Source: Vicinamibacteria bacterium (GTDB lineage Bacteria; Acidobacteriota; Vicinamibacteria; Marinacidobacterales; Marinacidobacteraceae). From it: DNA of 64,000 bases. Under the pieces are notes generated by a model. That model ran no database searches and had not been told where the DNA came from. It saw only the letters and a list, made by a program, of their open reading frames with translations. The DNA lies in NCBI GenBank assembly GCA_964291235.2, contig OZ219815.1:992001-1056000 (forward strand), given 5' to 3'. Positions within the stretch are counted from its first letter, which is position 1, and each line of letters opens with the position of its first letter. The position numbers and the translations under genes were made by a program. Positions 1 through 64,000 of this stretch are shown here, piece after piece.

Positions 1-89
1 GCGCTCCCGATGATGGTACGCGGCCGGACGTGAGACGTGTTTCGCCTCGACCGGATTCCGCGTGTTGCATCCTTGGTCCGGACGGCCCC

Positions 90-704
90 GTGAAACGACC
101 CCGCGAGATCCTCACCGTCGGACACTCCAACCATTCGGTCGGAGACCTGGCCGCCCTCCTGCGGCGGCACCTGGTCACCGTCGTGGCGGATGTCCGTTCC
201 GTTCCCTATAGCCGCCGCCATCCGCAATTCAATCGCCGGGCCCTTGAGGGCTCGCTCGCCGAACACCGGATCCGCTACCTCTTTCTCGGGGCGGAGCTCG
301 GAGCGCGGACTCCGGATGTCTCCTGTTACGACGGGGAAGGCAGGGTGTCTTTTGCCCGGCTGGCGGCAACGGACGCCTTCCTCCGGGGAGTCCGGCGGGT
401 GCTGGACGAGGCGGCCACCGCCCGCCTTGCTCTTCTCTGCGCGGAGCGGGATCCTGCGAACTGCCACCGGACGATGCTGGTGGCGCCGGCGCTCGCCGGA
501 AAGGGCATTTCGGTGAACCACATTCTCGCGGACGGCCGCCTGGAAACGCAGGAGCAACTGCTTGATCGTCTGTGCGCCGGTTTTGGCATGCCACCGCGGG
601 AGATCTTTCGAACCCGCCATCAACAGCGACAGGAGGCGCTGTTGCGGCGCGCTCGGGAAATCGCCTGGCGCGATCCCGCGCGCGACGGGCTCAGGGAACG
701 ATGA
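90..704 (+). CDS. DUF488 family protein
   Basis: Motifs ILTVGHSNHS, VADVRSVPYSRRHPQFN, ELGAR and LLCAERDPANCHR are typical of DUF488. GTG at 90 chosen as start; the ORF is open from 30. Confidence 0.85.
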   Translation: MKRPREILTVGHSNHSVGDLAALLRRHLVTVVADVRSVPYSRRHPQFNRRALEGSLAEHRIRYLFLGAELGARTPDVSCYDGEGRVSFARLAATDAFLRGVRRVLDEAATARLALLCAERDPANCHRTMLVAPALAGKGISVNHILADGRLETQEQLLDRLCAGFGMPPREIFRTRHQQRQEALLRRAREIAWRDPARDGLRER

Positions 705-1788
705 TTGCCTTGGTGACCCGGAGGGCCTCGACATCGTCGAGTGCCTGGTTCGCTTCTTCGAGGCGGTAACGGCGGCCAATCACGTCCGCGAAGGGGATGG
801 TCTCCCGGTAGCGGACCAGGGTGTCCAGCGCCCGGGTCCAGTGGTGAAACTCACTGCCCCACTGGCCCCGGACTTCCGCGTGCTTGCGGTTGATGTCCAC
901 ATGGGGATTGACCGGTACGGTTCCGGCGTCGGTGTAGTGGCCGACGATGACGTAGCGGCCACCGTCGCGGAGCATCGCGAAGCCTTCCGGGACCGCGCGC
1001 GGGTTGCCGCTGGCTTCGATCACCAGATCGGCGCCGCGTCCGCCGGTCGCCGCTTGCACCCGCGCCGCCCGTCCCTCGGAATCGCTGCCCGAGAGGGCGA
1101 GGGCTTCGTCGGCGCCCATACGGAGCGCGAGGTCACGGCGCGCCGCCGGCTCGCCGACCGCCACGATCGTCCCGGCGCCGGATGTCCGGGCGAAGGCGAT
1201 GGCCGCCAGCCCCACCGGCCCGACGCCCTGCACCACCACGCTGTCCCCGAGGCGGATCTCGGCCCGGTCCACTGCCGCGAAGCCGGTGAAGAGCCCGCAG
1301 CCGCCACCGATGAGGTCCTCCACACAAAGCTCGGCGGGCAGGACCACGGTGCGGACTCCGGGCAGAAGCAGGATGTTGTCCGCCCAGCCCCCGAGTAGCC
1401 CCTCTTCCGCCGAATAGGTGATCCCGTAAACGCGGCGCGAGGGACAGCGGTTCGGCTGACGAGCCACGAGGCACTGGTAGCAGGAGTGGCAGGTGGCGTG
1501 GACGTCGAAAAAGGACACCACGCTACCGACCGCGAGCGGTGTCCCCACGGCGTCCCGCGAGATGCCACCCGTTTCGACGACCCGGCCAACGCTCACGTGA
1601 CCGGGGATGATCGGATAGGGCACCCCCGCGAGGCGGCCCTCCCGGAGGTGCACGTCGGTCCCGCACACCTCGGAAGCGAGGGTCTCCAGCAGGATCTCGC
1701 CCGGAGCGGCTTTCGGGATGGGAACCGTCCGAATCTCGACCGGCCGCCCAGGCGCGGGTAGCACCGCCGCCCGCGCCGTTCGGCTCAC
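691..1788 (-). CDS. Zinc-binding alcohol dehydrogenase (MDR family)
   Basis: VCGTD, PGH(V), structural Zn CHSCYQC...C and Rossmann GVGPVG. GTG start overlaps the arsS stop (GTGA). Confidence 0.9.
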   Translation of the reverse strand: MSRTARAAVLPAPGRPVEIRTVPIPKAAPGEILLETLASEVCGTDVHLREGRLAGVPYPIIPGHVSVGRVVETGGISRDAVGTPLAVGSVVSFFDVHATCHSCYQCLVARQPNRCPSRRVYGITYSAEEGLLGGWADNILLLPGVRTVVLPAELCVEDLIGGGCGLFTGFAAVDRAEIRLGDSVVVQGVGPVGLAAIAFARTSGAGTIVAVGEPAARRDLALRMGADEALALSGSDSEGRAARVQAATGGRGADLVIEASGNPRAVPEGFAMLRDGGRYVIVGHYTDAGTVPVNPHVDINRKHAEVRGQWGSEFHHWTRALDTLVRYRETIPFADVIGRRYRLEEANQALDDVEALRVTKAIIVP

Positions 1789-2804
1789 GCCGTGGTGCCT
1801 CCGCAACTGGAGCCGGCGCCCGCGGTACAGCCGTAGCAGTGCAGGCCGGTCACGATGCGGCGGTTCTCCAACAGTTCCGGGACAAAGTCCCTGATATGGG
1901 TGGGAGCGCCGAAACTCACGGTCTCGTCCAGCATCTGGTTGAAATCGCAGTCGTAGAGCTGGCCGTCCCAACCGATCGACAGCGTGTTGCGGCACATCAC
2001 TGCCGCGGCCGCCGCCGGGTTGAAGGCGTTCACCAGACGTTCCATGTACCGCTCGTAGTTTCCGCTTTCCACCAGGTAGTCGAGGAAGCGGCTGATCGGG
2101 AGGTTGGTGATCGCGTAGAGCCGGTCGAACCGGATCCCATAGCGCCGGTCGAGCTCCCGCTTGAATTCGCGTTCCAGAGCATCCTGATCGCCGGGAAGAA
2201 ATGCCCCGGTGGGGTTGTAAACGAGGTTGAGGCGGAGGGCCCCGCCCTGGCCGTACCCCAGGCGGTTCAACAGCTTGAGGGCCTGGATGGATTTGTCGAA
2301 GACTCCCGCCCCGCGCTGCGCGTCGGTGCGCTCGGCCAGAAAGTACGGGAGGCTGGCGATGATCTCCACCTCACGGTCGGCGAGAAACCGCGCCAGATCG
2401 GATTGGGACCTGAGGAGCAATACGGTGAGGTTCGAACGGTCCATCACGTGCCGTCCAAGCGCCTTCGAAGCGTCCACGAGGTAGCGGAAGTTCTCGTTCA
2501 GTTCCGGTGCCCCGCCGGTGATGTCCACCGTGGGTGCATCGGTCAGTTCGAGCGCCCGGATACAAGCCTCCGCGGTTTCGCGCGTCATCTGCTCGGTCCG
2601 GTCCGGACCGGCATCGACGTGGCAGTGCCGGCATTTCTGGTTGCAGAGCTTGCCGACGTTGATCTGGAAGATCTCTATCCCGGTCGCGCGGAGGGGGTGG
2701 AGGTCGTGACGGGCGAGCGCCGAATTGAAGGATGGGAACCGGCGCTCCGACGGCCGCGGCGCAAAGTGCGCGTTGCGGGTTGGGAGTTGAAGGACCGCTT
2801 CCAT
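1785..2804 (-). CDS. arsS: Arsenosugar biosynthesis radical SAM protein ArsS (Cys form)
   Basis: QINVGKLCNQKCRHCHVDAGP (CxxxCxxC), DITGGAPEL, MCRNTLSIGWDGQLYDCDFNQML and C-terminal HCYGCTAGAGSSCGG. Confidence 0.88.
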   Translation of the reverse strand: MEAVLQLPTRNAHFAPRPSERRFPSFNSALARHDLHPLRATGIEIFQINVGKLCNQKCRHCHVDAGPDRTEQMTRETAEACIRALELTDAPTVDITGGAPELNENFRYLVDASKALGRHVMDRSNLTVLLLRSQSDLARFLADREVEIIASLPYFLAERTDAQRGAGVFDKSIQALKLLNRLGYGQGGALRLNLVYNPTGAFLPGDQDALEREFKRELDRRYGIRFDRLYAITNLPISRFLDYLVESGNYERYMERLVNAFNPAAAAAVMCRNTLSIGWDGQLYDCDFNQMLDETVSFGAPTHIRDFVPELLENRRIVTGLHCYGCTAGAGSSCGGTTA

Positions 2805-3136
2805 CACATACTCAATTGGGTGTTGCGTTTCCGCATCTGCACGCCGTGCACCAGCGCCGCTCCGCCCCGGATGGCGGCTGCCACGTGGACCGCTTCCGTC
2901 ATCTGGTCGAGGTTCGAACCCTTCTCCAGGCACTCCTGCGACCAGGCGTCAATGCAGTAGGGACACTGGAGGGCGTGCGCGACGCCCAAGGCTATCAACG
3001 CCTTTTCGCGCCCGGTCAGCGAGCCCTCCTGGAACGTGGCCTGGTACCAGTCGTTGAATTTGTCCCACAGGTCCGGGGCGTTACGGCCCATTTCGCCGAA
3101 CCGGGACAGATCATGGTCGTCGTAGTAGTGGCTCAC
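2804..3136 (-). CDS. AhpD/CMD-like peroxidase-related protein associated with ArsS
   Basis: YY..DL..F N-terminus, REKALIALGVAHALQCPYCID and AAAIRGGAALVHGVQM. GGAGAAG RBS precedes GTG 3136; the stop overlaps the arsS start. Confidence 0.85.
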   Translation of the reverse strand: MSHYYDDHDLSRFGEMGRNAPDLWDKFNDWYQATFQEGSLTGREKALIALGVAHALQCPYCIDAWSQECLEKGSNLDQMTEAVHVAAAIRGGAALVHGVQMRKRNTQLSM

Positions 3137-3256
3137 CCAACTTCTCCAATCTTTTCTTGTGTCTTCATCCGCAAGGCTAGCGCGGAAAACCTCCACGGTG
3201 CCGGGGTTTCTGCGGGGACGGGGAAACCCCGAATCCGGTGGTAGCCTCGGCCCATC

Positions 3257-4159
3257 ATGTCACTCCACTCGATCGGATTCATCGGTCTCGGCGTCATGGG
3301 CAAGCCCATGGCGAAGAATCTGCTCGCCGCCGGGTTCGACCTCACGGTGCACAGCCGGTCCCCGGGACCGGTGGACGAACTCGTCACCATGGGCGCCCGG
3401 CACGCCCGGTCCCCTTCCGAATGTGCGAGCGGTCAGGATGCGGTCCTTTTGATGCTTCCCGACTCGCCGGACTCGGAACTCGTGATGCTCGGTCCGGACG
3501 GAGTCCTTGCCGCGACCCAACTTCCGGCGCTGGTCACGGACATGTCCTCGATCGAGCCCGGGGTGTCCTCGAAGATCGCCGCGGCAGCGGCGGAGCGCGG
3601 TGTCGGGTTTGTGGACGCTCCGGTGAGCGGCGGCGAGCCGGGAGCGATCGCCGGTGAACTCGCGATCATGGCGGGGGGCGACGGAGCGGCTTTCGAGGAG
3701 CTCGGTCCCGTGTTCGACGTGCTCGGCAAGAGCGCCGTCCTCTGCGGCCCCGCGGGCGCCGGCAACACCGTCAAGCTCGCCAACCAGATGATCGTGGCCG
3801 CGAACATCCAGGCGGTGGGGGAGGCGCTCGTGTTCGCGGTCCGTTCGGGGCTCGATCCGCGGGTCGTCGTGGAAGCCATCCGGGGAGGACTTGCCGGGAG
3901 CGCCGCGCTGAACGCCAAGGCGCCCAAGATGATCGCCGGGGACTGGAAGCCCGGATTCCGGCTCGAACTCCATCTCAAGGACCTGAACAACGCCCTCGCC
4001 GCGGCCGCTGGGAACGGCAGTCAGGTTCCGGTGACTACCGTCGTCCGCCAATTCGTGAAGACGCTGGTGGAAAACGGCCACGCGCGCGAGGACCATGCCG
4101 CCATCGCCCGCTACTGCGAGGACATCGCGGGAACGAAGATCGCGACGGGGGCCGGCTAG
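3257..4159 (+). CDS. 2-hydroxy-3-oxopropionate reductase / beta-hydroxyacid dehydrogenase (GarR/GlxR-like)
   Basis: IGFIGLGVMGKPMA, DAPVSGG, KLANQ and PGFRLELHLKDL. Confidence 0.85.
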   Translation: MSLHSIGFIGLGVMGKPMAKNLLAAGFDLTVHSRSPGPVDELVTMGARHARSPSECASGQDAVLLMLPDSPDSELVMLGPDGVLAATQLPALVTDMSSIEPGVSSKIAAAAAERGVGFVDAPVSGGEPGAIAGELAIMAGGDGAAFEELGPVFDVLGKSAVLCGPAGAGNTVKLANQMIVAANIQAVGEALVFAVRSGLDPRVVVEAIRGGLAGSAALNAKAPKMIAGDWKPGFRLELHLKDLNNALAAAAGNGSQVPVTTVVRQFVKTLVENGHAREDHAAIARYCEDIAGTKIATGAG

Positions 4160-4211
4160 GAACCGCCCGCCGGTCTCCGGGACCAGCGGCTGCCAGCCCC
4201 GGCGAACCCGA

Positions 4212-5633
4212 TCAGCTCTTGAAAAAGGCCAGGAAGCCCTCATAGAGCGCCCAGAGGTCCGCCTTCGAGGCGACATCGTAGGTGCTGTGCATGGAGAGGA
4301 TGCCGACGCCCCAGTCGGTGACCTCCATGTTCATCTGGTTGAAGTAGCGGGCGATCGTGCCGCCGCCGTAGCCGGCCTTGTAGGTGTGGCTCTGCCAGCC
4401 CACGTCGGCGTCGTCGAGCATCCGGCGGAGGTGGGCGACGAACTCGCTGTTTGCGCTCCTGCCGGCTCCGTAGAGCTTGATAACCAGCCCGTGGTGGAGC
4501 AGCGAGGCGTTGTCCGGCGCTTGGGGTGAAGGCCAGAGCGGATTCGTCGCGGTCGTGGTGTCCGCGGTGATCATGTCGGTGTTCCCGAAGCACTCCATCA
4601 CGTCGAGTTCACTCACGGATCCCTTCTCCGCCCGGATCATTTCGGCGACGATGCGCCGGAACCACTCGGACCCGACGCTGATGTTGGAGCCGCTTCCGAC
4701 TTCCTCGTCGGTGACCAGGTACGCCATCGCGGTGTGGGCCGGCGTCTCCAGGTCTTCCAGTGCGAACACGTTCGCGATTCCGGTCAGCCGGTCGTCGAGC
4801 CCGAAGGCGGCGAAGAGCGCCCGGTCCATGCCTACTTCCCGCGGCTTGGTAAGGGGCACGATCTGGATGTCGCTGCTGACCCAATCCTCCGGCTCGATCC
4901 CGAACTCGGATTCGATCAGCGCTACCGCGCGCTCCATGGCGTCCATCCCGTCCTCACCGCCGGTCGGGGCGGACGTGATCAGCGGATCGAGCTCCTCGCG
5001 CTGAATCGCCTCCGCCCGGGTCCGGTTCCGGAAATCCCGGTCCACATGCGGGGCGAGGTCCGGAATGAGCAGCACGGGATCGTTCTCGTCGAAGCCGTAT
5101 TCGATCCAGACAACCGAACCGTCCATCTTGTCCACCCGCCCGGTGAGTCCGAGCGGCACGTTCACCCACTGGTACGCCTTCAGCCCGCCGTGCACCAGGG
5201 TGTCGAGCGCCGCGGCGTCCCTCTTGCGGGTGAGGGGATGCGGCTTCAGCTCCAGCCGGATCGAGTCGATGTGGCTGTTGATGAGCCGCATCCCGGACGC
5301 CAGCGGTTCGCTGCCGACGACCCAGAGCAGCATGGTCCGGTCGCGGTTGATCGCATAGAAACGGGCGCCCGGATTCACCCCCCGGATGCTTGGGTCCCAC
5401 TCCCGGAATCCGCGGGCCTCGGCGTAGGCGACCGTCTCCTTGACCATCGTGAGTTCCGTCCGCGCCCGGTCGATGTAGGGGACGAACCGCTGGTAGATCG
5501 CCTCGATCTCGGCGCGTTCCGCTTCGGTCGCCGTTGCCTCGAGGTTCCCCCGGCTGCCGTAGTCCTGGGCGCCCAAAGCGCTGGCGGCGAGGATGGCGAG
5601 GACGAAGGTGGCGGTGGTGGTCGTGGTTCTCAT
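4212..5633 (-). CDS. M18 family aminopeptidase with signal peptide
   Basis: SHIDS, PDLAPH, GLDDR, TDEEVGS, GGGTI and LSMHS motifs. N-terminal MRTTTTTATFVLAILAASALGA resembles a Sec signal. Confidence 0.85.
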   Translation of the reverse strand: MRTTTTTATFVLAILAASALGAQDYGSRGNLEATATEAERAEIEAIYQRFVPYIDRARTELTMVKETVAYAEARGFREWDPSIRGVNPGARFYAINRDRTMLLWVVGSEPLASGMRLINSHIDSIRLELKPHPLTRKRDAAALDTLVHGGLKAYQWVNVPLGLTGRVDKMDGSVVWIEYGFDENDPVLLIPDLAPHVDRDFRNRTRAEAIQREELDPLITSAPTGGEDGMDAMERAVALIESEFGIEPEDWVSSDIQIVPLTKPREVGMDRALFAAFGLDDRLTGIANVFALEDLETPAHTAMAYLVTDEEVGSGSNISVGSEWFRRIVAEMIRAEKGSVSELDVMECFGNTDMITADTTTATNPLWPSPQAPDNASLLHHGLVIKLYGAGRSANSEFVAHLRRMLDDADVGWQSHTYKAGYGGGTIARYFNQMNMEVTDWGVGILSMHSTYDVASKADLWALYEGFLAFFKS

Positions 5634-5717
5634 GGATCGCTCCGCTGGAAAGAGCCGCGTGGAAAGGCGCCGAACGCTATCAGCGCGGGGCGCTCCGGCC
5701 GCTGGTAGCATCGGCTC

Positions 5718-6932
5718 ATGGGACGAAACAAGCGCGGCGCGGGCGGGTATCGCTCGTTCGGGTACCTGATTCCGGGCGAGGATTACCGGCCGGAAGACCT
5801 GGTGGAGGACGCGGAACTTTTTCCCGCGCACCCGGTGCCGCTATCCGCCGCCGACGAGGCGCGCGCCGAACGCCTCGCCAGCGATCTGGTGCTGATTTCG
5901 CTCCACGAACACCTCGGGAGCTTTCCGCGCGACATCCACCGCACTCCGGCGTACGTCCGGGAAGGGCGTGTTTTCACCCCTTTTGAGGCGCTGGCGGAAT
6001 CCGATTGGGACTGCGTTTTCGACAACCTGCTCGACGGGATCTGCCGGATCGAGTCACGGACCGGCTGGAAGTGGAACGAGGTGCTTCACGACCTCGGGAT
6101 GCGCCTCGCGGACCTCGCCCACCAGGACTTCCTCGTCCATTGCAAGACGGTGGACGACATCCTGAGCGCCCACGCCGAGGGAAGGATCGCCTGGGTCGCG
6201 GCCATCGAGGGGGCGGCGCCGATCGAGAACGAACTCGACCGGGTGGAAGTCCTTCACGGCTTCGGGGTGCGCGAGATGGGGATCACCTACAGTGAATCGA
6301 ACGCTCTCGGGAGCGGCCTGAAGGAAGCGAATGACGGGGGGTTGACGTCCTTCGGCCATCAGGTGGTCGAGCGGATGAACAAAGTGGGGATGCTCATCGA
6401 CACCGCCCACTGTGGTGACCAGACGACCCTCGACGTCATCGCCGCCAGCACCAAGCCGGTTTCGATCACCCATATCGGCGCGCGCGCCCTCTGGAACACC
6501 CGCCGTATGGCGCCCGACGACGTGTTGAAGGCATGCGGCGACAAGGGTGGAATCATCGGAATCGAAGCCGCTCCGCACACCACGCTGACCGAGCGGCATC
6601 CCCGGCACAGCCTCGAATCCTTCATGGAGCATTTCGAGTACGTGAAGGATCTGGTCGGAGTGGACCACGTGGGGTTCGGCCCGGACACGGTGTTTGGCGA
6701 CCACGTGGGACTTCACGGCGTGTACGCCGCGGCGCTCTCCATCCGGAAGGCGAGCGCCGGGAGCGGGGCCCCCGCCTTCGAGCGGGTTCCGTACGTGGAA
6801 GGCATCGAGAACCCGGTCGAGGGCTCGAAGAACATTCTGCGGTGGCTGGTGGGACACGAGTACTCGGACGAGGACATCGCCAAGGTGATGGGTGGAAATG
6901 CGCTTCGGGTGTTGAGGGACGTCTGGGCGTGA
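5718..6932 (+). CDS. Membrane (renal-type) dipeptidase, M19 family
   Basis: SLHEH, AIEGA, GITYSESN, GGLTSFG..VVERMNKVGMLIDTAH and GVDHVGFGPD. Confidence 0.9.
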   Translation: MGRNKRGAGGYRSFGYLIPGEDYRPEDLVEDAELFPAHPVPLSAADEARAERLASDLVLISLHEHLGSFPRDIHRTPAYVREGRVFTPFEALAESDWDCVFDNLLDGICRIESRTGWKWNEVLHDLGMRLADLAHQDFLVHCKTVDDILSAHAEGRIAWVAAIEGAAPIENELDRVEVLHGFGVREMGITYSESNALGSGLKEANDGGLTSFGHQVVERMNKVGMLIDTAHCGDQTTLDVIAASTKPVSITHIGARALWNTRRMAPDDVLKACGDKGGIIGIEAAPHTTLTERHPRHSLESFMEHFEYVKDLVGVDHVGFGPDTVFGDHVGLHGVYAAALSIRKASAGSGAPAFERVPYVEGIENPVEGSKNILRWLVGHEYSDEDIAKVMGGNALRVLRDVWA

Positions 6933-7576
6933 CCCCCGGGCGGCTGCCGGGAGGGGTGGCCCTCATGGCAGGCCTGACGGTGGGCTTGACGCTCCCGGTG
7001 GCGGTGGCCGGCCCCTCGGCGGCTGCGGAGCCGGCGGTGGAAACGACCATCGAGCTGCCGGATCCCGGGAGAGCCACGGTTCGCACCCGCATTCCTGCCG
7101 GCGACCGCTTCGCCGGGGAATCCGGTTTCCACCGCCTGGCCGGTGATCCGGAGCAGGGATGGAGACGGACGCCGATGCGCTTCGAGCGGGATCCGGATCG
7201 CGGTTTCGTGTTCGAGAGCGAGGTTGAGGCGGGATCTGACGGCTGGCTCCGGATTCCGATGCCGATTCCGGACGCGCCGCCTCCCCCGGGCACCGACCTT
7301 TCGTTTGCAGCGGTCGTCGTCCCGCCCCCGGGTCACCGGATCGTGGACGCCTTCCCATCGGGAGTGAACGACCCGGGCGCCGGCGGGGCGCTGCGGATCG
7401 CCTTGCCGGCGCCCCCGTCGCTCCTCCGGTTCCGGGTCGTCCCCGAGGCGAGCATGGGGATCGGCCTGACCTCCGTGGTGGACGGAGTCCTGGCGCTGCT
7501 GCTGATCGGACTGGGGATCTTCGGAGCCCGGCGGCTTCTGGGTCCCGGACATCCCTCTGGAACGAGCCCGCCATGA
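6929..7576 (+). CDS. Hypothetical exported protein with C-terminal membrane anchor
   Basis: GTGA overlap with the dipeptidase stop and ATGA overlap with the next ORF. N-terminal signal-like stretch and C-terminal TM (VVDGVLALLLIGLGIFGA). Confidence 0.7.
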   Translation: MTPGRLPGGVALMAGLTVGLTLPVAVAGPSAAAEPAVETTIELPDPGRATVRTRIPAGDRFAGESGFHRLAGDPEQGWRRTPMRFERDPDRGFVFESEVEAGSDGWLRIPMPIPDAPPPPGTDLSFAAVVVPPPGHRIVDAFPSGVNDPGAGGALRIALPAPPSLLRFRVVPEASMGIGLTSVVDGVLALLLIGLGIFGARRLLGPGHPSGTSPP

Positions 7577-7695
7577 CGCGGTTTTCCTTCTGGGGACTCT
7601 TCGCGGTCTTCGGCGCGATTCTGATCGCCTACTGGTTCTGGATGCGCCGGCTCGAGCACGGGGACCGCGAGCGCGGCGGGGGGAAGCAGCGTTGA
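7573..7695 (+). CDS. 40-aa small membrane protein, probable symporter accessory subunit (not in ORF track)
   Basis: Translated by hand as MTRFSFWGLFAVFGAILIAYWFWMRRLEHGDRERGGGKQR. Overlaps the upstream stop (ATGA) and the downstream TTG start (TTGA). Confidence 0.7.
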   Translation: MTRFSFWGLFAVFGAILIAYWFWMRRLEHGDRERGGGKQR

Positions 7696-9140
7696 CCGCG
7701 GTTGTATTCGGCGTTTACCTCACCGCGATCTTCGCCATTGGGGTGGTGGCGCTGCGGCGCACCCGCACCGAGGGCGACTACTGGATCGCGGGGGGCAAAC
7801 TGGGATGGCTGCTGGGCGGCGCCACGCTCGCCGCCACCCACGCGAGCGCCGGCACCTACATCGGCACCGTCGGGGTCATCCATGCCGTGGGCTGGGAGTT
7901 CACCTGGCTCGTGCTCTTCATCCCCCTGAGCTACTGGTTCATGGCGGGGGTGTTGGGTCCGCGTTTCGCCCGCACCCGGGAGCTGACCCTGCCGGCTTTC
8001 ATCGAGCGGCGGTACTACAGCCGGCGGGCGCGGGCGCTCGCGGCCGTGGTGATCCTCATCGCGGCCACGGTGTACGTCCAGGCCCAGGTAATCGCCGGAG
8101 GTTTGATTGCCGAGACCGTGTTCGGGATTCCGGCGGTTTGGGGAATGGTGTTTTTCACCATCATCCTGCTCGCCTACACCGCGATTGGCGGCATGGTGGC
8201 CGTCGTTTACACCGATCTGGTGCAGCTGGCGGTCATGGTGATCGGCGCGCTGGTCGCGGTGCCCATGGTCTTTCGCCTGCTGGGCGGCCCCGGAGCCCTG
8301 TTCTCGGCTGTCGAGGCGCTCCGACCGGAGGCCTTCGAGTTCGGCTCCCTACCGGGGGTGCTGCTCTTCACGATGGGGATTTCCTTTCTGCTGGGAGGCA
8401 TCGCCACCCCCGAGAAACTCGTGCGCCTCTACGCGATGCGCGATCAACGGGAGATCCGGCGCGGCCTGTTCCTCGCCATGATCGTCGCCACCGGCGTGAA
8501 CCTGTTGGTGTTTCTGATCGCCCTCGGGGCCATGGGGCTCTTCCCCATCCTGCCGAGCGGAGACCTCGCGATGCCGCTGATCGCGTCGTACGCGGTGCCG
8601 CCCATCCTCGGCACCGTCCTGCTGGCGGCGGTGGTTTCGGCGATCATGTCCACCGTGGATTCGCTGCTGCTGGTAGCCGGATCGGCGCTATCCCACGACC
8701 TCCTCGGGGTATTGCGACCTGACGCCAGTCCGCGGGCGCGGATGCTGGCGGCGCGCCTTGGGATCCTGATTGTCGGGATCGCCCCGCTGGTGCTGATCCT
8801 GAGCGGGGTCGGGGAAGGCGAACTCGTCCAGTTCATCGTGCTGCTCTTCACCGCGATCATGGCAAGCGCCTTCTTCGTCCCCGTCGTCCTGGGCGTCCTC
8901 TGGCGGGGGCTCACCCGGGAAGGCGCCCTGGCCGCCATGGTGGGCGGGGTCGCGGCCGTCTTCGTCTGGCAGAGCGGGATGCTTCCGTGGCCGGGCTGGG
9001 GTCCGGAGTTCGTTCACTCCGCCGCACCCGGGGTGGTGGTGTCCCTGTTGCTCGGGGTCGTCGTCAGCCGGTTCACGGCGGCTCCCCCGGCATCCGCGCT
9101 CGCCCCGTATTTCCCGGCCGGGACGGGAGAGCCGCGGTGA
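7692..9140 (+). CDS. Sodium:solute symporter (SSS, PutP/PanF-like)
   Basis: About 13 TM segments; YWIAGG, SAGTYIG, YTAIGGMVAVVYTD and SAIMSTVDSLLL. Confidence 0.92.
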   Translation: MTAVVFGVYLTAIFAIGVVALRRTRTEGDYWIAGGKLGWLLGGATLAATHASAGTYIGTVGVIHAVGWEFTWLVLFIPLSYWFMAGVLGPRFARTRELTLPAFIERRYYSRRARALAAVVILIAATVYVQAQVIAGGLIAETVFGIPAVWGMVFFTIILLAYTAIGGMVAVVYTDLVQLAVMVIGALVAVPMVFRLLGGPGALFSAVEALRPEAFEFGSLPGVLLFTMGISFLLGGIATPEKLVRLYAMRDQREIRRGLFLAMIVATGVNLLVFLIALGAMGLFPILPSGDLAMPLIASYAVPPILGTVLLAAVVSAIMSTVDSLLLVAGSALSHDLLGVLRPDASPRARMLAARLGILIVGIAPLVLILSGVGEGELVQFIVLLFTAIMASAFFVPVVLGVLWRGLTREGALAAMVGGVAAVFVWQSGMLPWPGWGPEFVHSAAPGVVVSLLLGVVVSRFTAAPPASALAPYFPAGTGEPR

Positions 9141-9964
9141 GGCTCGCCGGCCGCCGGGTGCTCGTTACCGGCGGAGCGCAGGGAATGGGGCTGCTGATCG
9201 CGTGCGAAGCAGCGGCGCGGGGCGCCCACGTCGCCATCTGGGATCTCAACGAAGCGGCGTTGCCCGATGCCGCCGCCCGCATCGCCGCGGCTCGCCAGAG
9301 CGAGGGTCAGCTCGTGGTTTCAGGTGCCGTGGACGTGGGGGACGCGGAGGCGGTCTCCGGTGCGGCAGGGCGTCTGGCGACGTCGTTCGGCGAGGTGGAG
9401 GTGCTGGTCAACAACGCCGGAGTGGTCTCGGGAAAACCGCTTACGGAGCTTTCACCGGAGGAGGTGCAGCGCACACTGCGGGTGAACACCGCGGCGCTCT
9501 TCTGGACGGCCCGGGAGTTTGTCCCCCGTATGGTCGAAAAGAGCGCGGGCCACCTGGTGACGATGGCGTCGGCGGGCGGCCTCATCGGCGTGTCCGGGCT
9601 TTCTGACTACTGCGCGTCCAAGTTCGGGGCGGTCGGCTTCCACGAATCGCTCCGGGCGGAACTCCGGAGGACCGCGCCGGGGGTCGGAACCAGCCTGATC
9701 TGTCCGTTCTTCGTGGGCACCGGTATGTTCGCCGGCGTTCGCACCCGCTTTCCGTTCCTGCTCCCGATCCTGGCTCCCGAGACGGTGGCCGCCGCGGTGA
9801 TCCGCGCGGTCGAAAGGAACCGCGCCGTCGTAGTGCTCCCCTGGTTCGTCCATTCCCTGAAGCTGCTCCGGCTGCTGCCGGCCCGCTGGCTCGATCCGAT
9901 TGCGTCCTTCTTCGGGATCCATGCCGCCATGGACACCTTCGCCGGCCGTCCGGAGCCACGTTGA
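9137..9964 (+). CDS. Short-chain dehydrogenase/reductase
   Basis: VTGGAQGMG, LVNNAGV and YCASKF. GTG 9137 overlaps the symporter stop. Confidence 0.9.
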   Translation: MRLAGRRVLVTGGAQGMGLLIACEAAARGAHVAIWDLNEAALPDAAARIAAARQSEGQLVVSGAVDVGDAEAVSGAAGRLATSFGEVEVLVNNAGVVSGKPLTELSPEEVQRTLRVNTAALFWTAREFVPRMVEKSAGHLVTMASAGGLIGVSGLSDYCASKFGAVGFHESLRAELRRTAPGVGTSLICPFFVGTGMFAGVRTRFPFLLPILAPETVAAAVIRAVERNRAVVVLPWFVHSLKLLRLLPARWLDPIASFFGIHAAMDTFAGRPEPR

Positions 9965-10030
9965 CGGAATGCCCGGGAGTCCGATGCGGCGGCTAGGATG
10001 AGCCCAACCGTCGTGGAGGAGCGATCTCGA

Positions 10031-10201
10031 ATGACCCAGCGGATCAAGATCGATCAGGGCGGACTGGGGTTCGGCTTCTGGACGATCGGATGGCTGTTCA
10101 CCATCGGCTTTGTGGACCTGAACTTCTGGCGTGGCCTTCTCGGTCTCCTGGTCTGGCCCTACTTTCTCGGGCTCCGCATCGCTGAACTGATCGGTTCCTG
10201 A
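10031..10201 (+). CDS. Small hypothetical membrane protein
   Basis: GGAGGAG RBS before ATG; hydrophobic GFWTIGWLFTIGF...LLVWPYFLG. Confidence 0.7.
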   Translation: MTQRIKIDQGGLGFGFWTIGWLFTIGFVDLNFWRGLLGLLVWPYFLGLRIAELIGS

Positions 10202-10230
10202 GCTTCCGGCGACCGGAGGATTCCGGCGGC

Positions 10231-10435
10231 TTAACAGCCTGTGGTGAAACGCACGTGAGCACCGAGACGAGTGAGGCCCAGTTCTCCCGGTGGGGGTCCG
10301 GCTGACAAGGCGCGTGAGGGAGGAATACCGGGTGTATTCCGACCGAAACGCAACGATGAGCGCCTCGCAGAGGCGCGGTTCAGTCGGGATGGATCGCTCG
10401 TCGAATGCCGCGTGGGTTTTGCCACAGGCTGTTAA
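10231..10435. mobile_element. MITE-like non-autonomous element, copy 1 (one +18-bp insert)
   Basis: TTAA-CAGCCTGTGGTGAAAC...GTTTTGCCACAGGCTG-TTAA: 16-bp imperfect TIRs and TTAA duplication. Homologous to 17542-17800 and 58472-58658, in opposite orientation. Confidence 0.9.
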
Positions 10436-10462
10436 CCCCGCTCAACGGCCCACGGGTCGTGT

Positions 10463-10897
10463 TCAGTGCGCGTGGGTTCCGCCGGTACAGTGGTCGAGAG
10501 TTTCCTTCATGATGGCGGCGTCCACCGGCATCTCTATCGTCTCGTCTTCGAATCTCAGCGCCAGGTCGCCGCCAGCGAGGAGGAAGTCCACGAACCATTC
10601 CTCCGGCTCGAACTGGAAGACCCCGGGGAAGGGCCGGTCCTCCGTCTTTTCGATGCTCCGGGTCTCCCCACCGTCGATCTGCACGTAGAGCGTCCGGGTC
10701 TGGCGCCCGGCCGGGCTGGAATCTTCATGGGGAACGTGCACCGTCAGGAGAATCTCGTCCGACTCCTCACTGCACTGGACCAGGACCCCCGTGTGGTCCC
10801 GGACGACGAATTCGGCTCCGTGCACTCCCATGTACTCGAAGCCCTTCCACTCCACGGCGTTCGGGAGCGCGAGGAACATCACTAGCAGGCTGGTCAT
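10463..10897 (-). CDS. Hypothetical secreted protein
   Basis: GGAAGGTGA upstream of ATG 10897, hydrophobic N-terminus MTSLLVMFLALPNA and protein-like composition. Confidence 0.65.
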   Translation of the reverse strand: MTSLLVMFLALPNAVEWKGFEYMGVHGAEFVVRDHTGVLVQCSEESDEILLTVHVPHEDSSPAGRQTRTLYVQIDGGETRSIEKTEDRPFPGVFQFEPEEWFVDFLLAGGDLALRFEDETIEMPVDAAIMKETLDHCTGGTHAH

Positions 10898-11073
10898 TGG
10901 ATCACCTTCCGTCGGCCTGTCCGGCGGATTGACGTCCCGGAAGATCCGGAACGGCAACTTGAGGAATCCGCCCCACCACCGGAGGCGTTCCGCCAGCCGA
11001 CGTCCTTGGGTCGGAGGATATCGGGCTTGAGCGCCGGCCGCGACCGCGAGGTGCGTAGAATCGGGGGCCCGTC

Positions 11074-13002
11074 ATGACCAACGTGATCGATACCTCCCGA
11101 ATGTCGGCTGGCAAGCGAGCGGCTTTCGAACTGACCGAGGCGGCGCGGGAGACGGGATGGCGTTACCCCACGTTCGCCGGAGGGCTCTTCCTCGGCCAGT
11201 TGTCTGCCGGGATCGTGCGGCCCTACCCGGACAGCGGGGTGGAGCCGGAAGGGGAGGCGTTCCTCAAGCGCCTCGAGGCGTACCTCCTCGATGCGGTGGA
11301 TGCTGACGAGATCGACAGGACGGGAGAGATCCCGGAGCAGGTGCTTCAGGATCTCGTGGCGATGGGCGCGTTCGGGATCAAGATCCCGAAGCGCTACGGC
11401 GGCCTCGGGTTGTCGCAGCGGACCTACACCCGATCCGCGATCCTGCTCGGCAGCCATTGCGGGAACCTCGCCTCCCTGATCTCCGCCCATCAATCCATCG
11501 GGATCGCGCAGCCGATCTTGATGTTCGGCACCGAGGACCAGAAGCAGGAATTCCTGCCCCAGGTGGCGGCCGGGGACATTTCGGCGTTTGCGTTGACGGA
11601 GAACACCGTCGGCTCGGACGCCGCCCGGATGCGGGCGCACGCGGAGCCGACGCCGGACGGCAAGCACTTCATCCTGAACGGCGAGAAACTCTGGTGCACG
11701 AACGGCACCAAGGCCCGTTGGCTGGTGGTCATGGCCCGTACTCCCGCCCAAGAGCCGGGAGGGCGGGCAGGAATCACCACGTTCATCGTGGATACGCGCT
11801 GGCCTGGCGTCGAAGTGGTCCGGCGTTGCCGGTTCATGGGGCTCAAGGCGCTCTACAACGGCGTCATGCGCTTTAGCGACGTGCGGATCCCCCGGGCCAA
11901 CGTGCTGGGGCCCGTGGGAAAGGGCCTGCGGGTCGCGCTCACCACCCTGAACACCGGCCGCCTCACGCTTCCCGGGATCTGCATCGGGACGGCCAAGCGG
12001 TCGCTCTACATCTCCCGGACCTGGGCGCGCGAGCGGGTGCAGTGGGGAGCCCCGATCGGAGAGCACGCGGCGATCGCCGACAAGATCGGACGCATGGCGG
12101 CGACCACCTTCGCCATGGATGCGATGTCCGACCTCACCTCTCTGCTCGTGGACATTGGAGGGGCGGACATCCGGATCGAAGCCGCGATCTCCAAGATGTA
12201 TGCGAGCGAGGCGGCGTGGCGGATCGCCGATGACACCGTCCAGGTGCTGGGAGGCCGCGGCTACGAGACCGCGGACTCGCTTGGCGCTCGCGGCGAACGG
12301 CCCTTCCCGGCCGAGCGGACGCTCCGCGACAACCGGATCAACACGATCTTCGAGGGATCGAGCGAGATCCTGCGCCTCTTCATCGCCCGCGAAGTGCTCG
12401 ACCCGCACCTGAGCCGGGCGGGCGCCGTGATGAACCCGTCGCTCCCGATCACGCAACGCGTCGCTGCGGCCTTCCGCGCGGGCCTGTTCTATGTCCCCTG
12501 GTACCTGAAGCAGTGGCTTCCGGCCGCGGCGCCGGCGGGCGGCGAACCCTGGGCGCGGCGCCACCTGCGTTTCGTGGCGCAGAGCAGCCGCCGGCTCGCC
12601 CGGAGTCTCTTCCACGCGATGCTGCGTCATGGGCCGGGGCTCGAGAAGCGTCAGATGCTCCTGTGGCGGTTCGTGGACTTCGGAGCGGAGCTCTATGCGC
12701 AGGTGGCGACGGTGGTGCGGGCGGAAGCGCTCCTTGCCCGGGGTTCGCGCCCCGAGGACGTATTGCCGCTGGTGGAGAACTTCTGCGCGGGCTCCCGCGG
12801 CCGGATTGACGAACTGAGGCGGGCCATCCGGCGGAATCAGGACGGGCAGACCTACGCACTCGCCCAGGACTTCCTGAAAGACGGCTTCCCCACGCTTCTC
12901 GACGGACGGGTTCCGAACCCCTATGACCCGCCGGCGCCGGCGGAATCCTTGCTGGAAACCCCGGCTGACGAGCCGGTCACCAGGTCTCCGGTCTCCGTTT
13001 GA
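11074..13002 (+). CDS. Acyl-CoA dehydrogenase (very-long-chain/ACADVL-like)
   Basis: AFALTENTVGSDA, LNGEKLWCTNG, QVLGGRGY, RDNRINTIFEGSSEI and a C-terminal extension. Confidence 0.92.
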   Translation: MTNVIDTSRMSAGKRAAFELTEAARETGWRYPTFAGGLFLGQLSAGIVRPYPDSGVEPEGEAFLKRLEAYLLDAVDADEIDRTGEIPEQVLQDLVAMGAFGIKIPKRYGGLGLSQRTYTRSAILLGSHCGNLASLISAHQSIGIAQPILMFGTEDQKQEFLPQVAAGDISAFALTENTVGSDAARMRAHAEPTPDGKHFILNGEKLWCTNGTKARWLVVMARTPAQEPGGRAGITTFIVDTRWPGVEVVRRCRFMGLKALYNGVMRFSDVRIPRANVLGPVGKGLRVALTTLNTGRLTLPGICIGTAKRSLYISRTWARERVQWGAPIGEHAAIADKIGRMAATTFAMDAMSDLTSLLVDIGGADIRIEAAISKMYASEAAWRIADDTVQVLGGRGYETADSLGARGERPFPAERTLRDNRINTIFEGSSEILRLFIAREVLDPHLSRAGAVMNPSLPITQRVAAAFRAGLFYVPWYLKQWLPAAAPAGGEPWARRHLRFVAQSSRRLARSLFHAMLRHGPGLEKRQMLLWRFVDFGAELYAQVATVVRAEALLARGSRPEDVLPLVENFCAGSRGRIDELRRAIRRNQDGQTYALAQDFLKDGFPTLLDGRVPNPYDPPAPAESLLETPADEPVTRSPVSV

Positions 13003-13961
13003 GGGTCGGGCTCCTCTCGCTGCTGGCGGCGGCGCTGCTCACCGGCGCCTGCGACGCCGACCCTGGTCCGCGGGCCGTACCCCGGGCCGTCTGGCTGGAC
13101 GTGGATCCGGCCGTCATGCCCGGGGGGCACGAGCCCGACGACGGCGTCGCGATGGTCCAGGCGTTTCATTCGCCGGAACTGCGGGTGACGGGCGTCAGCG
13201 TGGTCTTCGGGAACGCCCCCGTCGAGCGCGGCTATCCGATTGCCCGGGAGATTGCGGCGCGCTTCGGACCGGCGGGTCTCGAGGTGCACCGGGGGAGCGC
13301 CGCACCGTCTCCGGATCCCACCCCCGCCTCCCGGGCCCTGATCGCGGCGCTTGAGGAAGAAGCGCAGACCATCCTGGCGCTGGGGCCGGCGACCAACGTC
13401 GCCGCCGCCCTTCGGGAACGGCCCGACCTGGCCGAGCGCATCGAGACGGTCATCCTGGTGATCGGCCGTCGTCCTGGAGAACCGCTGACTTTCCCGGGGG
13501 GCGGCCCCAACCTCCTCGACTTCAATTTCGAACTGGATCCGGCCGCCGCGGAGATGGTGCTGGAGAGCGGGGCCCCGATCGTCCTGGCGCCTTTCGAATT
13601 GGCGGCCAAGCTTCCTATCCCGGCCGAGGATTGGACCGGACTGTGGGACACCCCGTTCGGGGCGTTCTTTCGCGAGCCGATCGAGGACTATCTCGACTGG
13701 TTCGGCGAGAACTACGGCCGTCGCGCCACCTATCCGTTCGACTCGTTTGCCGTTTCCTTCCTGGTGGCGCCCGAGTTCCTGGATTGTGACCGGACCACGG
13801 TGGTCGTTCGGGACGGCCCCGCGGACGGCTATTCGGACACCACGGAGACGAAACCCTGGCTCGTGCGGGTTGATTCAGGCGGGGGGTGGCCCGTTACCTG
13901 GTGCCACACGCCGCTCCCGGAATTGAAGGGGGAACTCCTCCGGCGGCTGGCGGGCGCCTGA
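12999..13961 (+). CDS. Nucleoside hydrolase (IUNH family), lipoprotein
   Basis: DVD....DD aspartate motif, VFGN, LGPATN and DFNFELDP. Lipobox-like LTGAC. Confidence 0.85.
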   Translation: MRVGLLSLLAAALLTGACDADPGPRAVPRAVWLDVDPAVMPGGHEPDDGVAMVQAFHSPELRVTGVSVVFGNAPVERGYPIAREIAARFGPAGLEVHRGSAAPSPDPTPASRALIAALEEEAQTILALGPATNVAAALRERPDLAERIETVILVIGRRPGEPLTFPGGGPNLLDFNFELDPAAAEMVLESGAPIVLAPFELAAKLPIPAEDWTGLWDTPFGAFFREPIEDYLDWFGENYGRRATYPFDSFAVSFLVAPEFLDCDRTTVVVRDGPADGYSDTTETKPWLVRVDSGGGWPVTWCHTPLPELKGELLRRLAGA

Positions 13962-14023
13962 GGGCGGCGAATCCCCCCGCCCGCCGTCCTTGGAGACTGC
14001 TAATCTTCCGCGTTCCGCTGGGA

Positions 14024-14100
14024 GCGCCTGTAGCTCAGTGGATTAGAGCGCTTGCCTCCGGAGCAAGAAGTCAGAGGTTCGAGTCCTCTCAGGCGTACCA
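14024..14100 (+). tRNA. tRNA-Arg (CCG)
   Basis: GCGCCTG acceptor, TAGCTCAGTGGATTAGAGC D-arm, CTTGC-CTCCGGA-GCAAG anticodon arm, GGTTCGAGTCC and encoded CCA. Confidence 0.97.
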
Positions 14101-14118
14101 GCGTAGTCGTATCGGGTT

Positions 14119-14195
<77 letters not shown>

Positions 14196-14207
14196 CCCGA
14201 TGCGCCC

Positions 14208-15686
14208 ATGACCGACGCCGCGCCCTTCCGGGCTGCTCCCGAATCACGGTGGACCGGGTCCGCGTACCATCGTCGGGCGGCCGGACCATCGGAAACGGCC
14301 GTTCCCGTCGCCGCCTTGCAGGAAGTCCTCTCCGCCACCCGTTCCCCTGGTGATGCCGGCGAGGGCGGCGCCCGATCCGGCGGTGTTCCGGCGACCCGAG
14401 AAACGGGGGCGCTGCGGCGGATCCTGATTCGCTCCCCGGAAATCCGCATCAAGGGCAGGAACCGGCCTTCCTTCCGGGAAGCGCTCAAACGCAACCTGGG
14501 CCAGCGGCTCCGCGGCATCGGCCTGCGCTGGCGGGCGAGTTCCGCCGGCGACCGGGTGTGGCTCGAGGTTCCTCGTGAGGAAGTTGGGGATCTGGACCGG
14601 GCCCTCGAAGTGATCGCGACCGTCTTTGGTGTCGAACTGGCCCTCCCGGCGTTCGCGATCCTCCGTTCTCCGGACAAGGAGCCGCTGCCCGCGCCACTCC
14701 TGGTGGACCAGGTGACGGCGCTCTGCTGTGAACTGGCAGCGGAAGCTTGCGAGGGGTCCGGCAAGGGCTTTGCGCTGCGCGTGCGGCGCCGCGACCGGAA
14801 GTTCCCGATCCGCTCCCAGGTGGTTGCCGAGACGGTGGGGAGCGCCATCCTCGATCGCACCGCGTGGGACCGGGTTGACCTCTCGAACCCGGCCCTCACC
14901 ATCTTCATCGAGCCGCACGAGGAAGCTGTTTACGTCTGGACGCGACGCGTTCGGGGACCTGGCGGGCTTCCCGTCGGGATCGCGGGGCGCCTGGTCGGGA
15001 TGCTCTCCGGCGGCTTCGACTCCCCGGTGGCGGCCTGGATGATGGCCGGACGGGGAGCCGCTCTCGACTTCGTCCATCTGACCCCGTCCCGCCCCGACCC
15101 GTCCTCCCCCGCCGCCGACAAGGCCGCCGAACTGGTCCGGATCCTGTCGCGCTACACGGGGCGGTCGCGACTCGTACTGATCCCCTACACCCATTTCGAC
15201 CTGCGGCTCACCGGGAGCCGGACCGGCCACGAGGCGGTCCTGTTCCGGCGATTCGCCTTTCGCTGCGGCGAGGCGGTGGCCAGAAGGTTCGAGGCGGCGG
15301 CCCTGACCACCGGCGACAGCCTCTCGCAGGTCGCGTCGCAGACACTCGAGAACCTGATCAGCGTGGACGCCGCGGTGACCCTCCCCGTCCTCCGCCCCCT
15401 CGTCGGGTTCGACAAGGTCGCGATCATGGACCGGGCCGAGAAGATCGGCACCTGGAAGACCTCGGCGATCCCGGCGAAAGACTGCTGCGCGTTGATCGCG
15501 GGGTCGCCCCGCACCCGTTCCGAACCCGGGCGGATCGCCCGCCTCGAGGACCGGCTGTTTCCGGACCCTGCCGAAGTCGTCAGGCTGTCCCTCAAGGAAT
15601 CCGTCGTCGGCGCGTTTCAGGGCGGCGAGCAGATCGAGGCGTTTGCCCCGGCAGGCGACCGGTTCGTCCCGGCCGGCGGCGATTAA
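14208..15686 (+). CDS. thiI: tRNA 4-thiouridine synthase ThiI (THUMP + PP-loop, no rhodanese domain)
   Basis: EIRIKGRNR, THUMP region, GPGGLPVG, MLSGGFDSPVA, TGDSLSQVASQTLENL, RPLVGFDK and DCC. Start uncertain. Confidence 0.9.
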   Translation: MTDAAPFRAAPESRWTGSAYHRRAAGPSETAVPVAALQEVLSATRSPGDAGEGGARSGGVPATRETGALRRILIRSPEIRIKGRNRPSFREALKRNLGQRLRGIGLRWRASSAGDRVWLEVPREEVGDLDRALEVIATVFGVELALPAFAILRSPDKEPLPAPLLVDQVTALCCELAAEACEGSGKGFALRVRRRDRKFPIRSQVVAETVGSAILDRTAWDRVDLSNPALTIFIEPHEEAVYVWTRRVRGPGGLPVGIAGRLVGMLSGGFDSPVAAWMMAGRGAALDFVHLTPSRPDPSSPAADKAAELVRILSRYTGRSRLVLIPYTHFDLRLTGSRTGHEAVLFRRFAFRCGEAVARRFEAAALTTGDSLSQVASQTLENLISVDAAVTLPVLRPLVGFDKVAIMDRAEKIGTWKTSAIPAKDCCALIAGSPRTRSEPGRIARLEDRLFPDPAEVVRLSLKESVVGAFQGGEQIEAFAPAGDRFVPAGGD

Positions 15687-15793
15687 GCGGCCTCGGGGGG
15701 CGTGCTCCCCGGTTCCGCTCGGCTTTGCACTCGCCGCAGCAGCCGCGTAGCATGAATTTTGCTTGCCTGAGGTTCCATAGCGAAGCGTCAACC

Positions 15794-16336
15794 ATGCCCG
15801 ATTCTTCGGCGCACTCGCGCCACCCGGCTCTTCTGCCTTCACTCGCGGCGGCACTGATCCTGGGAGCTGCATCCTCCATCGTCGCGGCGGCGGTCGAGGG
15901 CGTTGCGGACACCCCTGCGAAGCCGTATGCGGTGTTCGTTGCCTATCCTGGTGAGGTGGACGCCCAGCTCGGCGCGCATCTCCACAACGCCGCCGGCGCG
16001 CTGGGGACGGCGCTGGCCGATCGCCCGGAGTGGTTCCGGCTGACGGAATCGCGTGACGAGGCGAACATCCGGGTGACCGTCTTCGATGCGCAGGCCGCCA
16101 CCGGCGAGTTGCGGTTCGTGGGCGGCCCGGCCGGGTTCACTGCGAACCGCGTCTTCGCATCACGGGGACGCGACGTCTTTTCCTTCGACGCCATTGTGCG
16201 GGTAAACGGAAAGCGGAAGCAGGTGAACGGTTCGGGTACCGGAGCCACGGGAATGGACAGCCTCAAGGACGCCGCCGCCGACTTCGTCAGGAAGCTCGAG
16301 GAATTCACGGAAGAAAGCTACCCGGCTCCGCGCTGA
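15794..16336 (+). CDS. Hypothetical secreted protein, paralog 1 of 3
   Basis: Signal-like N-terminus. Shares PYAVFV, WFRL...A.I and SLKDAA...LEEF...Y motifs with the next two ORFs. Confidence 0.7.
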   Translation: MPDSSAHSRHPALLPSLAAALILGAASSIVAAAVEGVADTPAKPYAVFVAYPGEVDAQLGAHLHNAAGALGTALADRPEWFRLTESRDEANIRVTVFDAQAATGELRFVGGPAGFTANRVFASRGRDVFSFDAIVRVNGKRKQVNGSGTGATGMDSLKDAAADFVRKLEEFTEESYPAPR

Positions 16337-16338
16337 CG

Positions 16339-16902
16339 ATGTCGCGCCGCCAATTCGGTATCCGCACCCGGACCGCGCTTCTCGCGCTCTTCGCCCTGGC
16401 GGCGACGGTGGTCTTCGCGGGTGGGCAGGAAAAGGCGCCCCGGCGCCCGCCGGAGCCGTTTCGGGTCTTCGTGTACGCCATCGAAACGGCGGATGCCGGC
16501 CTCAAGGCGCAGCTCGACGAGGCGCTGCCGATGGTCCGGGAACGGGTAGCGGGGCGGCGGAAATGGTTCCAACTGGCCGCGTCCGCCGACGCGGCGGACA
16601 TCACGATCCGCATCGTCAGCTACCGGACTGGAGAGCTTCGGGATCACCCAAACCGGAGGACCGGTGGGATGATTCCGGGGATGTTGACTGCCGAGCCCTC
16701 CGACTGCCGGGAATACCATTTCGTTGATGCGGTCGTTCGCAGGGGAGGGGTGAGCACGCAGCTCTCCGGGCTCGACGCCGGCGCCATCGGGGGCGCCGGC
16801 CTGGGCAGAGCCGCCGGCCAGCTCGCAAAGGAGCTGGAGCGCTTCGCGAAGGACAACTACGGCGCCCTCAGCCAGCACCGCGCGCGGGCTCGGACGCAGT
16901 AA
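16339..16902 (+). CDS. Hypothetical secreted protein, paralog 2 of 3
   Basis: Signal peptide; APRRPPEPFRVFVYA, WFQL, YHFVDAV and LERFAKDNY. Confidence 0.8.
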   Translation: MSRRQFGIRTRTALLALFALAATVVFAGGQEKAPRRPPEPFRVFVYAIETADAGLKAQLDEALPMVRERVAGRRKWFQLAASADAADITIRIVSYRTGELRDHPNRRTGGMIPGMLTAEPSDCREYHFVDAVVRRGGVSTQLSGLDAGAIGGAGLGRAAGQLAKELERFAKDNYGALSQHRARARTQ

Positions 16903-17014
16903 GCCGCAAGCGGCGCGCCCACCCGGTGCCGCTGCATTCCGTCCACTGCCCGGCGTGCGATGATTCCCGGGCGAGCGGCCCTGGGTCCGGCTTTGCGCAC
17001 CACGGGGAGTCATC

Positions 17015-17539
17015 ATGACCATCCACCACATTCCGCGTCCGCGACCGGCGGCGCTCGTCGGGCTGCTGCTCCTGGCGGCGTTTGCCGCCGCGGAGCAAGC
17101 GCCCCGGCGCCCGCCCGAGCCCTTTGCCGTCTTCGTGTACGCGAGTGATCCGGAGGATGCGGACCTGAAGGAGGGGCTTGCCAAGGCGAGCGAGGAAATC
17201 CGGGACCGGGTCCGCGGACGGCGGAATTGGTTTCGCGTCGTCGATTCCGCTGAGGATGCGGCCATCACCCTGCGCGTCATCAACTACCGAACATCGCAGA
17301 TGATGCTTCCGAAACTCGAGAGACTGTTCATCAACGGCCGGGTCGAACTGGTCGAGCGCAGCGAGATCATCGAGTTCCACTACGTGGATGCGGTTGCGCT
17401 CGGCGGGTCGGCGCGAGGAAACCTGACCGGGCTGGACGAGCGCGAGAGCGGGCCCAGCCTGCGCAATGCCGCCAGCCACCTGGCCGAACAACTGGAGGAG
17501 TTTTGCAAGGACAACTACGCGGCTCTGACCAGCCAGTAG
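17015..17539 (+). CDS. Hypothetical secreted protein, paralog 3 of 3
   Basis: GGGGAG RBS and signal peptide; APRRPPEPFAVFVYA, WFRV, FHYVDAV and LEEFCKDNY. Confidence 0.8.
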   Translation: MTIHHIPRPRPAALVGLLLLAAFAAAEQAPRRPPEPFAVFVYASDPEDADLKEGLAKASEEIRDRVRGRRNWFRVVDSAEDAAITLRVINYRTSQMMLPKLERLFINGRVELVERSEIIEFHYVDAVALGGSARGNLTGLDERESGPSLRNAASHLAEQLEEFCKDNYAALTSQ

Positions 17540-17541
17540 GC

Positions 17542-17800
17542 TCAACAGCCTGTGGCAAAACCCACGCGGCCCAGTTCTCCCGGTGGGGGCTCGAGCGGCG
17601 ATCCGTCCCGGCTGAACCGCACCTCTCCGAGGCGCTCATCGTTGCGTTTCGGTCGAAATACACCCGGTATTCCTCCCTCACGCGCCGCCCCCACCGGGAG
17701 AACTGGGTCAGCCGGGCCCCCACCGGGAGAACTGGCCCCACCGGGAGAACTGGGCCTCACCGCTCTCTGCGCTCACGCGGGTTTCACCACAGGCTGCTAA
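17542..17800. mobile_element. MITE-like element, copy 2 (four +18-bp inserts, mismatched flanks)
   Basis: TCAA-CAGCCTGTGGCAAAAC...GTTTCACCACAGGCTG-CTAA. Inserted units at 17571-17590, 17687-17706, 17716-17735 and 17736-17753. Confidence 0.9.
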
Positions 17801-17902
17801 GGCGGCGTTCGTTCGCCGCGATCCTCTCTACTTACCGCCCTCGTCTTCGGACTGGCCGGGTCCGGGTGTGCGCCACCGCCGGAGAATCCCCGGGCGAAGA
17901 AC

Positions 17903-19324
17903 GTGATCCTGTTCATCGGGGACGGGTTCGGGATGAACCAGTTCGCGCTGGGAGCGGCCTACGCCTCCGAAATCGGCGGCAACCCGCTTCGGATGTCCGA
18001 CCTTGCCGACGCCGGTAGCGCCGGGTACGCGGTGCCGTTCTCCTACGGGCGGATCACGACGGATTCGGCGGCGGCCGCGACCCAGATGGCTACCGCGAAG
18101 CAGGCGCTCACCGAGACGCTGAGCGTCGATCCGGAAACGGCGGAGCCGTTGCCGACCATCCTCGAGTGGGCCGAAGGGGAGGGACTCGCCACCGGGCTGG
18201 TTGCGAACATGCGCCTCACCCACGCGACCCCGGCGGCCTTCAAGGTGCACGCCAAGTCGCGGTACGTCCCCGAGCCCGAACTCGCGGATCAGCTCTTCGG
18301 AGAACCTTTCGTGGAGGTGTTGCTCGGCGGCGGGGGCCGCGCCATGGTCCCGCAGGGGACGAGCCTCTCGGACAGCGTCCCGGGGCTGCCGGAGGGGACC
18401 GACGGCGCCTCGAACCGGGGCGATGACCGCGACCTGATCGCCGAAGCCGCGGCCCGCGGCTTTACCGTCGTCGGCGATCGGGCCGGACTGGAGCGCGCGC
18501 GGGGAGCGGAGCGCCTCGTCGGGATCTTCGCGGCGAGCCATCTCCCGTACGTGCTCGACCGGTCCTGGGAAGGTCTCGACGATTCCGTGCCGACCCTGGC
18601 CGAACTCACCTCTGCCGGGATCGCCTCGCTCGAGCAGAACGGGGCGGGTTTCTTCCTCGTGGTCGAAGGCGGTCTCATCGACTACGCGGGTCACGACAAC
18701 GACGCCGGGGCGATGCTCGCCGAGATCCTCGACTTCGACGAGGCGATCGGGGTCGCGTTCGATTTCGCCCGCGCCCGCGAAGATACCCTGGTGCTGGTGA
18801 CGGCCGATCACGGTACTGGCGGCTTCTCGTTCACCTATGGCCCGGGGGGACCGGGCCCCTTTGCGAAGCCCGTCTTTGCCGACTATGCGGCCGGCCCGGA
18901 GATGGCCGGAGTGCGCCACCTGGAGACGCTGGCTGCCCAGCGGCGCTCGCTGATCGAGGCGATGCCGGAAATCTCGTCACCAGCCACGCGTGACTCGGTG
19001 CTGGCGGTGATCGAGGAAGCCACCGCGATCCGACTCACCGACGCCGAAGCCGAGGATCTCGCCAGCCAGCTCAACCAGGAGGAACTCGCCACGCGAGACT
19101 TTGCGACGTACTACCTCGATCGGTCGACGGTTCCCGTGGCGCTCGCCGCGCGGAAGCTCGCGAACCACACGCAGGTGGTCTGGTCCACGGGTGGGCACAC
19201 CTCGGAGCCGGTGCTGCTCCTGGGATACGGGCCGGGTGCGGACGGGGTGCTCGGCATCGGGCAGAACACCCGGGTGCACGGCATCATCCGGGACGCGTTC
19301 GGCTGGGACCGAGAGATCAGGTAG
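17903..19324 (+). CDS. Alkaline phosphatase (5' end apparently lacks a start codon)
   Basis: KNVILFIGDG, TDSAAAAT (catalytic Ser), THATPAAF, VEGGLIDYAGHDND, VTADH and GGHT. The frame is open back to 17801 with a lipoprotein-like signal but no canonical start. Confidence 0.88.
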   Translation: MILFIGDGFGMNQFALGAAYASEIGGNPLRMSDLADAGSAGYAVPFSYGRITTDSAAAATQMATAKQALTETLSVDPETAEPLPTILEWAEGEGLATGLVANMRLTHATPAAFKVHAKSRYVPEPELADQLFGEPFVEVLLGGGGRAMVPQGTSLSDSVPGLPEGTDGASNRGDDRDLIAEAAARGFTVVGDRAGLERARGAERLVGIFAASHLPYVLDRSWEGLDDSVPTLAELTSAGIASLEQNGAGFFLVVEGGLIDYAGHDNDAGAMLAEILDFDEAIGVAFDFARAREDTLVLVTADHGTGGFSFTYGPGGPGPFAKPVFADYAAGPEMAGVRHLETLAAQRRSLIEAMPEISSPATRDSVLAVIEEATAIRLTDAEAEDLASQLNQEELATRDFATYYLDRSTVPVALAARKLANHTQVVWSTGGHTSEPVLLLGYGPGADGVLGIGQNTRVHGIIRDAFGWDREIR

Positions 19325-20003
19325 CCGGGGTCGGCGCGGCGGGGAACTCGTCGGTCGCGACCCCGAGACGTAGACCTGCCAACCGGTTCGTGACCGCGGC
19401 GACGGCGAAGCTCACCCCGGAGAGATTCTTTTCGCGCGGCAGCGGCGGCAGGGGCCGGGCCCAGGGAGCCGCGGTCAGGACCTTCCCGCGGCGACCCAGT
19501 TCGCCATAGTCGAGAGCAGGGTCGGCTTCTACCCCCAGCGCGCCCGGAACCGACACCAGACAACCCGGGACCAGCAGGGATCCCCGACCCGACCGGGGTG
19601 CGACGAGCGCGATGCCGGCCTTTCCCGCGGTGCGCCAGGCGTCGCGCAGGAGGGCTTCGCCTTCCGGGTCGCTTCCGACGGGAACGCCGGCGCTCAGATT
19701 CACGATCGCAGCATCGTTTTGCACCGCCCAGCGAATGCCGGCGGCCAGGCAATGAGGTGGAGCTTCCGTCCGGCGCCCGAAGACGCGGACCGAGAGCAGG
19801 GTGAAGGCGTCTCGCGGCAACCCGTCGGAGACCGTGGCCGCGACCGCGGTGCCGTGGCCGATTGCATCGGTCCAGTCGGCGAGGCGGTTCCCGCTCAGCC
19901 GGACCGACCCGTCGCGCCAGGAGACCCGGACTCCCCCGGCGACCGGTCCCACCTGGCGGTGTGACGGGTTGATTCCGGTGTCCAGAATCGCGATCCGGAG
20001 CAT
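19317..20003 (-). CDS. qhpE: S8 (subtilisin-like) leader peptidase of QHNDH gamma subunit
   Basis: Minimal S8 triad ILDTG / HGTAVA / SGVSFA in 228 aa; last gene of the qhp operon. Confidence 0.8.
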   Translation of the reverse strand: MLRIAILDTGINPSHRQVGPVAGGVRVSWRDGSVRLSGNRLADWTDAIGHGTAVAATVSDGLPRDAFTLLSVRVFGRRTEAPPHCLAAGIRWAVQNDAAIVNLSAGVPVGSDPEGEALLRDAWRTAGKAGIALVAPRSGRGSLLVPGCLVSVPGALGVEADPALDYGELGRRGKVLTAAPWARPLPPLPREKNLSGVSFAVAAVTNRLAGLRLGVATDEFPAAPTPAT

Positions 20004-20015
20004 CCTTGAGCAGAT

Positions 20016-21689
20016 TCAGTTCGCCGCTTCGATGCGGCCTTCCCGAAGCGCCAACACCTGATCGGCGACCTCCCCGAAGGCTCGGCGGTGCGTCATCACC
20101 AGCGCCGTCCGCTGCTTCAGCCAGGGGACCAGGCGCCGGACCAGCAGGGCCTCGGTCTCGCTGTCGAGCGCGGAACTCGGCTCGTCGAGGAGGATGAGGG
20201 CCGGATCCGCCAGCACCGCGCGGGCGATGGCGATCCGCTGGCGCTGGCCGGCTGACAGTTGCTGTCCCCGCTCCCCCACCACGGTGGCGAGACCGTCCGG
20301 CAGGCCCGCCAGGAAGTCGTCGAGCGCCGCGAGCCGCGCCGCCCGCGTGACTGCGGCGTCGTCCGCCTCCGGTCTTCCGTAGCGGATGTTGTCCGCGATG
20401 GCTTTATGCCAGAGGAAGGGTTCTTGTTCCACGACCGTGATCCCGCCCCGGAGATCAGCAAGGGAAAGCCGCCGGATGTCGGCGCCGGCCCAGGAGATCC
20501 TGCCCTCGTCCGGATCGAGGCGCCGCAGGATGAGATCGGTGAGCGTGGTCTTTCCCACGCCGCTCGGTCCGACCAGCACCGTCAGAGATTCCTCGGGAAG
20601 CGTGAGCGACACCCCGTCGAGCACCGGTTTGTCTTCCCTGCCGTACGAAAGGGACACGGATTCCACGTCGAGCGGCCCCCGCGGCGTCCTGGCCGCCACC
20701 GGATCCGCAGGGTCCTCGACACCCGGCGGCTCATCCAGCAGCTCGAATACCCGTTCGAAGGACGCCCGCGCGGCCCGCAGTCCCAGGTACTGGCCGAGAA
20801 GACCCTGAACGGGCCCGAAAAGGCGCATCTGGTAGGTCATCGCGGCCCCCAGGGTGCCCAGCGTGAGATTTCCCTGGATCACCTGGTAGCCGCCGTAGAG
20901 GAATGCCGCGGCGCCGGCGATCGAGACCAGGGACGACGGAATCCCCGAGGCGACGTAGGTAGTCCGCCGCGTCCGCAGCAGCGTGTGGATGAAGCGGTCG
21001 TTTTCGGTTCGAAACCGGTTTGCTTCGCGTGCCTCCTGTCCGAAGGCCACCGTCTGCCGCATCCCGAGCACGGACTCGACGAGCGCGCTGCTCACCGACG
21101 CGCCCGCCTCCCGGAGCCGGCGGTTCTCGTCGGTTACGCGGGTCCGGAGCCGCTTCAGCGAAAAGGCCGCGATCGGGAGGACGAGTACGGCGGGCACCAG
21201 CAGCGCCGGCGCCAGCGCGAGCACCAGCACGAGCGCTACCACCAGCCCGAGCACGTTCTGGGACAGCGAGAGCAGGAGGTCGCCCGCGGTTCGCTGGAGT
21301 TCGGAGACGTCGGTGTTGAGCCGGGACAGAAGGTCTCCGGTGCGGGTTCCAGCGAAAAAGCGCGGCGAGAGCTGCTGGAGGCGGCGGTACACGGTCAGCC
21401 GCAGGTCGAACAGGGCGCGCGCCGAAAGGCCGACGTAGCGGTAGCCGGTGTAGGACGTCAGGACCAGGCCGCCGACCTGCATCACGACCATCAGCGCCGC
21501 GAGCTGGAGCAGCAGCGTGAAGTTGCCGCCGAGCAGCGCGTCGTCCAGCAGGGGAACCAGCAGCAGCGGCCAGAGCTGCCCGGGGAGTCCCGCCAGCAGC
21601 GAGAGAACGAGAACTCCCGACAACCTCCGCCAGTACGGAAGCGTGAGGCGAAACGCACGCCGATAGATATCGGCGCCTGGGGGTTTCAG
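20016..21689 (-). CDS. qhpF: ABC exporter (fused permease/ATPase), QhpF-like
   Basis: TM domain plus GPSGVGKT, LSAGQRQR and ILLDE. First canonical start is TTG 21623; in-frame CTG 21689 overlaps the qhpB stop. Confidence 0.8.
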   Translation of the reverse strand: MKPPGADIYRRAFRLTLPYWRRLSGVLVLSLLAGLPGQLWPLLLVPLLDDALLGGNFTLLLQLAALMVVMQVGGLVLTSYTGYRYVGLSARALFDLRLTVYRRLQQLSPRFFAGTRTGDLLSRLNTDVSELQRTAGDLLLSLSQNVLGLVVALVLVLALAPALLVPAVLVLPIAAFSLKRLRTRVTDENRRLREAGASVSSALVESVLGMRQTVAFGQEAREANRFRTENDRFIHTLLRTRRTTYVASGIPSSLVSIAGAAAFLYGGYQVIQGNLTLGTLGAAMTYQMRLFGPVQGLLGQYLGLRAARASFERVFELLDEPPGVEDPADPVAARTPRGPLDVESVSLSYGREDKPVLDGVSLTLPEESLTVLVGPSGVGKTTLTDLILRRLDPDEGRISWAGADIRRLSLADLRGGITVVEQEPFLWHKAIADNIRYGRPEADDAAVTRAARLAALDDFLAGLPDGLATVVGERGQQLSAGQRQRIAIARAVLADPALILLDEPSSALDSETEALLVRRLVPWLKQRTALVMTHRRAFGEVADQVLALREGRIEAAN

Positions 21690-22759
21690 TTTCCGGAGCC
21701 GGCCCGGTAGCGGAGGGGATGGGGCGGGAGCATGAAGTCACCGCCGGCGAAGATCTCGGTCTCGGGCTCGAGCGTCTCCGCGTCGTACACATACATCGTG
21801 TCGCCGACGCCGGACACGAAGAGACGCTGCCCGTCCGCCGAGACGATCATCGAGATGTTGGTACGGCCCCGCTCGAAGCCTTTCTTGCGGAGAATGACCT
21901 GCCGGCTTTCCATGTCGATCACCGCCGCGTCGCTGAGGCCGGCATAGCCCCGCTTCCCGTCCGGAGAGATGGCAAAGCGGGCGAGCTGCATCTGGGGTCC
22001 CACCTCGTAGCGGCTGAAGGTCTTTTCGGGCAGCCGGATCTCCAGCAGGCCGAAGAGCTCCATCCCCTGGCGGGGCTCCACGGTCCGGTACACCCCGAAC
22101 AGCCGGCCGGGTTCGACCTCGTCGAGCGAGTGTCCGCGCACCCCTCCGTAGCCGGGCGCGAGCGGCCGGTCCAGCTCGATCCGGTCCGTTTCCTCGAAGG
22201 TCTCGGCGTCGAGTTCGATGATCTGATCGTTCACCAGGTACACCGACGAGCCATCGGGGCTGAAGTGAATGTTGGGGCGCCAGTCGCTCGCGTTACCGAG
22301 CGGGATCTGGTGCGTGACTTCCCGCCGCTCGCGGTCGAAGACCCAGATTTCCGACGGTGTCTGGTGGATGAAACGGTCGGGCTCCAGGTCCACTACGACG
22401 GGCACCAGAAAGACCCGCCGCGCGTTCGGACCCGGGGTAGCGCTCATGAAGCGGACGCGGCGGCCCACGGTGCTGAGCTGGAAGTCGTCCACTACCGCCA
22501 TCTCGGCTGCGTCGAAGATCTCGACGATTTCCATCCGGCCGGTCACGATGGCGACGAAGCGCCCGTCGGCCGTCCAGGTGTTGTTGGTGGCGGCCCCGTG
22601 CCGCAGGCTTCCGACCTTCTCGAAGGTCAGGGATTCCTGGTCGAAGGTGATGAGCTGGTCGGGCCAGATTCCGGCGAGGAAGCGGTCCGTATCCTGCGCT
22701 GCCGCTGGCCCGGCGAAGAACGCGGCGATCGCGAGGCTGAGGAAGATCGGTCTGGTCAT
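21686..22759 (-). CDS. qhpB: Quinohemoprotein amine dehydrogenase beta subunit (beta-propeller; PeaD-like)
   Basis: Signal peptide ending AAA-Q, repeated SPDG/ADG propeller blades and C-terminal VYDAETLE...GGD. Directly follows the gamma subunit gene. Confidence 0.8.
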   Translation of the reverse strand: MTRPIFLSLAIAAFFAGPAAAQDTDRFLAGIWPDQLITFDQESLTFEKVGSLRHGAATNNTWTADGRFVAIVTGRMEIVEIFDAAEMAVVDDFQLSTVGRRVRFMSATPGPNARRVFLVPVVVDLEPDRFIHQTPSEIWVFDRERREVTHQIPLGNASDWRPNIHFSPDGSSVYLVNDQIIELDAETFEETDRIELDRPLAPGYGGVRGHSLDEVEPGRLFGVYRTVEPRQGMELFGLLEIRLPEKTFSRYEVGPQMQLARFAISPDGKRGYAGLSDAAVIDMESRQVILRKKGFERGRTNISMIVSADGQRLFVSGVGDTMYVYDAETLEPETEIFAGGDFMLPPHPLRYRAGSGN

Positions 22760-22804
22760 CGACTCAAGAGCGAGTGCGGTCCTGGAAGGGTGGAGAAATC
22801 TCCC

Positions 22805-23131
22805 TCATGGGAAGACGAGGTCGATCTCCCTCCAGTCCTGGGTGGCGGCAGCACAGTTCTTGTGCCAGTCGGGGCTGTTGTTCAGGTAGTCGGGTACCTG
22901 GGCAGGCCAGTAGCAGGTCTTGTAGCAGTCGTAGAGGTCCCGCTCCATCGGCTGGCAGAGCGCGGCGGTGCCGCCGGTCGCATCCACCTCCCAGCCCGGC
23001 GAGAAGATCGTCGTGCATCCGGACGGATAGTGCGGTCCCGGGTCGTCGGCGGTGGCGCGCGCCGCGCCGCCGCCCTCGAGCCACTCGGTAGCGAAGCGCG
23101 CCTTGAGGTTCTTGGGGGAGAGGTGTTTCAT
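22805..23131 (-). CDS. qhpC: Quinohemoprotein amine dehydrogenase gamma subunit precursor (CTQ-bearing)
   Basis: MKHLSPKNLKA leader, GCTTIFSPGWEVD, LCQPMERDLYDC..CYWPAQVPD and QDWR...VFP. AGGAG RBS. Confidence 0.95.
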   Translation of the reverse strand: MKHLSPKNLKARFATEWLEGGGAARATADDPGPHYPSGCTTIFSPGWEVDATGGTAALCQPMERDLYDCYKTCYWPAQVPDYLNNSPDWHKNCAAATQDWREIDLVFP

Positions 23132-23140
23132 GGCGGTCTC

Positions 23141-24583
23141 CTAGGGGGTCTGCCGCACGGCCTGCAGCATTCCCTCGAAGCGAGCGAGGAACTGAGGATT
23201 CCGGTCAAGGATACGCCCGTACGCGGAGAGGCCGAGGGCGGTCCAGTCGCGGATCCAGTCACAGTAGTGGAGGTTGGGGCGGAAACGATCGCCGTAGCGC
23301 ACCTGTGCCTCGTGGTAGCAGCCGCCGGAACAGAGGCTGCGGACCCAGCACTGGCTGCAGTCGGTACGGGCGTCGATGTGAGCCTTCTTCAGGTGTTCGG
23401 CGCGCTTTTCTTCGCTGATCCCCGTGGCCACGTGTCCCAGATCATGGTCGCCGGAACCGGCGAACCGGTGGCAGAGGCCGACCTCGCCGCCCGGGGCGAC
23501 TCCGACGAGCCCGAGTCCGGCCCCGCAGGGGTACGCCTTGCTTACGCCCTCGTGGATTTCGCCGAGCAGGTCGCTGAGGTTCGAAAACCCGAGATAGCGG
23601 CCCTCGGTGGCTGCTTCCACATAGTCATCGGCGATACCCCGGAACTGGTCGAGCAGTTCGTCGAAGCCGTCCTCGCCGAGGGCGTAATCCTGGTCGGGAG
23701 ACGAAGTGACCGGAGCGAAGCCCACCTCGTAGAAGCCGAGCCCGATCAGGTGTTCGAAGATCCGCGGGACATCGAGGTTCTTCGACGTGACGGTCACCCG
23801 GGCGCCGACCGGCCGTTTCTGGAGCTTCAGGAACTCGGCGATCCGGGGCGCGATCACGTCGTAGCTGCCCATGCCGCTCCGGTACACCCGCATGGAATCC
23901 TGGAACTGTTTGTCGCCGTCCACCGAGATCGTCACCCCGATCCCGTTGTCCGCGATCCACTGGGAGATCTCGCGGGTGAGCAGGGTGGCATTGGTGGTGA
24001 GGCTGAAGTCCACCCGTTTTCCGGCCTGCTGTGCCGCTTTCCGGGCGTACTCCACGGTCGGGCGGATCACCCGCCAGTTGAGCAGCGTTTCCCCACCGAA
24101 GAACGTCACCTGCAGGTCCCGGGCTTCCCCGGAGTCGGTGATGAGCCGATCCACCGATTGGCGTGCGATTTCTTCGGTCATCGCGGCCGGAACCTCGGCC
24201 TCGGCGATCCGGTCGTCCCCGTACTCGTAGCAGTAGCGACAGGCGAGGTTGCAGGAGTTCGTGATGTTCAGCACCACCGTGCGGATCGGCGGCGGACCGT
24301 CCACCTCCTGGAGGCCGCCGAGCGGAATGAGCGGGGTTCCCTGACGGGCCACCGCTCCCACTCCCGCCAGCTCCCGGAGCGCGGCTTCTTCCTCAGGCGA
24401 CTCGACGACCTCCGCCGGGGGTCTGGGCCCGGCGGCGAGCCGGTCGAGCACCCGTTCGCTCGTTTCGTCGAGCTCGAAGATCATCGAGGAGGGGACGAGG
24501 AACGCGTAGTTCCGCTCTCCACCATGGAAGCGGTGCATCTGCGTCGCTTCGACCAGGGTTTGGGAGGGGGTAGGAACGCTCAT
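23141..24583 (-). CDS. qhpD: Radical SAM/SPASM thioether-forming maturase (PeaB-like)
   Basis: CNLACRYC, FFGGETL and SPASM motif PCGAG...LCHRF...CSQCWVRSLCSGGCYHE...HYC. ATGA overlap with qhpA. Confidence 0.93.
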   Translation of the reverse strand: MSVPTPSQTLVEATQMHRFHGGERNYAFLVPSSMIFELDETSERVLDRLAAGPRPPAEVVESPEEEAALRELAGVGAVARQGTPLIPLGGLQEVDGPPPIRTVVLNITNSCNLACRYCYEYGDDRIAEAEVPAAMTEEIARQSVDRLITDSGEARDLQVTFFGGETLLNWRVIRPTVEYARKAAQQAGKRVDFSLTTNATLLTREISQWIADNGIGVTISVDGDKQFQDSMRVYRSGMGSYDVIAPRIAEFLKLQKRPVGARVTVTSKNLDVPRIFEHLIGLGFYEVGFAPVTSSPDQDYALGEDGFDELLDQFRGIADDYVEAATEGRYLGFSNLSDLLGEIHEGVSKAYPCGAGLGLVGVAPGGEVGLCHRFAGSGDHDLGHVATGISEEKRAEHLKKAHIDARTDCSQCWVRSLCSGGCYHEAQVRYGDRFRPNLHYCDWIRDWTALGLSAYGRILDRNPQFLARFEGMLQAVRQTP

Positions 24584-26211
24584 TGCCCTGTCCTTTGCGG
24601 GAACAGGTCCCAGTAGAGGAAGACCGGCGGGGAGACCACCAGCCGGGCGCGGTCCCGCAGCGTCTCGCCGGTCTCCGGATCCTCGTGTTCGGCGACCACC
24701 CACACGTCCCCCATGTTGTCCGCCATGAGTTCGCGCTCCGGGTTCGGGCCGTCGAGTCCCGGAGTGAACAAACCGCGCTCGTCGATGTTGCCGACGAAGC
24801 GGGTGTCCGCGTCCTCGTCCCGGATGTAGTACTCCTCGGTGGTCCAGGTGACCTCGACCGGACCGAGCGCCAGGTCGTCGTCGGTGAGTCGCTCGCCATC
24901 GGGTCCCCGGTGCCAGCCGCTCACCTCGAACTGGACGAACTGCTTGGGGGCCACCGCGCCGCCGACCCGGGAAAGCGCCATCTCGGGGGACACCCGAATG
25001 TAGTCCGCGCCGTCATGAACGGCGAAGCCGTCCACCAGCCGGATACCGCCGACGGAGACGTCGCGATACCCAAGGGACGCCTCGGCGTCAATCCGAAGGT
25101 CCACAGTCAGTTCCATTTCGGAGACCCGGCGGGCGCTCTCGACCGTGACCCCGGACCCGAAATCGAGCGTGGAGGCGGCGTCCTCCGCAAACCCGGCCCC
25201 GAGCAGCCGCACCCCGGTGGCGGTCGTGCCGGTCCGTCCCGCGGGAGGCCAGGCGGCCGCAATCTGCACGCCGCCCGCCGCCCGGGTGAGCGTCACGTCC
25301 AGGCCGTCCTCTCCGAAACGTCCCCGGAAGAGCCGGCCGCTGAGCGTCCGCCCATCCTCGGAAAGGATCAGGGCCGCCCGCCGTTCCTGGAGGCGATCGC
25401 CCTGCGCCCGTCCCCGGAAGGAAAACCCGCCGTACAGGACCCCGGCCCCGAGGCGGCGTTCGGCGGTTCCGTCGCCGAGCACCAGATTCGCCTCGTATCC
25501 GTAGTTTCCGTCGCCCGCGTCATCCGGACGGAATTCCACGATTCCGCCGATCGGCCCGCCGCCCGGCTGGTGGCCCCGCAGGAACCAGCGCCCGGCGATG
25601 CCGGGACCGGGTCCCTTGGCGCGGTAGGTCCGCCACGCCTGGGTCTCGAAGGGGTACTTCTCCTTGAGCTGGTCGAGCACCCGGTCCACCGCCCAGCGAT
25701 CCTCGGGGTCTTCGCCGCGGAAGGTCTGTCCCTCGATGGTCGGGAAGTACCCGACATGCATCCCCTTCAGCAGGGCCCATTCCTCGGCTGTCCGGCGCTG
25801 GGTGCGGAAGCGCGCGGTGAGGTGGCAGCGGGAGCAGGTCTCCTGCAGCAGCTCTTCGCCTTCGGCGAACGTCTCCTGGTGGGGCCGCTGCTCCGCCAGA
25901 TAGAAGTAGGGCCGCTCCTCCTCCGGCGCCAGTCCGTGGTTGTCGGTCAGATACCGCACCACGTCGCGCGCCTCTTCCGCCTCGAGGCTCACGTTGCCGG
26001 TCCGGATCATCCGGATGATGGTGATCTGCCAGCCCTCGGCCGATTTCCGCTGCCAGGAGATCCTTGACATCCGACCGGCGTCGTCCGTCGCGTGACAACT
26101 GCCGCAGGCGGCCTGGACGAGGGGACTCGTTACCGGAATCCCGTCCTCGGCTTCCGCCAACGCGGTCGGCCCGAGGAGCGAAAGAATGGCAATCGCGGCG
26201 GCGGTACGCAT
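24580..26211 (-). CDS. qhpA: Quinohemoprotein amine dehydrogenase alpha subunit (di-heme c; PeaA-like)
   Basis: Signal peptide, two CxxCH (CGSCH, CSRCH), SRISWQRKSAEGW...RM, QRRTAEEW and GLFTP..DGPNPER...NMG. Confidence 0.95.
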   Translation of the reverse strand: MRTAAAIAILSLLGPTALAEAEDGIPVTSPLVQAACGSCHATDDAGRMSRISWQRKSAEGWQITIIRMIRTGNVSLEAEEARDVVRYLTDNHGLAPEEERPYFYLAEQRPHQETFAEGEELLQETCSRCHLTARFRTQRRTAEEWALLKGMHVGYFPTIEGQTFRGEDPEDRWAVDRVLDQLKEKYPFETQAWRTYRAKGPGPGIAGRWFLRGHQPGGGPIGGIVEFRPDDAGDGNYGYEANLVLGDGTAERRLGAGVLYGGFSFRGRAQGDRLQERRAALILSEDGRTLSGRLFRGRFGEDGLDVTLTRAAGGVQIAAAWPPAGRTGTTATGVRLLGAGFAEDAASTLDFGSGVTVESARRVSEMELTVDLRIDAEASLGYRDVSVGGIRLVDGFAVHDGADYIRVSPEMALSRVGGAVAPKQFVQFEVSGWHRGPDGERLTDDDLALGPVEVTWTTEEYYIRDEDADTRFVGNIDERGLFTPGLDGPNPERELMADNMGDVWVVAEHEDPETGETLRDRARLVVSPPVFLYWDLFPQRTGQ

Positions 26212-26274
26212 GCGACCTTTCAGTGTATGGGTTCCCGCTCGCCCACGCTACCGGCGGGGTGGTACAAACGGGGG

Positions 26275-27513
26275 ATGATGAACATCCTGTCCCGCCGCAG
26301 TTTTCTGGGCGCCGGCGCCTCCGCCGCTGTCTTTTCGCCTGGGGTGGCGAGGGGGTTGACCGGTTCCGAGATCGAAGCCCGGTCCGCGGGCCGCGAAGTT
26401 GCCGAATTCGGAATCTCCATGTGGGACCTCGACACTCCGGCGCTGCTGGTGGATCTGGATGCGCTGGAGGCGAACATCGCGCACATGGCGGCGACCGCCA
26501 CGGCCAACGGCATCGCGCCGCGTCCGCACGCCAAGACCCACAAGTGCCCGGCGATCGCCCGGATGCAACTCGAGGCGGGCGCCGTGGGTATCTGCGTCGC
26601 CAAAGTCGGCGAGGCGCAGGCGCTGTTCGACCACGGAATCGACCGGCTGCTGCTGACCACCAGTAACGTGACCCCGTTCAAGATCCGCCGTGCGATGGGG
26701 CTCAGGAAGCAGTGCCCGGGCTTTGTCCAGACGACGGACACCGAGGAGAACGCCCGCGCGCTGTCCGAAGCCGCGACGGCCGCCGGCATCAACGCCGAGG
26801 TGACGGTGGACGTGGATCCGGGAGGGCACCGGACCGGGATCACCCCGGGCGAGCCGGCGCTCAAGCTGGCCCAACTGGTGGATCAGCTACCCGGTCTCAC
26901 CCTGCGGGGACTGCTCTGCTACGACGGCGGCTCGCAGCACGTGAAGGGTTTCGAGAAGCGGAAGGCCCAGACCCTCGGGCGGTTGGCGGCGGCGGCGGAC
27001 ACCTGCGAACGGATGGCCGCTTCCGGGCTCGACACCGGCATTTTCAGCGGCGGTGGAACGGGCAGCTACAACATCGACCACGAGACCCCCGGCTTCACGG
27101 ATGTCCAGGTCGGCAGCTACGTCTTCATGGACGCCCAGTACCTGGAGATCGGCGGAGCCACGGATCCGGACGTCTATACCGATTTCCAGCCGTCGCTGAC
27201 GATCCTCGCGACCGTGCTCAACGCTCAATACGAGGGCCGCGCCACCACCGACGCCGGCGCCAAGGCCTGCACCATCAACCGGCCCTGGGCGATCGTGAAG
27301 GGCGAGAGCGGCATGAGCTACACGTCGGGCTCCGACGAGTTCGGCACCATCCGCTACGAGGATCCGAGCCGTACCTACAAAGTCGGCGACAAGCTGGAGC
27401 TCATCGTCTCCCACTGCGATCCGGTGGTGAACCTCTACGACCGGATGTACGCGGTAAGGGGCGGTCTCGTGGAAGCGGTGTGGCCGATCGCGGCGCGGGG
27501 CATGTCCACCTGA
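26275..27513 (+). CDS. DSD1-family PLP enzyme (D-threonine aldolase/D-serine dehydratase-like) with Tat signal
   Basis: LDTPALLVD, RPHAKTHK (PLP lysine), GGGTG, DAGAK and SHCDPVVNL. N-terminal SRRSFLG. Confidence 0.88.
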   Translation: MMNILSRRSFLGAGASAAVFSPGVARGLTGSEIEARSAGREVAEFGISMWDLDTPALLVDLDALEANIAHMAATATANGIAPRPHAKTHKCPAIARMQLEAGAVGICVAKVGEAQALFDHGIDRLLLTTSNVTPFKIRRAMGLRKQCPGFVQTTDTEENARALSEAATAAGINAEVTVDVDPGGHRTGITPGEPALKLAQLVDQLPGLTLRGLLCYDGGSQHVKGFEKRKAQTLGRLAAAADTCERMAASGLDTGIFSGGGTGSYNIDHETPGFTDVQVGSYVFMDAQYLEIGGATDPDVYTDFQPSLTILATVLNAQYEGRATTDAGAKACTINRPWAIVKGESGMSYTSGSDEFGTIRYEDPSRTYKVGDKLELIVSHCDPVVNLYDRMYAVRGGLVEAVWPIAARGMST

Positions 27514-27629
27514 AGGGATCAGGAAGTTCCTGGTGCGGGTGGCGTGTCGCAATCCGGGAACGGCTGTACCGTTGCCGACCCGGGTTCGGATGCCTGTGGA
27601 ATAATTCGCCCCCTTTGGGAGAATAGCCA

Positions 27630-27860
27630 ATGACAGCCACAGAAGACCGTTTGGTACAACTCGCCGACGAGCAACTCGATCTCGGTCGCTCGCCCGATTT
27701 GGATCGCCGCTTCTCCGACTCCGGGGTTTCCTCGGTGGACGTGGTGTCCTTCATCAAGGTCGTCACCGACGACTTCGGTGTCCCGATCACGGCCGGCGAG
27801 TGCGCGGGAGTTGCGAGCCTGCGCGACCTGGCCGGTTTCATCGATTCGCGCGCCGGCTGA
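27630..27860 (+). CDS. Free-standing acyl carrier protein (SupB-like)
   Basis: 76 aa, acidic, FSDSGVSSVD phosphopantetheine-type motif, ...DDFGVPI...SLRDL. GGAGA RBS. Confidence 0.8.
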   Translation: MTATEDRLVQLADEQLDLGRSPDLDRRFSDSGVSSVDVVSFIKVVTDDFGVPITAGECAGVASLRDLAGFIDSRAG

Positions 27861-27928
27861 CGCGAGCTGCGGCCCCGGCGTAGTCCGGCGCCGCGGGGTG
27901 CGCCCATGATCCCACCGAAACCCGCTCC

Positions 27929-28834
27929 GTGAGTTCGGAGGGGTTGTGGGAGGTTCCCAAGCCCCATACGGTAGCGGAGGTGCGTCTGGATGACGGGTCG
28001 GTGACCGCCCTCCGGCGGCACGGGAACCGGGAGGGGCCACGATTGGTCCTGAGCCACGGCAACGGTTTGGCCATCGATCTCTACTACCCCTTCTGGTCGC
28101 TGCTTGCCGACGATTTCGATCTCATCGTTTACGACCTGAGGAATCACGGCTGGAACGCCGTCGGCTCCCGCGAGGCCCACAGCCTCCCCAGTTTCGTCCG
28201 CGATCACGACGTGATCCTCGAGGCGACAGATCGTCACTTTGGGGCCAAGGCCAAGGTCGGAGTGTTCCACTCGGTGGCGGCGCTGACCACGTTGCTGTCG
28301 TCCGGGACCGATAGCGGTTATACGGCGCGGGTCCTGTTCGATCCGCCGGTGTGCAAACCCGGCCGCAGCCAGGCGCAGTTCGACGCCGCCGCCGAATTCA
28401 CCGCAGCCATGACCCGTCGGCGAACGGACCGATTCCGATCGGAGACCGATTTCACCGCCGTGCTGAGCGTTGCCTCCGCTTTCAGCCGGGTGGCGCCCGG
28501 CGTCCTTGAACTCATGGCCCGGACGACGCTGCGCCGGACCGCGGACGGGGTTGCGTATGAGCTTCGCTGCCCCAAGGAATACGAGGCCCAGATCGTCGAT
28601 TACGCGCGCGCGTTTTCTGTCCTGGTGGATCTGGAGGCGCTCACCTGTCCGACGAAAGTCATCGGCGCCGATCCGACCCTGCCCTATTCCTACCTGCCGA
28701 CGTTCGACATGAGCCACGTCATGACCGTGGACTACGACTTCATCCCGGAGACCACGCATTTCCTCCCGCTGGAGAATCCCGAGGCCTGTGCCGCCGCGAC
28801 CCGGGACTTCATGAGGCTGCAGAGTTCCTATTGA
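27929..28834 (+). CDS. Alpha/beta hydrolase of the sup cluster (thioesterase-like)
   Basis: LSHGNG oxyanion motif, YDLRNHG, FHS nucleophile elbow and C-terminal THFLPLE histidine. Confidence 0.85.
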   Translation: MSSEGLWEVPKPHTVAEVRLDDGSVTALRRHGNREGPRLVLSHGNGLAIDLYYPFWSLLADDFDLIVYDLRNHGWNAVGSREAHSLPSFVRDHDVILEATDRHFGAKAKVGVFHSVAALTTLLSSGTDSGYTARVLFDPPVCKPGRSQAQFDAAAEFTAAMTRRRTDRFRSETDFTAVLSVASAFSRVAPGVLELMARTTLRRTADGVAYELRCPKEYEAQIVDYARAFSVLVDLEALTCPTKVIGADPTLPYSYLPTFDMSHVMTVDYDFIPETTHFLPLENPEACAAATRDFMRLQSSY

Positions 28835-28858
28835 TCGCTGGGCAAGCCGCGCCGGGCG

Positions 28859-31800
28859 CTAACCCTCGGGATCGCGTTCCCGAAGCCAGTGACGACGATG
28901 CTGGAAGGGATACGCGGGCAGGGAAACCAGGCGGCGCTGCTCTCCGGCGAAGAGGCCGGCAAAGGACACGCCGAGCCCGGCCGCGTAAGCCTTCGCGACG
29001 GCCGTAACGAAGTCTTCGGCGCTCGCGGCGCCGGTGCCGAGGGAGGCGAGGCCCGGGCGCGCTGCGTCCGCTGCGGCCTGCGACGTTGGTTCGGCCTGTC
29101 GATCGAGCAGCGGAAGCCCGAACGCCGCGCCGGGACCGACGTTCACCACGACCCGCGCCTCCAGTTCCGAGAGCGCCTCAGCCACATCGTGGGGGCCGGA
29201 CGGATTTCCTCCCTTCGCCTCCGGAGACGTCTCCCCGGGAGTCACGAGTTGTCCGCCCGGCAAGCGTAACCAGGGAAGGACGAGTGGGGCAGTCTCGGCC
29301 GTCCCGAGCACTGATTCGAAAGCTCCGCGGTCCGGCTCCCGGGTGCTCTCCTGCCGCCCCGCACCGAGCGCTACCGCGCACCGCAGTCCGGCCTCCAGTT
29401 GCAAGGCGCCCGCGGTCTGCGCGGCAGCGAGGTTCCCGTCGCCCTCGCCGACGACCACCGCGGGCTGGACTCCAACGCTTGCCCAGAACGCGGTAATGGC
29501 GCACTGGAGCGCGTAGCGAACCGGCTCCTCCGAGGCGCGGTCCTCCTCGTTGGCTGCCCACGGTCCCCGAGGGAACATTGCCTCCAGGAGGGACATTCCG
29601 GTCTCCTCCCGCATGACCGCCTCGCAGCGGTCCAGAATTGCCCTCACCACCGGTTCGGTCTCGTAGAGGTCCCTGCTCACCACCAGCCCCGCGTCGCCTT
29701 GCCCACCGTAAGCGAACGCCAACTGCGGCGCCTCGTCCCGCGGTGGTTGCGCTGCGAATCCATCTCCCGCACAGACCGCCTCGAGTCCTCTGCGGAGCGT
29801 TGCGGCATCGCGGAAGACCAACCCGGCCCGGTGCCTGAAGTGCGCTCGTCCCGCTCCGGCAGTCCACGCCATATCGGCAAGGGCGTCGTTGTTCGGGGTG
29901 GAGCCCTGCTCGCCCTCGCCGTCGAGCCAGCCGAGGTATCGGCCGGCAAGTTCCCGAAGCGCCGCTTCCGTTTTCCCGGAGAGCGGCAGCACGCGATGGA
30001 CCCGGCGCCCGAGTTCCGCCGAGGGAATCGGGACTGAGTCCGCAATCGCGACCGGAACCTCGCGTCCCGGCCCCGCGGGCCAGCCGGCCGGCAGAGATTC
30101 GTTCGCCGCGCCGCCCGGAACCCCGTAGCCCTCGACCACCACATGGGCGTTGGTTCCCGAAACGCCGAAGGCGCTGACCGCTGCCCTCGGGGGGCGGTCC
30201 GGGACGGCGGGCCAGTCCGTGGTCTCAGAAGTCACGCGCACCGGGAGCCGATCCCAGTCGATGTAGGGTGTCGGATTCTCGAAGTGCAGGTGCTTCGGAA
30301 TGACGCGCCGGTTCATGGCCAGCACCGCCTTGATGAGCCCTGCCACCCCGGCTGCAGTTTCCAGGTGGCCGATGTTGGTCTTCACCGAACCCATGAGCAG
30401 AGGGCGATCCGGGTCGCGTCCCCTGCCGTAAACCGCGGCCGCGGCCCGAGCCTCGATCGGGTCGCCCAGCCCGGACCCGTTCCCGTGCGCCTCCAGGTAA
30501 TCCAGTTCCGAGCCGGAGAACCCGGCACGTTCGAGGGCCGCTTCGATCACCTGTTCCTGTGCCGAGCCGTTCGGCACAGTCGGTCCGGCGCTCGCCCCGT
30601 TCTGGTTCACGGCGGATCCGCGGATTACGGCCCAGATGCGATCTCCATCGGACTCTGCCTCGGCGAGGCGTTTCAGGACCAGGACGCCGCATCCTTCGCC
30701 CCGTACGAATCCGTCGGCGGCTGCGTCGAAGGTTCGGCACCGCCCCGTTGGCGACAACATCCCGAGGGCCGCCATCTCCGTCGTGACGGAGCGGGAGAGG
30801 ATCACGTTCACGCCGCCGACGAGCGCCAGGTCCGCTTCGCGCTGCCGTAGGCCACTGGCCGCCTGATGAACGGCGACCAGCGACGAGGCGCAGTTCAGTT
30901 CCACCGGCAGGGTGGGCCCCATCAGGCCCAGCTTGAAGGCGAGCCGACCCACCGCCATGCTCCTGGCCGTTCCCAGGTAACTGACCCCGTCGCGGCTTCG
31001 CATCATCAGGTCGCGGTATTCGCTGGCGGCAACGCCCGCGTAAACGCCGGTACGGCTGCCCCGGAGCCGCTCCGGATCAATCCCGGCATCTTCCAGTGCG
31101 TGCCAGCTCGTTTCCAGCAGGAGCCGCTGCTGCGGATCCATGGTGCGTGCGTCTATGGGAGTAATGCGGAAGAACCTCGCATCGAACTGATCCACGCCTT
31201 TGATGAAGCCGCCGCTCCGCCAGGCGTCACCGTTGCTTGCGTCCCCCGGAACCTCGCCTCCGGAGAGAGGCCGCTGTCCGGTGACGGCATCCCGGCCGGC
31301 TTCGAGCGCGGCCCAGAACGCCGCCAGATCGGGGGCGCCCGGGAAGTGGCAGGCCATCCCGATGATGGCGATTCGGTCTTCGGTCGGCGGTGTGGCCACC
31401 GGGGCTGAGGGTTGCGGACGCGCCTGCGCCAAACCCGTCTTCCCGGCCTCCGCGAGTTCCATGCTCAGGAACGCGGCAAGGGCGGCGATGTCCGGATGGT
31501 CGAACACCACGGTGTTCGGGGCCGAGTACTCCCCCGCGAACTCCCGGTTCAGCCGATTCCGCAGTTCGACCGCCATCAGGGAGTCCATTCCCAGATCGAA
31601 GAAACCCACCTTGGGCGCGGGAGGTTTCGGCAACCGCAAGACGGCCTGTACCTCCTGGCGGAGAAACGAGATCAGGGTTTCCTCCCGCGACTCCGCCGGG
31701 GTCTGCCGCAGTCTCGTCAGCAGGGGCTCGGCCCCGAGGCCGGGCGCGTCGCCGGCGTCCGCGTCGTTCGACAGCAGCTCCTCGAAGACAGGCGGCGGGT

Positions 31801-34800
31801 TCTCGACCGCTTCGGCGAAAGCCGCCCAGTCCGCCGCCAGCACCACGCTGGCCGCCGCGTCCTCGTGCAGCAAACGCTCGAATGCCCGCAGACCCTGCTG
31901 CGGGCTGAACCATCCCGTCCCTGTCGCCGCGAGTTGGCGGGTGATCCGCTCCCGCTGTTCTTCCGCTTCGCCGAGCCCGGACCAGGCGCCCCAGGCGATC
32001 GCCTGGCCGGGAAGCCCCAGCGCTCGCCGGTAGGCGGCCAGTTGATCCAGGAATGCGTTGGCGGCGGCATGGTTTGCCTGTCCCGGGTTCCCCAGGGTGC
32101 CGGCAACGCTGGAGAAGAGCACGAACAGGTCCAGATCCCGGTCCGCGGTCGCCCGGTGCAGGTGCCAGCTACCGAGAACCTTGGGCCAGAGAACTCGTTC
32201 GAAGTCGGCCCAGGTCTGATTCCCGAGGGCGCGGTCCGACAGCACGCCGACACTGTGGATCACGCCTGCCAGGGGCGGCAGGTTGGCGTCGATGCGAGTC
32301 AGCATCGCGTCCACGGCGGCTGCGTCGGTGACGTCGGCGATTTCGACCCGAATGTCCACTCCTCGCCGCCCAAGCTGGCCGATCACCCGTTTGGCCGCGG
32401 GGTCTGGAACCCGGCGGCCGTTGAGCACGATCGCTCCGGCGCCCTTGTCCGCCAGCCAACCGGCGAGCGCGCAGCCGATTCCGCCGAGCCCGCCAGTCAC
32501 CAGGTAGGTCCTGTCGCTCCTCAGCCGGCCGCCCCTCAAAGAGGGGGCGGTGAACACGATCTTGCCCAGGTGACGCGCCGCCTGCATGAATCGCATTCCG
32601 GCGCGTGCTTCCGCGAGGGGCCAACGGCTGTGGATCAGAGGGGTGATCTCGCCGGCCGCGAACTGCCGCATCACGCGCCGGAGAGCGTCTCCGGGTATCG
32701 CCGGGCGGTTCTCCTTCAGGTCATCCAGTTCCAGGATGGAATAGGCGACGTCCGGCCGGGCGGCGGCCATTTCCTCCTCGGTCAGGATGCCGCGCCGGGA
32801 GAGCTCGACGAACCGGCCGCCTTCGGCCAGACACAACAGGCTGGCTTCGACAAAGCCCTCCCCGGTCAGGCTGTTCACCACCACCTGGACCCCCTGGCCG
32901 CCGGTGGCTTCCAGAGTCTCGCTGCCGAAGTCGGTTCGGCGGCTGTCGAACACGTGTTCCACTCCGAGCAACCGCAGAAAATCCTGCTTGGGCGCGCTGG
33001 CAGTGGCAAAGACCTCGGCTCCGGCAGCCTGTGCCAGCTGGATCGCGGCGAGACCGACGCCGCCGGCTCCGGCATGAATCAGGACGCGTTCGCCGGCCTT
33101 CAGTTCGGCAAGGTCATAGGACAGCTGCGCCGATACGAATGCGGTTGGCAGGGTGGCGAGTTCGGAGGCCGGCACGTCCGGCGGCGCCGGCGTCACCATT
33201 TCCTCATGGGTAGTGACCTCGGCACCGAAAGTGCCGAAGGCCAGTCCCACGATCCGGTCCCCCGCTGATACCGCGGAGACATCCTCGCCAACTTCGAGAA
33301 CCCGGCCGCACATCTCTCCGCCCAGGAGCCCCTCCGGAATGAAGCCGATCGAGCGGAAGACGTCCCAGAAATTGAGCCCGGTGGCATCGATCGCGACGCG
33401 AACGTCCCGCGGTCCCAGGGATCGCCGCGGCATCGGTTCGGGATGGAGTTTTTCGAGTGCGCCGCCCGGATCGGGAGTGAGTAGCCAGTCCGGTCCCTCG
33501 GGCACCGGCAGCCGCTCCTCACCGGCGCCGGCCCGGACGAGACGCGCCACCCGCCGGCGCGCTTCCCGGTAGGCAACCTGGGTTTCCGGGTCGGGGAAGA
33601 GCAGCTCTTCCGCAAGGTCCGGCATCGGGACCGGACGTTCGGGATCGAGGTCGAGCATCCGGGGTAGGAGGTGGGGCGCTTCCCGGGCCACCACCTTGCC
33701 GAGTCCCCAAAGGGTTGCGCCGACCACTTGACCGCCGCGTTCCTTTTCCAGGACCTGGGCGCCGCGGGTGATGAACCACACGCCCTTGGCGGGCCTCAGG
33801 TCGGCGTCCACGAGCGCCTGCGCGAGGGCGAGGGCGCTGCCCGTGACGTGGCGGACGGCCTTGGCCATCGCATCCGTCGGGGCGTCCGGTCCGTCCAGCG
33901 CCGCGAGATGCACGATTCCGTTCAGCGGCAGGTCTCCCGGTAGGGTCGCGAGCAGGGAACCCCATGATTCCCGTTCCCGGAAGTCCACGGATCTCCTCTC
34001 GATCCCGGACTTTCCGGTTTCCCCGGCGGCGCCTTGCTCGGCGAGGACGACGGTCTGGTTCCGGCCCGTGAGTTCGATGGCGAGCTCCGCCGCCACGCCG
34101 CCGCAGTCAGCCGCCACCACCCAGACGCCGCCCGGCAGGGTCACCTCCGCCGGGCCCGCCGCCATGATGATCCCCCGGTCGGGTGGGCGGGCGCCTTCCG
34201 AATCGTCCACGCCGAGAAACTCGATCGCTCCGAAGCCGGCGTCCCCAAGCGCCCGGCGCCAGATCGGGGGGCCCGACAACGCGTGGCGCGGGCGGTACCG
34301 GTCGGCAAACCGCCACCAGCCATCGAGTTGTCCGAACGTCAGATCCAGCCAACCCTGACCGCGCAGATTCTCGAGCGCCACAAGTTGTCCCGACGGCGCT
34401 AGCAGCGCCCCGCAATGGGCGAGCGTTTCGTCGAGGTACCGGGTGGCGTGCAACACGTTGGACGCGATCAGCAGGTCGTAGCCGTGAGGGTCGAAGCCCT
34501 GCGCGACGGGTTCTTTTTCGATGTCGAGCACCCGGTACTCGATTGCACCGTTGCCGTCTCCGAAGCGCGCCTCCGCCTCCGCGAAGAAGCCCGCGGAGAT
34601 GTCCGTGTACACGTAGCGGAGACGACCCCCGGGCAACTCCGGCAGGACCGACGCCGTCGCGGATCCGGTGCCGGCCCCGACTTCGATCACCCGAAGATCT
34701 CGGTCGTCCGGCAACCCGGCCACGAGTGCCCGGATGGCATCTCCGAGCATCCGGTTGGCGGCTCGTGCTACCGGCGCCTTCAGATAGAGGTCGGCGGCGG

Positions 34801-37800
34801 TCGGCTCGCCGCTGCTGAATAGCAGGGTCAGCGGGTCAGCGCGCCCACGCAGTACTTCGGGAAGAGCTTCGGCGCTGCGCCGGAACAGTCCGATTTCCGT
34901 CGTCCCGTGCGCGTAGGCGCCGGCCATGTGTGTAGCGAACTCCCCCGGATCGGCCGGAAGATCCACCGGCAGCGGATCTCCCGATTCCAGGGTCACCCGA
35001 AAACCGTCACCGCATTCCTCGACAAGTCCGGACCGGGCAAGCATTTCCAGCATCCGCCGAAAGAGGCGGGTGTGATTCGGAGTGACCTTGAGCCTTTGCC
35101 GCAGGTCTTCCGGGTCCACCACCGCGCCCGTCCGGCGCTCCCAGCCGAGCTGATCCAGCGTCCGGACGGCGTACGACCCGGCCAGCCGTTCCAGATCGTC
35201 GAGGAGCGCCGCTCTGGAGTCCGCCCCGACGTCTTCGGCGGCCAGGTACTGCACGAACGTCTTCGATCCTGCCCGCACGGCCCGCGGGTCCGGCAGGAAG
35301 TCCGCGGCCGGCATGGCCGGGGTCCTGGTGCCGTCGCGCCAGACAACTTCGTAGAGGAGGTCGTCCAGCCCTTCGACGGCGGCCAGCAGGCTGGCTCGCG
35401 TCGCCCGTTTGATCGTGTACCCGTCGAGGCCGCCGAGCGGGACCCCGTTCCTGTCGTAGATGCGCAGATCCGCGCTCAGGACTTCAGGGAGATCGCCAAG
35501 TTCACTGCCCGGCCGGCCTCCGTCGGATTGCCTCGAGCGGACGTGACACCAGACGCTCTCCGGCCAATCTCCCGTGCGCCAGAGCCGCTCCCAGGCAAAC
35601 GGCAGATAGGTAACGCCGTCTTCGCTCGCCGCCGTTCGGCGGGCGGCGGCCATCGCCTGGAAGCACCCGTCCAGCAGCAGCGGGTGCATCTCGATTCCAG
35701 CGAGATCGATGTCCGCTGGCAGCGTAATCTCGGCGAGGGCCTCATTCGGCCCGGACCACAGCCCCCGAAGCGTCCGAAACGACGAACCCAGGCCGATCCC
35801 GATTGCCGCCTTCCCGCGGTAGAAGGCGGAGATGTCCTCGAGCGCCAGCCGGTTCTTGAGGTCTTCGGGATCGATGCGCGGCGCCGCGGACGCACCAGCC
35901 TCACCGGGGGTCGCCACGCCCTCGGCGTGCAGGGTCCACTCGCCGCCGTCCGCTCGGCTCAGGACGCGAACCCGCCGAGACGTCCCCTCCGCGGCCTGAT
36001 CGAGGACCACTTGAAGCCGGCGGGAATCGTCGTCGCCCTCTGCCAGGATCAGCGGGTTGTGGAGCTGGAAGTCCCCGATCCCCAGCATTTCTTGCATTCT
36101 TGAAGACGATGCCGAGACCGCCATGGCCCCGTAAAGGGCCCCCGGCGCGACCAGTCGGTCGAAGACCCGGTGATCGCCCAGCCACGGGGGATTGGTTGCC
36201 GCGACCTCCGTCTCGAAGCCCAGTTCGCCGCTGGCCGACTGGTGGCGGGTTCCCAACAGGGGGTGGCTATCCCGGAGTCGGCGGCGTTTGGCCGGCTTGA
36301 TCCAATGGCGTTCGCGCTGGAACGGATACCCGGGGAGCGGGACCCGACGTCGGGATTCACCCGCGAAGAGCCCCGGAAAGGAGATGGGCAAGCCTGCCTC
36401 GTAAGCGGTCGCCACCGCCCGGACAAAGGAACCTTCAGCGTCTTTCGGCGTTTCGCGTGAGGGCCGCCGCAGGCTGGAGACCACGACCGGAGCTCCATCG
36501 CCCCCCGTTGATTCCGGCCACGCCAGGGACGCCATGGGACCGAGCACGGCGTGGGGGCCGATCTCCACGACGGCGCGGACGCCCATTGCGGCCAGCGTCT
36601 CCACACAGCGCCGAAACTCCACCGGTTCCCGGGTCTGTCGGCGCCAATACCTTCCGTCCAGCGGCCGGTCGGGAGCCCGGACCCGGCCGTCCAGGTTGCT
36701 CACGAACGGAATCGATGGCGGTGCGATGGGAATCTTCGCGAGCGCGGCCTCCAGATCGTCGAGCGCCGGGTCCAGCATCGCGCTGTGGTAGGCGGGGCTC
36801 TTCCTGAGCCGCCGCACCCGGATGTTCCGACGGTCGAAGCGTTCGAGGATTGCCTCGACCTCGTCCGCCGGGCCGCTCACGATCTGGTGTGCACCGTTGT
36901 CCGCGGCGACGCTCAGCCCGAATCCCGAGATCCGGGCGTTTTGTTCCGCGACGGCCGCGGCCACTTCGGACCGGGGCGCGAAGATCGCACCCATGCGGCC
37001 TGCACCGGGTACTGCTCCGATCAACTCGCCCCGGACGGCCGCGAACCGGAGTCCGTCCGCCAACGAGAAGACCCCGGCGGCCTGTGCGGCCGCAAGTTCT
37101 CCGAGGCTGTGGCCAAGGACTACCCCGGGCCGGATTCCCAGGCTCGACCACAGCCCCGTCAGCGCGCACTCCAGCGCGTAGATCGCCGGCTGCTTCCACG
37201 CCGGGTCGTCCAGCTCCGGAGGCGGATCCCCCCGGCCGAACATGGCGTCGAGCAGGGACGCTCCCCTTCGTTCCTCAAAAAGCCTGTCGCAGTGGTGCAG
37301 GATGGCCCGAAACACCGGCTCGGTCCGGTAGAGATCCTCACCCATCCCCACCCACTGGCTCGCCTGTCCGGTGTAGAGGAACGCGACCTTGGGGACTGTC
37401 TGGCCGGGAGCATCAGGCCCGGTTGACCCGCCCGCCCCGGCGATCTCCGCAAGGCGCTGCCGCAGCGACGCCGCATCGCGGAACACCACCCCCGCACGGC
37501 GGCTGAAATGGTTGCGCCCGACTCCCGCCGTCCACGCCAGATCGGCGAGCGGCCCGTCGCCGTCGTTATCGCGTCCACTCTGATCATCCAACCAGGCCAG
37601 AAACCCCTCGGCAATTTCACGGAGGGAGTCTTCCGACTTCCCTGACAGGGGCAGAAGGCGCATGATCCGCGGCTGTAGTGCGGGGCCGGCAGGCAACGGA
37701 TCCGGCACCGATTCCGGCTTTTGGACCGCGATGCGGCGCGCGGCGCCGGAGGGCCAACCGGCGTTCCCGGGACCGCCGGTGGTGCCGTTCGGCGGTGGGT

Positions 37801-39127
37801 ATCCCTCAACCACCAGATGGGCGTTGGTGCCGGACCACCCGAACCCACTGACACCCGCGCGCGGTGGGCGATCCAGATGGACCGGCCAGTCCGTTTCCGC
37901 CGCCGTCACCCGGAGGGGCAGGCGCTCCCAATCCATCGTCGGGTTCGGATTTCGGAAATGCAGGTGCCTCGGGATGACGCCATGCCGCATCGCCAGCACG
38001 ACCTTGATCAATCCGGCGACCCCCGCCGCCGATTCGAGATGACCGAAGTTGGTCTTCACGGAACCGATCAGGAGCGGCCGGTCGGCGGGGCGGCCCGTTC
38101 CGTAAGCCGCCCCAGCCGCCTCGATCTCGATCGGGTCGCCGACCTCGGTCCCCGTTCCGTGGGCTTCGAGGTAGTCCACGTCGATCGGCTGGATCCCGGC
38201 TTGAGCCAGGGCCTCCCCGATCACGCTCTCCTGCGCTTTGGGATTGGGCACCGTGAGCCCCGCGCTCGCTCCATCCTGATTTACCGCCGAGCCGCGGATC
38301 ACGCCCCAGATCCGGTCACCGTCGGCCTCCGCGTCCCGAAGTCGTTTGAGTACCACGATGCCGCAGCCTTCGCCCCGGACGTAGCCGTTGGCCGAGGCGT
38401 CGAAGGTCTTGCAGCGTCCGTCCGGAGACAGCATCCCGGCGTTGCCGCGCAGTTCGAGCAACCGACCGGACAGGATCGTGTGCACCCCTCCGGCAAGGGC
38501 GAGATCGGCGTCACCCCGCTGGAGGTCGGCGATGGCCTGGTGGGCTGCGACCAGGGAGGAGGAGCACGCCGTGTCGAGCGCCAGCGCCGGCCCCTGAAGG
38601 CCTAGTGCGAAAGCAACCCGGCCAATGGCGGTGTTAAAGGAGGTGCCGGTGACGCTGTAGAGGCTCGCCGCGGGCTCCGCCGTCTCGTCCGCCTCCAGAA
38701 TCAGGCCGCGGTACTCGTTGTTGCTGATTCCGGCATAGACGCCCGTGCGGGAGCCCTCCAGCCGATCGGGGGCGATCCCGGCGTCTTCCAGCGCCTGCCA
38801 ACTGACCTCCAGCATGAGACGCTGCTGCGGATCCAACCGTTCGGCCTCGGCCGGGGAGATGCGGAAGAAGGCGGCATCGAACCGGTCCAGATCGTCCAGG
38901 TAGGCGCCGAACCGGCAGGCCTCGTTCTGGACCCCGCCGTCGGGGAAGAGCTGCCCTACCCGCCCAACGTCGGACCCCGGAACGCCCTCGGTGACCGCGT
39001 CGGTGCCCGTTGCCAGCAGCCGCCAGAAGGAGGGAATGTCCGGTGCGCCGGGGAACCGGCACGCCACGCCGATGATGGCGATGGGTTCGCGCAGGCGTGA
39101 CGCCGGACCGGGGGTTGTCCTGGGAAT
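28859..39127 (-). CDS. supA: SupA-type type I polyketide synthase KS-AT-DH-cMT-ER-KR-ACP-KS-AT(inactive)
   Basis: KS1 DTACSSS/EAHGTGT/GHLE; AT GHSLG; DH HPLLG..LGDH..LLDGCFQ; MT IEVGAGTG/NVLHAT; ER IHAGAGGVG; KR VTGGLGGIG; ACP LGMDSL; KS2 LNCASS/EAHGNG/GHLE; AT2 GEGDG. Probable ATT start at 39127; first canonical start is GTG 39067. Confidence 0.9.
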   Translation of the reverse strand: MPRTTPGPASRLREPIAIIGVACRFPGAPDIPSFWRLLATGTDAVTEGVPGSDVGRVGQLFPDGGVQNEACRFGAYLDDLDRFDAAFFRISPAEAERLDPQQRLMLEVSWQALEDAGIAPDRLEGSRTGVYAGISNNEYRGLILEADETAEPAASLYSVTGTSFNTAIGRVAFALGLQGPALALDTACSSSLVAAHQAIADLQRGDADLALAGGVHTILSGRLLELRGNAGMLSPDGRCKTFDASANGYVRGEGCGIVVLKRLRDAEADGDRIWGVIRGSAVNQDGASAGLTVPNPKAQESVIGEALAQAGIQPIDVDYLEAHGTGTEVGDPIEIEAAGAAYGTGRPADRPLLIGSVKTNFGHLESAAGVAGLIKVVLAMRHGVIPRHLHFRNPNPTMDWERLPLRVTAAETDWPVHLDRPPRAGVSGFGWSGTNAHLVVEGYPPPNGTTGGPGNAGWPSGAARRIAVQKPESVPDPLPAGPALQPRIMRLLPLSGKSEDSLREIAEGFLAWLDDQSGRDNDGDGPLADLAWTAGVGRNHFSRRAGVVFRDAASLRQRLAEIAGAGGSTGPDAPGQTVPKVAFLYTGQASQWVGMGEDLYRTEPVFRAILHHCDRLFEERRGASLLDAMFGRGDPPPELDDPAWKQPAIYALECALTGLWSSLGIRPGVVLGHSLGELAAAQAAGVFSLADGLRFAAVRGELIGAVPGAGRMGAIFAPRSEVAAAVAEQNARISGFGLSVAADNGAHQIVSGPADEVEAILERFDRRNIRVRRLRKSPAYHSAMLDPALDDLEAALAKIPIAPPSIPFVSNLDGRVRAPDRPLDGRYWRRQTREPVEFRRCVETLAAMGVRAVVEIGPHAVLGPMASLAWPESTGGDGAPVVVSSLRRPSRETPKDAEGSFVRAVATAYEAGLPISFPGLFAGESRRRVPLPGYPFQRERHWIKPAKRRRLRDSHPLLGTRHQSASGELGFETEVAATNPPWLGDHRVFDRLVAPGALYGAMAVSASSSRMQEMLGIGDFQLHNPLILAEGDDDSRRLQVVLDQAAEGTSRRVRVLSRADGGEWTLHAEGVATPGEAGASAAPRIDPEDLKNRLALEDISAFYRGKAAIGIGLGSSFRTLRGLWSGPNEALAEITLPADIDLAGIEMHPLLLDGCFQAMAAARRTAASEDGVTYLPFAWERLWRTGDWPESVWCHVRSRQSDGGRPGSELGDLPEVLSADLRIYDRNGVPLGGLDGYTIKRATRASLLAAVEGLDDLLYEVVWRDGTRTPAMPAADFLPDPRAVRAGSKTFVQYLAAEDVGADSRAALLDDLERLAGSYAVRTLDQLGWERRTGAVVDPEDLRQRLKVTPNHTRLFRRMLEMLARSGLVEECGDGFRVTLESGDPLPVDLPADPGEFATHMAGAYAHGTTEIGLFRRSAEALPEVLRGRADPLTLLFSSGEPTAADLYLKAPVARAANRMLGDAIRALVAGLPDDRDLRVIEVGAGTGSATASVLPELPGGRLRYVYTDISAGFFAEAEARFGDGNGAIEYRVLDIEKEPVAQGFDPHGYDLLIASNVLHATRYLDETLAHCGALLAPSGQLVALENLRGQGWLDLTFGQLDGWWRFADRYRPRHALSGPPIWRRALGDAGFGAIEFLGVDDSEGARPPDRGIIMAAGPAEVTLPGGVWVVAADCGGVAAELAIELTGRNQTVVLAEQGAAGETGKSGIERRSVDFRERESWGSLLATLPGDLPLNGIVHLAALDGPDAPTDAMAKAVRHVTGSALALAQALVDADLRPAKGVWFITRGAQVLEKERGGQVVGATLWGLGKVVAREAPHLLPRMLDLDPERPVPMPDLAEELLFPDPETQVAYREARRRVARLVRAGAGEERLPVPEGPDWLLTPDPGGALEKLHPEPMPRRSLGPRDVRVAIDATGLNFWDVFRSIGFIPEGLLGGEMCGRVLEVGEDVSAVSAGDRIVGLAFGTFGAEVTTHEEMVTPAPPDVPASELATLPTAFVSAQLSYDLAELKAGERVLIHAGAGGVGLAAIQLAQAAGAEVFATASAPKQDFLRLLGVEHVFDSRRTDFGSETLEATGGQGVQVVVNSLTGEGFVEASLLCLAEGGRFVELSRRGILTEEEMAAARPDVAYSILELDDLKENRPAIPGDALRRVMRQFAAGEITPLIHSRWPLAEARAGMRFMQAARHLGKIVFTAPSLRGGRLRSDRTYLVTGGLGGIGCALAGWLADKGAGAIVLNGRRVPDPAAKRVIGQLGRRGVDIRVEIADVTDAAAVDAMLTRIDANLPPLAGVIHSVGVLSDRALGNQTWADFERVLWPKVLGSWHLHRATADRDLDLFVLFSSVAGTLGNPGQANHAAANAFLDQLAAYRRALGLPGQAIAWGAWSGLGEAEEQRERITRQLAATGTGWFSPQQGLRAFERLLHEDAAASVVLAADWAAFAEAVENPPPVFEELLSNDADAGDAPGLGAEPLLTRLRQTPAESREETLISFLRQEVQAVLRLPKPPAPKVGFFDLGMDSLMAVELRNRLNREFAGEYSAPNTVVFDHPDIAALAAFLSMELAEAGKTGLAQARPQPSAPVATPPTEDRIAIIGMACHFPGAPDLAAFWAALEAGRDAVTGQRPLSGGEVPGDASNGDAWRSGGFIKGVDQFDARFFRITPIDARTMDPQQRLLLETSWHALEDAGIDPERLRGSRTGVYAGVAASEYRDLMMRSRDGVSYLGTARSMAVGRLAFKLGLMGPTLPVELNCASSLVAVHQAASGLRQREADLALVGGVNVILSRSVTTEMAALGMLSPTGRCRTFDAAADGFVRGEGCGVLVLKRLAEAESDGDRIWAVIRGSAVNQNGASAGPTVPNGSAQEQVIEAALERAGFSGSELDYLEAHGNGSGLGDPIEARAAAAVYGRGRDPDRPLLMGSVKTNIGHLETAAGVAGLIKAVLAMNRRVIPKHLHFENPTPYIDWDRLPVRVTSETTDWPAVPDRPPRAAVSAFGVSGTNAHVVVEGYGVPGGAANESLPAGWPAGPGREVPVAIADSVPIPSAELGRRVHRVLPLSGKTEAALRELAGRYLGWLDGEGEQGSTPNNDALADMAWTAGAGRAHFRHRAGLVFRDAATLRRGLEAVCAGDGFAAQPPRDEAPQLAFAYGGQGDAGLVVSRDLYETEPVVRAILDRCEAVMREETGMSLLEAMFPRGPWAANEEDRASEEPVRYALQCAITAFWASVGVQPAVVVGEGDGNLAAAQTAGALQLEAGLRCAVALGAGRQESTREPDRGAFESVLGTAETAPLVLPWLRLPGGQLVTPGETSPEAKGGNPSGPHDVAEALSELEARVVVNVGPGAAFGLPLLDRQAEPTSQAAADAARPGLASLGTGAASAEDFVTAVAKAYAAGLGVSFAGLFAGEQRRLVSLPAYPFQHRRHWLRERDPEG

Positions 39128-39134
39128 AGCGTGT

Positions 39135-39142
39135 ACCTCCTT
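39135..39142 (-). promoter_or_regulatory. Shine-Dalgarno AAGGAGGT of supA
   Basis: Perfect SD on the minus strand, 7 nt upstream of the in-frame ATT at 39127. Confidence 0.7.
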
Positions 39143-39154
39143 GTTCGACGCGAT

Positions 39155-40586
39155 TCAGGGCGGGATTGTCGTCGAAGTATTCCCGACCCCGGAATTCGGG
39201 TTCGACCTGGAGACGATCAGGAATCGCTCGGCGACGAGCCAGGAAAGCGCCGCCCGCACCGCCGGTTCCGGGGGCCGGGAACACCTCCAGCGCTCGGCGG
39301 ATGCCGCCCAGGGCAACAGCGGTGCGGAACAGTTCCGCCAGGGCGATACCCGCGACCTTGTGCGCCGGCCGGAAGCGGCCGGGCCGGACCACCACCTCGG
39401 CGGGAACGATCCAGTCGCGCCGCAGGACTCCCCGGGTTTCGACTCGGGATCCGGAGGCCGGGGAAAGCCGGCCGTCCGCGGGGAGTCGCGCGGGTGCGGC
39501 CGGCGGGTCCGCCGGTCGGGCGCGACGCCGCCAGAACTCCCGCTCCCCGAACCGCGCTTCCTCGGCGTAGAAGCCGGCGATCCGCTCTTCGGTTTCGAGC
39601 GCCAGGCCCCTCTCTTTCGCGGCGTGAAATGAAAGGGCCGAACCGGCGTCCGAGGGGCGGGTGAGCGCCGTGCGCAGCACCACTGCCCCGGTCAGTCCGG
39701 AATCCATGGCCTTCATGGTTCCGAGGCCCGAAAGGGGATCGAGCGCGCTGGCGGCGTCGCCGACTGCCAGGACCAGCGGTGACTTCGCCATTGCCCCGCT
39801 TCTCAGCGCGTACGGGGTTACGTCCGCGGCCCGGACCGGGGTGAGCCGGTCCCCCGACACGAATCCGGCAAGGTCCACGCTGCGCATGGCCTCCCGGAAA
39901 CGCTCCTCCGGCTGGCCGGTGGCGTCCTCGGCGTCGAGCATGACCGTCACGTCCCGTCGGCCTCCGACCACCGGAGCGCTCCAGACCCAGCCATCGGGGA
40001 AGGACTGGATCAGGGTTCCCTCCCGTTTGCCGGGAGCGAAGTGCGCGGTCAGCGCGGTCGTCCTCCAGGCGGGCCATTCGCGATCCTGCCGGGTGAGGAG
40101 GCCGCTTCTCCCGGACGCATCGACGAGGGCTCGGGCGTTGATCCGCAGATCGTCTTCGTCTGGTCGCCGAACCGCCAGCGCCGTTTCCCCATCTAGCGGG
40201 CCGGCGGTAGCGGACCCTTCGACAATCCGCGCTCCGGCGGCGCGGGCTTCGGAAAGCGCCCAGTCGTCGAGTCGGTCCCGCCGGACCAGCCGCTGTCCCT
40301 CGCCCGCGCCGGCCTCCGGCTGGGCGGCGAGCCGTTCTTCGCGGCCCCCCCAGCGGACGAAGTGGTCCCGCGGGCGCGCCGCGTACACGGATTCCGGGAT
40401 TTCGAGTCCGTAGGAGCCGAGGAGGCGCGGGGCGGACGCCGAGAGGCTCTCGCCGAGATGCTGCCGGTTCCGCCGGGGCTGGTGGATGACCACCACCCGC
40501 AGGCCGAAGACGGACAGCTGGCGGGCGGCCAGCGCGCCGGCGGGACCCCCGCCGATGACCGCTACCTCGGCAACCAGGGGGGACAC
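39155..40586 (-). CDS. qhpG: FAD-dependent monooxygenase, QhpG-like (apparent +1 frameshift near 39272)
   Basis: IGGGPAG, DGWVW, VGDAASALDPLSG.G, FYAEEARF...FW and a C-terminal segment resembling QhpG from memory. Removing one base from the G5 run (39270-39274) restores ...VRAALSWLVAERFLI... ending at TGA 39155. Confidence 0.72.
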
Positions 40587-40603
40587 GGTGTCCCGGGATC
40601 TGG

Positions 40604-43126
40604 CTAGCGTGGTCTCTGGCCGCGTGAGCGGAGCGCTTCCGCGACGCCGCCGAGCACGACTTCGCGTTGCGCTTCGTTCAGCCAGTCATCCCGGCGTCGC
40701 ATGGCGTCACCGAAGTCCTCGATCATCCGCTGCATGTACTCGCGGTCGGCCTCGACCACGATCTCGGCTCCGTCCAGCACCGCGTACACCGGGGTGGAAT
40801 GGGCGAAGAGCGAGCTGTCGGTAGTCCAGACGGACCGGGGCCCCTCGGCGCGCACCGCGATCCAGGCGCTGCCGGGGAGTTCGAGGTCCCCCGAGAGCTC
40901 CAGCGCGAAGGGGGAACCGGCCACCGGATCGGCGTCCGGGTCGCCCGTCGTTTCCTGCCACACCTCGCCGTTCACCAGCACCGTGAGTCGTCCCATCGGC
41001 ACCGCGGAGACGGCTCTTGCCCGGACAGCAAGAACGGCGGGACCGCTGCGCTCGATTTCGTCGCCCATCCCGGAACCGTCCACGTCCAGTTCCAGCAGCG
41101 GTCCGTTGGTGGAAAAGCTCCGGCCTTCGCGGAGGGCGAGAGCCCAGTCCTCGGGGCCGGCGTCTTCCGGAAGGCGCACGTAGGTCCGGCCGGTGCCGAG
41201 GGGCGGATCGCGGGAGGTGTCCGAGAAGGTGTCCGAGCCGCCGGCGGCCGCGAGGCGGAAGCCGGCGTTCTGCAGGCGTGCGTAGATCGCCGCCGACCCG
41301 GTCTCCGAACTGGGAATGCAGTTGATGTCGAAAAAATCAACAACGCCCAGAGCAGCATCCAGCGGGATCTCGGAGGGCGAAGCTCCGGTGAACGGCGCTC
41401 CCTCGGCCAGATAGGCGAAATAGGGGTGCGGCATCCCCACCACCACCTGGTCCCCCTGTTCCGCCCGGAGACGCCGGATGTACTCGAACAGCGGCGGGAA
41501 GGGCGCCTCCCGCGCCGTGCCTCGCACGCCGGTCGCCAGTGGATAGAAGAGCCGGTCGGGATTCAGGAAGGTCCGGTGGCCGAAGGGCATCCGGTATTCC
41601 TGGCCGTAGCGCAGGAACACGCTGTCGGTGGAGGCCGGATGGCGGCCGGCCACGAAGCGCGCCGGATCCCCCATGGTGCGCGAGCCGTCCACGTGGATGA
41701 GCGCGTGCACCACCTCGACCGCCTCGGCTTCCGCCTGGGCGACCAGGTCTTCCGGGGTGATCCGGAGATCGCCGGCGTGGAGGTCGTGCACGTGGGTGTC
41801 CCCGGAGATCCAACCGCGCTCCCGGAGGTTGGCGAACCGTTCGAGTTCCGCCTCGACGGCGGTCTCTTCTCCGGAACGCACCTCTACTTGATGCTCCCAC
41901 GGCAGGTACTCCACCCCGCGCTTCAGGCGAACGGTCGCCGGGCCCGGGGGCACCTCCAGCGAGAACTCGCCGGCCGCGTGGAAGTAGTGGGTTTCGGTAT
42001 AAGAGACGATGCGCCGGAAGACGCCGCGCGGAGCGTGACTCCTCCCGTCCGCGCCCAGGACCGTCGCTCGGGCCGGCTCGCTGAGCCGGACGCGGAGACG
42101 TCCCCAGGCCGGGCCCTCCCGGTTCAGACCGGTGACCTCGAGCGGCCGGGCGGCGCCGCCGTGCACCCCGATCACCTCGAGCGCCGGATTCCCGTCCCGA
42201 TTCGTGGTGAAGACGATCTCCTGCCCGTCGGGCGACCACGCCGGGTCCTTCTCGTCCCAGTCGTCGTCGCGCGTCAGCCGGAAAGGCAATCCTCCCTCGG
42301 CGGGCAGCAGAAACAGGTCGTAACTGCCCCGGATATCCGACGCGAAGGCGATCAGGCTCCCGTCGGGGGACACCGCGGGGCGGGTCCGGAACGTGGTCTC
42401 CTCGACGTGGAGTTCCTGGTAGTCGCCCGCTCCCTCGATCCGGAAGATTCCTCCGGTCCCGGGGTAATCCGACCGGTTGGAGACCGCCACCAGGAAACCG
42501 CCCGGCAGGTCTCCAGGGTCCGGGCCGTCAGCGAAGTCCGGACTCGGATCCGGTTGGATTTCGTTCGAATCGCCGCCCCAGACGAGAGTGTCCGTCCCGT
42601 CTCCATCGACCGCGCGGATGTCGAAGGTGCCGGACTGGGCCGAGGAATAGACGACTCGGCCGCCCGCTGCGGCGCGCGGATGGAAATCCATGGTCGAATG
42701 GCTCGTGAGACGCTCGGGCAACCCTCCCGCGCTGTCCACGCGCCAGATATCGAGGTTCCCCTCCACGTCCCGGGAAAACACCACGAAACGGCCGTCGGGG
42801 GACCAGTCGGGTTCGAAGTCGTAGGTCGCGGCCGGATCCTCCGGCCCGCCGGTGAGTTGGCGGGCCTCCCCGCCGTCGGCCGGCACCGCCCAGAGGCGGC
42901 CGTCGAGCGCGAACGCGATCTCGCTACCGTCGGGCGACCAGGCCGGATACGCGGGCCACGAGGTGACCCGGGGGACCAGGTAGTTCTCGATCCGGATCTG
43001 TCCGCCGGCCACCGCCGGGTAGCGCAGGGTGCTCATCTGCGCCGCGGCGCCGGGCCCCGCCCAGAACAGAGCCGCCAGCACGGCGGCGAGGGACAACCCC
43101 CCCGTCAGGTGGCGAGGATCTGGCAC
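40604..43126 (-). CDS. Secreted PD40/TolB-like beta-propeller fused to CehA/McbA-family metallohydrolase
   Basis: Signal peptide, repeated PAWSPDG blades, GWISGDTHVH, GQEY, HPY, GGSD, GRTYV, FSTNGP and AHSTPVY. Confidence 0.85.
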   Translation of the reverse strand: MPDPRHLTGGLSLAAVLAALFWAGPGAAAQMSTLRYPAVAGGQIRIENYLVPRVTSWPAYPAWSPDGSEIAFALDGRLWAVPADGGEARQLTGGPEDPAATYDFEPDWSPDGRFVVFSRDVEGNLDIWRVDSAGGLPERLTSHSTMDFHPRAAAGGRVVYSSAQSGTFDIRAVDGDGTDTLVWGGDSNEIQPDPSPDFADGPDPGDLPGGFLVAVSNRSDYPGTGGIFRIEGAGDYQELHVEETTFRTRPAVSPDGSLIAFASDIRGSYDLFLLPAEGGLPFRLTRDDDWDEKDPAWSPDGQEIVFTTNRDGNPALEVIGVHGGAARPLEVTGLNREGPAWGRLRVRLSEPARATVLGADGRSHAPRGVFRRIVSYTETHYFHAAGEFSLEVPPGPATVRLKRGVEYLPWEHQVEVRSGEETAVEAELERFANLRERGWISGDTHVHDLHAGDLRITPEDLVAQAEAEAVEVVHALIHVDGSRTMGDPARFVAGRHPASTDSVFLRYGQEYRMPFGHRTFLNPDRLFYPLATGVRGTAREAPFPPLFEYIRRLRAEQGDQVVVGMPHPYFAYLAEGAPFTGASPSEIPLDAALGVVDFFDINCIPSSETGSAAIYARLQNAGFRLAAAGGSDTFSDTSRDPPLGTGRTYVRLPEDAGPEDWALALREGRSFSTNGPLLELDVDGSGMGDEIERSGPAVLAVRARAVSAVPMGRLTVLVNGEVWQETTGDPDADPVAGSPFALELSGDLELPGSAWIAVRAEGPRSVWTTDSSLFAHSTPVYAVLDGAEIVVEADREYMQRMIEDFGDAMRRRDDWLNEAQREVVLGGVAEALRSRGQRPR

Positions 43127-44030
43127 GAATCGGCGTCCCCGTGAGCCCGGGTGATCTCCGGCTGAATGGTCACGTGACGGATGCCGAAGCGCTCGCGCAG
43201 CAGGGTGGTGGCGCTCTTCAGGATGGCGTCCGGTGGGGTATTTGCCTCGATGTCGGCGTGGCAGCTCAGCGAGACGAAACCGCTGTTCACGGTCCAGATG
43301 TGGAGGTCATGGATCCCGCGGACGCCCGGGAGGGAGAGCAGGCCGGAGCGCACCGCCTCGCCGTCCACGGAGGCGGGGGTGGCGAGCATCAGCACGGAGA
43401 TGCTGTCCTTCAGCAGCCGGACGCCCGAAATCACCAGCAGGCACGCAATTCCGATCGAGACGATCGCATCGATGGTGTTCCAGCCGGTGAACTGGATGAT
43501 GATGGCCGAGACGATCACTCCGCCGAACCGAGCGTGTCGCCGAGCACGTGCAGGAAGGCGCCCCGGATATTCAGGTTGCTGTGCTGGTGATGGCCCAGGA
43601 TCTTGAGCGCAACCAGATTCACGATGAGCCCGATGATCGCGATGATCAGAACCGGAATCGCGGCCACTTCGACCGGGTCACCGAGCCGCGCGATCGCGCG
43701 GGTCCCCACCCAGGCCGCGATCGCGAGGAGGAACAGCGAGTTGAGGAGCGCCGCCAGCACCTCGGCCCGGTGAAATCCGAAGGTGCGCCTGGCCGTCATG
43801 GGCCGGGTTGCGAGCCAGGCGGCCAGGAAGGACACGCCGAGCGCGGCGGCGTCGCTCAGCATGTGGCCAGCGTCGCCCTGGAGAGCGAGGCTGTTCGCCA
43901 GGATTCCTCCCACGAACTCCGCGACCGCGATCGTCAGCGTGCAGACGAGAGCGGCGGCCAGCGCCCACCGCGAAGGCAATTTCCCACCGTGTGCAGGGGC
44001 CAGCGCGTCGTGATGATGGTGATGCGACAT
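43105..44030 (-). pseudogene. Cation diffusion facilitator (CzcD/ZitB-like) split by a 1-nt frameshift near 43520
   Basis: 5' ORF has a His-rich N-terminus, [16 protein letters not shown] and [10 protein letters not shown]. 3' ORF continues with VIVSAI...IHDLHIW...HVTIQPE. One base is missing in TCG GCG GAG TGA; may be a sequencing error. Confidence 0.8.
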
Positions 44031-44151
44031 AACCCTGTGTTTCGTTACTGGTCCATCGGTAAGTATTGCTCACCCCACCCGCTAGAATGGACCTCAACCC
44101 ACGAATTGACCGCCGCCGGTGGCGGGCCCATCCCCCGGAGTAATGCTGAGT

Positions 44152-44481
44152 ATGGCCGATGGTAAAGCGCTTGAGCTGACAAGCGACAATTTCGACACGA
44201 CGGTTGGCGGCGACCAGCCGAGCCTGGTGGACTTCTGGGCCGAGTGGTGCGGCCCGTGCCGGATGATCGCCCCCGCGATCTCGGAGCTGGCCGACGACTT
44301 CGACGGCCGCGCGGTGATCGGCAAGGTCAACGTGGATGACGAACCGCGGATTGCCGAGAAGTTCCGGGTCCGCTCCATTCCCACGCTGCTGTTCTTCCAG
44401 AAGGGCGAAGTGGTCGGCCAGATCGTGGGAGTCCAGTCGAAGGCCAATCTGGCGGCCCGGCTGGAAGCGCTGATCGGCTGA
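44152..44481 (+). CDS. trxA: Thioredoxin
   Basis: LVDFWAEWCGPCRMIAP and VRSIPTLL. Confidence 0.95.
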   Translation: MADGKALELTSDNFDTTVGGDQPSLVDFWAEWCGPCRMIAPAISELADDFDGRAVIGKVNVDDEPRIAEKFRVRSIPTLLFFQKGEVVGQIVGVQSKANLAARLEALIG

Positions 44482-44550
44482 TCCAGCCCCCGGGCAGCCA
44501 CCGGGAGACTCGTCTGGTACCGTCCCTCCGGCGGAGTCGGGAGGCGAGAG

Positions 44551-46101
44551 ATGATCCGTTCAGGGCGCGCCGGCGCGTCGTTGTTGGCAGGATTGGCGCT
44601 GGTCCTTTCCGGGTGCGGCGGCGGTGAACCCGCCAGTGGATCCGCCGGCCTCGCCATCACGGGCGCCCGGATCGTGGACGGCGCGGGCTCTCCGGAATTC
44701 GCCGGGACCGTCCGCATCGTGGCGGGGCGCGTTGCCGAGGTGGGCGCCGACATCGCACCGCGGTCCGGAGACACCGTTCTGGATGCGGGAGGCCTGGTGC
44801 TCGCGCCGGGATTCATCGACACCCACAGCCACGCCGATTTCGATCTCCTGGAGCGGCTGGACGCCACCGCCGCGGTGAGCCAGGGAATCACCACGCTGGT
44901 GGTGGGGCAGGATGGGGGGTCGCCCCATCCGCTCGCCGATTTCCGGCGCCGGCTCGAGGCGGCGCCCGCGACGGTGAACGTCGCGAGCTACGCCGGGCAC
45001 AACACGTTCCGCGGGCTGGTGATGGGCGAGGACTTCCGCCGCGAGGCGACCGCGGAAGAGATCGCCGAGATGGCGCGGCTCCTCGAAGCGGACCTGGCCG
45101 CGGGAGCCCTGGGCCTGAGCACCGGTCTCGAGTACGACCCGGGGATCTATTCCGCAACGGAGGAGGTGTTGCAGCTCGCGCAGGTGGCTGCCGCTGCGGG
45201 CGGGCGGTACATCAGCCACCTGCGGAGCGAGGACCGCTGGTTCTGGGACGCCGTGGAGGAGATCATCCGGATCGGTGCGGAGACCGGGATGCCGGTGCAG
45301 CTCACCCATGCGAAGCTCGCGCTCCAGAGCCTCTGGGGCGAAACGCCGCGCCTCCTCGCCCGCCTGGAGGAAGCGCGCGCCGAGGGAGTGGACATCACGC
45401 TGGACGTCTATCCCTATCCGTACTGGCAGTCCACCCTTACGGTGATGTTCCCGGAGCGGGACTTCACCGACCTGGAGGAGTCACGTTTCGTGGTCTCCGA
45501 AATGGCCCTGCCCGACGGCATCCTGATCCCTACCTACGCCCCCGAGCCCTCCTACGCCGGCCGGACGCTGGCCAGCATCGCCGAGGAGCTTGGTGAAGAG
45601 CCGGCCGCGGTCCTGCTGGATCTGATTCAGCGGGCGGAGGCCATGCGCGCGGCGCCGGACCTGTCGCACGGGACCCGGGTGGAAACGGTGATCGCCACCA
45701 GCATGGCCGAAGACGACATCGCCGCCCTCTTTGCCTGGGAGCACGCCAATCTGTCCACCGACGGCGCGCTCTTCGGCGCCCATCCCCGCGGCTTCGGGTC
45801 CTTCCCGCGGGCGATCCGGCAGTTCGTCCGGGAGCGGGGAATCCTCAGTCTCGAAGAAGCCGTCCGGCGCATGACCTCGCTCGCCGCCGATCACATGGGT
45901 TTCAGCGACCGCGGCCGGATCGCTCCCGGGATGGTCGCGGACCTGGTCCTCTTCGACCCGGAGACGGTCTCCGACCGGGCCACCCCGGAGGCCCCCCACG
46001 AACTTTCCGTCGGGATCCATCGGGTGCTGGTGGCCGGAGAAACCGTATTTGCGGACGGCCGGGTGACCGATGCGCGCCCCGGCGTCTTTCTTGCACGGTG
46101 A
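44551..46101 (+). CDS. N-acyl-D-amino-acid deacylase (amidohydrolase), lipoprotein
   Basis: Lipobox LSGC, APGFIDTHSH, GLSTGLEY.PG, SHLRSE, HPRGFGSFPR and ADLVLFD. Confidence 0.9.
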   Translation: MIRSGRAGASLLAGLALVLSGCGGGEPASGSAGLAITGARIVDGAGSPEFAGTVRIVAGRVAEVGADIAPRSGDTVLDAGGLVLAPGFIDTHSHADFDLLERLDATAAVSQGITTLVVGQDGGSPHPLADFRRRLEAAPATVNVASYAGHNTFRGLVMGEDFRREATAEEIAEMARLLEADLAAGALGLSTGLEYDPGIYSATEEVLQLAQVAAAAGGRYISHLRSEDRWFWDAVEEIIRIGAETGMPVQLTHAKLALQSLWGETPRLLARLEEARAEGVDITLDVYPYPYWQSTLTVMFPERDFTDLEESRFVVSEMALPDGILIPTYAPEPSYAGRTLASIAEELGEEPAAVLLDLIQRAEAMRAAPDLSHGTRVETVIATSMAEDDIAALFAWEHANLSTDGALFGAHPRGFGSFPRAIRQFVRERGILSLEEAVRRMTSLAADHMGFSDRGRIAPGMVADLVLFDPETVSDRATPEAPHELSVGIHRVLVAGETVFADGRVTDARPGVFLAR

Positions 46102-46108
46102 ACGCCGG

Positions 46109-46930
46109 ATGACGGAGACCGATTTGGCACGGCAGCGAGTCTTTCGGCCGGGGGCGCTGCTGCTCGCCGGCCTGCTCCTGGGCGGTTGCGGTGGTGACGG
46201 AGCCGGCCCGACCACCCCCGAGCCACCGGCGCCGCCACCGGCACTCGACGTTCCGTTCAGCGTCGAAGAATTGACGGTTGGTGACGGGAACGAAGCAATC
46301 AGCGGGTACATGGTCGCGGTCTCCTACACCGCTTGGATGTATGAGCCGAATGCCAGCGAAAACAAGGGCGCCGAGCTGTTCACCGTCTCGCCCGATGTGC
46401 CGTGGGTCTTCCGGGTGGGGCTTGGCGAGGCGATCCCCGGAGTAGACCAGGCGCTTGAGGGCATGCGGGTCGGGGGCGTGCGCCGGGCGGTGATCCCGCC
46501 CGACCTCGGGTTCGGCTCCTCCGGCACCGCGGTTGTTCCCGCGAACGCCACCCTGCTGGTCGAGCTCGAACTGCTGATCAGTGAGGAGGTGCCCTTCGGG
46601 AATACGGACCTCGAGATCGGGACCGGCGCGGAAGCGACCGCCGGGGCGAGCGTTTCCATGCTCTACCAGGGCTGGCTGTTCGACCTGACGGCTTCCGATC
46701 ACAAGGGCTCCCTCTTCGATTCGAACACTGCGGCCACCCCGTTCTCCTTCACCCTCGGAGCGGGAGAAGTGATCGTCGGCTGGGATCTCGGGATCCCCGG
46801 CATGCGGGTCGGTGGACGCCGCCAGATCATCATTCCCCACCAGCTCGCCTATGGCGCCTCCGGCCGGGGGAGCACGATTCCCGGCTTCGCCACGCTGCTG
46901 TTCGAGGTCGAACTGCTGGCCGTCGAGTGA
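46109..46930 (+). CDS. Two-domain FKBP-type peptidyl-prolyl isomerase, lipoprotein
   Basis: Lipobox LGGC and two FKBP repeats (GMRVGG.R...IP..L.(F/Y)G...TL..E.EL). Confidence 0.9.
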   Translation: MTETDLARQRVFRPGALLLAGLLLGGCGGDGAGPTTPEPPAPPPALDVPFSVEELTVGDGNEAISGYMVAVSYTAWMYEPNASENKGAELFTVSPDVPWVFRVGLGEAIPGVDQALEGMRVGGVRRAVIPPDLGFGSSGTAVVPANATLLVELELLISEEVPFGNTDLEIGTGAEATAGASVSMLYQGWLFDLTASDHKGSLFDSNTAATPFSFTLGAGEVIVGWDLGIPGMRVGGRRQIIIPHQLAYGASGRGSTIPGFATLLFEVELLAVE

Positions 46931-46976
46931 CGATCTCCGGCGTCGGGAGGCGCCGGGTAGTAGGCTGTATCGCTTC

Positions 46977-48017
46977 GTGTCGTCCCCGTCAGCCCCCGTT
47001 CTCGACCGGTTTGGCCGGCCGCTCGGAAGCCTGCGTCTCTCGGTCACCGACCGGTGCAATCTCCGGTGCCAGTACTGCATGCCGGAGGAGGAGTACGTCT
47101 GGCTCCCGCGGAAGGACCTCCTCAGCTTCGACGAGACCGCCTTCGTCGTCGAGCGCTTCGCGGCCCTCGGGGTGCGGAAGCTGCGAATCACCGGCGGCGA
47201 GCCGCTGATTCGCCGCCATCTTCCCGAACTCGTCCGATTGGTCTCGGCCGTGCCGGAAATCGAAGACGTCGCCCTGACCACCAACGGGGTCCTGCTCGCC
47301 GATCAGGCCGAAACGCTCAAGGCATCCGGCCTCCACCGGATCACCGTGAGCCTCGACACGCTCCGGCCGGATCGGTTCCGCTCCCTCACCCGGCGGGACG
47401 GACTGGACTCGGTGCGGGAAGGGATCGCGGCGGCTGACGCCGCGGAGCTGCGGCCGCTCAAGCTGGATACGGTCGTGATGCGCGGGTTCAACGACGACGA
47501 ATTGGTCGAACTTTTCGAGTTCGCGTCGGAGCGGCGCGCCGAGATCCGCTTCATCGAGTACATGGATGTGGGCGGCGCCACCGGCTGGCGTCCGGACCTG
47601 GTGTTCCCCGCGGAAGCCATCCGTGAAGTCATGGCCCGCCACTTCGGAGGCGTGGAAAAGGTGCCGGTGGAAGACCCCACGGCGCCGGCGCGCCGCTACC
47701 GGATTCCGGACGGACGCGTCTTCGGCATCATCGCTTCGGTTTCCGAACCGTTCTGCCGCACCTGCGATCGCAGCCGGGTCACGGCGGACGGCCGCTGGTT
47801 CCGCTGCCTCTACGCCCCCGAGGGGCTGGATCTGAGGACTCCACTGCGCGCCGGAGCCACCGCCGCCGAGATGGACGCGCTGATCGCCTCCACCTGGTCA
47901 GGCCGGGTCGATCGGGGCGCCGAGGAGCGGGCCGCCCTCGATCAGCGGAGCCCGCTGCTGGCCGCGGGGGACCTCCGCAAGAACCCGCACCTCGAGATGC
48001 ACACCCGGGGAGGCTGA
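46977..48017 (+). CDS. moaA: GTP 3',8-cyclase
   Basis: LDRFGR, LRLSVTDRCNLRCQYCMP, FCRTCDRSR...CL and C-terminal MHTRGG. Confidence 0.95.
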   Translation: MSSPSAPVLDRFGRPLGSLRLSVTDRCNLRCQYCMPEEEYVWLPRKDLLSFDETAFVVERFAALGVRKLRITGGEPLIRRHLPELVRLVSAVPEIEDVALTTNGVLLADQAETLKASGLHRITVSLDTLRPDRFRSLTRRDGLDSVREGIAAADAAELRPLKLDTVVMRGFNDDELVELFEFASERRAEIRFIEYMDVGGATGWRPDLVFPAEAIREVMARHFGGVEKVPVEDPTAPARRYRIPDGRVFGIIASVSEPFCRTCDRSRVTADGRWFRCLYAPEGLDLRTPLRAGATAAEMDALIASTWSGRVDRGAEERAALDQRSPLLAAGDLRKNPHLEMHTRGG

Positions 48018-48036
48018 AACCGGCGCCCGGAGGCTG

Positions 48037-49062
48037 CTAGCTGGAGGGCGACTCCGTCGCGGTGTCCGCCCCGTCGAGACGAATCTCGACGATCGCGTTC
48101 TCCCGCAGGTTGCGCACGAAATTCTGCATTTCGCTCGCCATCTTTTCGGTGTAGAGCGACTCCGCGATCTGGTTTCGCACCTCGTCGAGCGGGGTCGTGG
48201 ACTCCTCGGTCCGCTCGTCCACCTTCAACAGGTAGAGGGACTCTCCGATGCGGATGGCTTCGGAAACCGTCCCGGTCTCGAGGCCGGCGACCACGGTCTG
48301 GAACGATTCGTCCAGCTCGCTGACCTGGAACAGGCCGAGGTCGCCCCCGCTCTCCGCCGACCCTGATTCCGAGCGCACCTTCGCGACCTCGCCGAAGTCG
48401 GTAACCGATTCGATCAACTGTCGCGCCTCGGCGAGGCGTTCCTGCGCCTCCGCTTCACCGGCCTCGGTGACGTGGATGACCAGCTCCCGCAGCCGGACCT
48501 GCGGTGGACGGATGAAGTCATCCACGTTCTCCCGGTAGCGCTGCTCGATTTCCGGTTCGCTGATGTTCACCCGCTCTTCGATGTCCTGGCGGCGGATTTC
48601 CTGAATGAGGACGCCCTCGAGGAACTGCTTCTTCAGTTCGTCGATGTTCGATCCCTGAAGCTCGACCTGCCGGATGAACTCCTCCTCGTTGGGGAGGTTC
48701 ATCTCCTCGATGGTTGCGTCCTTCCATTCGTCGAAGTAGCGGTCGGGAACCCGGAGCCCGCGCTGGTCGGCGACCTGGAGGATCAGGGTGTTGTCCACCA
48801 TCCCCTCGAGCACCTGACGGCGGAACTCGCCCTGGATTTCCGGATCTTCGGGAACTCCCAGCCGTTCTCCCTGAATGACGACCTGTCGCTGGAGTTCGCT
48901 GAAGGTGATCATGTCGCCGTTGACGAGGGCCACCACCCGGTCGACCACTTCGGCTCCGCCAGGCACTTCGACTCCGCCGGGTCCGGTCTCCTGCGCGGAG
49001 GCTGCCCCGCCGGCCGCGAAGAGCGTGGCGGCCAGAAAAGCACGGAAGAGGTGACGCCGCAT
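48037..49062 (-). CDS. SurA-like periplasmic chaperone/parvulin PPIase
   Basis: Signal peptide, VDRVVALVNGDMIT.SEL (SurA N-domain) and SAESGGDLG parvulin motif. Confidence 0.85.
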   Translation of the reverse strand: MRRHLFRAFLAATLFAAGGAASAQETGPGGVEVPGGAEVVDRVVALVNGDMITFSELQRQVVIQGERLGVPEDPEIQGEFRRQVLEGMVDNTLILQVADQRGLRVPDRYFDEWKDATIEEMNLPNEEEFIRQVELQGSNIDELKKQFLEGVLIQEIRRQDIEERVNISEPEIEQRYRENVDDFIRPPQVRLRELVIHVTEAGEAEAQERLAEARQLIESVTDFGEVAKVRSESGSAESGGDLGLFQVSELDESFQTVVAGLETGTVSEAIRIGESLYLLKVDERTEESTTPLDEVRNQIAESLYTEKMASEMQNFVRNLRENAIVEIRLDGADTATESPSS

Positions 49063-49107
49063 GATCAGACCTCGGATTCTAGTGTGGCCGGCGAGACGAG
49101 GAGGGCA

Positions 49108-50094
49108 TCACTCCGCCCTCTCCAGCGTCCCGATATAGGGGAAGGACAGGTTGTCGGTGTGGATGCGAACGGGGTGGCGCCGCTGAAGTTCCTCCACGAG
49201 CGCCTGCACCCGGGCGTCCGCCTCCCGCCGCAAGACCGTGAGGCGGACCACATCCACGACATCCTCGAACTCGAGCGCCGCCGCGGGGAGCCGCTCGTCC
49301 ACCCGAAAGACCCGGAATCCCGCTGCCGTCTCTACCGCTTCGGTGAAGTCCCCGGGTTCGAGCCGGAAGACAGCCTGGTCCACGGCGTCCGGTAGTTCAC
49401 CCCGCCGAAACGTGCCGATCGGCGCGAACGGCTCGGCGGCCTCCTCCTGGTCCTCGGATCCGGCCCCCTCTCGCAGGACCCGCGCCGCCGCCTCGGCCGT
49501 CTGCCGGTCGTCGAACCTTCGCTCCGCGAGCGTGACGGTTTCGGGACGGGCATAGAACGGGCGGTTGGCTTCGAACTCAAGCTGCATGGCTTCCTCCGTC
49601 GCCTCGAGTCCGTCGAGCACCACGGTGTTCATCAGCCGGTCCACCAGGAGGCGCTGCCGCACCCGGGAGCGCAATCCGTCGTCTCCTTCCGGGTCTTCGT
49701 CCCCGCCGTCGGGACTCTCCGGGCCGTCGGCCGCGCCGTCGGACCCGGCCGGGCTCTCGGCCCGGACCACATCGATCCCCGGTCCGCGCCGCAAGGCGCC
49801 GATCTCGTTCAGAAGCTGGATCTCGGAGACTTCGACTCCCTCTTCTTCCGCGGCGATCACCAGGAGTTGCTCCCGGACGAACTCCTCGAGCAGGGCGCTC
49901 AGCAGGGGGGCGTCGAGCGTTCCTCCGAGACCCGTTCGAGACTGGATGAACCGGTTGAGATCCGCCTGGGATGCTTCGTACTCCCCGAGAGAGACCACCA
50001 CCCGTTCGTTCTCGTCGGCGAGCCGGTCGCAGCTCGCCCCGGTGAGCGCCAGGAGGCCGGCGATCGCCCCCTCCACGACGCGGAAGCGGCTCAC
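49108..50094 (-). CDS. PpiC/PrsA-like peptidyl-prolyl isomerase, lipoprotein
   Basis: GTGA overlap with the mfd stop, lipobox-like GASC and degenerate parvulin motif GELP...AVF.L.PG...VET..GF. Confidence 0.75.
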   Translation of the reverse strand: MSRFRVVEGAIAGLLALTGASCDRLADENERVVVSLGEYEASQADLNRFIQSRTGLGGTLDAPLLSALLEEFVREQLLVIAAEEEGVEVSEIQLLNEIGALRRGPGIDVVRAESPAGSDGAADGPESPDGGDEDPEGDDGLRSRVRQRLLVDRLMNTVVLDGLEATEEAMQLEFEANRPFYARPETVTLAERRFDDRQTAEAAARVLREGAGSEDQEEAAEPFAPIGTFRRGELPDAVDQAVFRLEPGDFTEAVETAAGFRVFRVDERLPAAALEFEDVVDVVRLTVLRREADARVQALVEELQRRHPVRIHTDNLSFPYIGTLERAE

Positions 50095-53000
50095 GAGGGG
50101 TTGACCCTCCGGTCCTCCGGGGCGTTGCCTTCCCGGCTGAGCGCGACGGCCTCCAGCGCTGAAAGAGCCATCTGGAGGGATCCCAGCACTTCGGCCGGTC
50201 CGGCTCCGGGCGCCAGGGGAGAGCGGAAGGACCGGTCCTTCGACTCCGATTCGAAGCGCAGCGAGTCTCCCTCGCGGCTGACCGCGGTGTAGCCGAGAGC
50301 CTCGGCGCGGATCCGCAGGCGCACGTGCTGGAAGAGGAGCTCCACCTCCGCGGGCAGCGCCCCGAATCGGTCGCGCACTTCGTCGCGCAACCGGTCCAGG
50401 GTGTCGAGGTCCGCGGCGGAAGAGCATCGCTTGTAGAGCCACATGCGGCGCCGGACGTCTTCCAGCCAACGACCGGGAATGCGGAACTGGAAGCGGAGGT
50501 TCATCGTGCAGCGGGATCTGGGACGGTCGCCGCGGGCCTCGGCGACCGCTTCCTCGAGGAGCCGGTAGTAGAGGTCGAACCCTACCGCCTCCAGATGGCC
50601 GTGTTGCGCCGCGCCCAGCAGATTGCCGGCGCCGCGCAGTTCCATGTCGAGCGCGGCGATCCGGAAGCCGGCGCCCAGCTCGCTGAACTCGCGCAGCGCC
50701 GCGAGCCGTGGCTGCGCGGTGCCCGACAGGGGCGCGCCCTGGGGCACGAGCAGGTAGGCGTAGGCGCGCCGGGAGGATCGGCCGACGCGCCCCCGGATCT
50801 GGTAGAGCTGGGCGAGGCCGAACGCGTCGGCCCGGTTGACGAGCAGCGTGTTCACCCGCGGCAGGTCAATGCCGTTTTCGATGATCGTGGTGGTGAGCAG
50901 AATGTCCGCTTCGTGGTCCTGGAAGCGGATCAGGGTGCGCTCGAGGGTCGCTTCGCGCATCTGGCCGTGGGCGATGAGGATGCGAGCCTCGGGAACCAGG
51001 TTGTGAAGGAGTTTTTCCATCGCCGGCAGCGAGCGGACCCGGTTGTGAACGAAGTACACCTGCCCCTCGCGGGCGAGTTCGTGCCGGATGGCTTCCGCGA
51101 TGCGCTCCGCCTCGAACGGCAGCACGTGGGTCTGGATGGCCATCCGGTCCCGCGGGGCCGTTTCGATCACCGACATGTCGCGAATGCCGGAGAGCGACAT
51201 GTTGAGGGTCCGCGGGATCGGGGTGGCGGTCATCGCGAGGTGATCCACCTGTGGAGCCATCGCCTTCAGGCGCTCCTTGGCGGAAACGCCGAAGCGCTGT
51301 TCTTCGTCCACGATCAGCAGCCCGAGATCGCGGAAACCAACGTCCTTCGACAGGAGGCGATGGGTTCCGATGACGATGTCCACGGTTCCGTTCCGGATTC
51401 CGGCCACCACTTCCTTCTGCCGCTTGGGCGTGCGGAAGCGCGACAGCAGCGCCACCCGAATCGGGAACGGAGCGAATCGCTGTTCGAAGACGCGCGCGTG
51501 CTGGGCGGCCAGGACGGTCGTCGGCACCAGAACGGCGACCTGTTTCCCGTCCATCGCCGCCTTGAAGGCCGCGCGCAGCGCCACTTCGGTCTTCCCGAAT
51601 CCGACATCGCCCGCCAGCAACCGGTCCATCGGGGCGTCGGCCTCCATGTCCTCGAACACGTCGCGGATCGCCCTGGCCTGGTCGTCGGTCTCGGTCCATT
51701 CGAAGGTGTCCTCGAACTCCTCCATGCCGGGGATGTCGCGGGAAAACGCGTATCCGGCCACCCGCCGGCGTTCTGCATAGAGGCGGATGAGTTCTCCGGC
51801 GATGTCCCGCATCGCCTTCGCGACGCGCTTCCGCCGCCGGATCCAGCTCGTGCCGCCCAGCCGGTCGAGTGGCGGCGCTCCCGCCGCCGAGCCGGCCGTG
51901 TACTTCTCGAGCAGATCCAGCCGATCGACCGGCAGGAAGAGCTTCCCGCCCTTGGCATAGTGAATTTCCACGAGTTCGGGGGCGCTCTCTCCCTCCCCGA
52001 GACGCGTCATCCGTACGAACCGGCCGACGCCGTGATCGGTGTGGACCACCGGATCTCCCGGTTTCAGATCCCGGAAATCCGAAAGGAAACTCCCGGAGCC
52101 CGACCGGCGCCGGGGCGCCCGCGGCGGCGCGGCCACCATCGCGGCTCCGCTGATCACCTGGAGGTGAAGGTCCGGAACCTCGAAACCGGCGCTCAGGCGC
52201 CCGGCGTGGACGAAGACGCGGGGCGCCGCCGGCAGGGCGCCCGGCGTCGCGTCCGGCGCGGGGATCCCCGGGGCTTCGCCGGAATCCTGAATGCGGGCTC
52301 CCGCCTCTCGGGCGCGGGTGGCGAATCGCTCGGCGGCGCCCGTTCCGGGAACGAACACGTGCACCGAGCGGCGCGGATCGCCCGGCTGGCGCAACACCTC
52401 GAGAAACTCTCCGGTGCGGTTCCGGAAGGAATCGGTGGGCCGGGCCGGCAGGTCCCGGTTGTCCGCGGCGTCCGGCGCGGACGTTTCCAGTTCCCGGAGT
52501 TCGACCGCCCCGTGAGGAGGCGGCTCCTCCAGCCGGCGGCGGAGATCCTCCAACCCGATCAGGAGGGCCTCCGGCGGAGCCGCGGCGCGAGCCCGGAATT
52601 CCTTGGCCGCGAGCCGCGCATCCACGACGCGCGCCGTCTCCGCCTCGGCGGCCTCCCAGAACCGGTCCGGCTCGTCGAGCAAGAGTTCGGCGCCCTCGAG
52701 GTAGTCACCGATCCCGCTCTCGAATCCGGGAGAGCCCGGAACCCGGAACGCGGGATGGGGCCCTTGCTCGAGATCGGCCGCGATCCACTCCCACGAAGGG
52801 GGAGCCGCCACCGCTTCCGGCTGCGCCAGATGGTCGCCTCCTCGCTGGGTCTCCACCTCGAACTCCCGGATGCCCTCGATCCCCTCGAAGCCGAACTCGA
52901 CGCGCACGGGAAGGTCGCGGTTCACCGGAAAGAAGTCCACGATGCCGCCGCGGCGGGCGAAGTCCCCGGGACCGCTCACCGGATCCTCGTAGCGGTAGCC

Positions 53001-53510
53001 GGACGCGGTGAGTTGCGCGGCGATTCCCGCCGGCGAGGCGTCCATGCCCTGCCGAACCCGGATTTCCGCCTGGCGGAGACGGTCGGGTGCGGCAGTCCGG
53101 CAGAGCGCCCCGGCGGCCGAAGCGATGACGAGCGGCGGAACCTCGGGCGCCGCGCCGGCAAGCGCCGACAGGGCGGTGGCGCGCAGGGCCACCACCTCGG
53201 CGTGGGGAGCAACTTCCGCGTATGGATTCACCGCGGGACCGGGGAGGCGCAGAACCGGACGCGTTGCGCCGAGGGCCGCCAGGAGTACTTCGAGGTCGGC
53301 GGCGCTCGTGAGGAGGTCCTGGTTGTTCGCGGTCAGGAAGACCAGGGGTTTGGGGGATTCGCGCGCCCAGGCCGCCACCACCGCCAATCGGGCCGGGCCG
53401 AAAAGCCGCCCGATCCGGCGGACCCCGGCCGCCCGGCGCGTCCGGATGGCCGCGAGGAGGGTTTCGAAGCCCGGGGGTTCCTCCGTCACCCCCGAAAGGT
53501 CAGCGCTCAC
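50091..53510 (-). CDS. mfd: Transcription-repair coupling factor
   Basis: RID (VVHTDHGVG), GDVGFGKTEVA, IVDEEQRFG, TATPIPRT, QIRGRVGRS, DMELRGAGNLLG and TRCF domain. Confidence 0.96.
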   Translation of the reverse strand: MSADLSGVTEEPPGFETLLAAIRTRRAAGVRRIGRLFGPARLAVVAAWARESPKPLVFLTANNQDLLTSAADLEVLLAALGATRPVLRLPGPAVNPYAEVAPHAEVVALRATALSALAGAAPEVPPLVIASAAGALCRTAAPDRLRQAEIRVRQGMDASPAGIAAQLTASGYRYEDPVSGPGDFARRGGIVDFFPVNRDLPVRVEFGFEGIEGIREFEVETQRGGDHLAQPEAVAAPPSWEWIAADLEQGPHPAFRVPGSPGFESGIGDYLEGAELLLDEPDRFWEAAEAETARVVDARLAAKEFRARAAAPPEALLIGLEDLRRRLEEPPPHGAVELRELETSAPDAADNRDLPARPTDSFRNRTGEFLEVLRQPGDPRRSVHVFVPGTGAAERFATRAREAGARIQDSGEAPGIPAPDATPGALPAAPRVFVHAGRLSAGFEVPDLHLQVISGAAMVAAPPRAPRRRSGSGSFLSDFRDLKPGDPVVHTDHGVGRFVRMTRLGEGESAPELVEIHYAKGGKLFLPVDRLDLLEKYTAGSAAGAPPLDRLGGTSWIRRRKRVAKAMRDIAGELIRLYAERRRVAGYAFSRDIPGMEEFEDTFEWTETDDQARAIRDVFEDMEADAPMDRLLAGDVGFGKTEVALRAAFKAAMDGKQVAVLVPTTVLAAQHARVFEQRFAPFPIRVALLSRFRTPKRQKEVVAGIRNGTVDIVIGTHRLLSKDVGFRDLGLLIVDEEQRFGVSAKERLKAMAPQVDHLAMTATPIPRTLNMSLSGIRDMSVIETAPRDRMAIQTHVLPFEAERIAEAIRHELAREGQVYFVHNRVRSLPAMEKLLHNLVPEARILIAHGQMREATLERTLIRFQDHEADILLTTTIIENGIDLPRVNTLLVNRADAFGLAQLYQIRGRVGRSSRRAYAYLLVPQGAPLSGTAQPRLAALREFSELGAGFRIAALDMELRGAGNLLGAAQHGHLEAVGFDLYYRLLEEAVAEARGDRPRSRCTMNLRFQFRIPGRWLEDVRRRMWLYKRCSSAADLDTLDRLRDEVRDRFGALPAEVELLFQHVRLRIRAEALGYTAVSREGDSLRFESESKDRSFRSPLAPGAGPAEVLGSLQMALSALEAVALSREGNAPEDRRVNPS

Positions 53511-54019
53511 CGGGGTCGTTCTTCCGCGGGGTCGGCGTCGTTTGTCAGTTCGAGGACCAGGCGAACGGCCTCGGCGGGCGAATCGGCGGCGACGGCTCCG
53601 GGCACGTTCCACCCTCCGGGAGGCTGCAGGACGGTGACCACCGGCTTGCCCAGCGTTTTCGCCATGGCGGCTTCGGAGAGGGTGCCGCTGGCCCCCGGCA
53701 GCGCGATGACGCCGTCCGCGGCCCGGACGACCAGAAAGTTGCGGAAGTGGCCGAGTCCGGTCGGAATGGCGCAGGTCACCCAGCGGTTCGCCTCCCGCCG
53801 GTCCTCTCCCGGGAGAATCCCGACCGTCAGGCCCCCCGCCCCCTGAGCGCCCCGGCAGGCGGCTTCCATCACGCCCCCGAGGCCGCCGCAGACCAGGCTC
53901 GCCCCGGCGAGAGCCAGCGCGCTTCCCACCGCTTCCGCCGCGCGAAGAGCCTCGGGAGCGGCCTCGGATCCCCCGATCACCGCGATCTGGCGGGCGAACG
54001 GACTCAGGCGGCGGCTCAC
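53507..54019 (-). CDS. TIGR00725 family (LOG-like) protein
   Basis: IAVIGG, VCGGLGGVMEAACRGA, GLGHFRN and GTLSE. Stop overlaps the mfd start. Confidence 0.88.
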   Translation of the reverse strand: MSRRLSPFARQIAVIGGSEAAPEALRAAEAVGSALALAGASLVCGGLGGVMEAACRGAQGAGGLTVGILPGEDRREANRWVTCAIPTGLGHFRNFLVVRAADGVIALPGASGTLSEAAMAKTLGKPVVTVLQPPGGWNVPGAVAADSPAEAVRLVLELTNDADPAEERPR

Positions 54020-54092
54020 GATCTTTCCTCTGCTCCGGAAGGCGCCCGATCCTAACCGCGATCCCGCGGACCGCGCATCGCCCGACGAACGC

Positions 54093-54158
54093 CCAGGAGC
54101 GCCCGCCCAGGAGCGCCAGCCAGGAGCGCCAGCCAGGAGCGCCAGCCAGGAGCGCCAG
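54093..54158 (+). repeat. Tandem 13-bp repeat CCAGGAGCGCCAG (4 exact + 1 degenerate copy)
   Basis: Exact copies at 54107, 54120, 54133 and 54146. The last copy is the start of the REP-like palindrome. Confidence 0.9.
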
Positions 54159-54395
54159 CCTCCGGCTGGCATCGCCGAGCAAAGCGAGGCGAAACTCCCA
54201 AACCCGTTCGCTCCCCACGGCCCGGACCCAGTCGGTGACGCGAAGACCTCCAATCTGCGAGAGGATGGCGCAGCGCTGCGTGTGCGGCGGTGTGACGATG
54301 CGCCGTCCCCGTTTGGATGGGTGCGGAGCGGCGGATTAAGGGGGGAGTTTCGCGGCCTGCGGCCGCGATGCCGGCCGGAGGCCGGCGCTCCTGGC
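54145..54395. repeat. REPIN-like doublet of inverted REP-type palindromes
   Basis: 54145-54175 GCCAGGAGCGCCAGCCTCCGGCTGGCATCGC and 54365-54395 are inverted copies (29/31 match). Each contains a 7-bp stem with a 3-nt loop. Confidence 0.75.
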
Positions 54396-54454
54396 CTGGC
54401 GCCATTGCGGTTGCGCCGCCCTGACGGCTCATTTGCTGAGCGCGAACAAGAAAT

Positions 54455-54689
54455 GGCGGCGAACCGCAGGTTCGTCGCCGGCGTGACCGGGGGGTTGGCG
54501 TGGAAGGGGGAACTCCCCCTTCCACAAGAAGGCAACCACGAATCGGAACTCGCCGCAGTGCGCGGCAGCGCACCAGGGAGTTGCGATTCCGGGCACGCAG
54601 TGCCCGGCGGTTGGGGACCGGGGCGCACTTCTGTCGGCCCCGATCTACGTTGCCTACAAGCACTTCGGCGCGCCCCGGTCCCCAACCGC
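54455..54689. other. Highly structured non-coding element (cluster of hairpins)
   Basis: Stems at 54455-54479, 54500-54525, 54540-54589 and 54589-54607, plus a perfect 20-bp inverted repeat 54607-54626/54670-54689. Confidence 0.7.
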
Positions 54690-54720
54690 TCCGGGTCCCT
54701 TGCCTGCTAATCTGCCGTCG

Positions 54721-55824
54721 ATGCCCCCTCGCGCCCGTCCTCCCGTGCGGCGCGCCGAACGGCCGAAGCGTCCGCGCCTCGCCATCGAACGGATCTGGCC
54801 GCGACACGCCATCCCCGGGGGGCGGGTGGACATCAGCGGCCGCGGTTTCGCGGTGGATCAGGCTCTGCGCCTCCGGGTGTTCTTCGGCGATGAGGAAGCG
54901 CACCTGTTCCGCGTGTCTTCGACCCGTCTGGGGGTCCGGGTGCCCGAAGGGGCAGGCGATGACGTTCGCGTGTGCCTCAACGATCGGGAAACGGAGCCTC
55001 ATGGCGTCACCATCGGCCGCCTGTTCGCCGAGGACCTCCACATCGTGGCGAATCCGGTGTACGACCCGCGGGGCAATCTGTATTCGACGGTCAGCGGCCG
55101 GCGCGGCGAAAAGGTCCCTCATCCCATCTACCGATTGAGCGACGACGGCGATCCCGAGCCGATGGGCGAGGGCATCGTGAATCCCACCGGCCTGGCGTGG
55201 GGACCCGACGACACGCTGTATGTGTCCTCCCGCGAGGACGGGTGCGTCTATCGGATGGATGACGACGGCGAGTTCCAGGTTCTCGCCGAGGATCTCGGCT
55301 GCGCGACCGGGCTCGGGTTCTCTCCGACGGGCGACCTGGTGATCGGCGACCGCGACGGGACCCTGTACCGGGTTGACAGCGAAAACGACGTGAGCGTGTT
55401 CTCCCATCTGCGGGCCTCGGTCTCCGCCTATCACCTGGCCTTCAATTCGTCCGGTTACCTGTTCGTCTCCGGGCCCACCCTCTCCTCGCGCGACCAGATC
55501 GTCGAGTTTCGCCCGGACGGAGCGCCGTGCCGGGTGCATTCGGGCTTTGGCCGGCCCCAGGGCATCGCGTTCGATGACCGCGACCGCTGTTTCGTGGCCG
55601 AGGGGCTCGCCGGCGACGCCGGTCTCTTCCTTTTTACTCCGACCGGAGCGCGGCGGGTGATCGCTGCGCCGCCGCTCGTGGGGGTGGCCCTCAACGCGGA
55701 CCGCACGCTGGCGGTTGCGACCTCCGACGCCATCTATGAATTCGATCTGGATTCACCTTTTCTGCGCGGGTTCGCAGACGAGGAACCGGAGGACCGGGCA
55801 TGGAGCGAAGGACGAACCCAGTGA
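54721..55824 (+). CDS. IPT/TIG domain plus SMP-30/NHL-type beta-propeller protein
   Basis: N-terminal IERIWP...PGG.V.ISG.GF Ig-like segment, followed by repeated PTGLA/ATGLG/PQGIAFD blades. Confidence 0.75.
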   Translation: MPPRARPPVRRAERPKRPRLAIERIWPRHAIPGGRVDISGRGFAVDQALRLRVFFGDEEAHLFRVSSTRLGVRVPEGAGDDVRVCLNDRETEPHGVTIGRLFAEDLHIVANPVYDPRGNLYSTVSGRRGEKVPHPIYRLSDDGDPEPMGEGIVNPTGLAWGPDDTLYVSSREDGCVYRMDDDGEFQVLAEDLGCATGLGFSPTGDLVIGDRDGTLYRVDSENDVSVFSHLRASVSAYHLAFNSSGYLFVSGPTLSSRDQIVEFRPDGAPCRVHSGFGRPQGIAFDDRDRCFVAEGLAGDAGLFLFTPTGARRVIAAPPLVGVALNADRTLAVATSDAIYEFDLDSPFLRGFADEEPEDRAWSEGRTQ

Positions 55825-57338
55825 TGCGGCGGTCAGCCGGAGCGGGCCTGCTGGCCGCGGGGCTGGCTCTGGCCGCGCCCGCGGCCGCACAGGACCTTCG
55901 CACCACCGTCGAGGGCCACGTGGACGAAAACCAGCAGGCGCTGGTGGCCGAGCTGGTCGAGGCGGTCTCCATCCCGTCGGTTGCCGCCGATACGCAGAAC
56001 ATCCGGAGGAAAGCGGAGTTTCTGGAGGCCGCGCTCGAGCGCCGCGGTTTCGCGGCCGAGCTTCTCGAGACCGACGGCAATCCGCTGGTCTTCGGCGAGC
56101 GCGCGGCCCCCGATGCGGAGCGCACGCTGCTCATCTATTTCCACTACGACGGCCAACCGGTGGACCCGGCCCGTTGGCAACAGGACGATCCGTTCGAACC
56201 GATTCTGCGTGAGGGCAGTCTTGCCGACGGCGCCGGACGCCTCGACCTCGGCGCCAGCGAGGTGTTCCGGCCCGACGACCGCATCTATGCGCGCTCCGTC
56301 GCCGACGACACCGCGCCGATCATCGCCTTCCTCGGCGCTCTGGACGCGCTCGATGCAGCGGCGGTAGCGGTCACCAGCAACCTGAAGGTGATCCTCGACG
56401 GCGAGGAGGAGGCCGGTTCGCCGAACCTGGTCCCCGCGATCGCCCGCTACGGAAGCCGGTTCGCCGCCGATTCGATGCTGATTCTGGACGGCCCGCTCCA
56501 CCAGAGCGGCCGGCCGACGGTCAGCTTCGGCGCCCGGGGGATCCTGACCCTGGAACTCGTCGTGTACGGGCCGCGCGTCCCGCTCCATAGCGGCCACTAC
56601 GGCAACTGGGCTCCGAATCCGGCGGTTCGCCTGGCGCAGCTCATCGCCTCGATGAAGGATGAGGGCGGCCGGGTCACGATCCCCGGGTTCTACGACGGCA
56701 TCGACTTCAGCTCCGAAGAGCGGCGCGCGCTGGCGGCAGTGCCGGACGATCTGCCGGCGCTGATGCAGTCGCTCGGGTTCGCGGAGGCCGATCGGGTGGG
56801 CGATTCGCTGCAGGAAGCGATCCAGTTCCCGTCTCTCAATGTGCGTGGGTTGTCGAGCGCGTGGGTGGGCGGCGATGCCCGCACCATCGTGCCGGCCACC
56901 GCGACGGCCGCTATCGACGTGCGGCTGGTGGCGGAAACACCCGCCGACGCGATGTTCGACAAGGTCCGCGACTTCATCGAGGGACAGGGCTGGTTCCTTC
57001 TGGATCGGGATCCGACCGACGCCGAGCGGCAGGAGCATGGCCGGCTCCTGCGCCTGACCCGCAGCGCCGGCACCAATGCCTTCCGGACCCCGCTCGACCA
57101 TCCGGTGGCGGCGCGGCTCATCGGGAGCCTCACCGAGATCTGGGGAGAGGAGCCGGTCCGGAAGCGGACGAGCGGCGGGACGGTGCCCATCGCCCCGTTT
57201 GTGGAGGCGCTCGGCGTTCCGGCGCTGATGGTTCCCACCGTGAACCACGACAACAACCAGCACAGCCCGAACGAGAACCTGCGCCTGGGGCACTTCTTTC
57301 GCTCCATCGTCAGCTTCGCCGCGATCCTCACGATGTGA
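55824..57338 (+). CDS. M20/M25/M40 family metallo-hydrolase with signal peptide
   Basis: YFHYDGQP, YARSVADD, DGEEEAGS, LHSGHYGN and NNQHSPNENL. Confidence 0.9.
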   Translation: MRRSAGAGLLAAGLALAAPAAAQDLRTTVEGHVDENQQALVAELVEAVSIPSVAADTQNIRRKAEFLEAALERRGFAAELLETDGNPLVFGERAAPDAERTLLIYFHYDGQPVDPARWQQDDPFEPILREGSLADGAGRLDLGASEVFRPDDRIYARSVADDTAPIIAFLGALDALDAAAVAVTSNLKVILDGEEEAGSPNLVPAIARYGSRFAADSMLILDGPLHQSGRPTVSFGARGILTLELVVYGPRVPLHSGHYGNWAPNPAVRLAQLIASMKDEGGRVTIPGFYDGIDFSSEERRALAAVPDDLPALMQSLGFAEADRVGDSLQEAIQFPSLNVRGLSSAWVGGDARTIVPATATAAIDVRLVAETPADAMFDKVRDFIEGQGWFLLDRDPTDAERQEHGRLLRLTRSAGTNAFRTPLDHPVAARLIGSLTEIWGEEPVRKRTSGGTVPIAPFVEALGVPALMVPTVNHDNNQHSPNENLRLGHFFRSIVSFAAILTM

Positions 57339-57365
57339 CCGCCCGGCGGTAGTGCGCGTAAGCGG

Positions 57366-58475
57366 ATGACGGCCGGCCGCTCCTCCGGCGGGGAACCGAT
57401 TCCCCGAGGACTCCAGACGCCGGGGCCTACCCCGCTCCATCCCGAAGTAGCGGCGGCGATGGCCCAGCCGCTGATCTCCTACCGCGGGCCGGAGGCGCGG
57501 GCGTTGCTTCGCCGCATTGCCGAAGGGTTTTGCGAGTACCTCGGGACCGAGAGGCCGCCCGTATTGCTCACCGCGTCGGGAACGGGCGCCATGGAGGCGA
57601 CCGTCGCCAATCTGCTCTCCCCTGGCGATCCGGTGCTCGGAATCGGGGGCGGCCAGTTCGCGGAACGCTTCCTGGGCGTGGCGGAGGCCTTCGGGCTCGA
57701 TACCCGCAGCCTCGACACCCCGTGGGGCGAGGCTGCCGCACCGGAACGCCTCCGGGTAGCGCTCCGGGCCCACCCCGAGACGCGGGCGGTGCTGCTCACC
57801 CACTGTGAGACTTCCACGGGAGTGCTGCACCCGCTTCCCGAGCTGATCCGGGTCGTCCGCGAGGAGGGGGAGGCGCTGGTGCTGGTGGACGCCGTGTCCA
57901 GCCTGGGCGCGGTGCCACTCGCGCTCGATTCCTGCGACGCGGCCTTCACCGCCTCCCAAAAAGCGTGGGGGTTACCTCCCGGAATGGCCATGGTCTGGAC
58001 CTCCGGGCGCGCCGAGGCGGCGGAGCGGAAAGCCACGCTGCCCCGCTTCTACTGGAGCTTTTCCCGCTATCGGGAGTCGCTGGTCCGGGGCTCGGCGCCG
58101 TTCACCCCGGCGGTTCCGGTGCTGTTCGCGATGGAGGCCGGCCTCCGCCTGATGCTCCGCGAAGGACGCGAGGCGGTCGTCCGCCGTCACGCCGCCGCGG
58201 CGGCGGCTGCCCGCACCCGTTTGCAGAAGATGGGACTCCTCCTCGTCGCGGGCGACCAGACGGCGTCCAACACGGTCACCGCCGCCTGGCTGCCGGCGGG
58301 CGTCGCCTGGCCCGATCTCGCGCGGGACCTCCGGGAACGCCACGGCGTCGTCCTCGCGGGAGGCCTGGGACGCCTCGCCGGGAAGATCCTCCGCCTCGGC
58401 CACCTCGGCTGGACCACCGAGCGGGATGTCCACCGCGCCGCCGACGCCCTGGAGTCCTGCCTGCGCGGCACCTAG
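57366..58475 (+). CDS. Class V aminotransferase (serine-pyruvate/alanine-glyoxylate type)
   Basis: TPGP, SGTGAME, HCETSTG, VDAVSS, SQKAWGLPPG and RLGHLG. The stop TAG lies within the MITE CTAG flank. Confidence 0.92.
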   Translation: MTAGRSSGGEPIPRGLQTPGPTPLHPEVAAAMAQPLISYRGPEARALLRRIAEGFCEYLGTERPPVLLTASGTGAMEATVANLLSPGDPVLGIGGGQFAERFLGVAEAFGLDTRSLDTPWGEAAAPERLRVALRAHPETRAVLLTHCETSTGVLHPLPELIRVVREEGEALVLVDAVSSLGAVPLALDSCDAAFTASQKAWGLPPGMAMVWTSGRAEAAERKATLPRFYWSFSRYRESLVRGSAPFTPAVPVLFAMEAGLRLMLREGREAVVRRHAAAAAAARTRLQKMGLLLVAGDQTASNTVTAAWLPAGVAWPDLARDLRERHGVVLAGGLGRLAGKILRLGHLGWTTERDVHRAADALESCLRGT

Positions 58476-58658
58476 CAGCCTGTGGCAAAACCCCCGCGGC
58501 GTTCGACCGGCGATGCATCCCGGCTGAGCCACTCCGCTTCGCTTCGTTCTGCGTTGCGTTTCGGTCGAAATACACCCGGTATTCCTCCCTCACGCGCCTT
58601 GTCAGCCGGGCGCCTCACCCGTCTCGGCGCTCGCGCGGGTTTCACCACAGGCTGCTAG
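58472..58658. mobile_element. MITE-like element, copy 3 (no inserts, 179-bp core)
   Basis: CTAG-CAGCCTGTGGCAAAAC...GTTTCACCACAGGCTG-CTAG. Interior aligns with the other two copies. Confidence 0.9.
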
Positions 58659-58671
58659 CGACCTGCGTTCC

Positions 58672-59031
58672 GTGTCAGGCCGGCTTTCCCCCTGTGCTTT
58701 CTTCGCGACCTGCGTCTGCAGCCGGGACGACGCGCGGGCGCGCCATCGCGTCGAGCCGTTTCAGGCATCAGAGGACCCGAACGCCGCGTTCGCCCGGCTG
58801 AAGCAGCTCGTGGCGAGCGCTCCGCGAACCGTGGTCGTTACCGCCGCGGACGACTATCTCCACGCCAGGTGCCGAACCCGGCTGGGGTTCGTGGACGACC
58901 TCGAGTTCCTGTTGTGTCCCGCCGAGCGGGTGATTCACGTCCGCAGCGCCTCGTACATCTCGCTTTTCACGGATTTCGGCGCGAACCGGCGGCGCGTCGA
59001 ACGGCTCCGCCGGCGCTTCGAGGGCCGTTAG
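58672..59031 (+). CDS. DUF1499 family protein (short form)
   Basis: GRLSPC....CVCS, YLHA, GFVDDLEF, IHVRSAS and DFGANRRR. Confidence 0.8.
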   Translation: MSGRLSPCAFFATCVCSRDDARARHRVEPFQASEDPNAAFARLKQLVASAPRTVVVTAADDYLHARCRTRLGFVDDLEFLLCPAERVIHVRSASYISLFTDFGANRRRVERLRRRFEGR

Positions 59032-59044
59032 CTGCTCGGGAGCT

Positions 59045-60337
59045 TCAGCGCCAACCCCAGCGCGCCAGGTGGGTCTCGTCCTTGACCAGGAAACCGTCCC
59101 CCAGCGGAACGGGCTGGGCCCATGTCGGGCTGGGCGCCACCTCGTAGCGGCGTAGCGGGTCGAACGTCGAAGCGCCCGGGTCGAGGACGAGGAGTTCGGC
59201 CCGGTCGGTGAGCGCCAGGACGGTGTTCCCGGCCACCAGGAGCGCGGCGTTTTCTCCCGCACGCGGTGGGGATCGCCAGATGTCCGCTCCTGTCCCGGTG
59301 TCCATCGCGACGAACTGTCCACTGTTGCGCTCGGAGAACCCGATCAGACGGTCGCCGGCGAGGACGGGATTGCTCATGTAGAAGGGGCTGTCGGCGGCCT
59401 CCCAGACGGTGTCTCCGGAAAGCGTGCCGTCCGGCGAGCTACGGAAACGGACGGCGAAGGTCGGGTTTCCGAGTCCCGCGAAGATCACGACCTCGGCCCC
59501 CGGTAGAACGACCGGGTTGACGATGTTCTGGTCGTAAGGGGTGGTGAAGGGCATCTCCCAGAGGATTCGGCCGTCTTCGGGGGCGACCAGGAGGATCCGC
59601 TCCTCGGTCATGGTCGGGATCGTCCGCACGCCGGCCACTACCGCCGGCGTCGGTGAGACGTACGCGGGACCGTCGCCGGCGATTTCCCAGACGGTTTCGC
59701 CGGTCGCGGCGTCGAACGCGGCAAGCGTCCCGTCGTTCGGTCCTCCCAGGTGGACGAGGACCCGCTCCCCATCCGCGATCGCACCGGGGGAGCTGCCGGC
59801 GCCGTAGAGCGGAGACTCGTTGCCGGAGAACCGGGGATCCGGAAGGCGGCGCCAGAGCAGCGACCCGTCGGTTGCGTTCCACGCCGACAGGATCCCGGAT
59901 ATCCCAAGCGTGAAGATCCTTCCGGCAGCCACCTCCGGAGTCGACTTCGGCCCCGGCCCGTGCCCCAGCGCGGAGCGGTTCATGGTGTACGGCGCCGGGT
60001 AGGAGGCGCTCCAGACGGCCTCCCCGTCGGTGGGTCGCAGGGCGCGCAGCACTTCCTCCTCACCCTCCCGGACGAAGACGACGACGGTCCCGTCCTGGAC
60101 CACGGGGCTGGCGTGACCGAGCCCGACCGGGATCCGCCAGCGCCGTTCCAGCGATTCCGGCCACTGGTGGGGTTCGTGCATCGCTTCGGGCCATCCGGTG
60201 ACCCGGCCATCCCGGTTCACCCCCCGGAAACCGGGCCACTCTTCCTGCCCGGCGCCCGTCGCGGCCAGCGCCAGCGCGGCGGCGGCGAACCCGAAAACGA
60301 ACTGGCGGCAGCGGCTGGTGGGCGGAGGGCGTGTCAT
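59045..60337 (-). CDS. PQQ-binding-like beta-propeller repeat protein, secreted
   Basis: Signal peptide, WPGFRG, GHASPV, GPKSTP and repeated D..TG...W tryptophan-docking motifs. Confidence 0.88.
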   Translation of the reverse strand: MTRPPPTSRCRQFVFGFAAAALALAATGAGQEEWPGFRGVNRDGRVTGWPEAMHEPHQWPESLERRWRIPVGLGHASPVVQDGTVVVFVREGEEEVLRALRPTDGEAVWSASYPAPYTMNRSALGHGPGPKSTPEVAAGRIFTLGISGILSAWNATDGSLLWRRLPDPRFSGNESPLYGAGSSPGAIADGERVLVHLGGPNDGTLAAFDAATGETVWEIAGDGPAYVSPTPAVVAGVRTIPTMTEERILLVAPEDGRILWEMPFTTPYDQNIVNPVVLPGAEVVIFAGLGNPTFAVRFRSSPDGTLSGDTVWEAADSPFYMSNPVLAGDRLIGFSERNSGQFVAMDTGTGADIWRSPPRAGENAALLVAGNTVLALTDRAELLVLDPGASTFDPLRRYEVAPSPTWAQPVPLGDGFLVKDETHLARWGWR

Positions 60338-60420
60338 GGCGGCAAATCTACGGTGCGTCGGGACGGCGCATACTGTATTTGGCAAACATAGACGGAAGTC
60401 ACCCTTTGGAAACCGGGCCC

Positions 60421-61719
60421 CTACGGAAGGAGCTCCGTACGGTGGACGGCGCCGATCCGGCGCAGCGAATCCTCCGGCACTCCCGCTGCTTCCGCGAACT
60501 CGCGCCAGCCTGACACGGCTTCCTGAACCTCGCGCAGGATCGCGGTGGCGCGGCCGCGCCTCAGGCTGGCGCTCCGGGAGCAGGCCACGAAGTCGTCCAC
60601 CTCGAAACCGTCGCGCTTGCCGTTCAGGGTCATCTGGTGCGCGCCGGTCCAGCCCTCCGGGTTGTAGCTGTAGGTGACGTCGAACGCGGGAGAGAGCCAC
60701 CAGCGGCCCGAGCGATCCATCAGGAAGGCGATGTTCTTGACGTGATCGTCCTGGTTGCGGGCGACGATGTTGAAGGCCATGCGCCGGAACTGCTCTTCCG
60801 CCGCGTCCTTGCCCAGCCCGAGTCGGTCGATGACACGCAGGGCCTGTTCGTAGGAATACGCGCCCGGTTGGTTGAAGTCGTAGTGGGCCAGAGCACCCAA
60901 TGACTGCATGTGGATCTTGCGGCCCGCGTCGGTGCGATCGAAGCGCCTGGTCACGAAGTGGTGCCGGCCGGCCTCATGCAGGATCCGGCATTCGGTCATC
61001 TGGATGCCGGCAGCTCGCGCCATGAGGTGATACGCGTATTCGATCAGCCCGTAACCCTGGGGATCTTCCAACTCCCTGGCGCTGTTGCCGGCCACGCCGT
61101 CGAACTTGAGCAGCCAATGGGCAAAACCGTCGCCGGCCTTGATCTGTCCGGAACGGACCTCCTCGGTCTCGGGATTCCAGGCGATGACCGCCTTCGCCCG
61201 GGCGCCGCCCGCCGAGGTGCCGACGCGCAGGATGTCCTGCATGGCCCGCTCCCGGCCGGCCGGGGCCAGGGAGCCTTCAAGAGCCGTACGCCCGGTGAGG
61301 ATGTCGCTGGCGAGTTCGACGAGCGCGGCGACATCGAGGCGCGCAGACCGGTGCCTCGGACCCGTGGCGGGGAGGAACTCGAGCGCGCCCATGCCGCGCG
61401 ATCCGACGTAGCAGAGGCGTTCGACGGCGTTGAAGTCGCCCGGGTCGCGTCCCTCCCTGGCGAGCCATGCATCGATGAGCGCGTTGCCGAATCGGTCGGG
61501 GAGGGAGTCCGCGAGGAGGCCCGGCAAGCCGTGGAAGGTCTGCCGGGGCAACGCTGGAAACGAGTAGATCTCGCTTGCCAGCGGCATCGTGAGCGGCGCC
61601 ACTTCCCGGCCGCCGTGAACGAAGGCCGGGTCGTACTCGAAGAGGGCTGAGTCGCGGTCGTCGTTCCAGCTTACGGCCCCGATCGTCGTTCCCCATAGCC
61701 GGACGTTCGCTACGGTCAC
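60421..61719 (-). CDS. hipA: HipA family toxin (kinase)
   Basis: Couple_hipA N-terminus (LADSLPDRFG), GTSAGGARAK, LLKFD, RRFDR, RNQDDHVKN and LSPAFD. Confidence 0.93.
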   Translation of the reverse strand: MTVANVRLWGTTIGAVSWNDDRDSALFEYDPAFVHGGREVAPLTMPLASEIYSFPALPRQTFHGLPGLLADSLPDRFGNALIDAWLAREGRDPGDFNAVERLCYVGSRGMGALEFLPATGPRHRSARLDVAALVELASDILTGRTALEGSLAPAGRERAMQDILRVGTSAGGARAKAVIAWNPETEEVRSGQIKAGDGFAHWLLKFDGVAGNSARELEDPQGYGLIEYAYHLMARAAGIQMTECRILHEAGRHHFVTRRFDRTDAGRKIHMQSLGALAHYDFNQPGAYSYEQALRVIDRLGLGKDAAEEQFRRMAFNIVARNQDDHVKNIAFLMDRSGRWWLSPAFDVTYSYNPEGWTGAHQMTLNGKRDGFEVDDFVACSRSASLRRGRATAILREVQEAVSGWREFAEAAGVPEDSLRRIGAVHRTELLP

Positions 61720-61759
61720 GGGGCAACAGTCACGGGGCGACGGTCACGGGCTGTCACGG
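61712..61759 (-). repeat. Degenerate 14-bp tandem repeat at the hipB-hipA junction
   Basis: Minus strand reads ccGTGAcagccc GTGAccgtcgcccc GTGActgttgcccc GTGAccgta. Confidence 0.8.
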
Positions 61760-62104
61760 TTCGTCGCCCCATGACCAGTCGGTGGGCGGCTCCGGCTTGT
61801 CGGACCGGGAAGAAGCGCGCTGCCGGATCCGGCCTCGCATCCTGGCCTGCTGGATCGGGCTGATGGCCGGCCCGGGAACGAGGGCGTCGAGAGTGTCCAG
61901 CAGCCCCAGGGCTCTCAGGATTCTGATGAGGTTCGTGGCCTGTAACGAATGCCCCTGCTCGATGCGCTGCACGGTCAGCGTGGAGACGCCTGCCTGCGTG
62001 GCCAACGCGGCCTGCGTGAGGTTCCGGTTCAGCCGATGGCGGGCAAGGCGTCGGCCAAGCGCTTGCAAGACTGCGCGATCCGATGTATCGGACGAGATCC
62101 TCAT
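61754..62104 (-). CDS. XRE-family HTH antitoxin (HipB-like)
   Basis: RLNRNLTQAALATQAGVSTLTVQRIEQG; immediately upstream of hipA. Confidence 0.88.
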   Translation of the reverse strand: MRISSDTSDRAVLQALGRRLARHRLNRNLTQAALATQAGVSTLTVQRIEQGHSLQATNLIRILRALGLLDTLDALVPGPAISPIQQARMRGRIRQRASSRSDKPEPPTDWSWGDEP

Positions 62105-62111
62105 AACATAT

Positions 62112-62165
62112 CGATAGAGAGTTGCTATCGCATCTTCAGGGTCATAATACATCAAAGATGATGTA
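62112..62165. promoter_or_regulatory. Candidate antitoxin operators in the AT-rich hipBA promoter
   Basis: CGATAG-N7-CTATCG (62112-62130) and TACATC-N6-GATGTA (62148-62165). Confidence 0.4.
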
Positions 62166-62251
62166 ACCAATGCCATTCAAGGGATGCTACGCAGTTGGGA
62201 TCGGCTTGGATTGTCGGTCTCGGAGACCGAACGAACCGGAGAGTTGTCCTG

Positions 62252-62683
62252 CTAATCCCTCGGCAGCGCGAACGCGAGGGTCGCGGACGCCACCGGGTTT
62301 CCCTCGCTGCTCGCCGAGGTCCGCACCTCGGCAAACGGACCCCGGATGCGTCCGACTTCGGCGAAGAGGTCGAGCCGGCGCCCGAAACCCACCGTCCTCT
62401 CCATGGTGAAGTCGGCGACCGAGCGGAAGAGGGCCACCAGGTTCTCGTCGCGTCGCTCGTAGAGCACCGCGATGCCGCCCAGTTGGGCCATGGCCTCGAT
62501 GATGAGTCCCGCCGGGACGTGCGGTTGTCCGAAGGTGTAGGGATGGTCCGCCGGAACGCTGACGAAGCCGCGCGCGCTTTGTCCGGGCACCAGGTCCGTG
62601 ACCCCGTGCACGAACAGAAACGGCTCACGGTGCGGCAGGACCTCGAGGACACCCGCCTGGTCGAGGGTCAGAGGCTCGGACAC
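62252..62683 (-). CDS. FabA/FabZ-like hot-dog fold dehydratase
   Basis: VLPHREPFLFV and VPAGLIIEAMAQLGG. GTG start at 62683. Confidence 0.8.
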   Translation of the reverse strand: MSEPLTLDQAGVLEVLPHREPFLFVHGVTDLVPGQSARGFVSVPADHPYTFGQPHVPAGLIIEAMAQLGGIAVLYERRDENLVALFRSVADFTMERTVGFGRRLDLFAEVGRIRGPFAEVRTSASSEGNPVASATLAFALPRD

Positions 62684-62706
62684 GGTTCGGGATGATCCGC
62701 CGGGGT

Positions 62707-64000
62707 TCAGCCGGCGGCGAGCACGGCCTCTTCCGCGAACTGCAGCTCGTAGAGCCTCCGGTAGATGCCTCCCTCGGCGAGCAGTTCCTCGTGGGTCCCG
62801 CTCTCGCGGATCGTCCCCCGGTGAAGCACCACGATCCGGTCGGCGCCCCGGACGGTGGAGAGCCGATGGGCGATCACCAGGCTGGTCCGATTCTCCAGCA
62901 CCCGCCCGAGCGCGGTCTGCACGGCGCGCTCGGTCTCGGTGTCCACGCTCGAGGTCGCCTCGTCGAGCACCAGCACGCGCGAGGTGCGGGCCATCGCCCG
63001 GGCGATGCCGACGAGCTGCCGCTGGCCCTGCGACAGGCCGCCGCCGCGTTCGCCGAGCTGGGTGTCGAGTCCGTCCGGCAGATTCCGGGCCCAGGCGGTC
63101 ACCTCGGCCGCCTCCGCGGCCCGCCGGGCATCGTCCTCGGTGATGGATTCGTCTCCCAGCCGGATGTTGTCGAGCACCGTCCCCGAGAAGAGGTGGACGT
63201 CCTGCTGGACCATGGAGAACTGGCGGCGAAGGTCCGGCACCCGCCACTCGCGGACATCCAGGCCGTCCACCACCACCCGGCCGCGCTGCACGTCGTAGAG
63301 CCGCAGCAAGAGCGCGGCGAGGGTCGTCTTGCCCGACCCGGTGTGGCCGACCAGGGCCACCGTTTCACCGGGCGCAATGTGGAAGTCGATGTCCTGAAGC
63401 ACCCATTCGTCTTTGTTGTATGCGAAGGAGACGCCTTCGAGCTGGAGTGCCCCGTGGCGGTGGCCGGGCAGGTGTGCGCCCGGCGCGTTCCCGATGGCGG
63501 GTTTCGTGTCGAGCAGCTCGACGATGCGCTCGGAGGCCGCCAGGGCGCCCTGCAGGATGTTGAACTTCTCCGTCAGGTCGCGGATCGGGCGGAAGAACAT
63601 CTCCGAGTACATGAGGAACGCCACCAGGGCCCCCACGGTGAGCGTTCCCGAGCCGATCCGGGAGCCTCCGTAACCCACGATCAGCGCGACGGTGATGGCG
63701 GTGATCATTTCCACCACCGGGTAGAAGACGGAAAAGCACATCACCGTGTCGAGATGGGCGCCCGTATGTTCCCGGTTCAGCTTCCGGTACTCCCAGGCCC
63801 GCCGCCGTTCCTGCCGGAACAGTTGCAGGACTTCCATTCCGGTCAGCGTCTCCTGGATGAAGGCGTTGACCGACGCGACGGCCGCTCGCACCCGGCGGAA
63901 GGCCGGCCGGATTCTGCGCCGGAAGATCCATCCCGCGATGAAGAGCGCCGGCACCGCGCCGAAGGTCACGAGGGCGAGCCCCGGGTTCATCCAGATGAGG
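62707..64000 (-). CDS. ABC exporter ATP-binding/permease (5' part outside window)
   Basis: GHTGSGKT, LSQGQRQ, LVLDEATSSVD and IAHRLST, preceded by the TM domain. Confidence 0.92.
   Translation of the reverse strand, partial: LIWMNPGLALVTFGAVPALFIAGWIFRRRIRPAFRRVRAAVASVNAFIQETLTGMEVLQLFRQERRRAWEYRKLNREHTGAHLDTVMCFSVFYPVVEMITAITVALIVGYGGSRIGSGTLTVGALVAFLMYSEMFFRPIRDLTEKFNILQGALAASERIVELLDTKPAIGNAPGAHLPGHRHGALQLEGVSFAYNKDEWVLQDIDFHIAPGETVALVGHTGSGKTTLAALLLRLYDVQRGRVVVDGLDVREWRVPDLRRQFSMVQQDVHLFSGTVLDNIRLGDESITEDDARRAAEAAEVTAWARNLPDGLDTQLGERGGGLSQGQRQLVGIARAMARTSRVLVLDEATSSVDTETERAVQTALGRVLENRTSLVIAHRLSTVRGADRIVVLHRGTIRESGTHEELLAEGGIYRRLYELQFAEEAVLAAG

What the first reader, a model, noticed from the sequence alone, without database searches (positions are those of the whole stretch)
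10231..58658. MITE family carrying a mobile +18-bp micro-insertion at several sites and in both orientations
Seen: three homologous elements (58472-58658, 10231-10435, 17542-17800) share TIRs CAGCCTGTGG(TG/CA)AAAC and measure 187, 205 and 259 bp, i.e. +0, +18 and +72. The length difference is explained by one unit. At three separate internal sites, 2 nt of the empty copy are replaced by the 20-mer CCAGTTCTCCCGGTGGGGG(C/T): CGCGGC[gt]TCGA, CTGAC[aa]GGCGC and GAGGC[gc]CCGGC. One site holds a tandem pair and one insert is inverted relative to the others. Simple slippage cannot place the same 20-mer at non-adjacent sites in opposite orientations, and I did not see the full unit elsewhere in the window. 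The core also has cGNAg-type triloop hairpins (GCGCCTC-GCA-GAGGCGC at 10360-10376) and a GGAATAC/GTATTCC stem. Established: YTAR duplications (TTAA, CTAG) occur in IS5-like elements, and GNA triloops stabilise ssDNA hairpins. Inference: a frame-preserving 18-nt element is written into this MITE by a templated process (RT-, HUH/RAYT- or recombinase-mediated), a parasite of a parasite or a recording-like system I cannot match to a named family.
Basis: partly seen in the sequence, partly recalled or inferred. Interest (0 to 1): 0.82.

Follow-up and report, generated by a model that had tools for sequence, protein, structure and literature searches.

The report
Tiny 18-base repeat nested inside transposons
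An 18-base DNA word has been copied into fixed spots of a small transposon and of other hairpin repeats in marine sponge-type Acidobacteria, making it one of the smallest apparently mobile DNA units seen in bacteria, and a larger insertion sequence uses it as its landing site.

Summary
The window holds three copies of one foldback MITE, with cores of 179, 197 and 251 nt. They differ only by 0, 1 and 4 exact copies of CCAGTTCTCCCGGTGGGG ("U"), at three sites and in two orientations.

Genome-wide, U has 83 exact copies. Of 53 full MITE cores, 24 carry U at seven fixed sites, giving lengths of 179+18n. U also sits beside hairpins of other repeat families.

- **Insertion signature:** the net gain is +18. 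At MITE sites and REP-A, filled copies read U+GC where empty copies have two other bases. No empty copy carries that scar, so simple deletion from a long ancestor is excluded.
- **Turnover:** the five closest MITE pairs all differ in U content.
- **Distribution:** U is exact in 18 of 31 related genomes, all in one family, at 0 to 1288 copies.
- **Enzymes:** reverse transcriptase is missing from most U-rich genomes and RAYT from several. No IS5 or IS630 transposase is in this genome.
- **New here:** an IS110-family element sits inside U in three species, and its bridge-RNA-like leader matches U.

Best reading (0.55): a very small dispersed repeat, like cyanobacterial SDRs, inserted by an unidentified activity. 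Main rival (0.3): a few old insertions spread by conversion and MITE amplification. It is non-coding, and nothing suggests recording.

The parts
58476..58654 (+). MITE copy, 179 nt, empty (no unit). It lies directly after a TAG stop codon, flanked by ctag/ctag.
   Evidence: folds as a foldback hairpin, z = -3.8
10235..10431 (-). MITE copy, 197 nt, with one unit at consensus site 136
10278..10295 (+). Unit U (CCAGTTCTCCCGGTGGGG), followed by GT. It lies between gaggc and (gt)ccggctgac.
17546..17796 (+). MITE copy, 251 nt, with four units (sites 25, 125 and 136 x2). It is absent from the orthologous spot in most same-genus genomes.
17571..17588 (+). Unit U at site 25. U+GC stands where empty copies have GT.
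17689..17706 (-). Unit U at site 125. GC+U(rc) stands where empty copies have TT.
17718..17753 (-). Tandem pair of U at site 136 (17718-17735 and 17736-17753). In the predicted fold U at site 25 forms a long perfect stem with a site-136 unit.

Best explanation
U is a very small dispersed repeat. Its core is 18 nt, and in practice it is the 20-mer CCAGTTCTCCCGGTGGGGG(C/T) standing in place of 2 target bases. It is a separate entity from its hosts.

It has been copied, without target duplication, into a limited set of preferred places. The left flank is usually GG(C/G), and the sites usually lie at the edge of GC-rich helices. The hosts are:
(a) a TA-duplicating foldback MITE, with seven sites in this genome and at least ten in the lineage, orientation almost always fixed per site;
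(b) REP-like hairpin repeats.

Once in place it travels with its host. It can be hit again at its own GGGG|GC end, which gives tandem pairs. Direct U copies recombine and delete what lies between them, which gives mini-MITEs. It also serves as the programmed landing site of an IS110-family element.

Shown: the anatomy, the flank signature, the spread over contexts and genomes, and the IS110 relation.
Inferred: that U is (or recently was) inserted on its own, by a sequence-specific trans-acting activity that I could not identify. Whether copies change in situ or only in MITE master copies is not shown.
For: **Filled versus empty.** Of 53 near-complete MITE cores, 29 are empty and 24 hold 1-4 units. 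Lengths are 179+18n. This is also true in other species.

**Sites in this genome.** 25+, 41+, 51-, 60-, 125-, 136- (x1 or x2) and 145+. In other species also 104+, 67- and 145-.

**Flank signature.**
- Site 25: 8 of 9 filled copies have C at +2, against 0 of 47 empty copies.
- Site 125: 8 of 8 filled copies have GC, against 0 of 48 empty copies.
- The same T-to-C link at site 25 holds in other species.
- Flank logo: GG(C/G)-U-G(C>T).

**Turnover.** The five closest core pairs (3-4 differences in 179) all differ in U content. Fill states are scattered on the core tree, across both TIR subfamilies.

**Conservation.** U copies in MITEs are far more uniform than their hosts: 43 of 51 are exact, 1.6% against 12.6% per-site divergence.

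**Other hosts.**
- REP-A: 173 empty copies (GTTCC). Of 12 with U there, 4 are IS110 junctions and 5 read U+GCTCC.
- REP-B: 143 empty copies (those listed read GCTCC), 5 filled (U+GTTCC).
- 121 copies fall into 42 flank clusters.

**All-or-none.** There are no truncated copies; the mismatch distribution is bimodal.

**Lineage.** Exact U occurs in 18 of 31 genomes, 17 of 18 in the family beyond this one and 0 of 12 outside it. Counts are 0 in closed G017, 6 in G009 and 1288 in G013. The reversed control gives 0 everywhere. U is present in assemblies from many projects.

**IS110.** Five identical copies here, and copies in G004 (75% identical), lie between CCCC and ACCGGG of U. The G014 copy (85%) shows the same junctions. 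The leader carries GAGCCCC (= left flank plus core) and CGGUGG (= reverse complement of CC+ACCG). In G004 the guide AGGCCCC covaries with the flank AGGCCCCC. This is read by the LTG/RTG rule of PMC11208160, section 7.
Against: - No enzyme was found. RT is absent here and in most U-rich genomes. RAYT is absent from G013, G004 and G018. TnpB, IS5 and IS630 transposases are absent here. The IS110 was not found by DNA search in G008 and G018, which are U-rich.
- Sites and orientations are fixed, and the flank scar is perfectly linked to U. One founding event per site, spread by gene conversion or by amplification of variant MITE masters, would give the same picture.
- The four-unit long form recurs in other species and in another genus at 79-89% identity, so some filled states are old.
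- No orthologous locus with different U states was found. The MITE is simply absent at the two loci checked.
- Public contigs break at the MITE, so no alleles could be read.
- U has no fold of its own (z from -0.1 to +1.1) and no strand bias. It therefore gives no handle on a mechanism.
- The uniformity test detects only copies with up to 4 changes, and core divergence includes subfamily structure.
- The +2 base is not constant: C in most copies, but T in REP-B and in 5 copies at site 136.
Confidence: 0.55

Rival explanations
1. Passive passenger. A few ancient insertions (about one per site) put U into a MITE master and into REP-like repeats. Everything since is MITE transposition of variant masters, homologous gene conversion or recombination among copies, and foldback template switching that mirrors a unit onto the other arm. 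There is no U-specific mobility today.
For: - Sites and orientation are fixed, and the flanking GC is perfectly linked to U.
- Long forms with the same sites are shared across species and with another genus.
- The U count follows MITE abundance and fill fraction: in a 400-kb sample of G013, 118 of 158 copies lie in MITEs.
- U copies do recombine. Mini-MITEs of 74-80 nt join the left flank of site 25 to the right flank of site 145, and forms of 113, 167 and 185 nt join sites 60 and 125.
- Sites 41+/136- and 25+/145- lie roughly opposite each other in the foldback.
- No enzyme candidate was found.
Against: - It still needs a dozen or more founding insertions of the same word into unrelated contexts, all with the same flank signature.
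- It does not explain why an 18-mer stays exact across genera while its hosts diverge.
- Closed genomes of one genus hold many MITE matches but only 6 exact U (G009), against 1288 (G013).
- U occurs at site 25 in both TIR subfamilies, whose sequence differs a few bases upstream, so conversion tracts would have to be very short.
Confidence: 0.3
2. One reading: U is written in by a reverse transcriptase or by a RAYT/HUH enzyme from a template locus.
For: - A 2-nt target loss with a fixed-length insert would fit target-primed reverse transcription (established for R2-type elements; recalled, not tested).
- One RAYT-like gene exists in this genome.
- U often sits at hairpin edges.
Against: - RVT_1 gives 0 matches here and in 15 of 18 genomes of the family.
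- RAYT was not found in G013, G004 and G018, by family model and by protein.
- The RAYT-like gene is flanked by arrays of a 120-bp repeat with no U within 1.5 kb.
- There are no 5'-truncated copies, no strand bias relative to GC skew, and U has no hairpin of its own.
Confidence: 0.05
3. U is spread by the IS110-family element itself, for example by off-target or half-site bridge recombination that leaves or carries target sequence.
For: - The IS sits in U in three species, and its leader matches U.
- Half-match recombination and single-strand excision are reported for IS621. I saw only the abstract of 10.64898/2026.08.31.748434.
Against: - The guides cover only about 8 nt of U plus 3 flank bases, not the other 10 nt.
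- The IS ends (CC)TATAGG... and ...GGAAAGT(CC) match the donor-loop guides, so U is target and not an element end.
- The IS was not found by DNA search in G008 (525 U) or G018 (220 U).
- Bridge recombination as described restores or joins sites; it does not create an 18-nt insert.
Confidence: 0.05
4. All shorter copies derive from one long ancestral MITE by deletion of units. Alternatively, the 20-mer is an assembly or adapter artefact.
For: Sites are fixed. Long forms are widespread.
Against: - Empty copies never carry the GC scar that an 18-nt deletion would leave: 0 of 47 and 0 of 48.
- U lies outside the MITE too.
- Site 104+ is common in other species but occurs in 0 of 56 copies here.
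- Exact U is found in 18 of 31 genomes, in assemblies from many projects and technologies, with a reversed control of 0. U-like letters also occur in contigs of independent public runs (table 5c).
Confidence: 0.03

Closest known systems
Small dispersed repeats (SDR1-8) of Nostoc and relatives (Elhai et al. 2008, Genome Res 18:1484). The paper is not held. I saw only its citation and one-sentence summaries in PMC3116915, PMC5861425 and PMC2884548. Details below are recalled from its abstract.
   Same: - Word-sized repeats (21-27 nt there, 18-20 here), dispersed in high copy number.
- Confined to one coherent lineage.
- Found embedded in miniature transposons and other repeats, and next to or inside copies of themselves.
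- Filled versus empty comparisons suggest recent mobility.
- No enzyme is known.
   Different: - Different phylum (Acidobacteriota, class Vicinamibacteria) and, as far as I can tell without the SDR sequences, an unrelated sequence.
- U has no stem-loop of its own, whereas SDR4-6 were said to share one.
- U shows a defined 20-for-2 flank signature and a GG(C/G) left flank.
- U is the programmed target of an IS110 element.
REP/BIME/REPIN elements with RAYT
   Same: - Short extragenic repeats combined into mosaics.
- Occasional inverted pairs.
- Used as landing sites by IS110/IS1111-family elements (PMC1525189 and PMC12288879, abstracts seen).
   Different: - U is not palindromic.
- U does not flank the RAYT-like gene.
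- U is abundant in genomes where no RAYT was found.
- The true REP-like repeats of this genome (hairpins GCCGGCC-TGGA/GGA-GGCCGGC) are hosts of U, not U itself.
IS621 / IS110-family bridge-RNA recombination (PMC11208160, passages of sections 6-10 read)
   Same: For the IS that sits in U:
- a DEDD_Tnp_IS110 domain;
- a core dinucleotide on both sides;
- a roughly 250-nt leader with a left-guide-like stretch identical to the top strand of the left target, and a right-guide-like stretch complementary to core plus right target;
- matching donor guides.
   Different: - The core is CC rather than CT.
- No covariance model or experiment supports the fold, and Rfam has no match.
- This concerns the user of U, not the origin of U.
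ERIC and Correia-type bacterial MITEs with internal length variants, and Neisseria dRS3/NIME mosaics (recalled, not checked in a paper)
   Same: - Foldback, TA-flanked, non-coding, multi-copy elements with discrete length classes.
- A 20-bp repeat (dRS3) that bounds mosaic repeats and is an integration target.
   Different: Here the length classes are multiples of one 18-nt word, at many sites and in both orientations, and the same word occurs in unrelated repeat families.

Membership tests
Bacterial MITE (host element) | Terminal inverted repeats, small size, no coding capacity, many copies | tested here: met
   73 merged nhmmer hits and 56 near-full copies in this genome. The ends pair in a foldback. 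No Pfam-supported frame crosses it.
Bacterial MITE (host element) | Target-site duplication and presence/absence at orthologous loci | tested here: met
   TA is present on both sides in 31 of 48 copies. The copies at window 17546 and 10235 are absent from the same spot in most same-genus genomes.
Bacterial MITE (host element) | A full-length parent element with the same ends and a transposase | tested here: not met
   No DDE_Tnp_1 (IS5-type) or DDE_3 (IS630-type) match in this genome, which is 90% complete. Other genomes were not searched for a parent.
   13 of 48 copies have identical 4-mers. The inner base is complementary, as for an inverted repeat, in 40 of 48. This fits TA duplication.
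Cyanobacterial SDR-type very small mobile repeats | About 20-nt dispersed repeat, lineage-restricted, nested in MITEs and other repeats, with filled and empty paralogues | tested here: met
Cyanobacterial SDR-type very small mobile repeats | Conserved stem-loop with compensatory changes (as recalled for SDR4-6) | tested here: not met
   U alone and with flanks folds no better than shuffles. Variants are too few to test covariation.
Cyanobacterial SDR-type very small mobile repeats | Sequence relationship to SDR1-8 | not testable with these tools
   The paper and its sequences are not held.
REP/REPIN-RAYT system (for U) | Palindromic unit; RAYT gene flanked by the repeat; RAYT present where the repeat is abundant | tested here: not met
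RT-templated insertion (retron, DGR, retroelement) | A reverse transcriptase gene in the genome | tested here: not met
   0 RVT_1 matches here. 15 of 18 genomes of the family have none.
IS110 family with bridge RNA (the IS inside U) | DEDD transposase, no inverted ends or duplication, the same core dinucleotide on both sides, site-specific target | tested here: met
IS110 family with bridge RNA (the IS inside U) | Leader RNA with two loops whose guides match target and donor | tested here: inconclusive
   Guide-like stretches match, and one covaries with the flank between species. There are only three IS lineages, and the fold z is -1.4. There is no Rfam model and no experiment.

The most novel reading that the evidence does not exclude
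U is a self-propagating 20-nt DNA module with a dedicated, still unknown insertion activity that cuts at GG(C/G)^NN beside stable helices. It would be the smallest mobile DNA in bacteria outside cyanobacteria. It forms the middle tier of a three-level nesting: an IS110 element lands in U, and U lands in MITEs and REP-like repeats. By seeding itself into harmless repeats, U would multiply safe landing pads for the bridge-RNA element. Closed genomes of one family hold 0 to 1288 copies, so the responsible gene should be findable by presence/absence comparison.
Probability: 0.3. Interest if true: 0.85.

Novelty: new variant of a known kind. Interest (0 to 1): 0.62.

Why it matters
Word-sized mobile repeats have so far been described, to my knowledge, only in cyanobacteria (SDRs), and their mechanism has stayed open since 2008.

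This is a second, cleaner case in another phylum:
- one exact word;
- a defined insertion signature (net +18, two target bases replaced);
- defined hosts;
- closed genomes of one family that range from none to more than a thousand copies.

That range makes the question 'what moves a 20-nt sequence?' approachable by comparative genomics. The case also gives a natural example of a bridge-RNA IS110 element whose target is itself a proliferating repeat. Finally, it shows how MITE length classes, mini-MITEs and mosaic repeats can arise from one small module.

If the passive-passenger rival is right, the finding is an ordinary though tidy case of repeat evolution.

Tried and rejected
- **Reads.** The best public holders are kept only as short contigs, which break at the MITE. 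No contig bridges either MITE from unique flank to unique flank. The joints inside 17590-17770 come from other MITE copies. A low-depth joint 10207>10465 is of unknown content. So there is no information on empty versus filled alleles at these loci.
- **Orthologous loci.** Relatives are only about 80% identical in flanking genes. They lack the MITE at both loci, or carry something else: G006 has a different element with MITE-like ends, and G009 has REP-like hairpins. U states therefore cannot be compared.
- **Rfam on the IS110 locus:** no match.
- **Strand bias of U relative to GC skew:** none.
- **Intrinsic fold of U:** none.
- **Coding test:** 16 open frames with U in their interior. Pfam domains lie on one side only or are absent.
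- **Other abundant 16-mers** were checked for a second micro-element. The only other candidate is a 32-bp tandem array, not a dispersed unit.
- **U as an end or deletion derivative of the IS110** was considered and rejected, because the donor-loop guides match the IS ends proper.
- **Other mechanisms** were weighed by reasoning only: serine-recombinase or IS607-type insertion with a GG core, footprints of Tc1/IS630-type excision, DNA-uptake sequences, Chi sites and CRISPR repeats. None reproduces a net +18 insertion of a non-palindromic word with two bases replaced.
- **Literature.** Searches found no description of this unit or of this MITE. The Elhai 2008 paper could not be read. Supplements were not consulted.
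- **Earlier scan notes.** They describe the MITE family in three other genomes and do not mention the unit.

Full report
**1.
Searches show the three elements at the stated coordinates, and one search aligns them. Apart from point differences they differ only by copies of CCAGTTCTCCCGGTGGGG (U):
- none in 58476-58654 (179 nt);
- one in 10235-10431 (197 nt);
- four in 17546-17796 (251 nt), one of them inverted relative to the other three and two in tandem.

The window has exactly these five copies, all exact, against 0.01 expected.

**2. Where the window comes from.**
It lies in a 3.45-Mb, 68% GC genome in two contigs. An exact-match scan of public genomes finds U almost only in MAGs labelled Vicinamibacteria, 'Candidatus Marinacidobacterium' or Acidobacteria, from several projects.

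**3. The host element.**
nhmmer with a profile of empty copies finds 73 merged hits and 56 near-full copies.
- The empty form folds as a foldback hairpin (z = -3.8).
- Only 13 of 48 copies have the same 4-mer on both sides. The inner base behaves as part of the inverted repeat in 40 of 48, and TA is on both sides in 31 of 48. The duplication is therefore most likely TA, not YTAR.
- Earlier notes of this scan on other genomes describe the same family as TA-flanked.
- No IS5-type or IS630-type transposase is in the genome.
- At the orthologous positions of the window copies at 17546 and 10235, most same-genus genomes have the flanking genes adjacent. These are therefore insertions private to this lineage.

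**4. U in the MITE.**
Of 53 copies with a near-complete core, 29 are empty and 24 carry one to four units. Lengths run 179, 197, 215, 233, 251, 269.

Units occupy fixed places with fixed orientation: 25+, 51-, 60-, 125-, 136- (single or tandem) and 145+, plus 41+.

In 110 full copies from other species the same series of lengths appears. These loci were chosen because they hold U, so fill fractions are biased. The same sites recur, together with others that are absent here: 104+ in about 41 copies, and 145- as a 19-nt insert in about 20.

In an unselected 400-kb stretch of the most U-rich genome, G013, 32 of 45 full copies are filled, and 118 of 158 U copies lie in MITEs.

**5. The insertion signature.**
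The net gain is 18 nt, but the two bases after U differ from the empty state.
- Site 25: GT or AT becomes U+GC. 8 of 9 filled copies have C at +2, against 0 of 47 empty copies.
- Site 125: AA becomes U+GC in U orientation. 8 of 8 filled copies have GC, against 0 of 48 empty copies.
- Site 51: TT becomes U+GC. Site 41: AT becomes U+GC. Site 136: GC stays GC or becomes GT.
- Site 104 in other species: TAT becomes G+U+GC, again net +18.
- REP-A: the 173 empty copies read GTTCC. Of the 12 with U there, 4 are IS110 junctions and 5 of the other 8 read U+GCTCC.
- REP-B: 143 empty copies, of which those listed read GCTCC. All 5 filled copies read U+GTTCC.
- Over all copies the flanks are GG(C/G) on the left and G(C>T) on the right.
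- A tandem pair is what a second hit on the GGGG|GC end of a resident unit would give (inference).
- A few contexts inside the REP hairpin give a net +19.

Because no empty copy carries the scar, the short forms are not simple 18-nt deletions of long forms.

**6. Turnover and uniformity.**
- On a core tree the filled states are scattered, in both TIR subfamilies.
- The five closest pairs in the family (3-4 differences in 179 nt) all differ in U content.
- U copies inside MITEs are 43 of 51 exact, 1.6% per-site divergence against 12.6% for the cores of the same copies. Caveats: only copies with up to 4 changes are detected, and core divergence includes subfamily structure.
- Mismatch counts are bimodal (0-3 versus 4 or more), so there are no truncated copies.

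**7. U outside the MITE.**
- Of 121 copies with up to one mismatch, 64 lie outside nhmmer MITE hits. Almost all of these are in other repeats; 7 of 64 have flanks that are unique by BLAST, and some of those still show a REP hairpin.
- The hosts are REP-like families built on the hairpins GCCGGCC-TGGA-GGCCGGC (about 124 copies) and GCCGGCC-GGA-GGCCGGC (about 85 copies). These are the most abundant 16-mers of the genome, with U third.
- The 121 copies fall into 42 flank clusters.
- Some clusters are recombinants. Mini-MITEs of 74-80 nt join the left flank of site 25 to the right flank of site 145. Forms of 113, 167 and 185 nt join sites 60 and 125. This is as expected from deletion between direct U copies (inference).
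- U is not in recognisable coding sequence: 0 of 16 tested frames.
- U has no fold of its own and no strand bias.
- In the 251-nt window copy, U at site 25 pairs perfectly with a U at site 136, lengthening the foldback.

**8. Distribution.**
- Exact U is in 18 of 31 genomes: this one, 17 of 18 others of its family, and 0 of 12 in two sister families. The reversed word occurs nowhere.
- Among assemblies of 1-20 contigs the count runs 0 (G017), 6 (G009), 45 (G014), 83 (this genome), 220 (G018, another genus), 525 (G008), 564 (G001), 631 (G004) and 1288 (G013).
- Fragmented assemblies may under-count.
- G027, flagged unpublished, is one of the out-family zeros. Nothing depends on it.

**9. Enzymes.**
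- RT: none here and none in 15 of 18 genomes of the family, including G013, G004, G008 and G018.
- Y1/RAYT: one gene here (243 aa, E = 1.5e-7). It is flanked by inverted arrays of a 120-bp REP-A repeat, with no U within 1.5 kb. It was not found in G013, G004 and G018, by family model or by protein.
- TnpB: none.

**10. A user of U.**
- Five near-identical (99-100%) IS110-family copies of about 1.55 kb each lie inside a U that sits in a U-filled REP-A copy...GGGAGC-CCCC | TATAGG...IS...GGAAAGT | CC-ACCGGGAGAACTGG-GCCGG... The core is CC.
- Relatives of the IS in G004 (75% identical) split U at the same place, in a different repeat context. The G014 copy (85%) shows the same junctions.
- The 250-nt leader contains GAGCCCC (identical to left flank plus core) and CGGUGG (reverse complement of CC+ACCG), on either side of a small hairpin.
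- A second loop contains GUGGAGAGU and UAUAGG, which match the IS ends.
- In G004 the first guide reads AGGCCCC, and its flanks read AGGCCCCC.
- This is the layout published for IS621 (PMC11208160, section 7). REP-targeting by IS110 relatives is known (abstracts of PMC1525189, PMC12288879 and 10.64898/2026.03.19.712850).
- The guides cover only about 8 nt of U. The IS was not found by DNA search in U-rich G008 and G018. So the IS exploits U rather than spreading it.

**11. Verdict.**
- U is a real, lineage-wide, word-sized repeat with its own insertion history. It is nested in a MITE and in REP-like repeats, and is itself the landing pad of an IS110 element.
- The best comparison is with the cyanobacterial SDRs. 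I could not read that paper; the comparison rests on recall and on citing sentences.
- Whether U still moves by itself (0.55) or is now only carried, converted and recombined (0.3) cannot be settled with these data. The mechanism of the founding insertions is unknown in either case.
- My literature searches found no description of it.

Noticed in passing
G000:C2:869036-870600 and four more copies (L126-L131, L137, L142); outside the window: Five near-identical (99-100%) IS110-family elements with a bridge-RNA-like 250-nt leader. Each is inserted inside a U unit with core CC. Relatives in G014 and G004 target the same word.
   Followed up: yes
G000:C1:15098-18334 (L115); outside the window: A single RAYT-like (Y1_Tnp) gene of 243 aa, flanked on both sides by inverted tandem arrays (3.3 and 5.1 copies) of a 120/121-bp repeat carrying the hairpin GCCGGCCTGGAGGCCGGC. 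This is a classic REP-RAYT layout for the genome's most abundant repeat.
   Followed up: partly
G000:C2:1054342-1054664 and C2:1807642-1807947; also L024 (another species): A second kind of nested insert, about 110-125 nt, at about position 29 of the MITE. It is shared between species and unrelated to U.
   Followed up: no
G000:C1:241015, C2:726494, C2:1053244, C2:2036245: Mini-MITEs of 74-80 nt that consist of the two MITE ends joined through one U. They look like deletions between two direct U copies, and may be a transposing subfamily of their own.
   Followed up: partly
window 58472-58476 and 17538-17546: MITE copies sit directly at or after the stop codon of the upstream gene; the TAG of the target is the stop codon at 58473-58475. 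Stop codons may be the main supply of TA-containing targets in this 68% GC genome. An earlier scan note on another genome says the same.
   Followed up: no
G000:C1:438273 to about 440000: A long tandem array of a 32-bp unit (at least 69 copies of its 16-mer core). It is unrelated to U.
   Followed up: no
window about 14030-14180: Contig depth peaks here in all four runs laid. The loose ends read like a tRNA T-arm (GGTTCGAATCC-type), so a tRNA gene probably lies here. It was not scanned.
   Followed up: no
L124 2060-2360 (G006) and L169 2010-2340 (G009): At the spots orthologous to the window MITEs, G006 holds a different about 200-nt element with MITE-like ends. G009 holds REP-like hairpins (GCCGGC-TTCA-GCCGGC) plus a MITE end fragment. 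These intergenic spots are recurrent targets.
   Followed up: no
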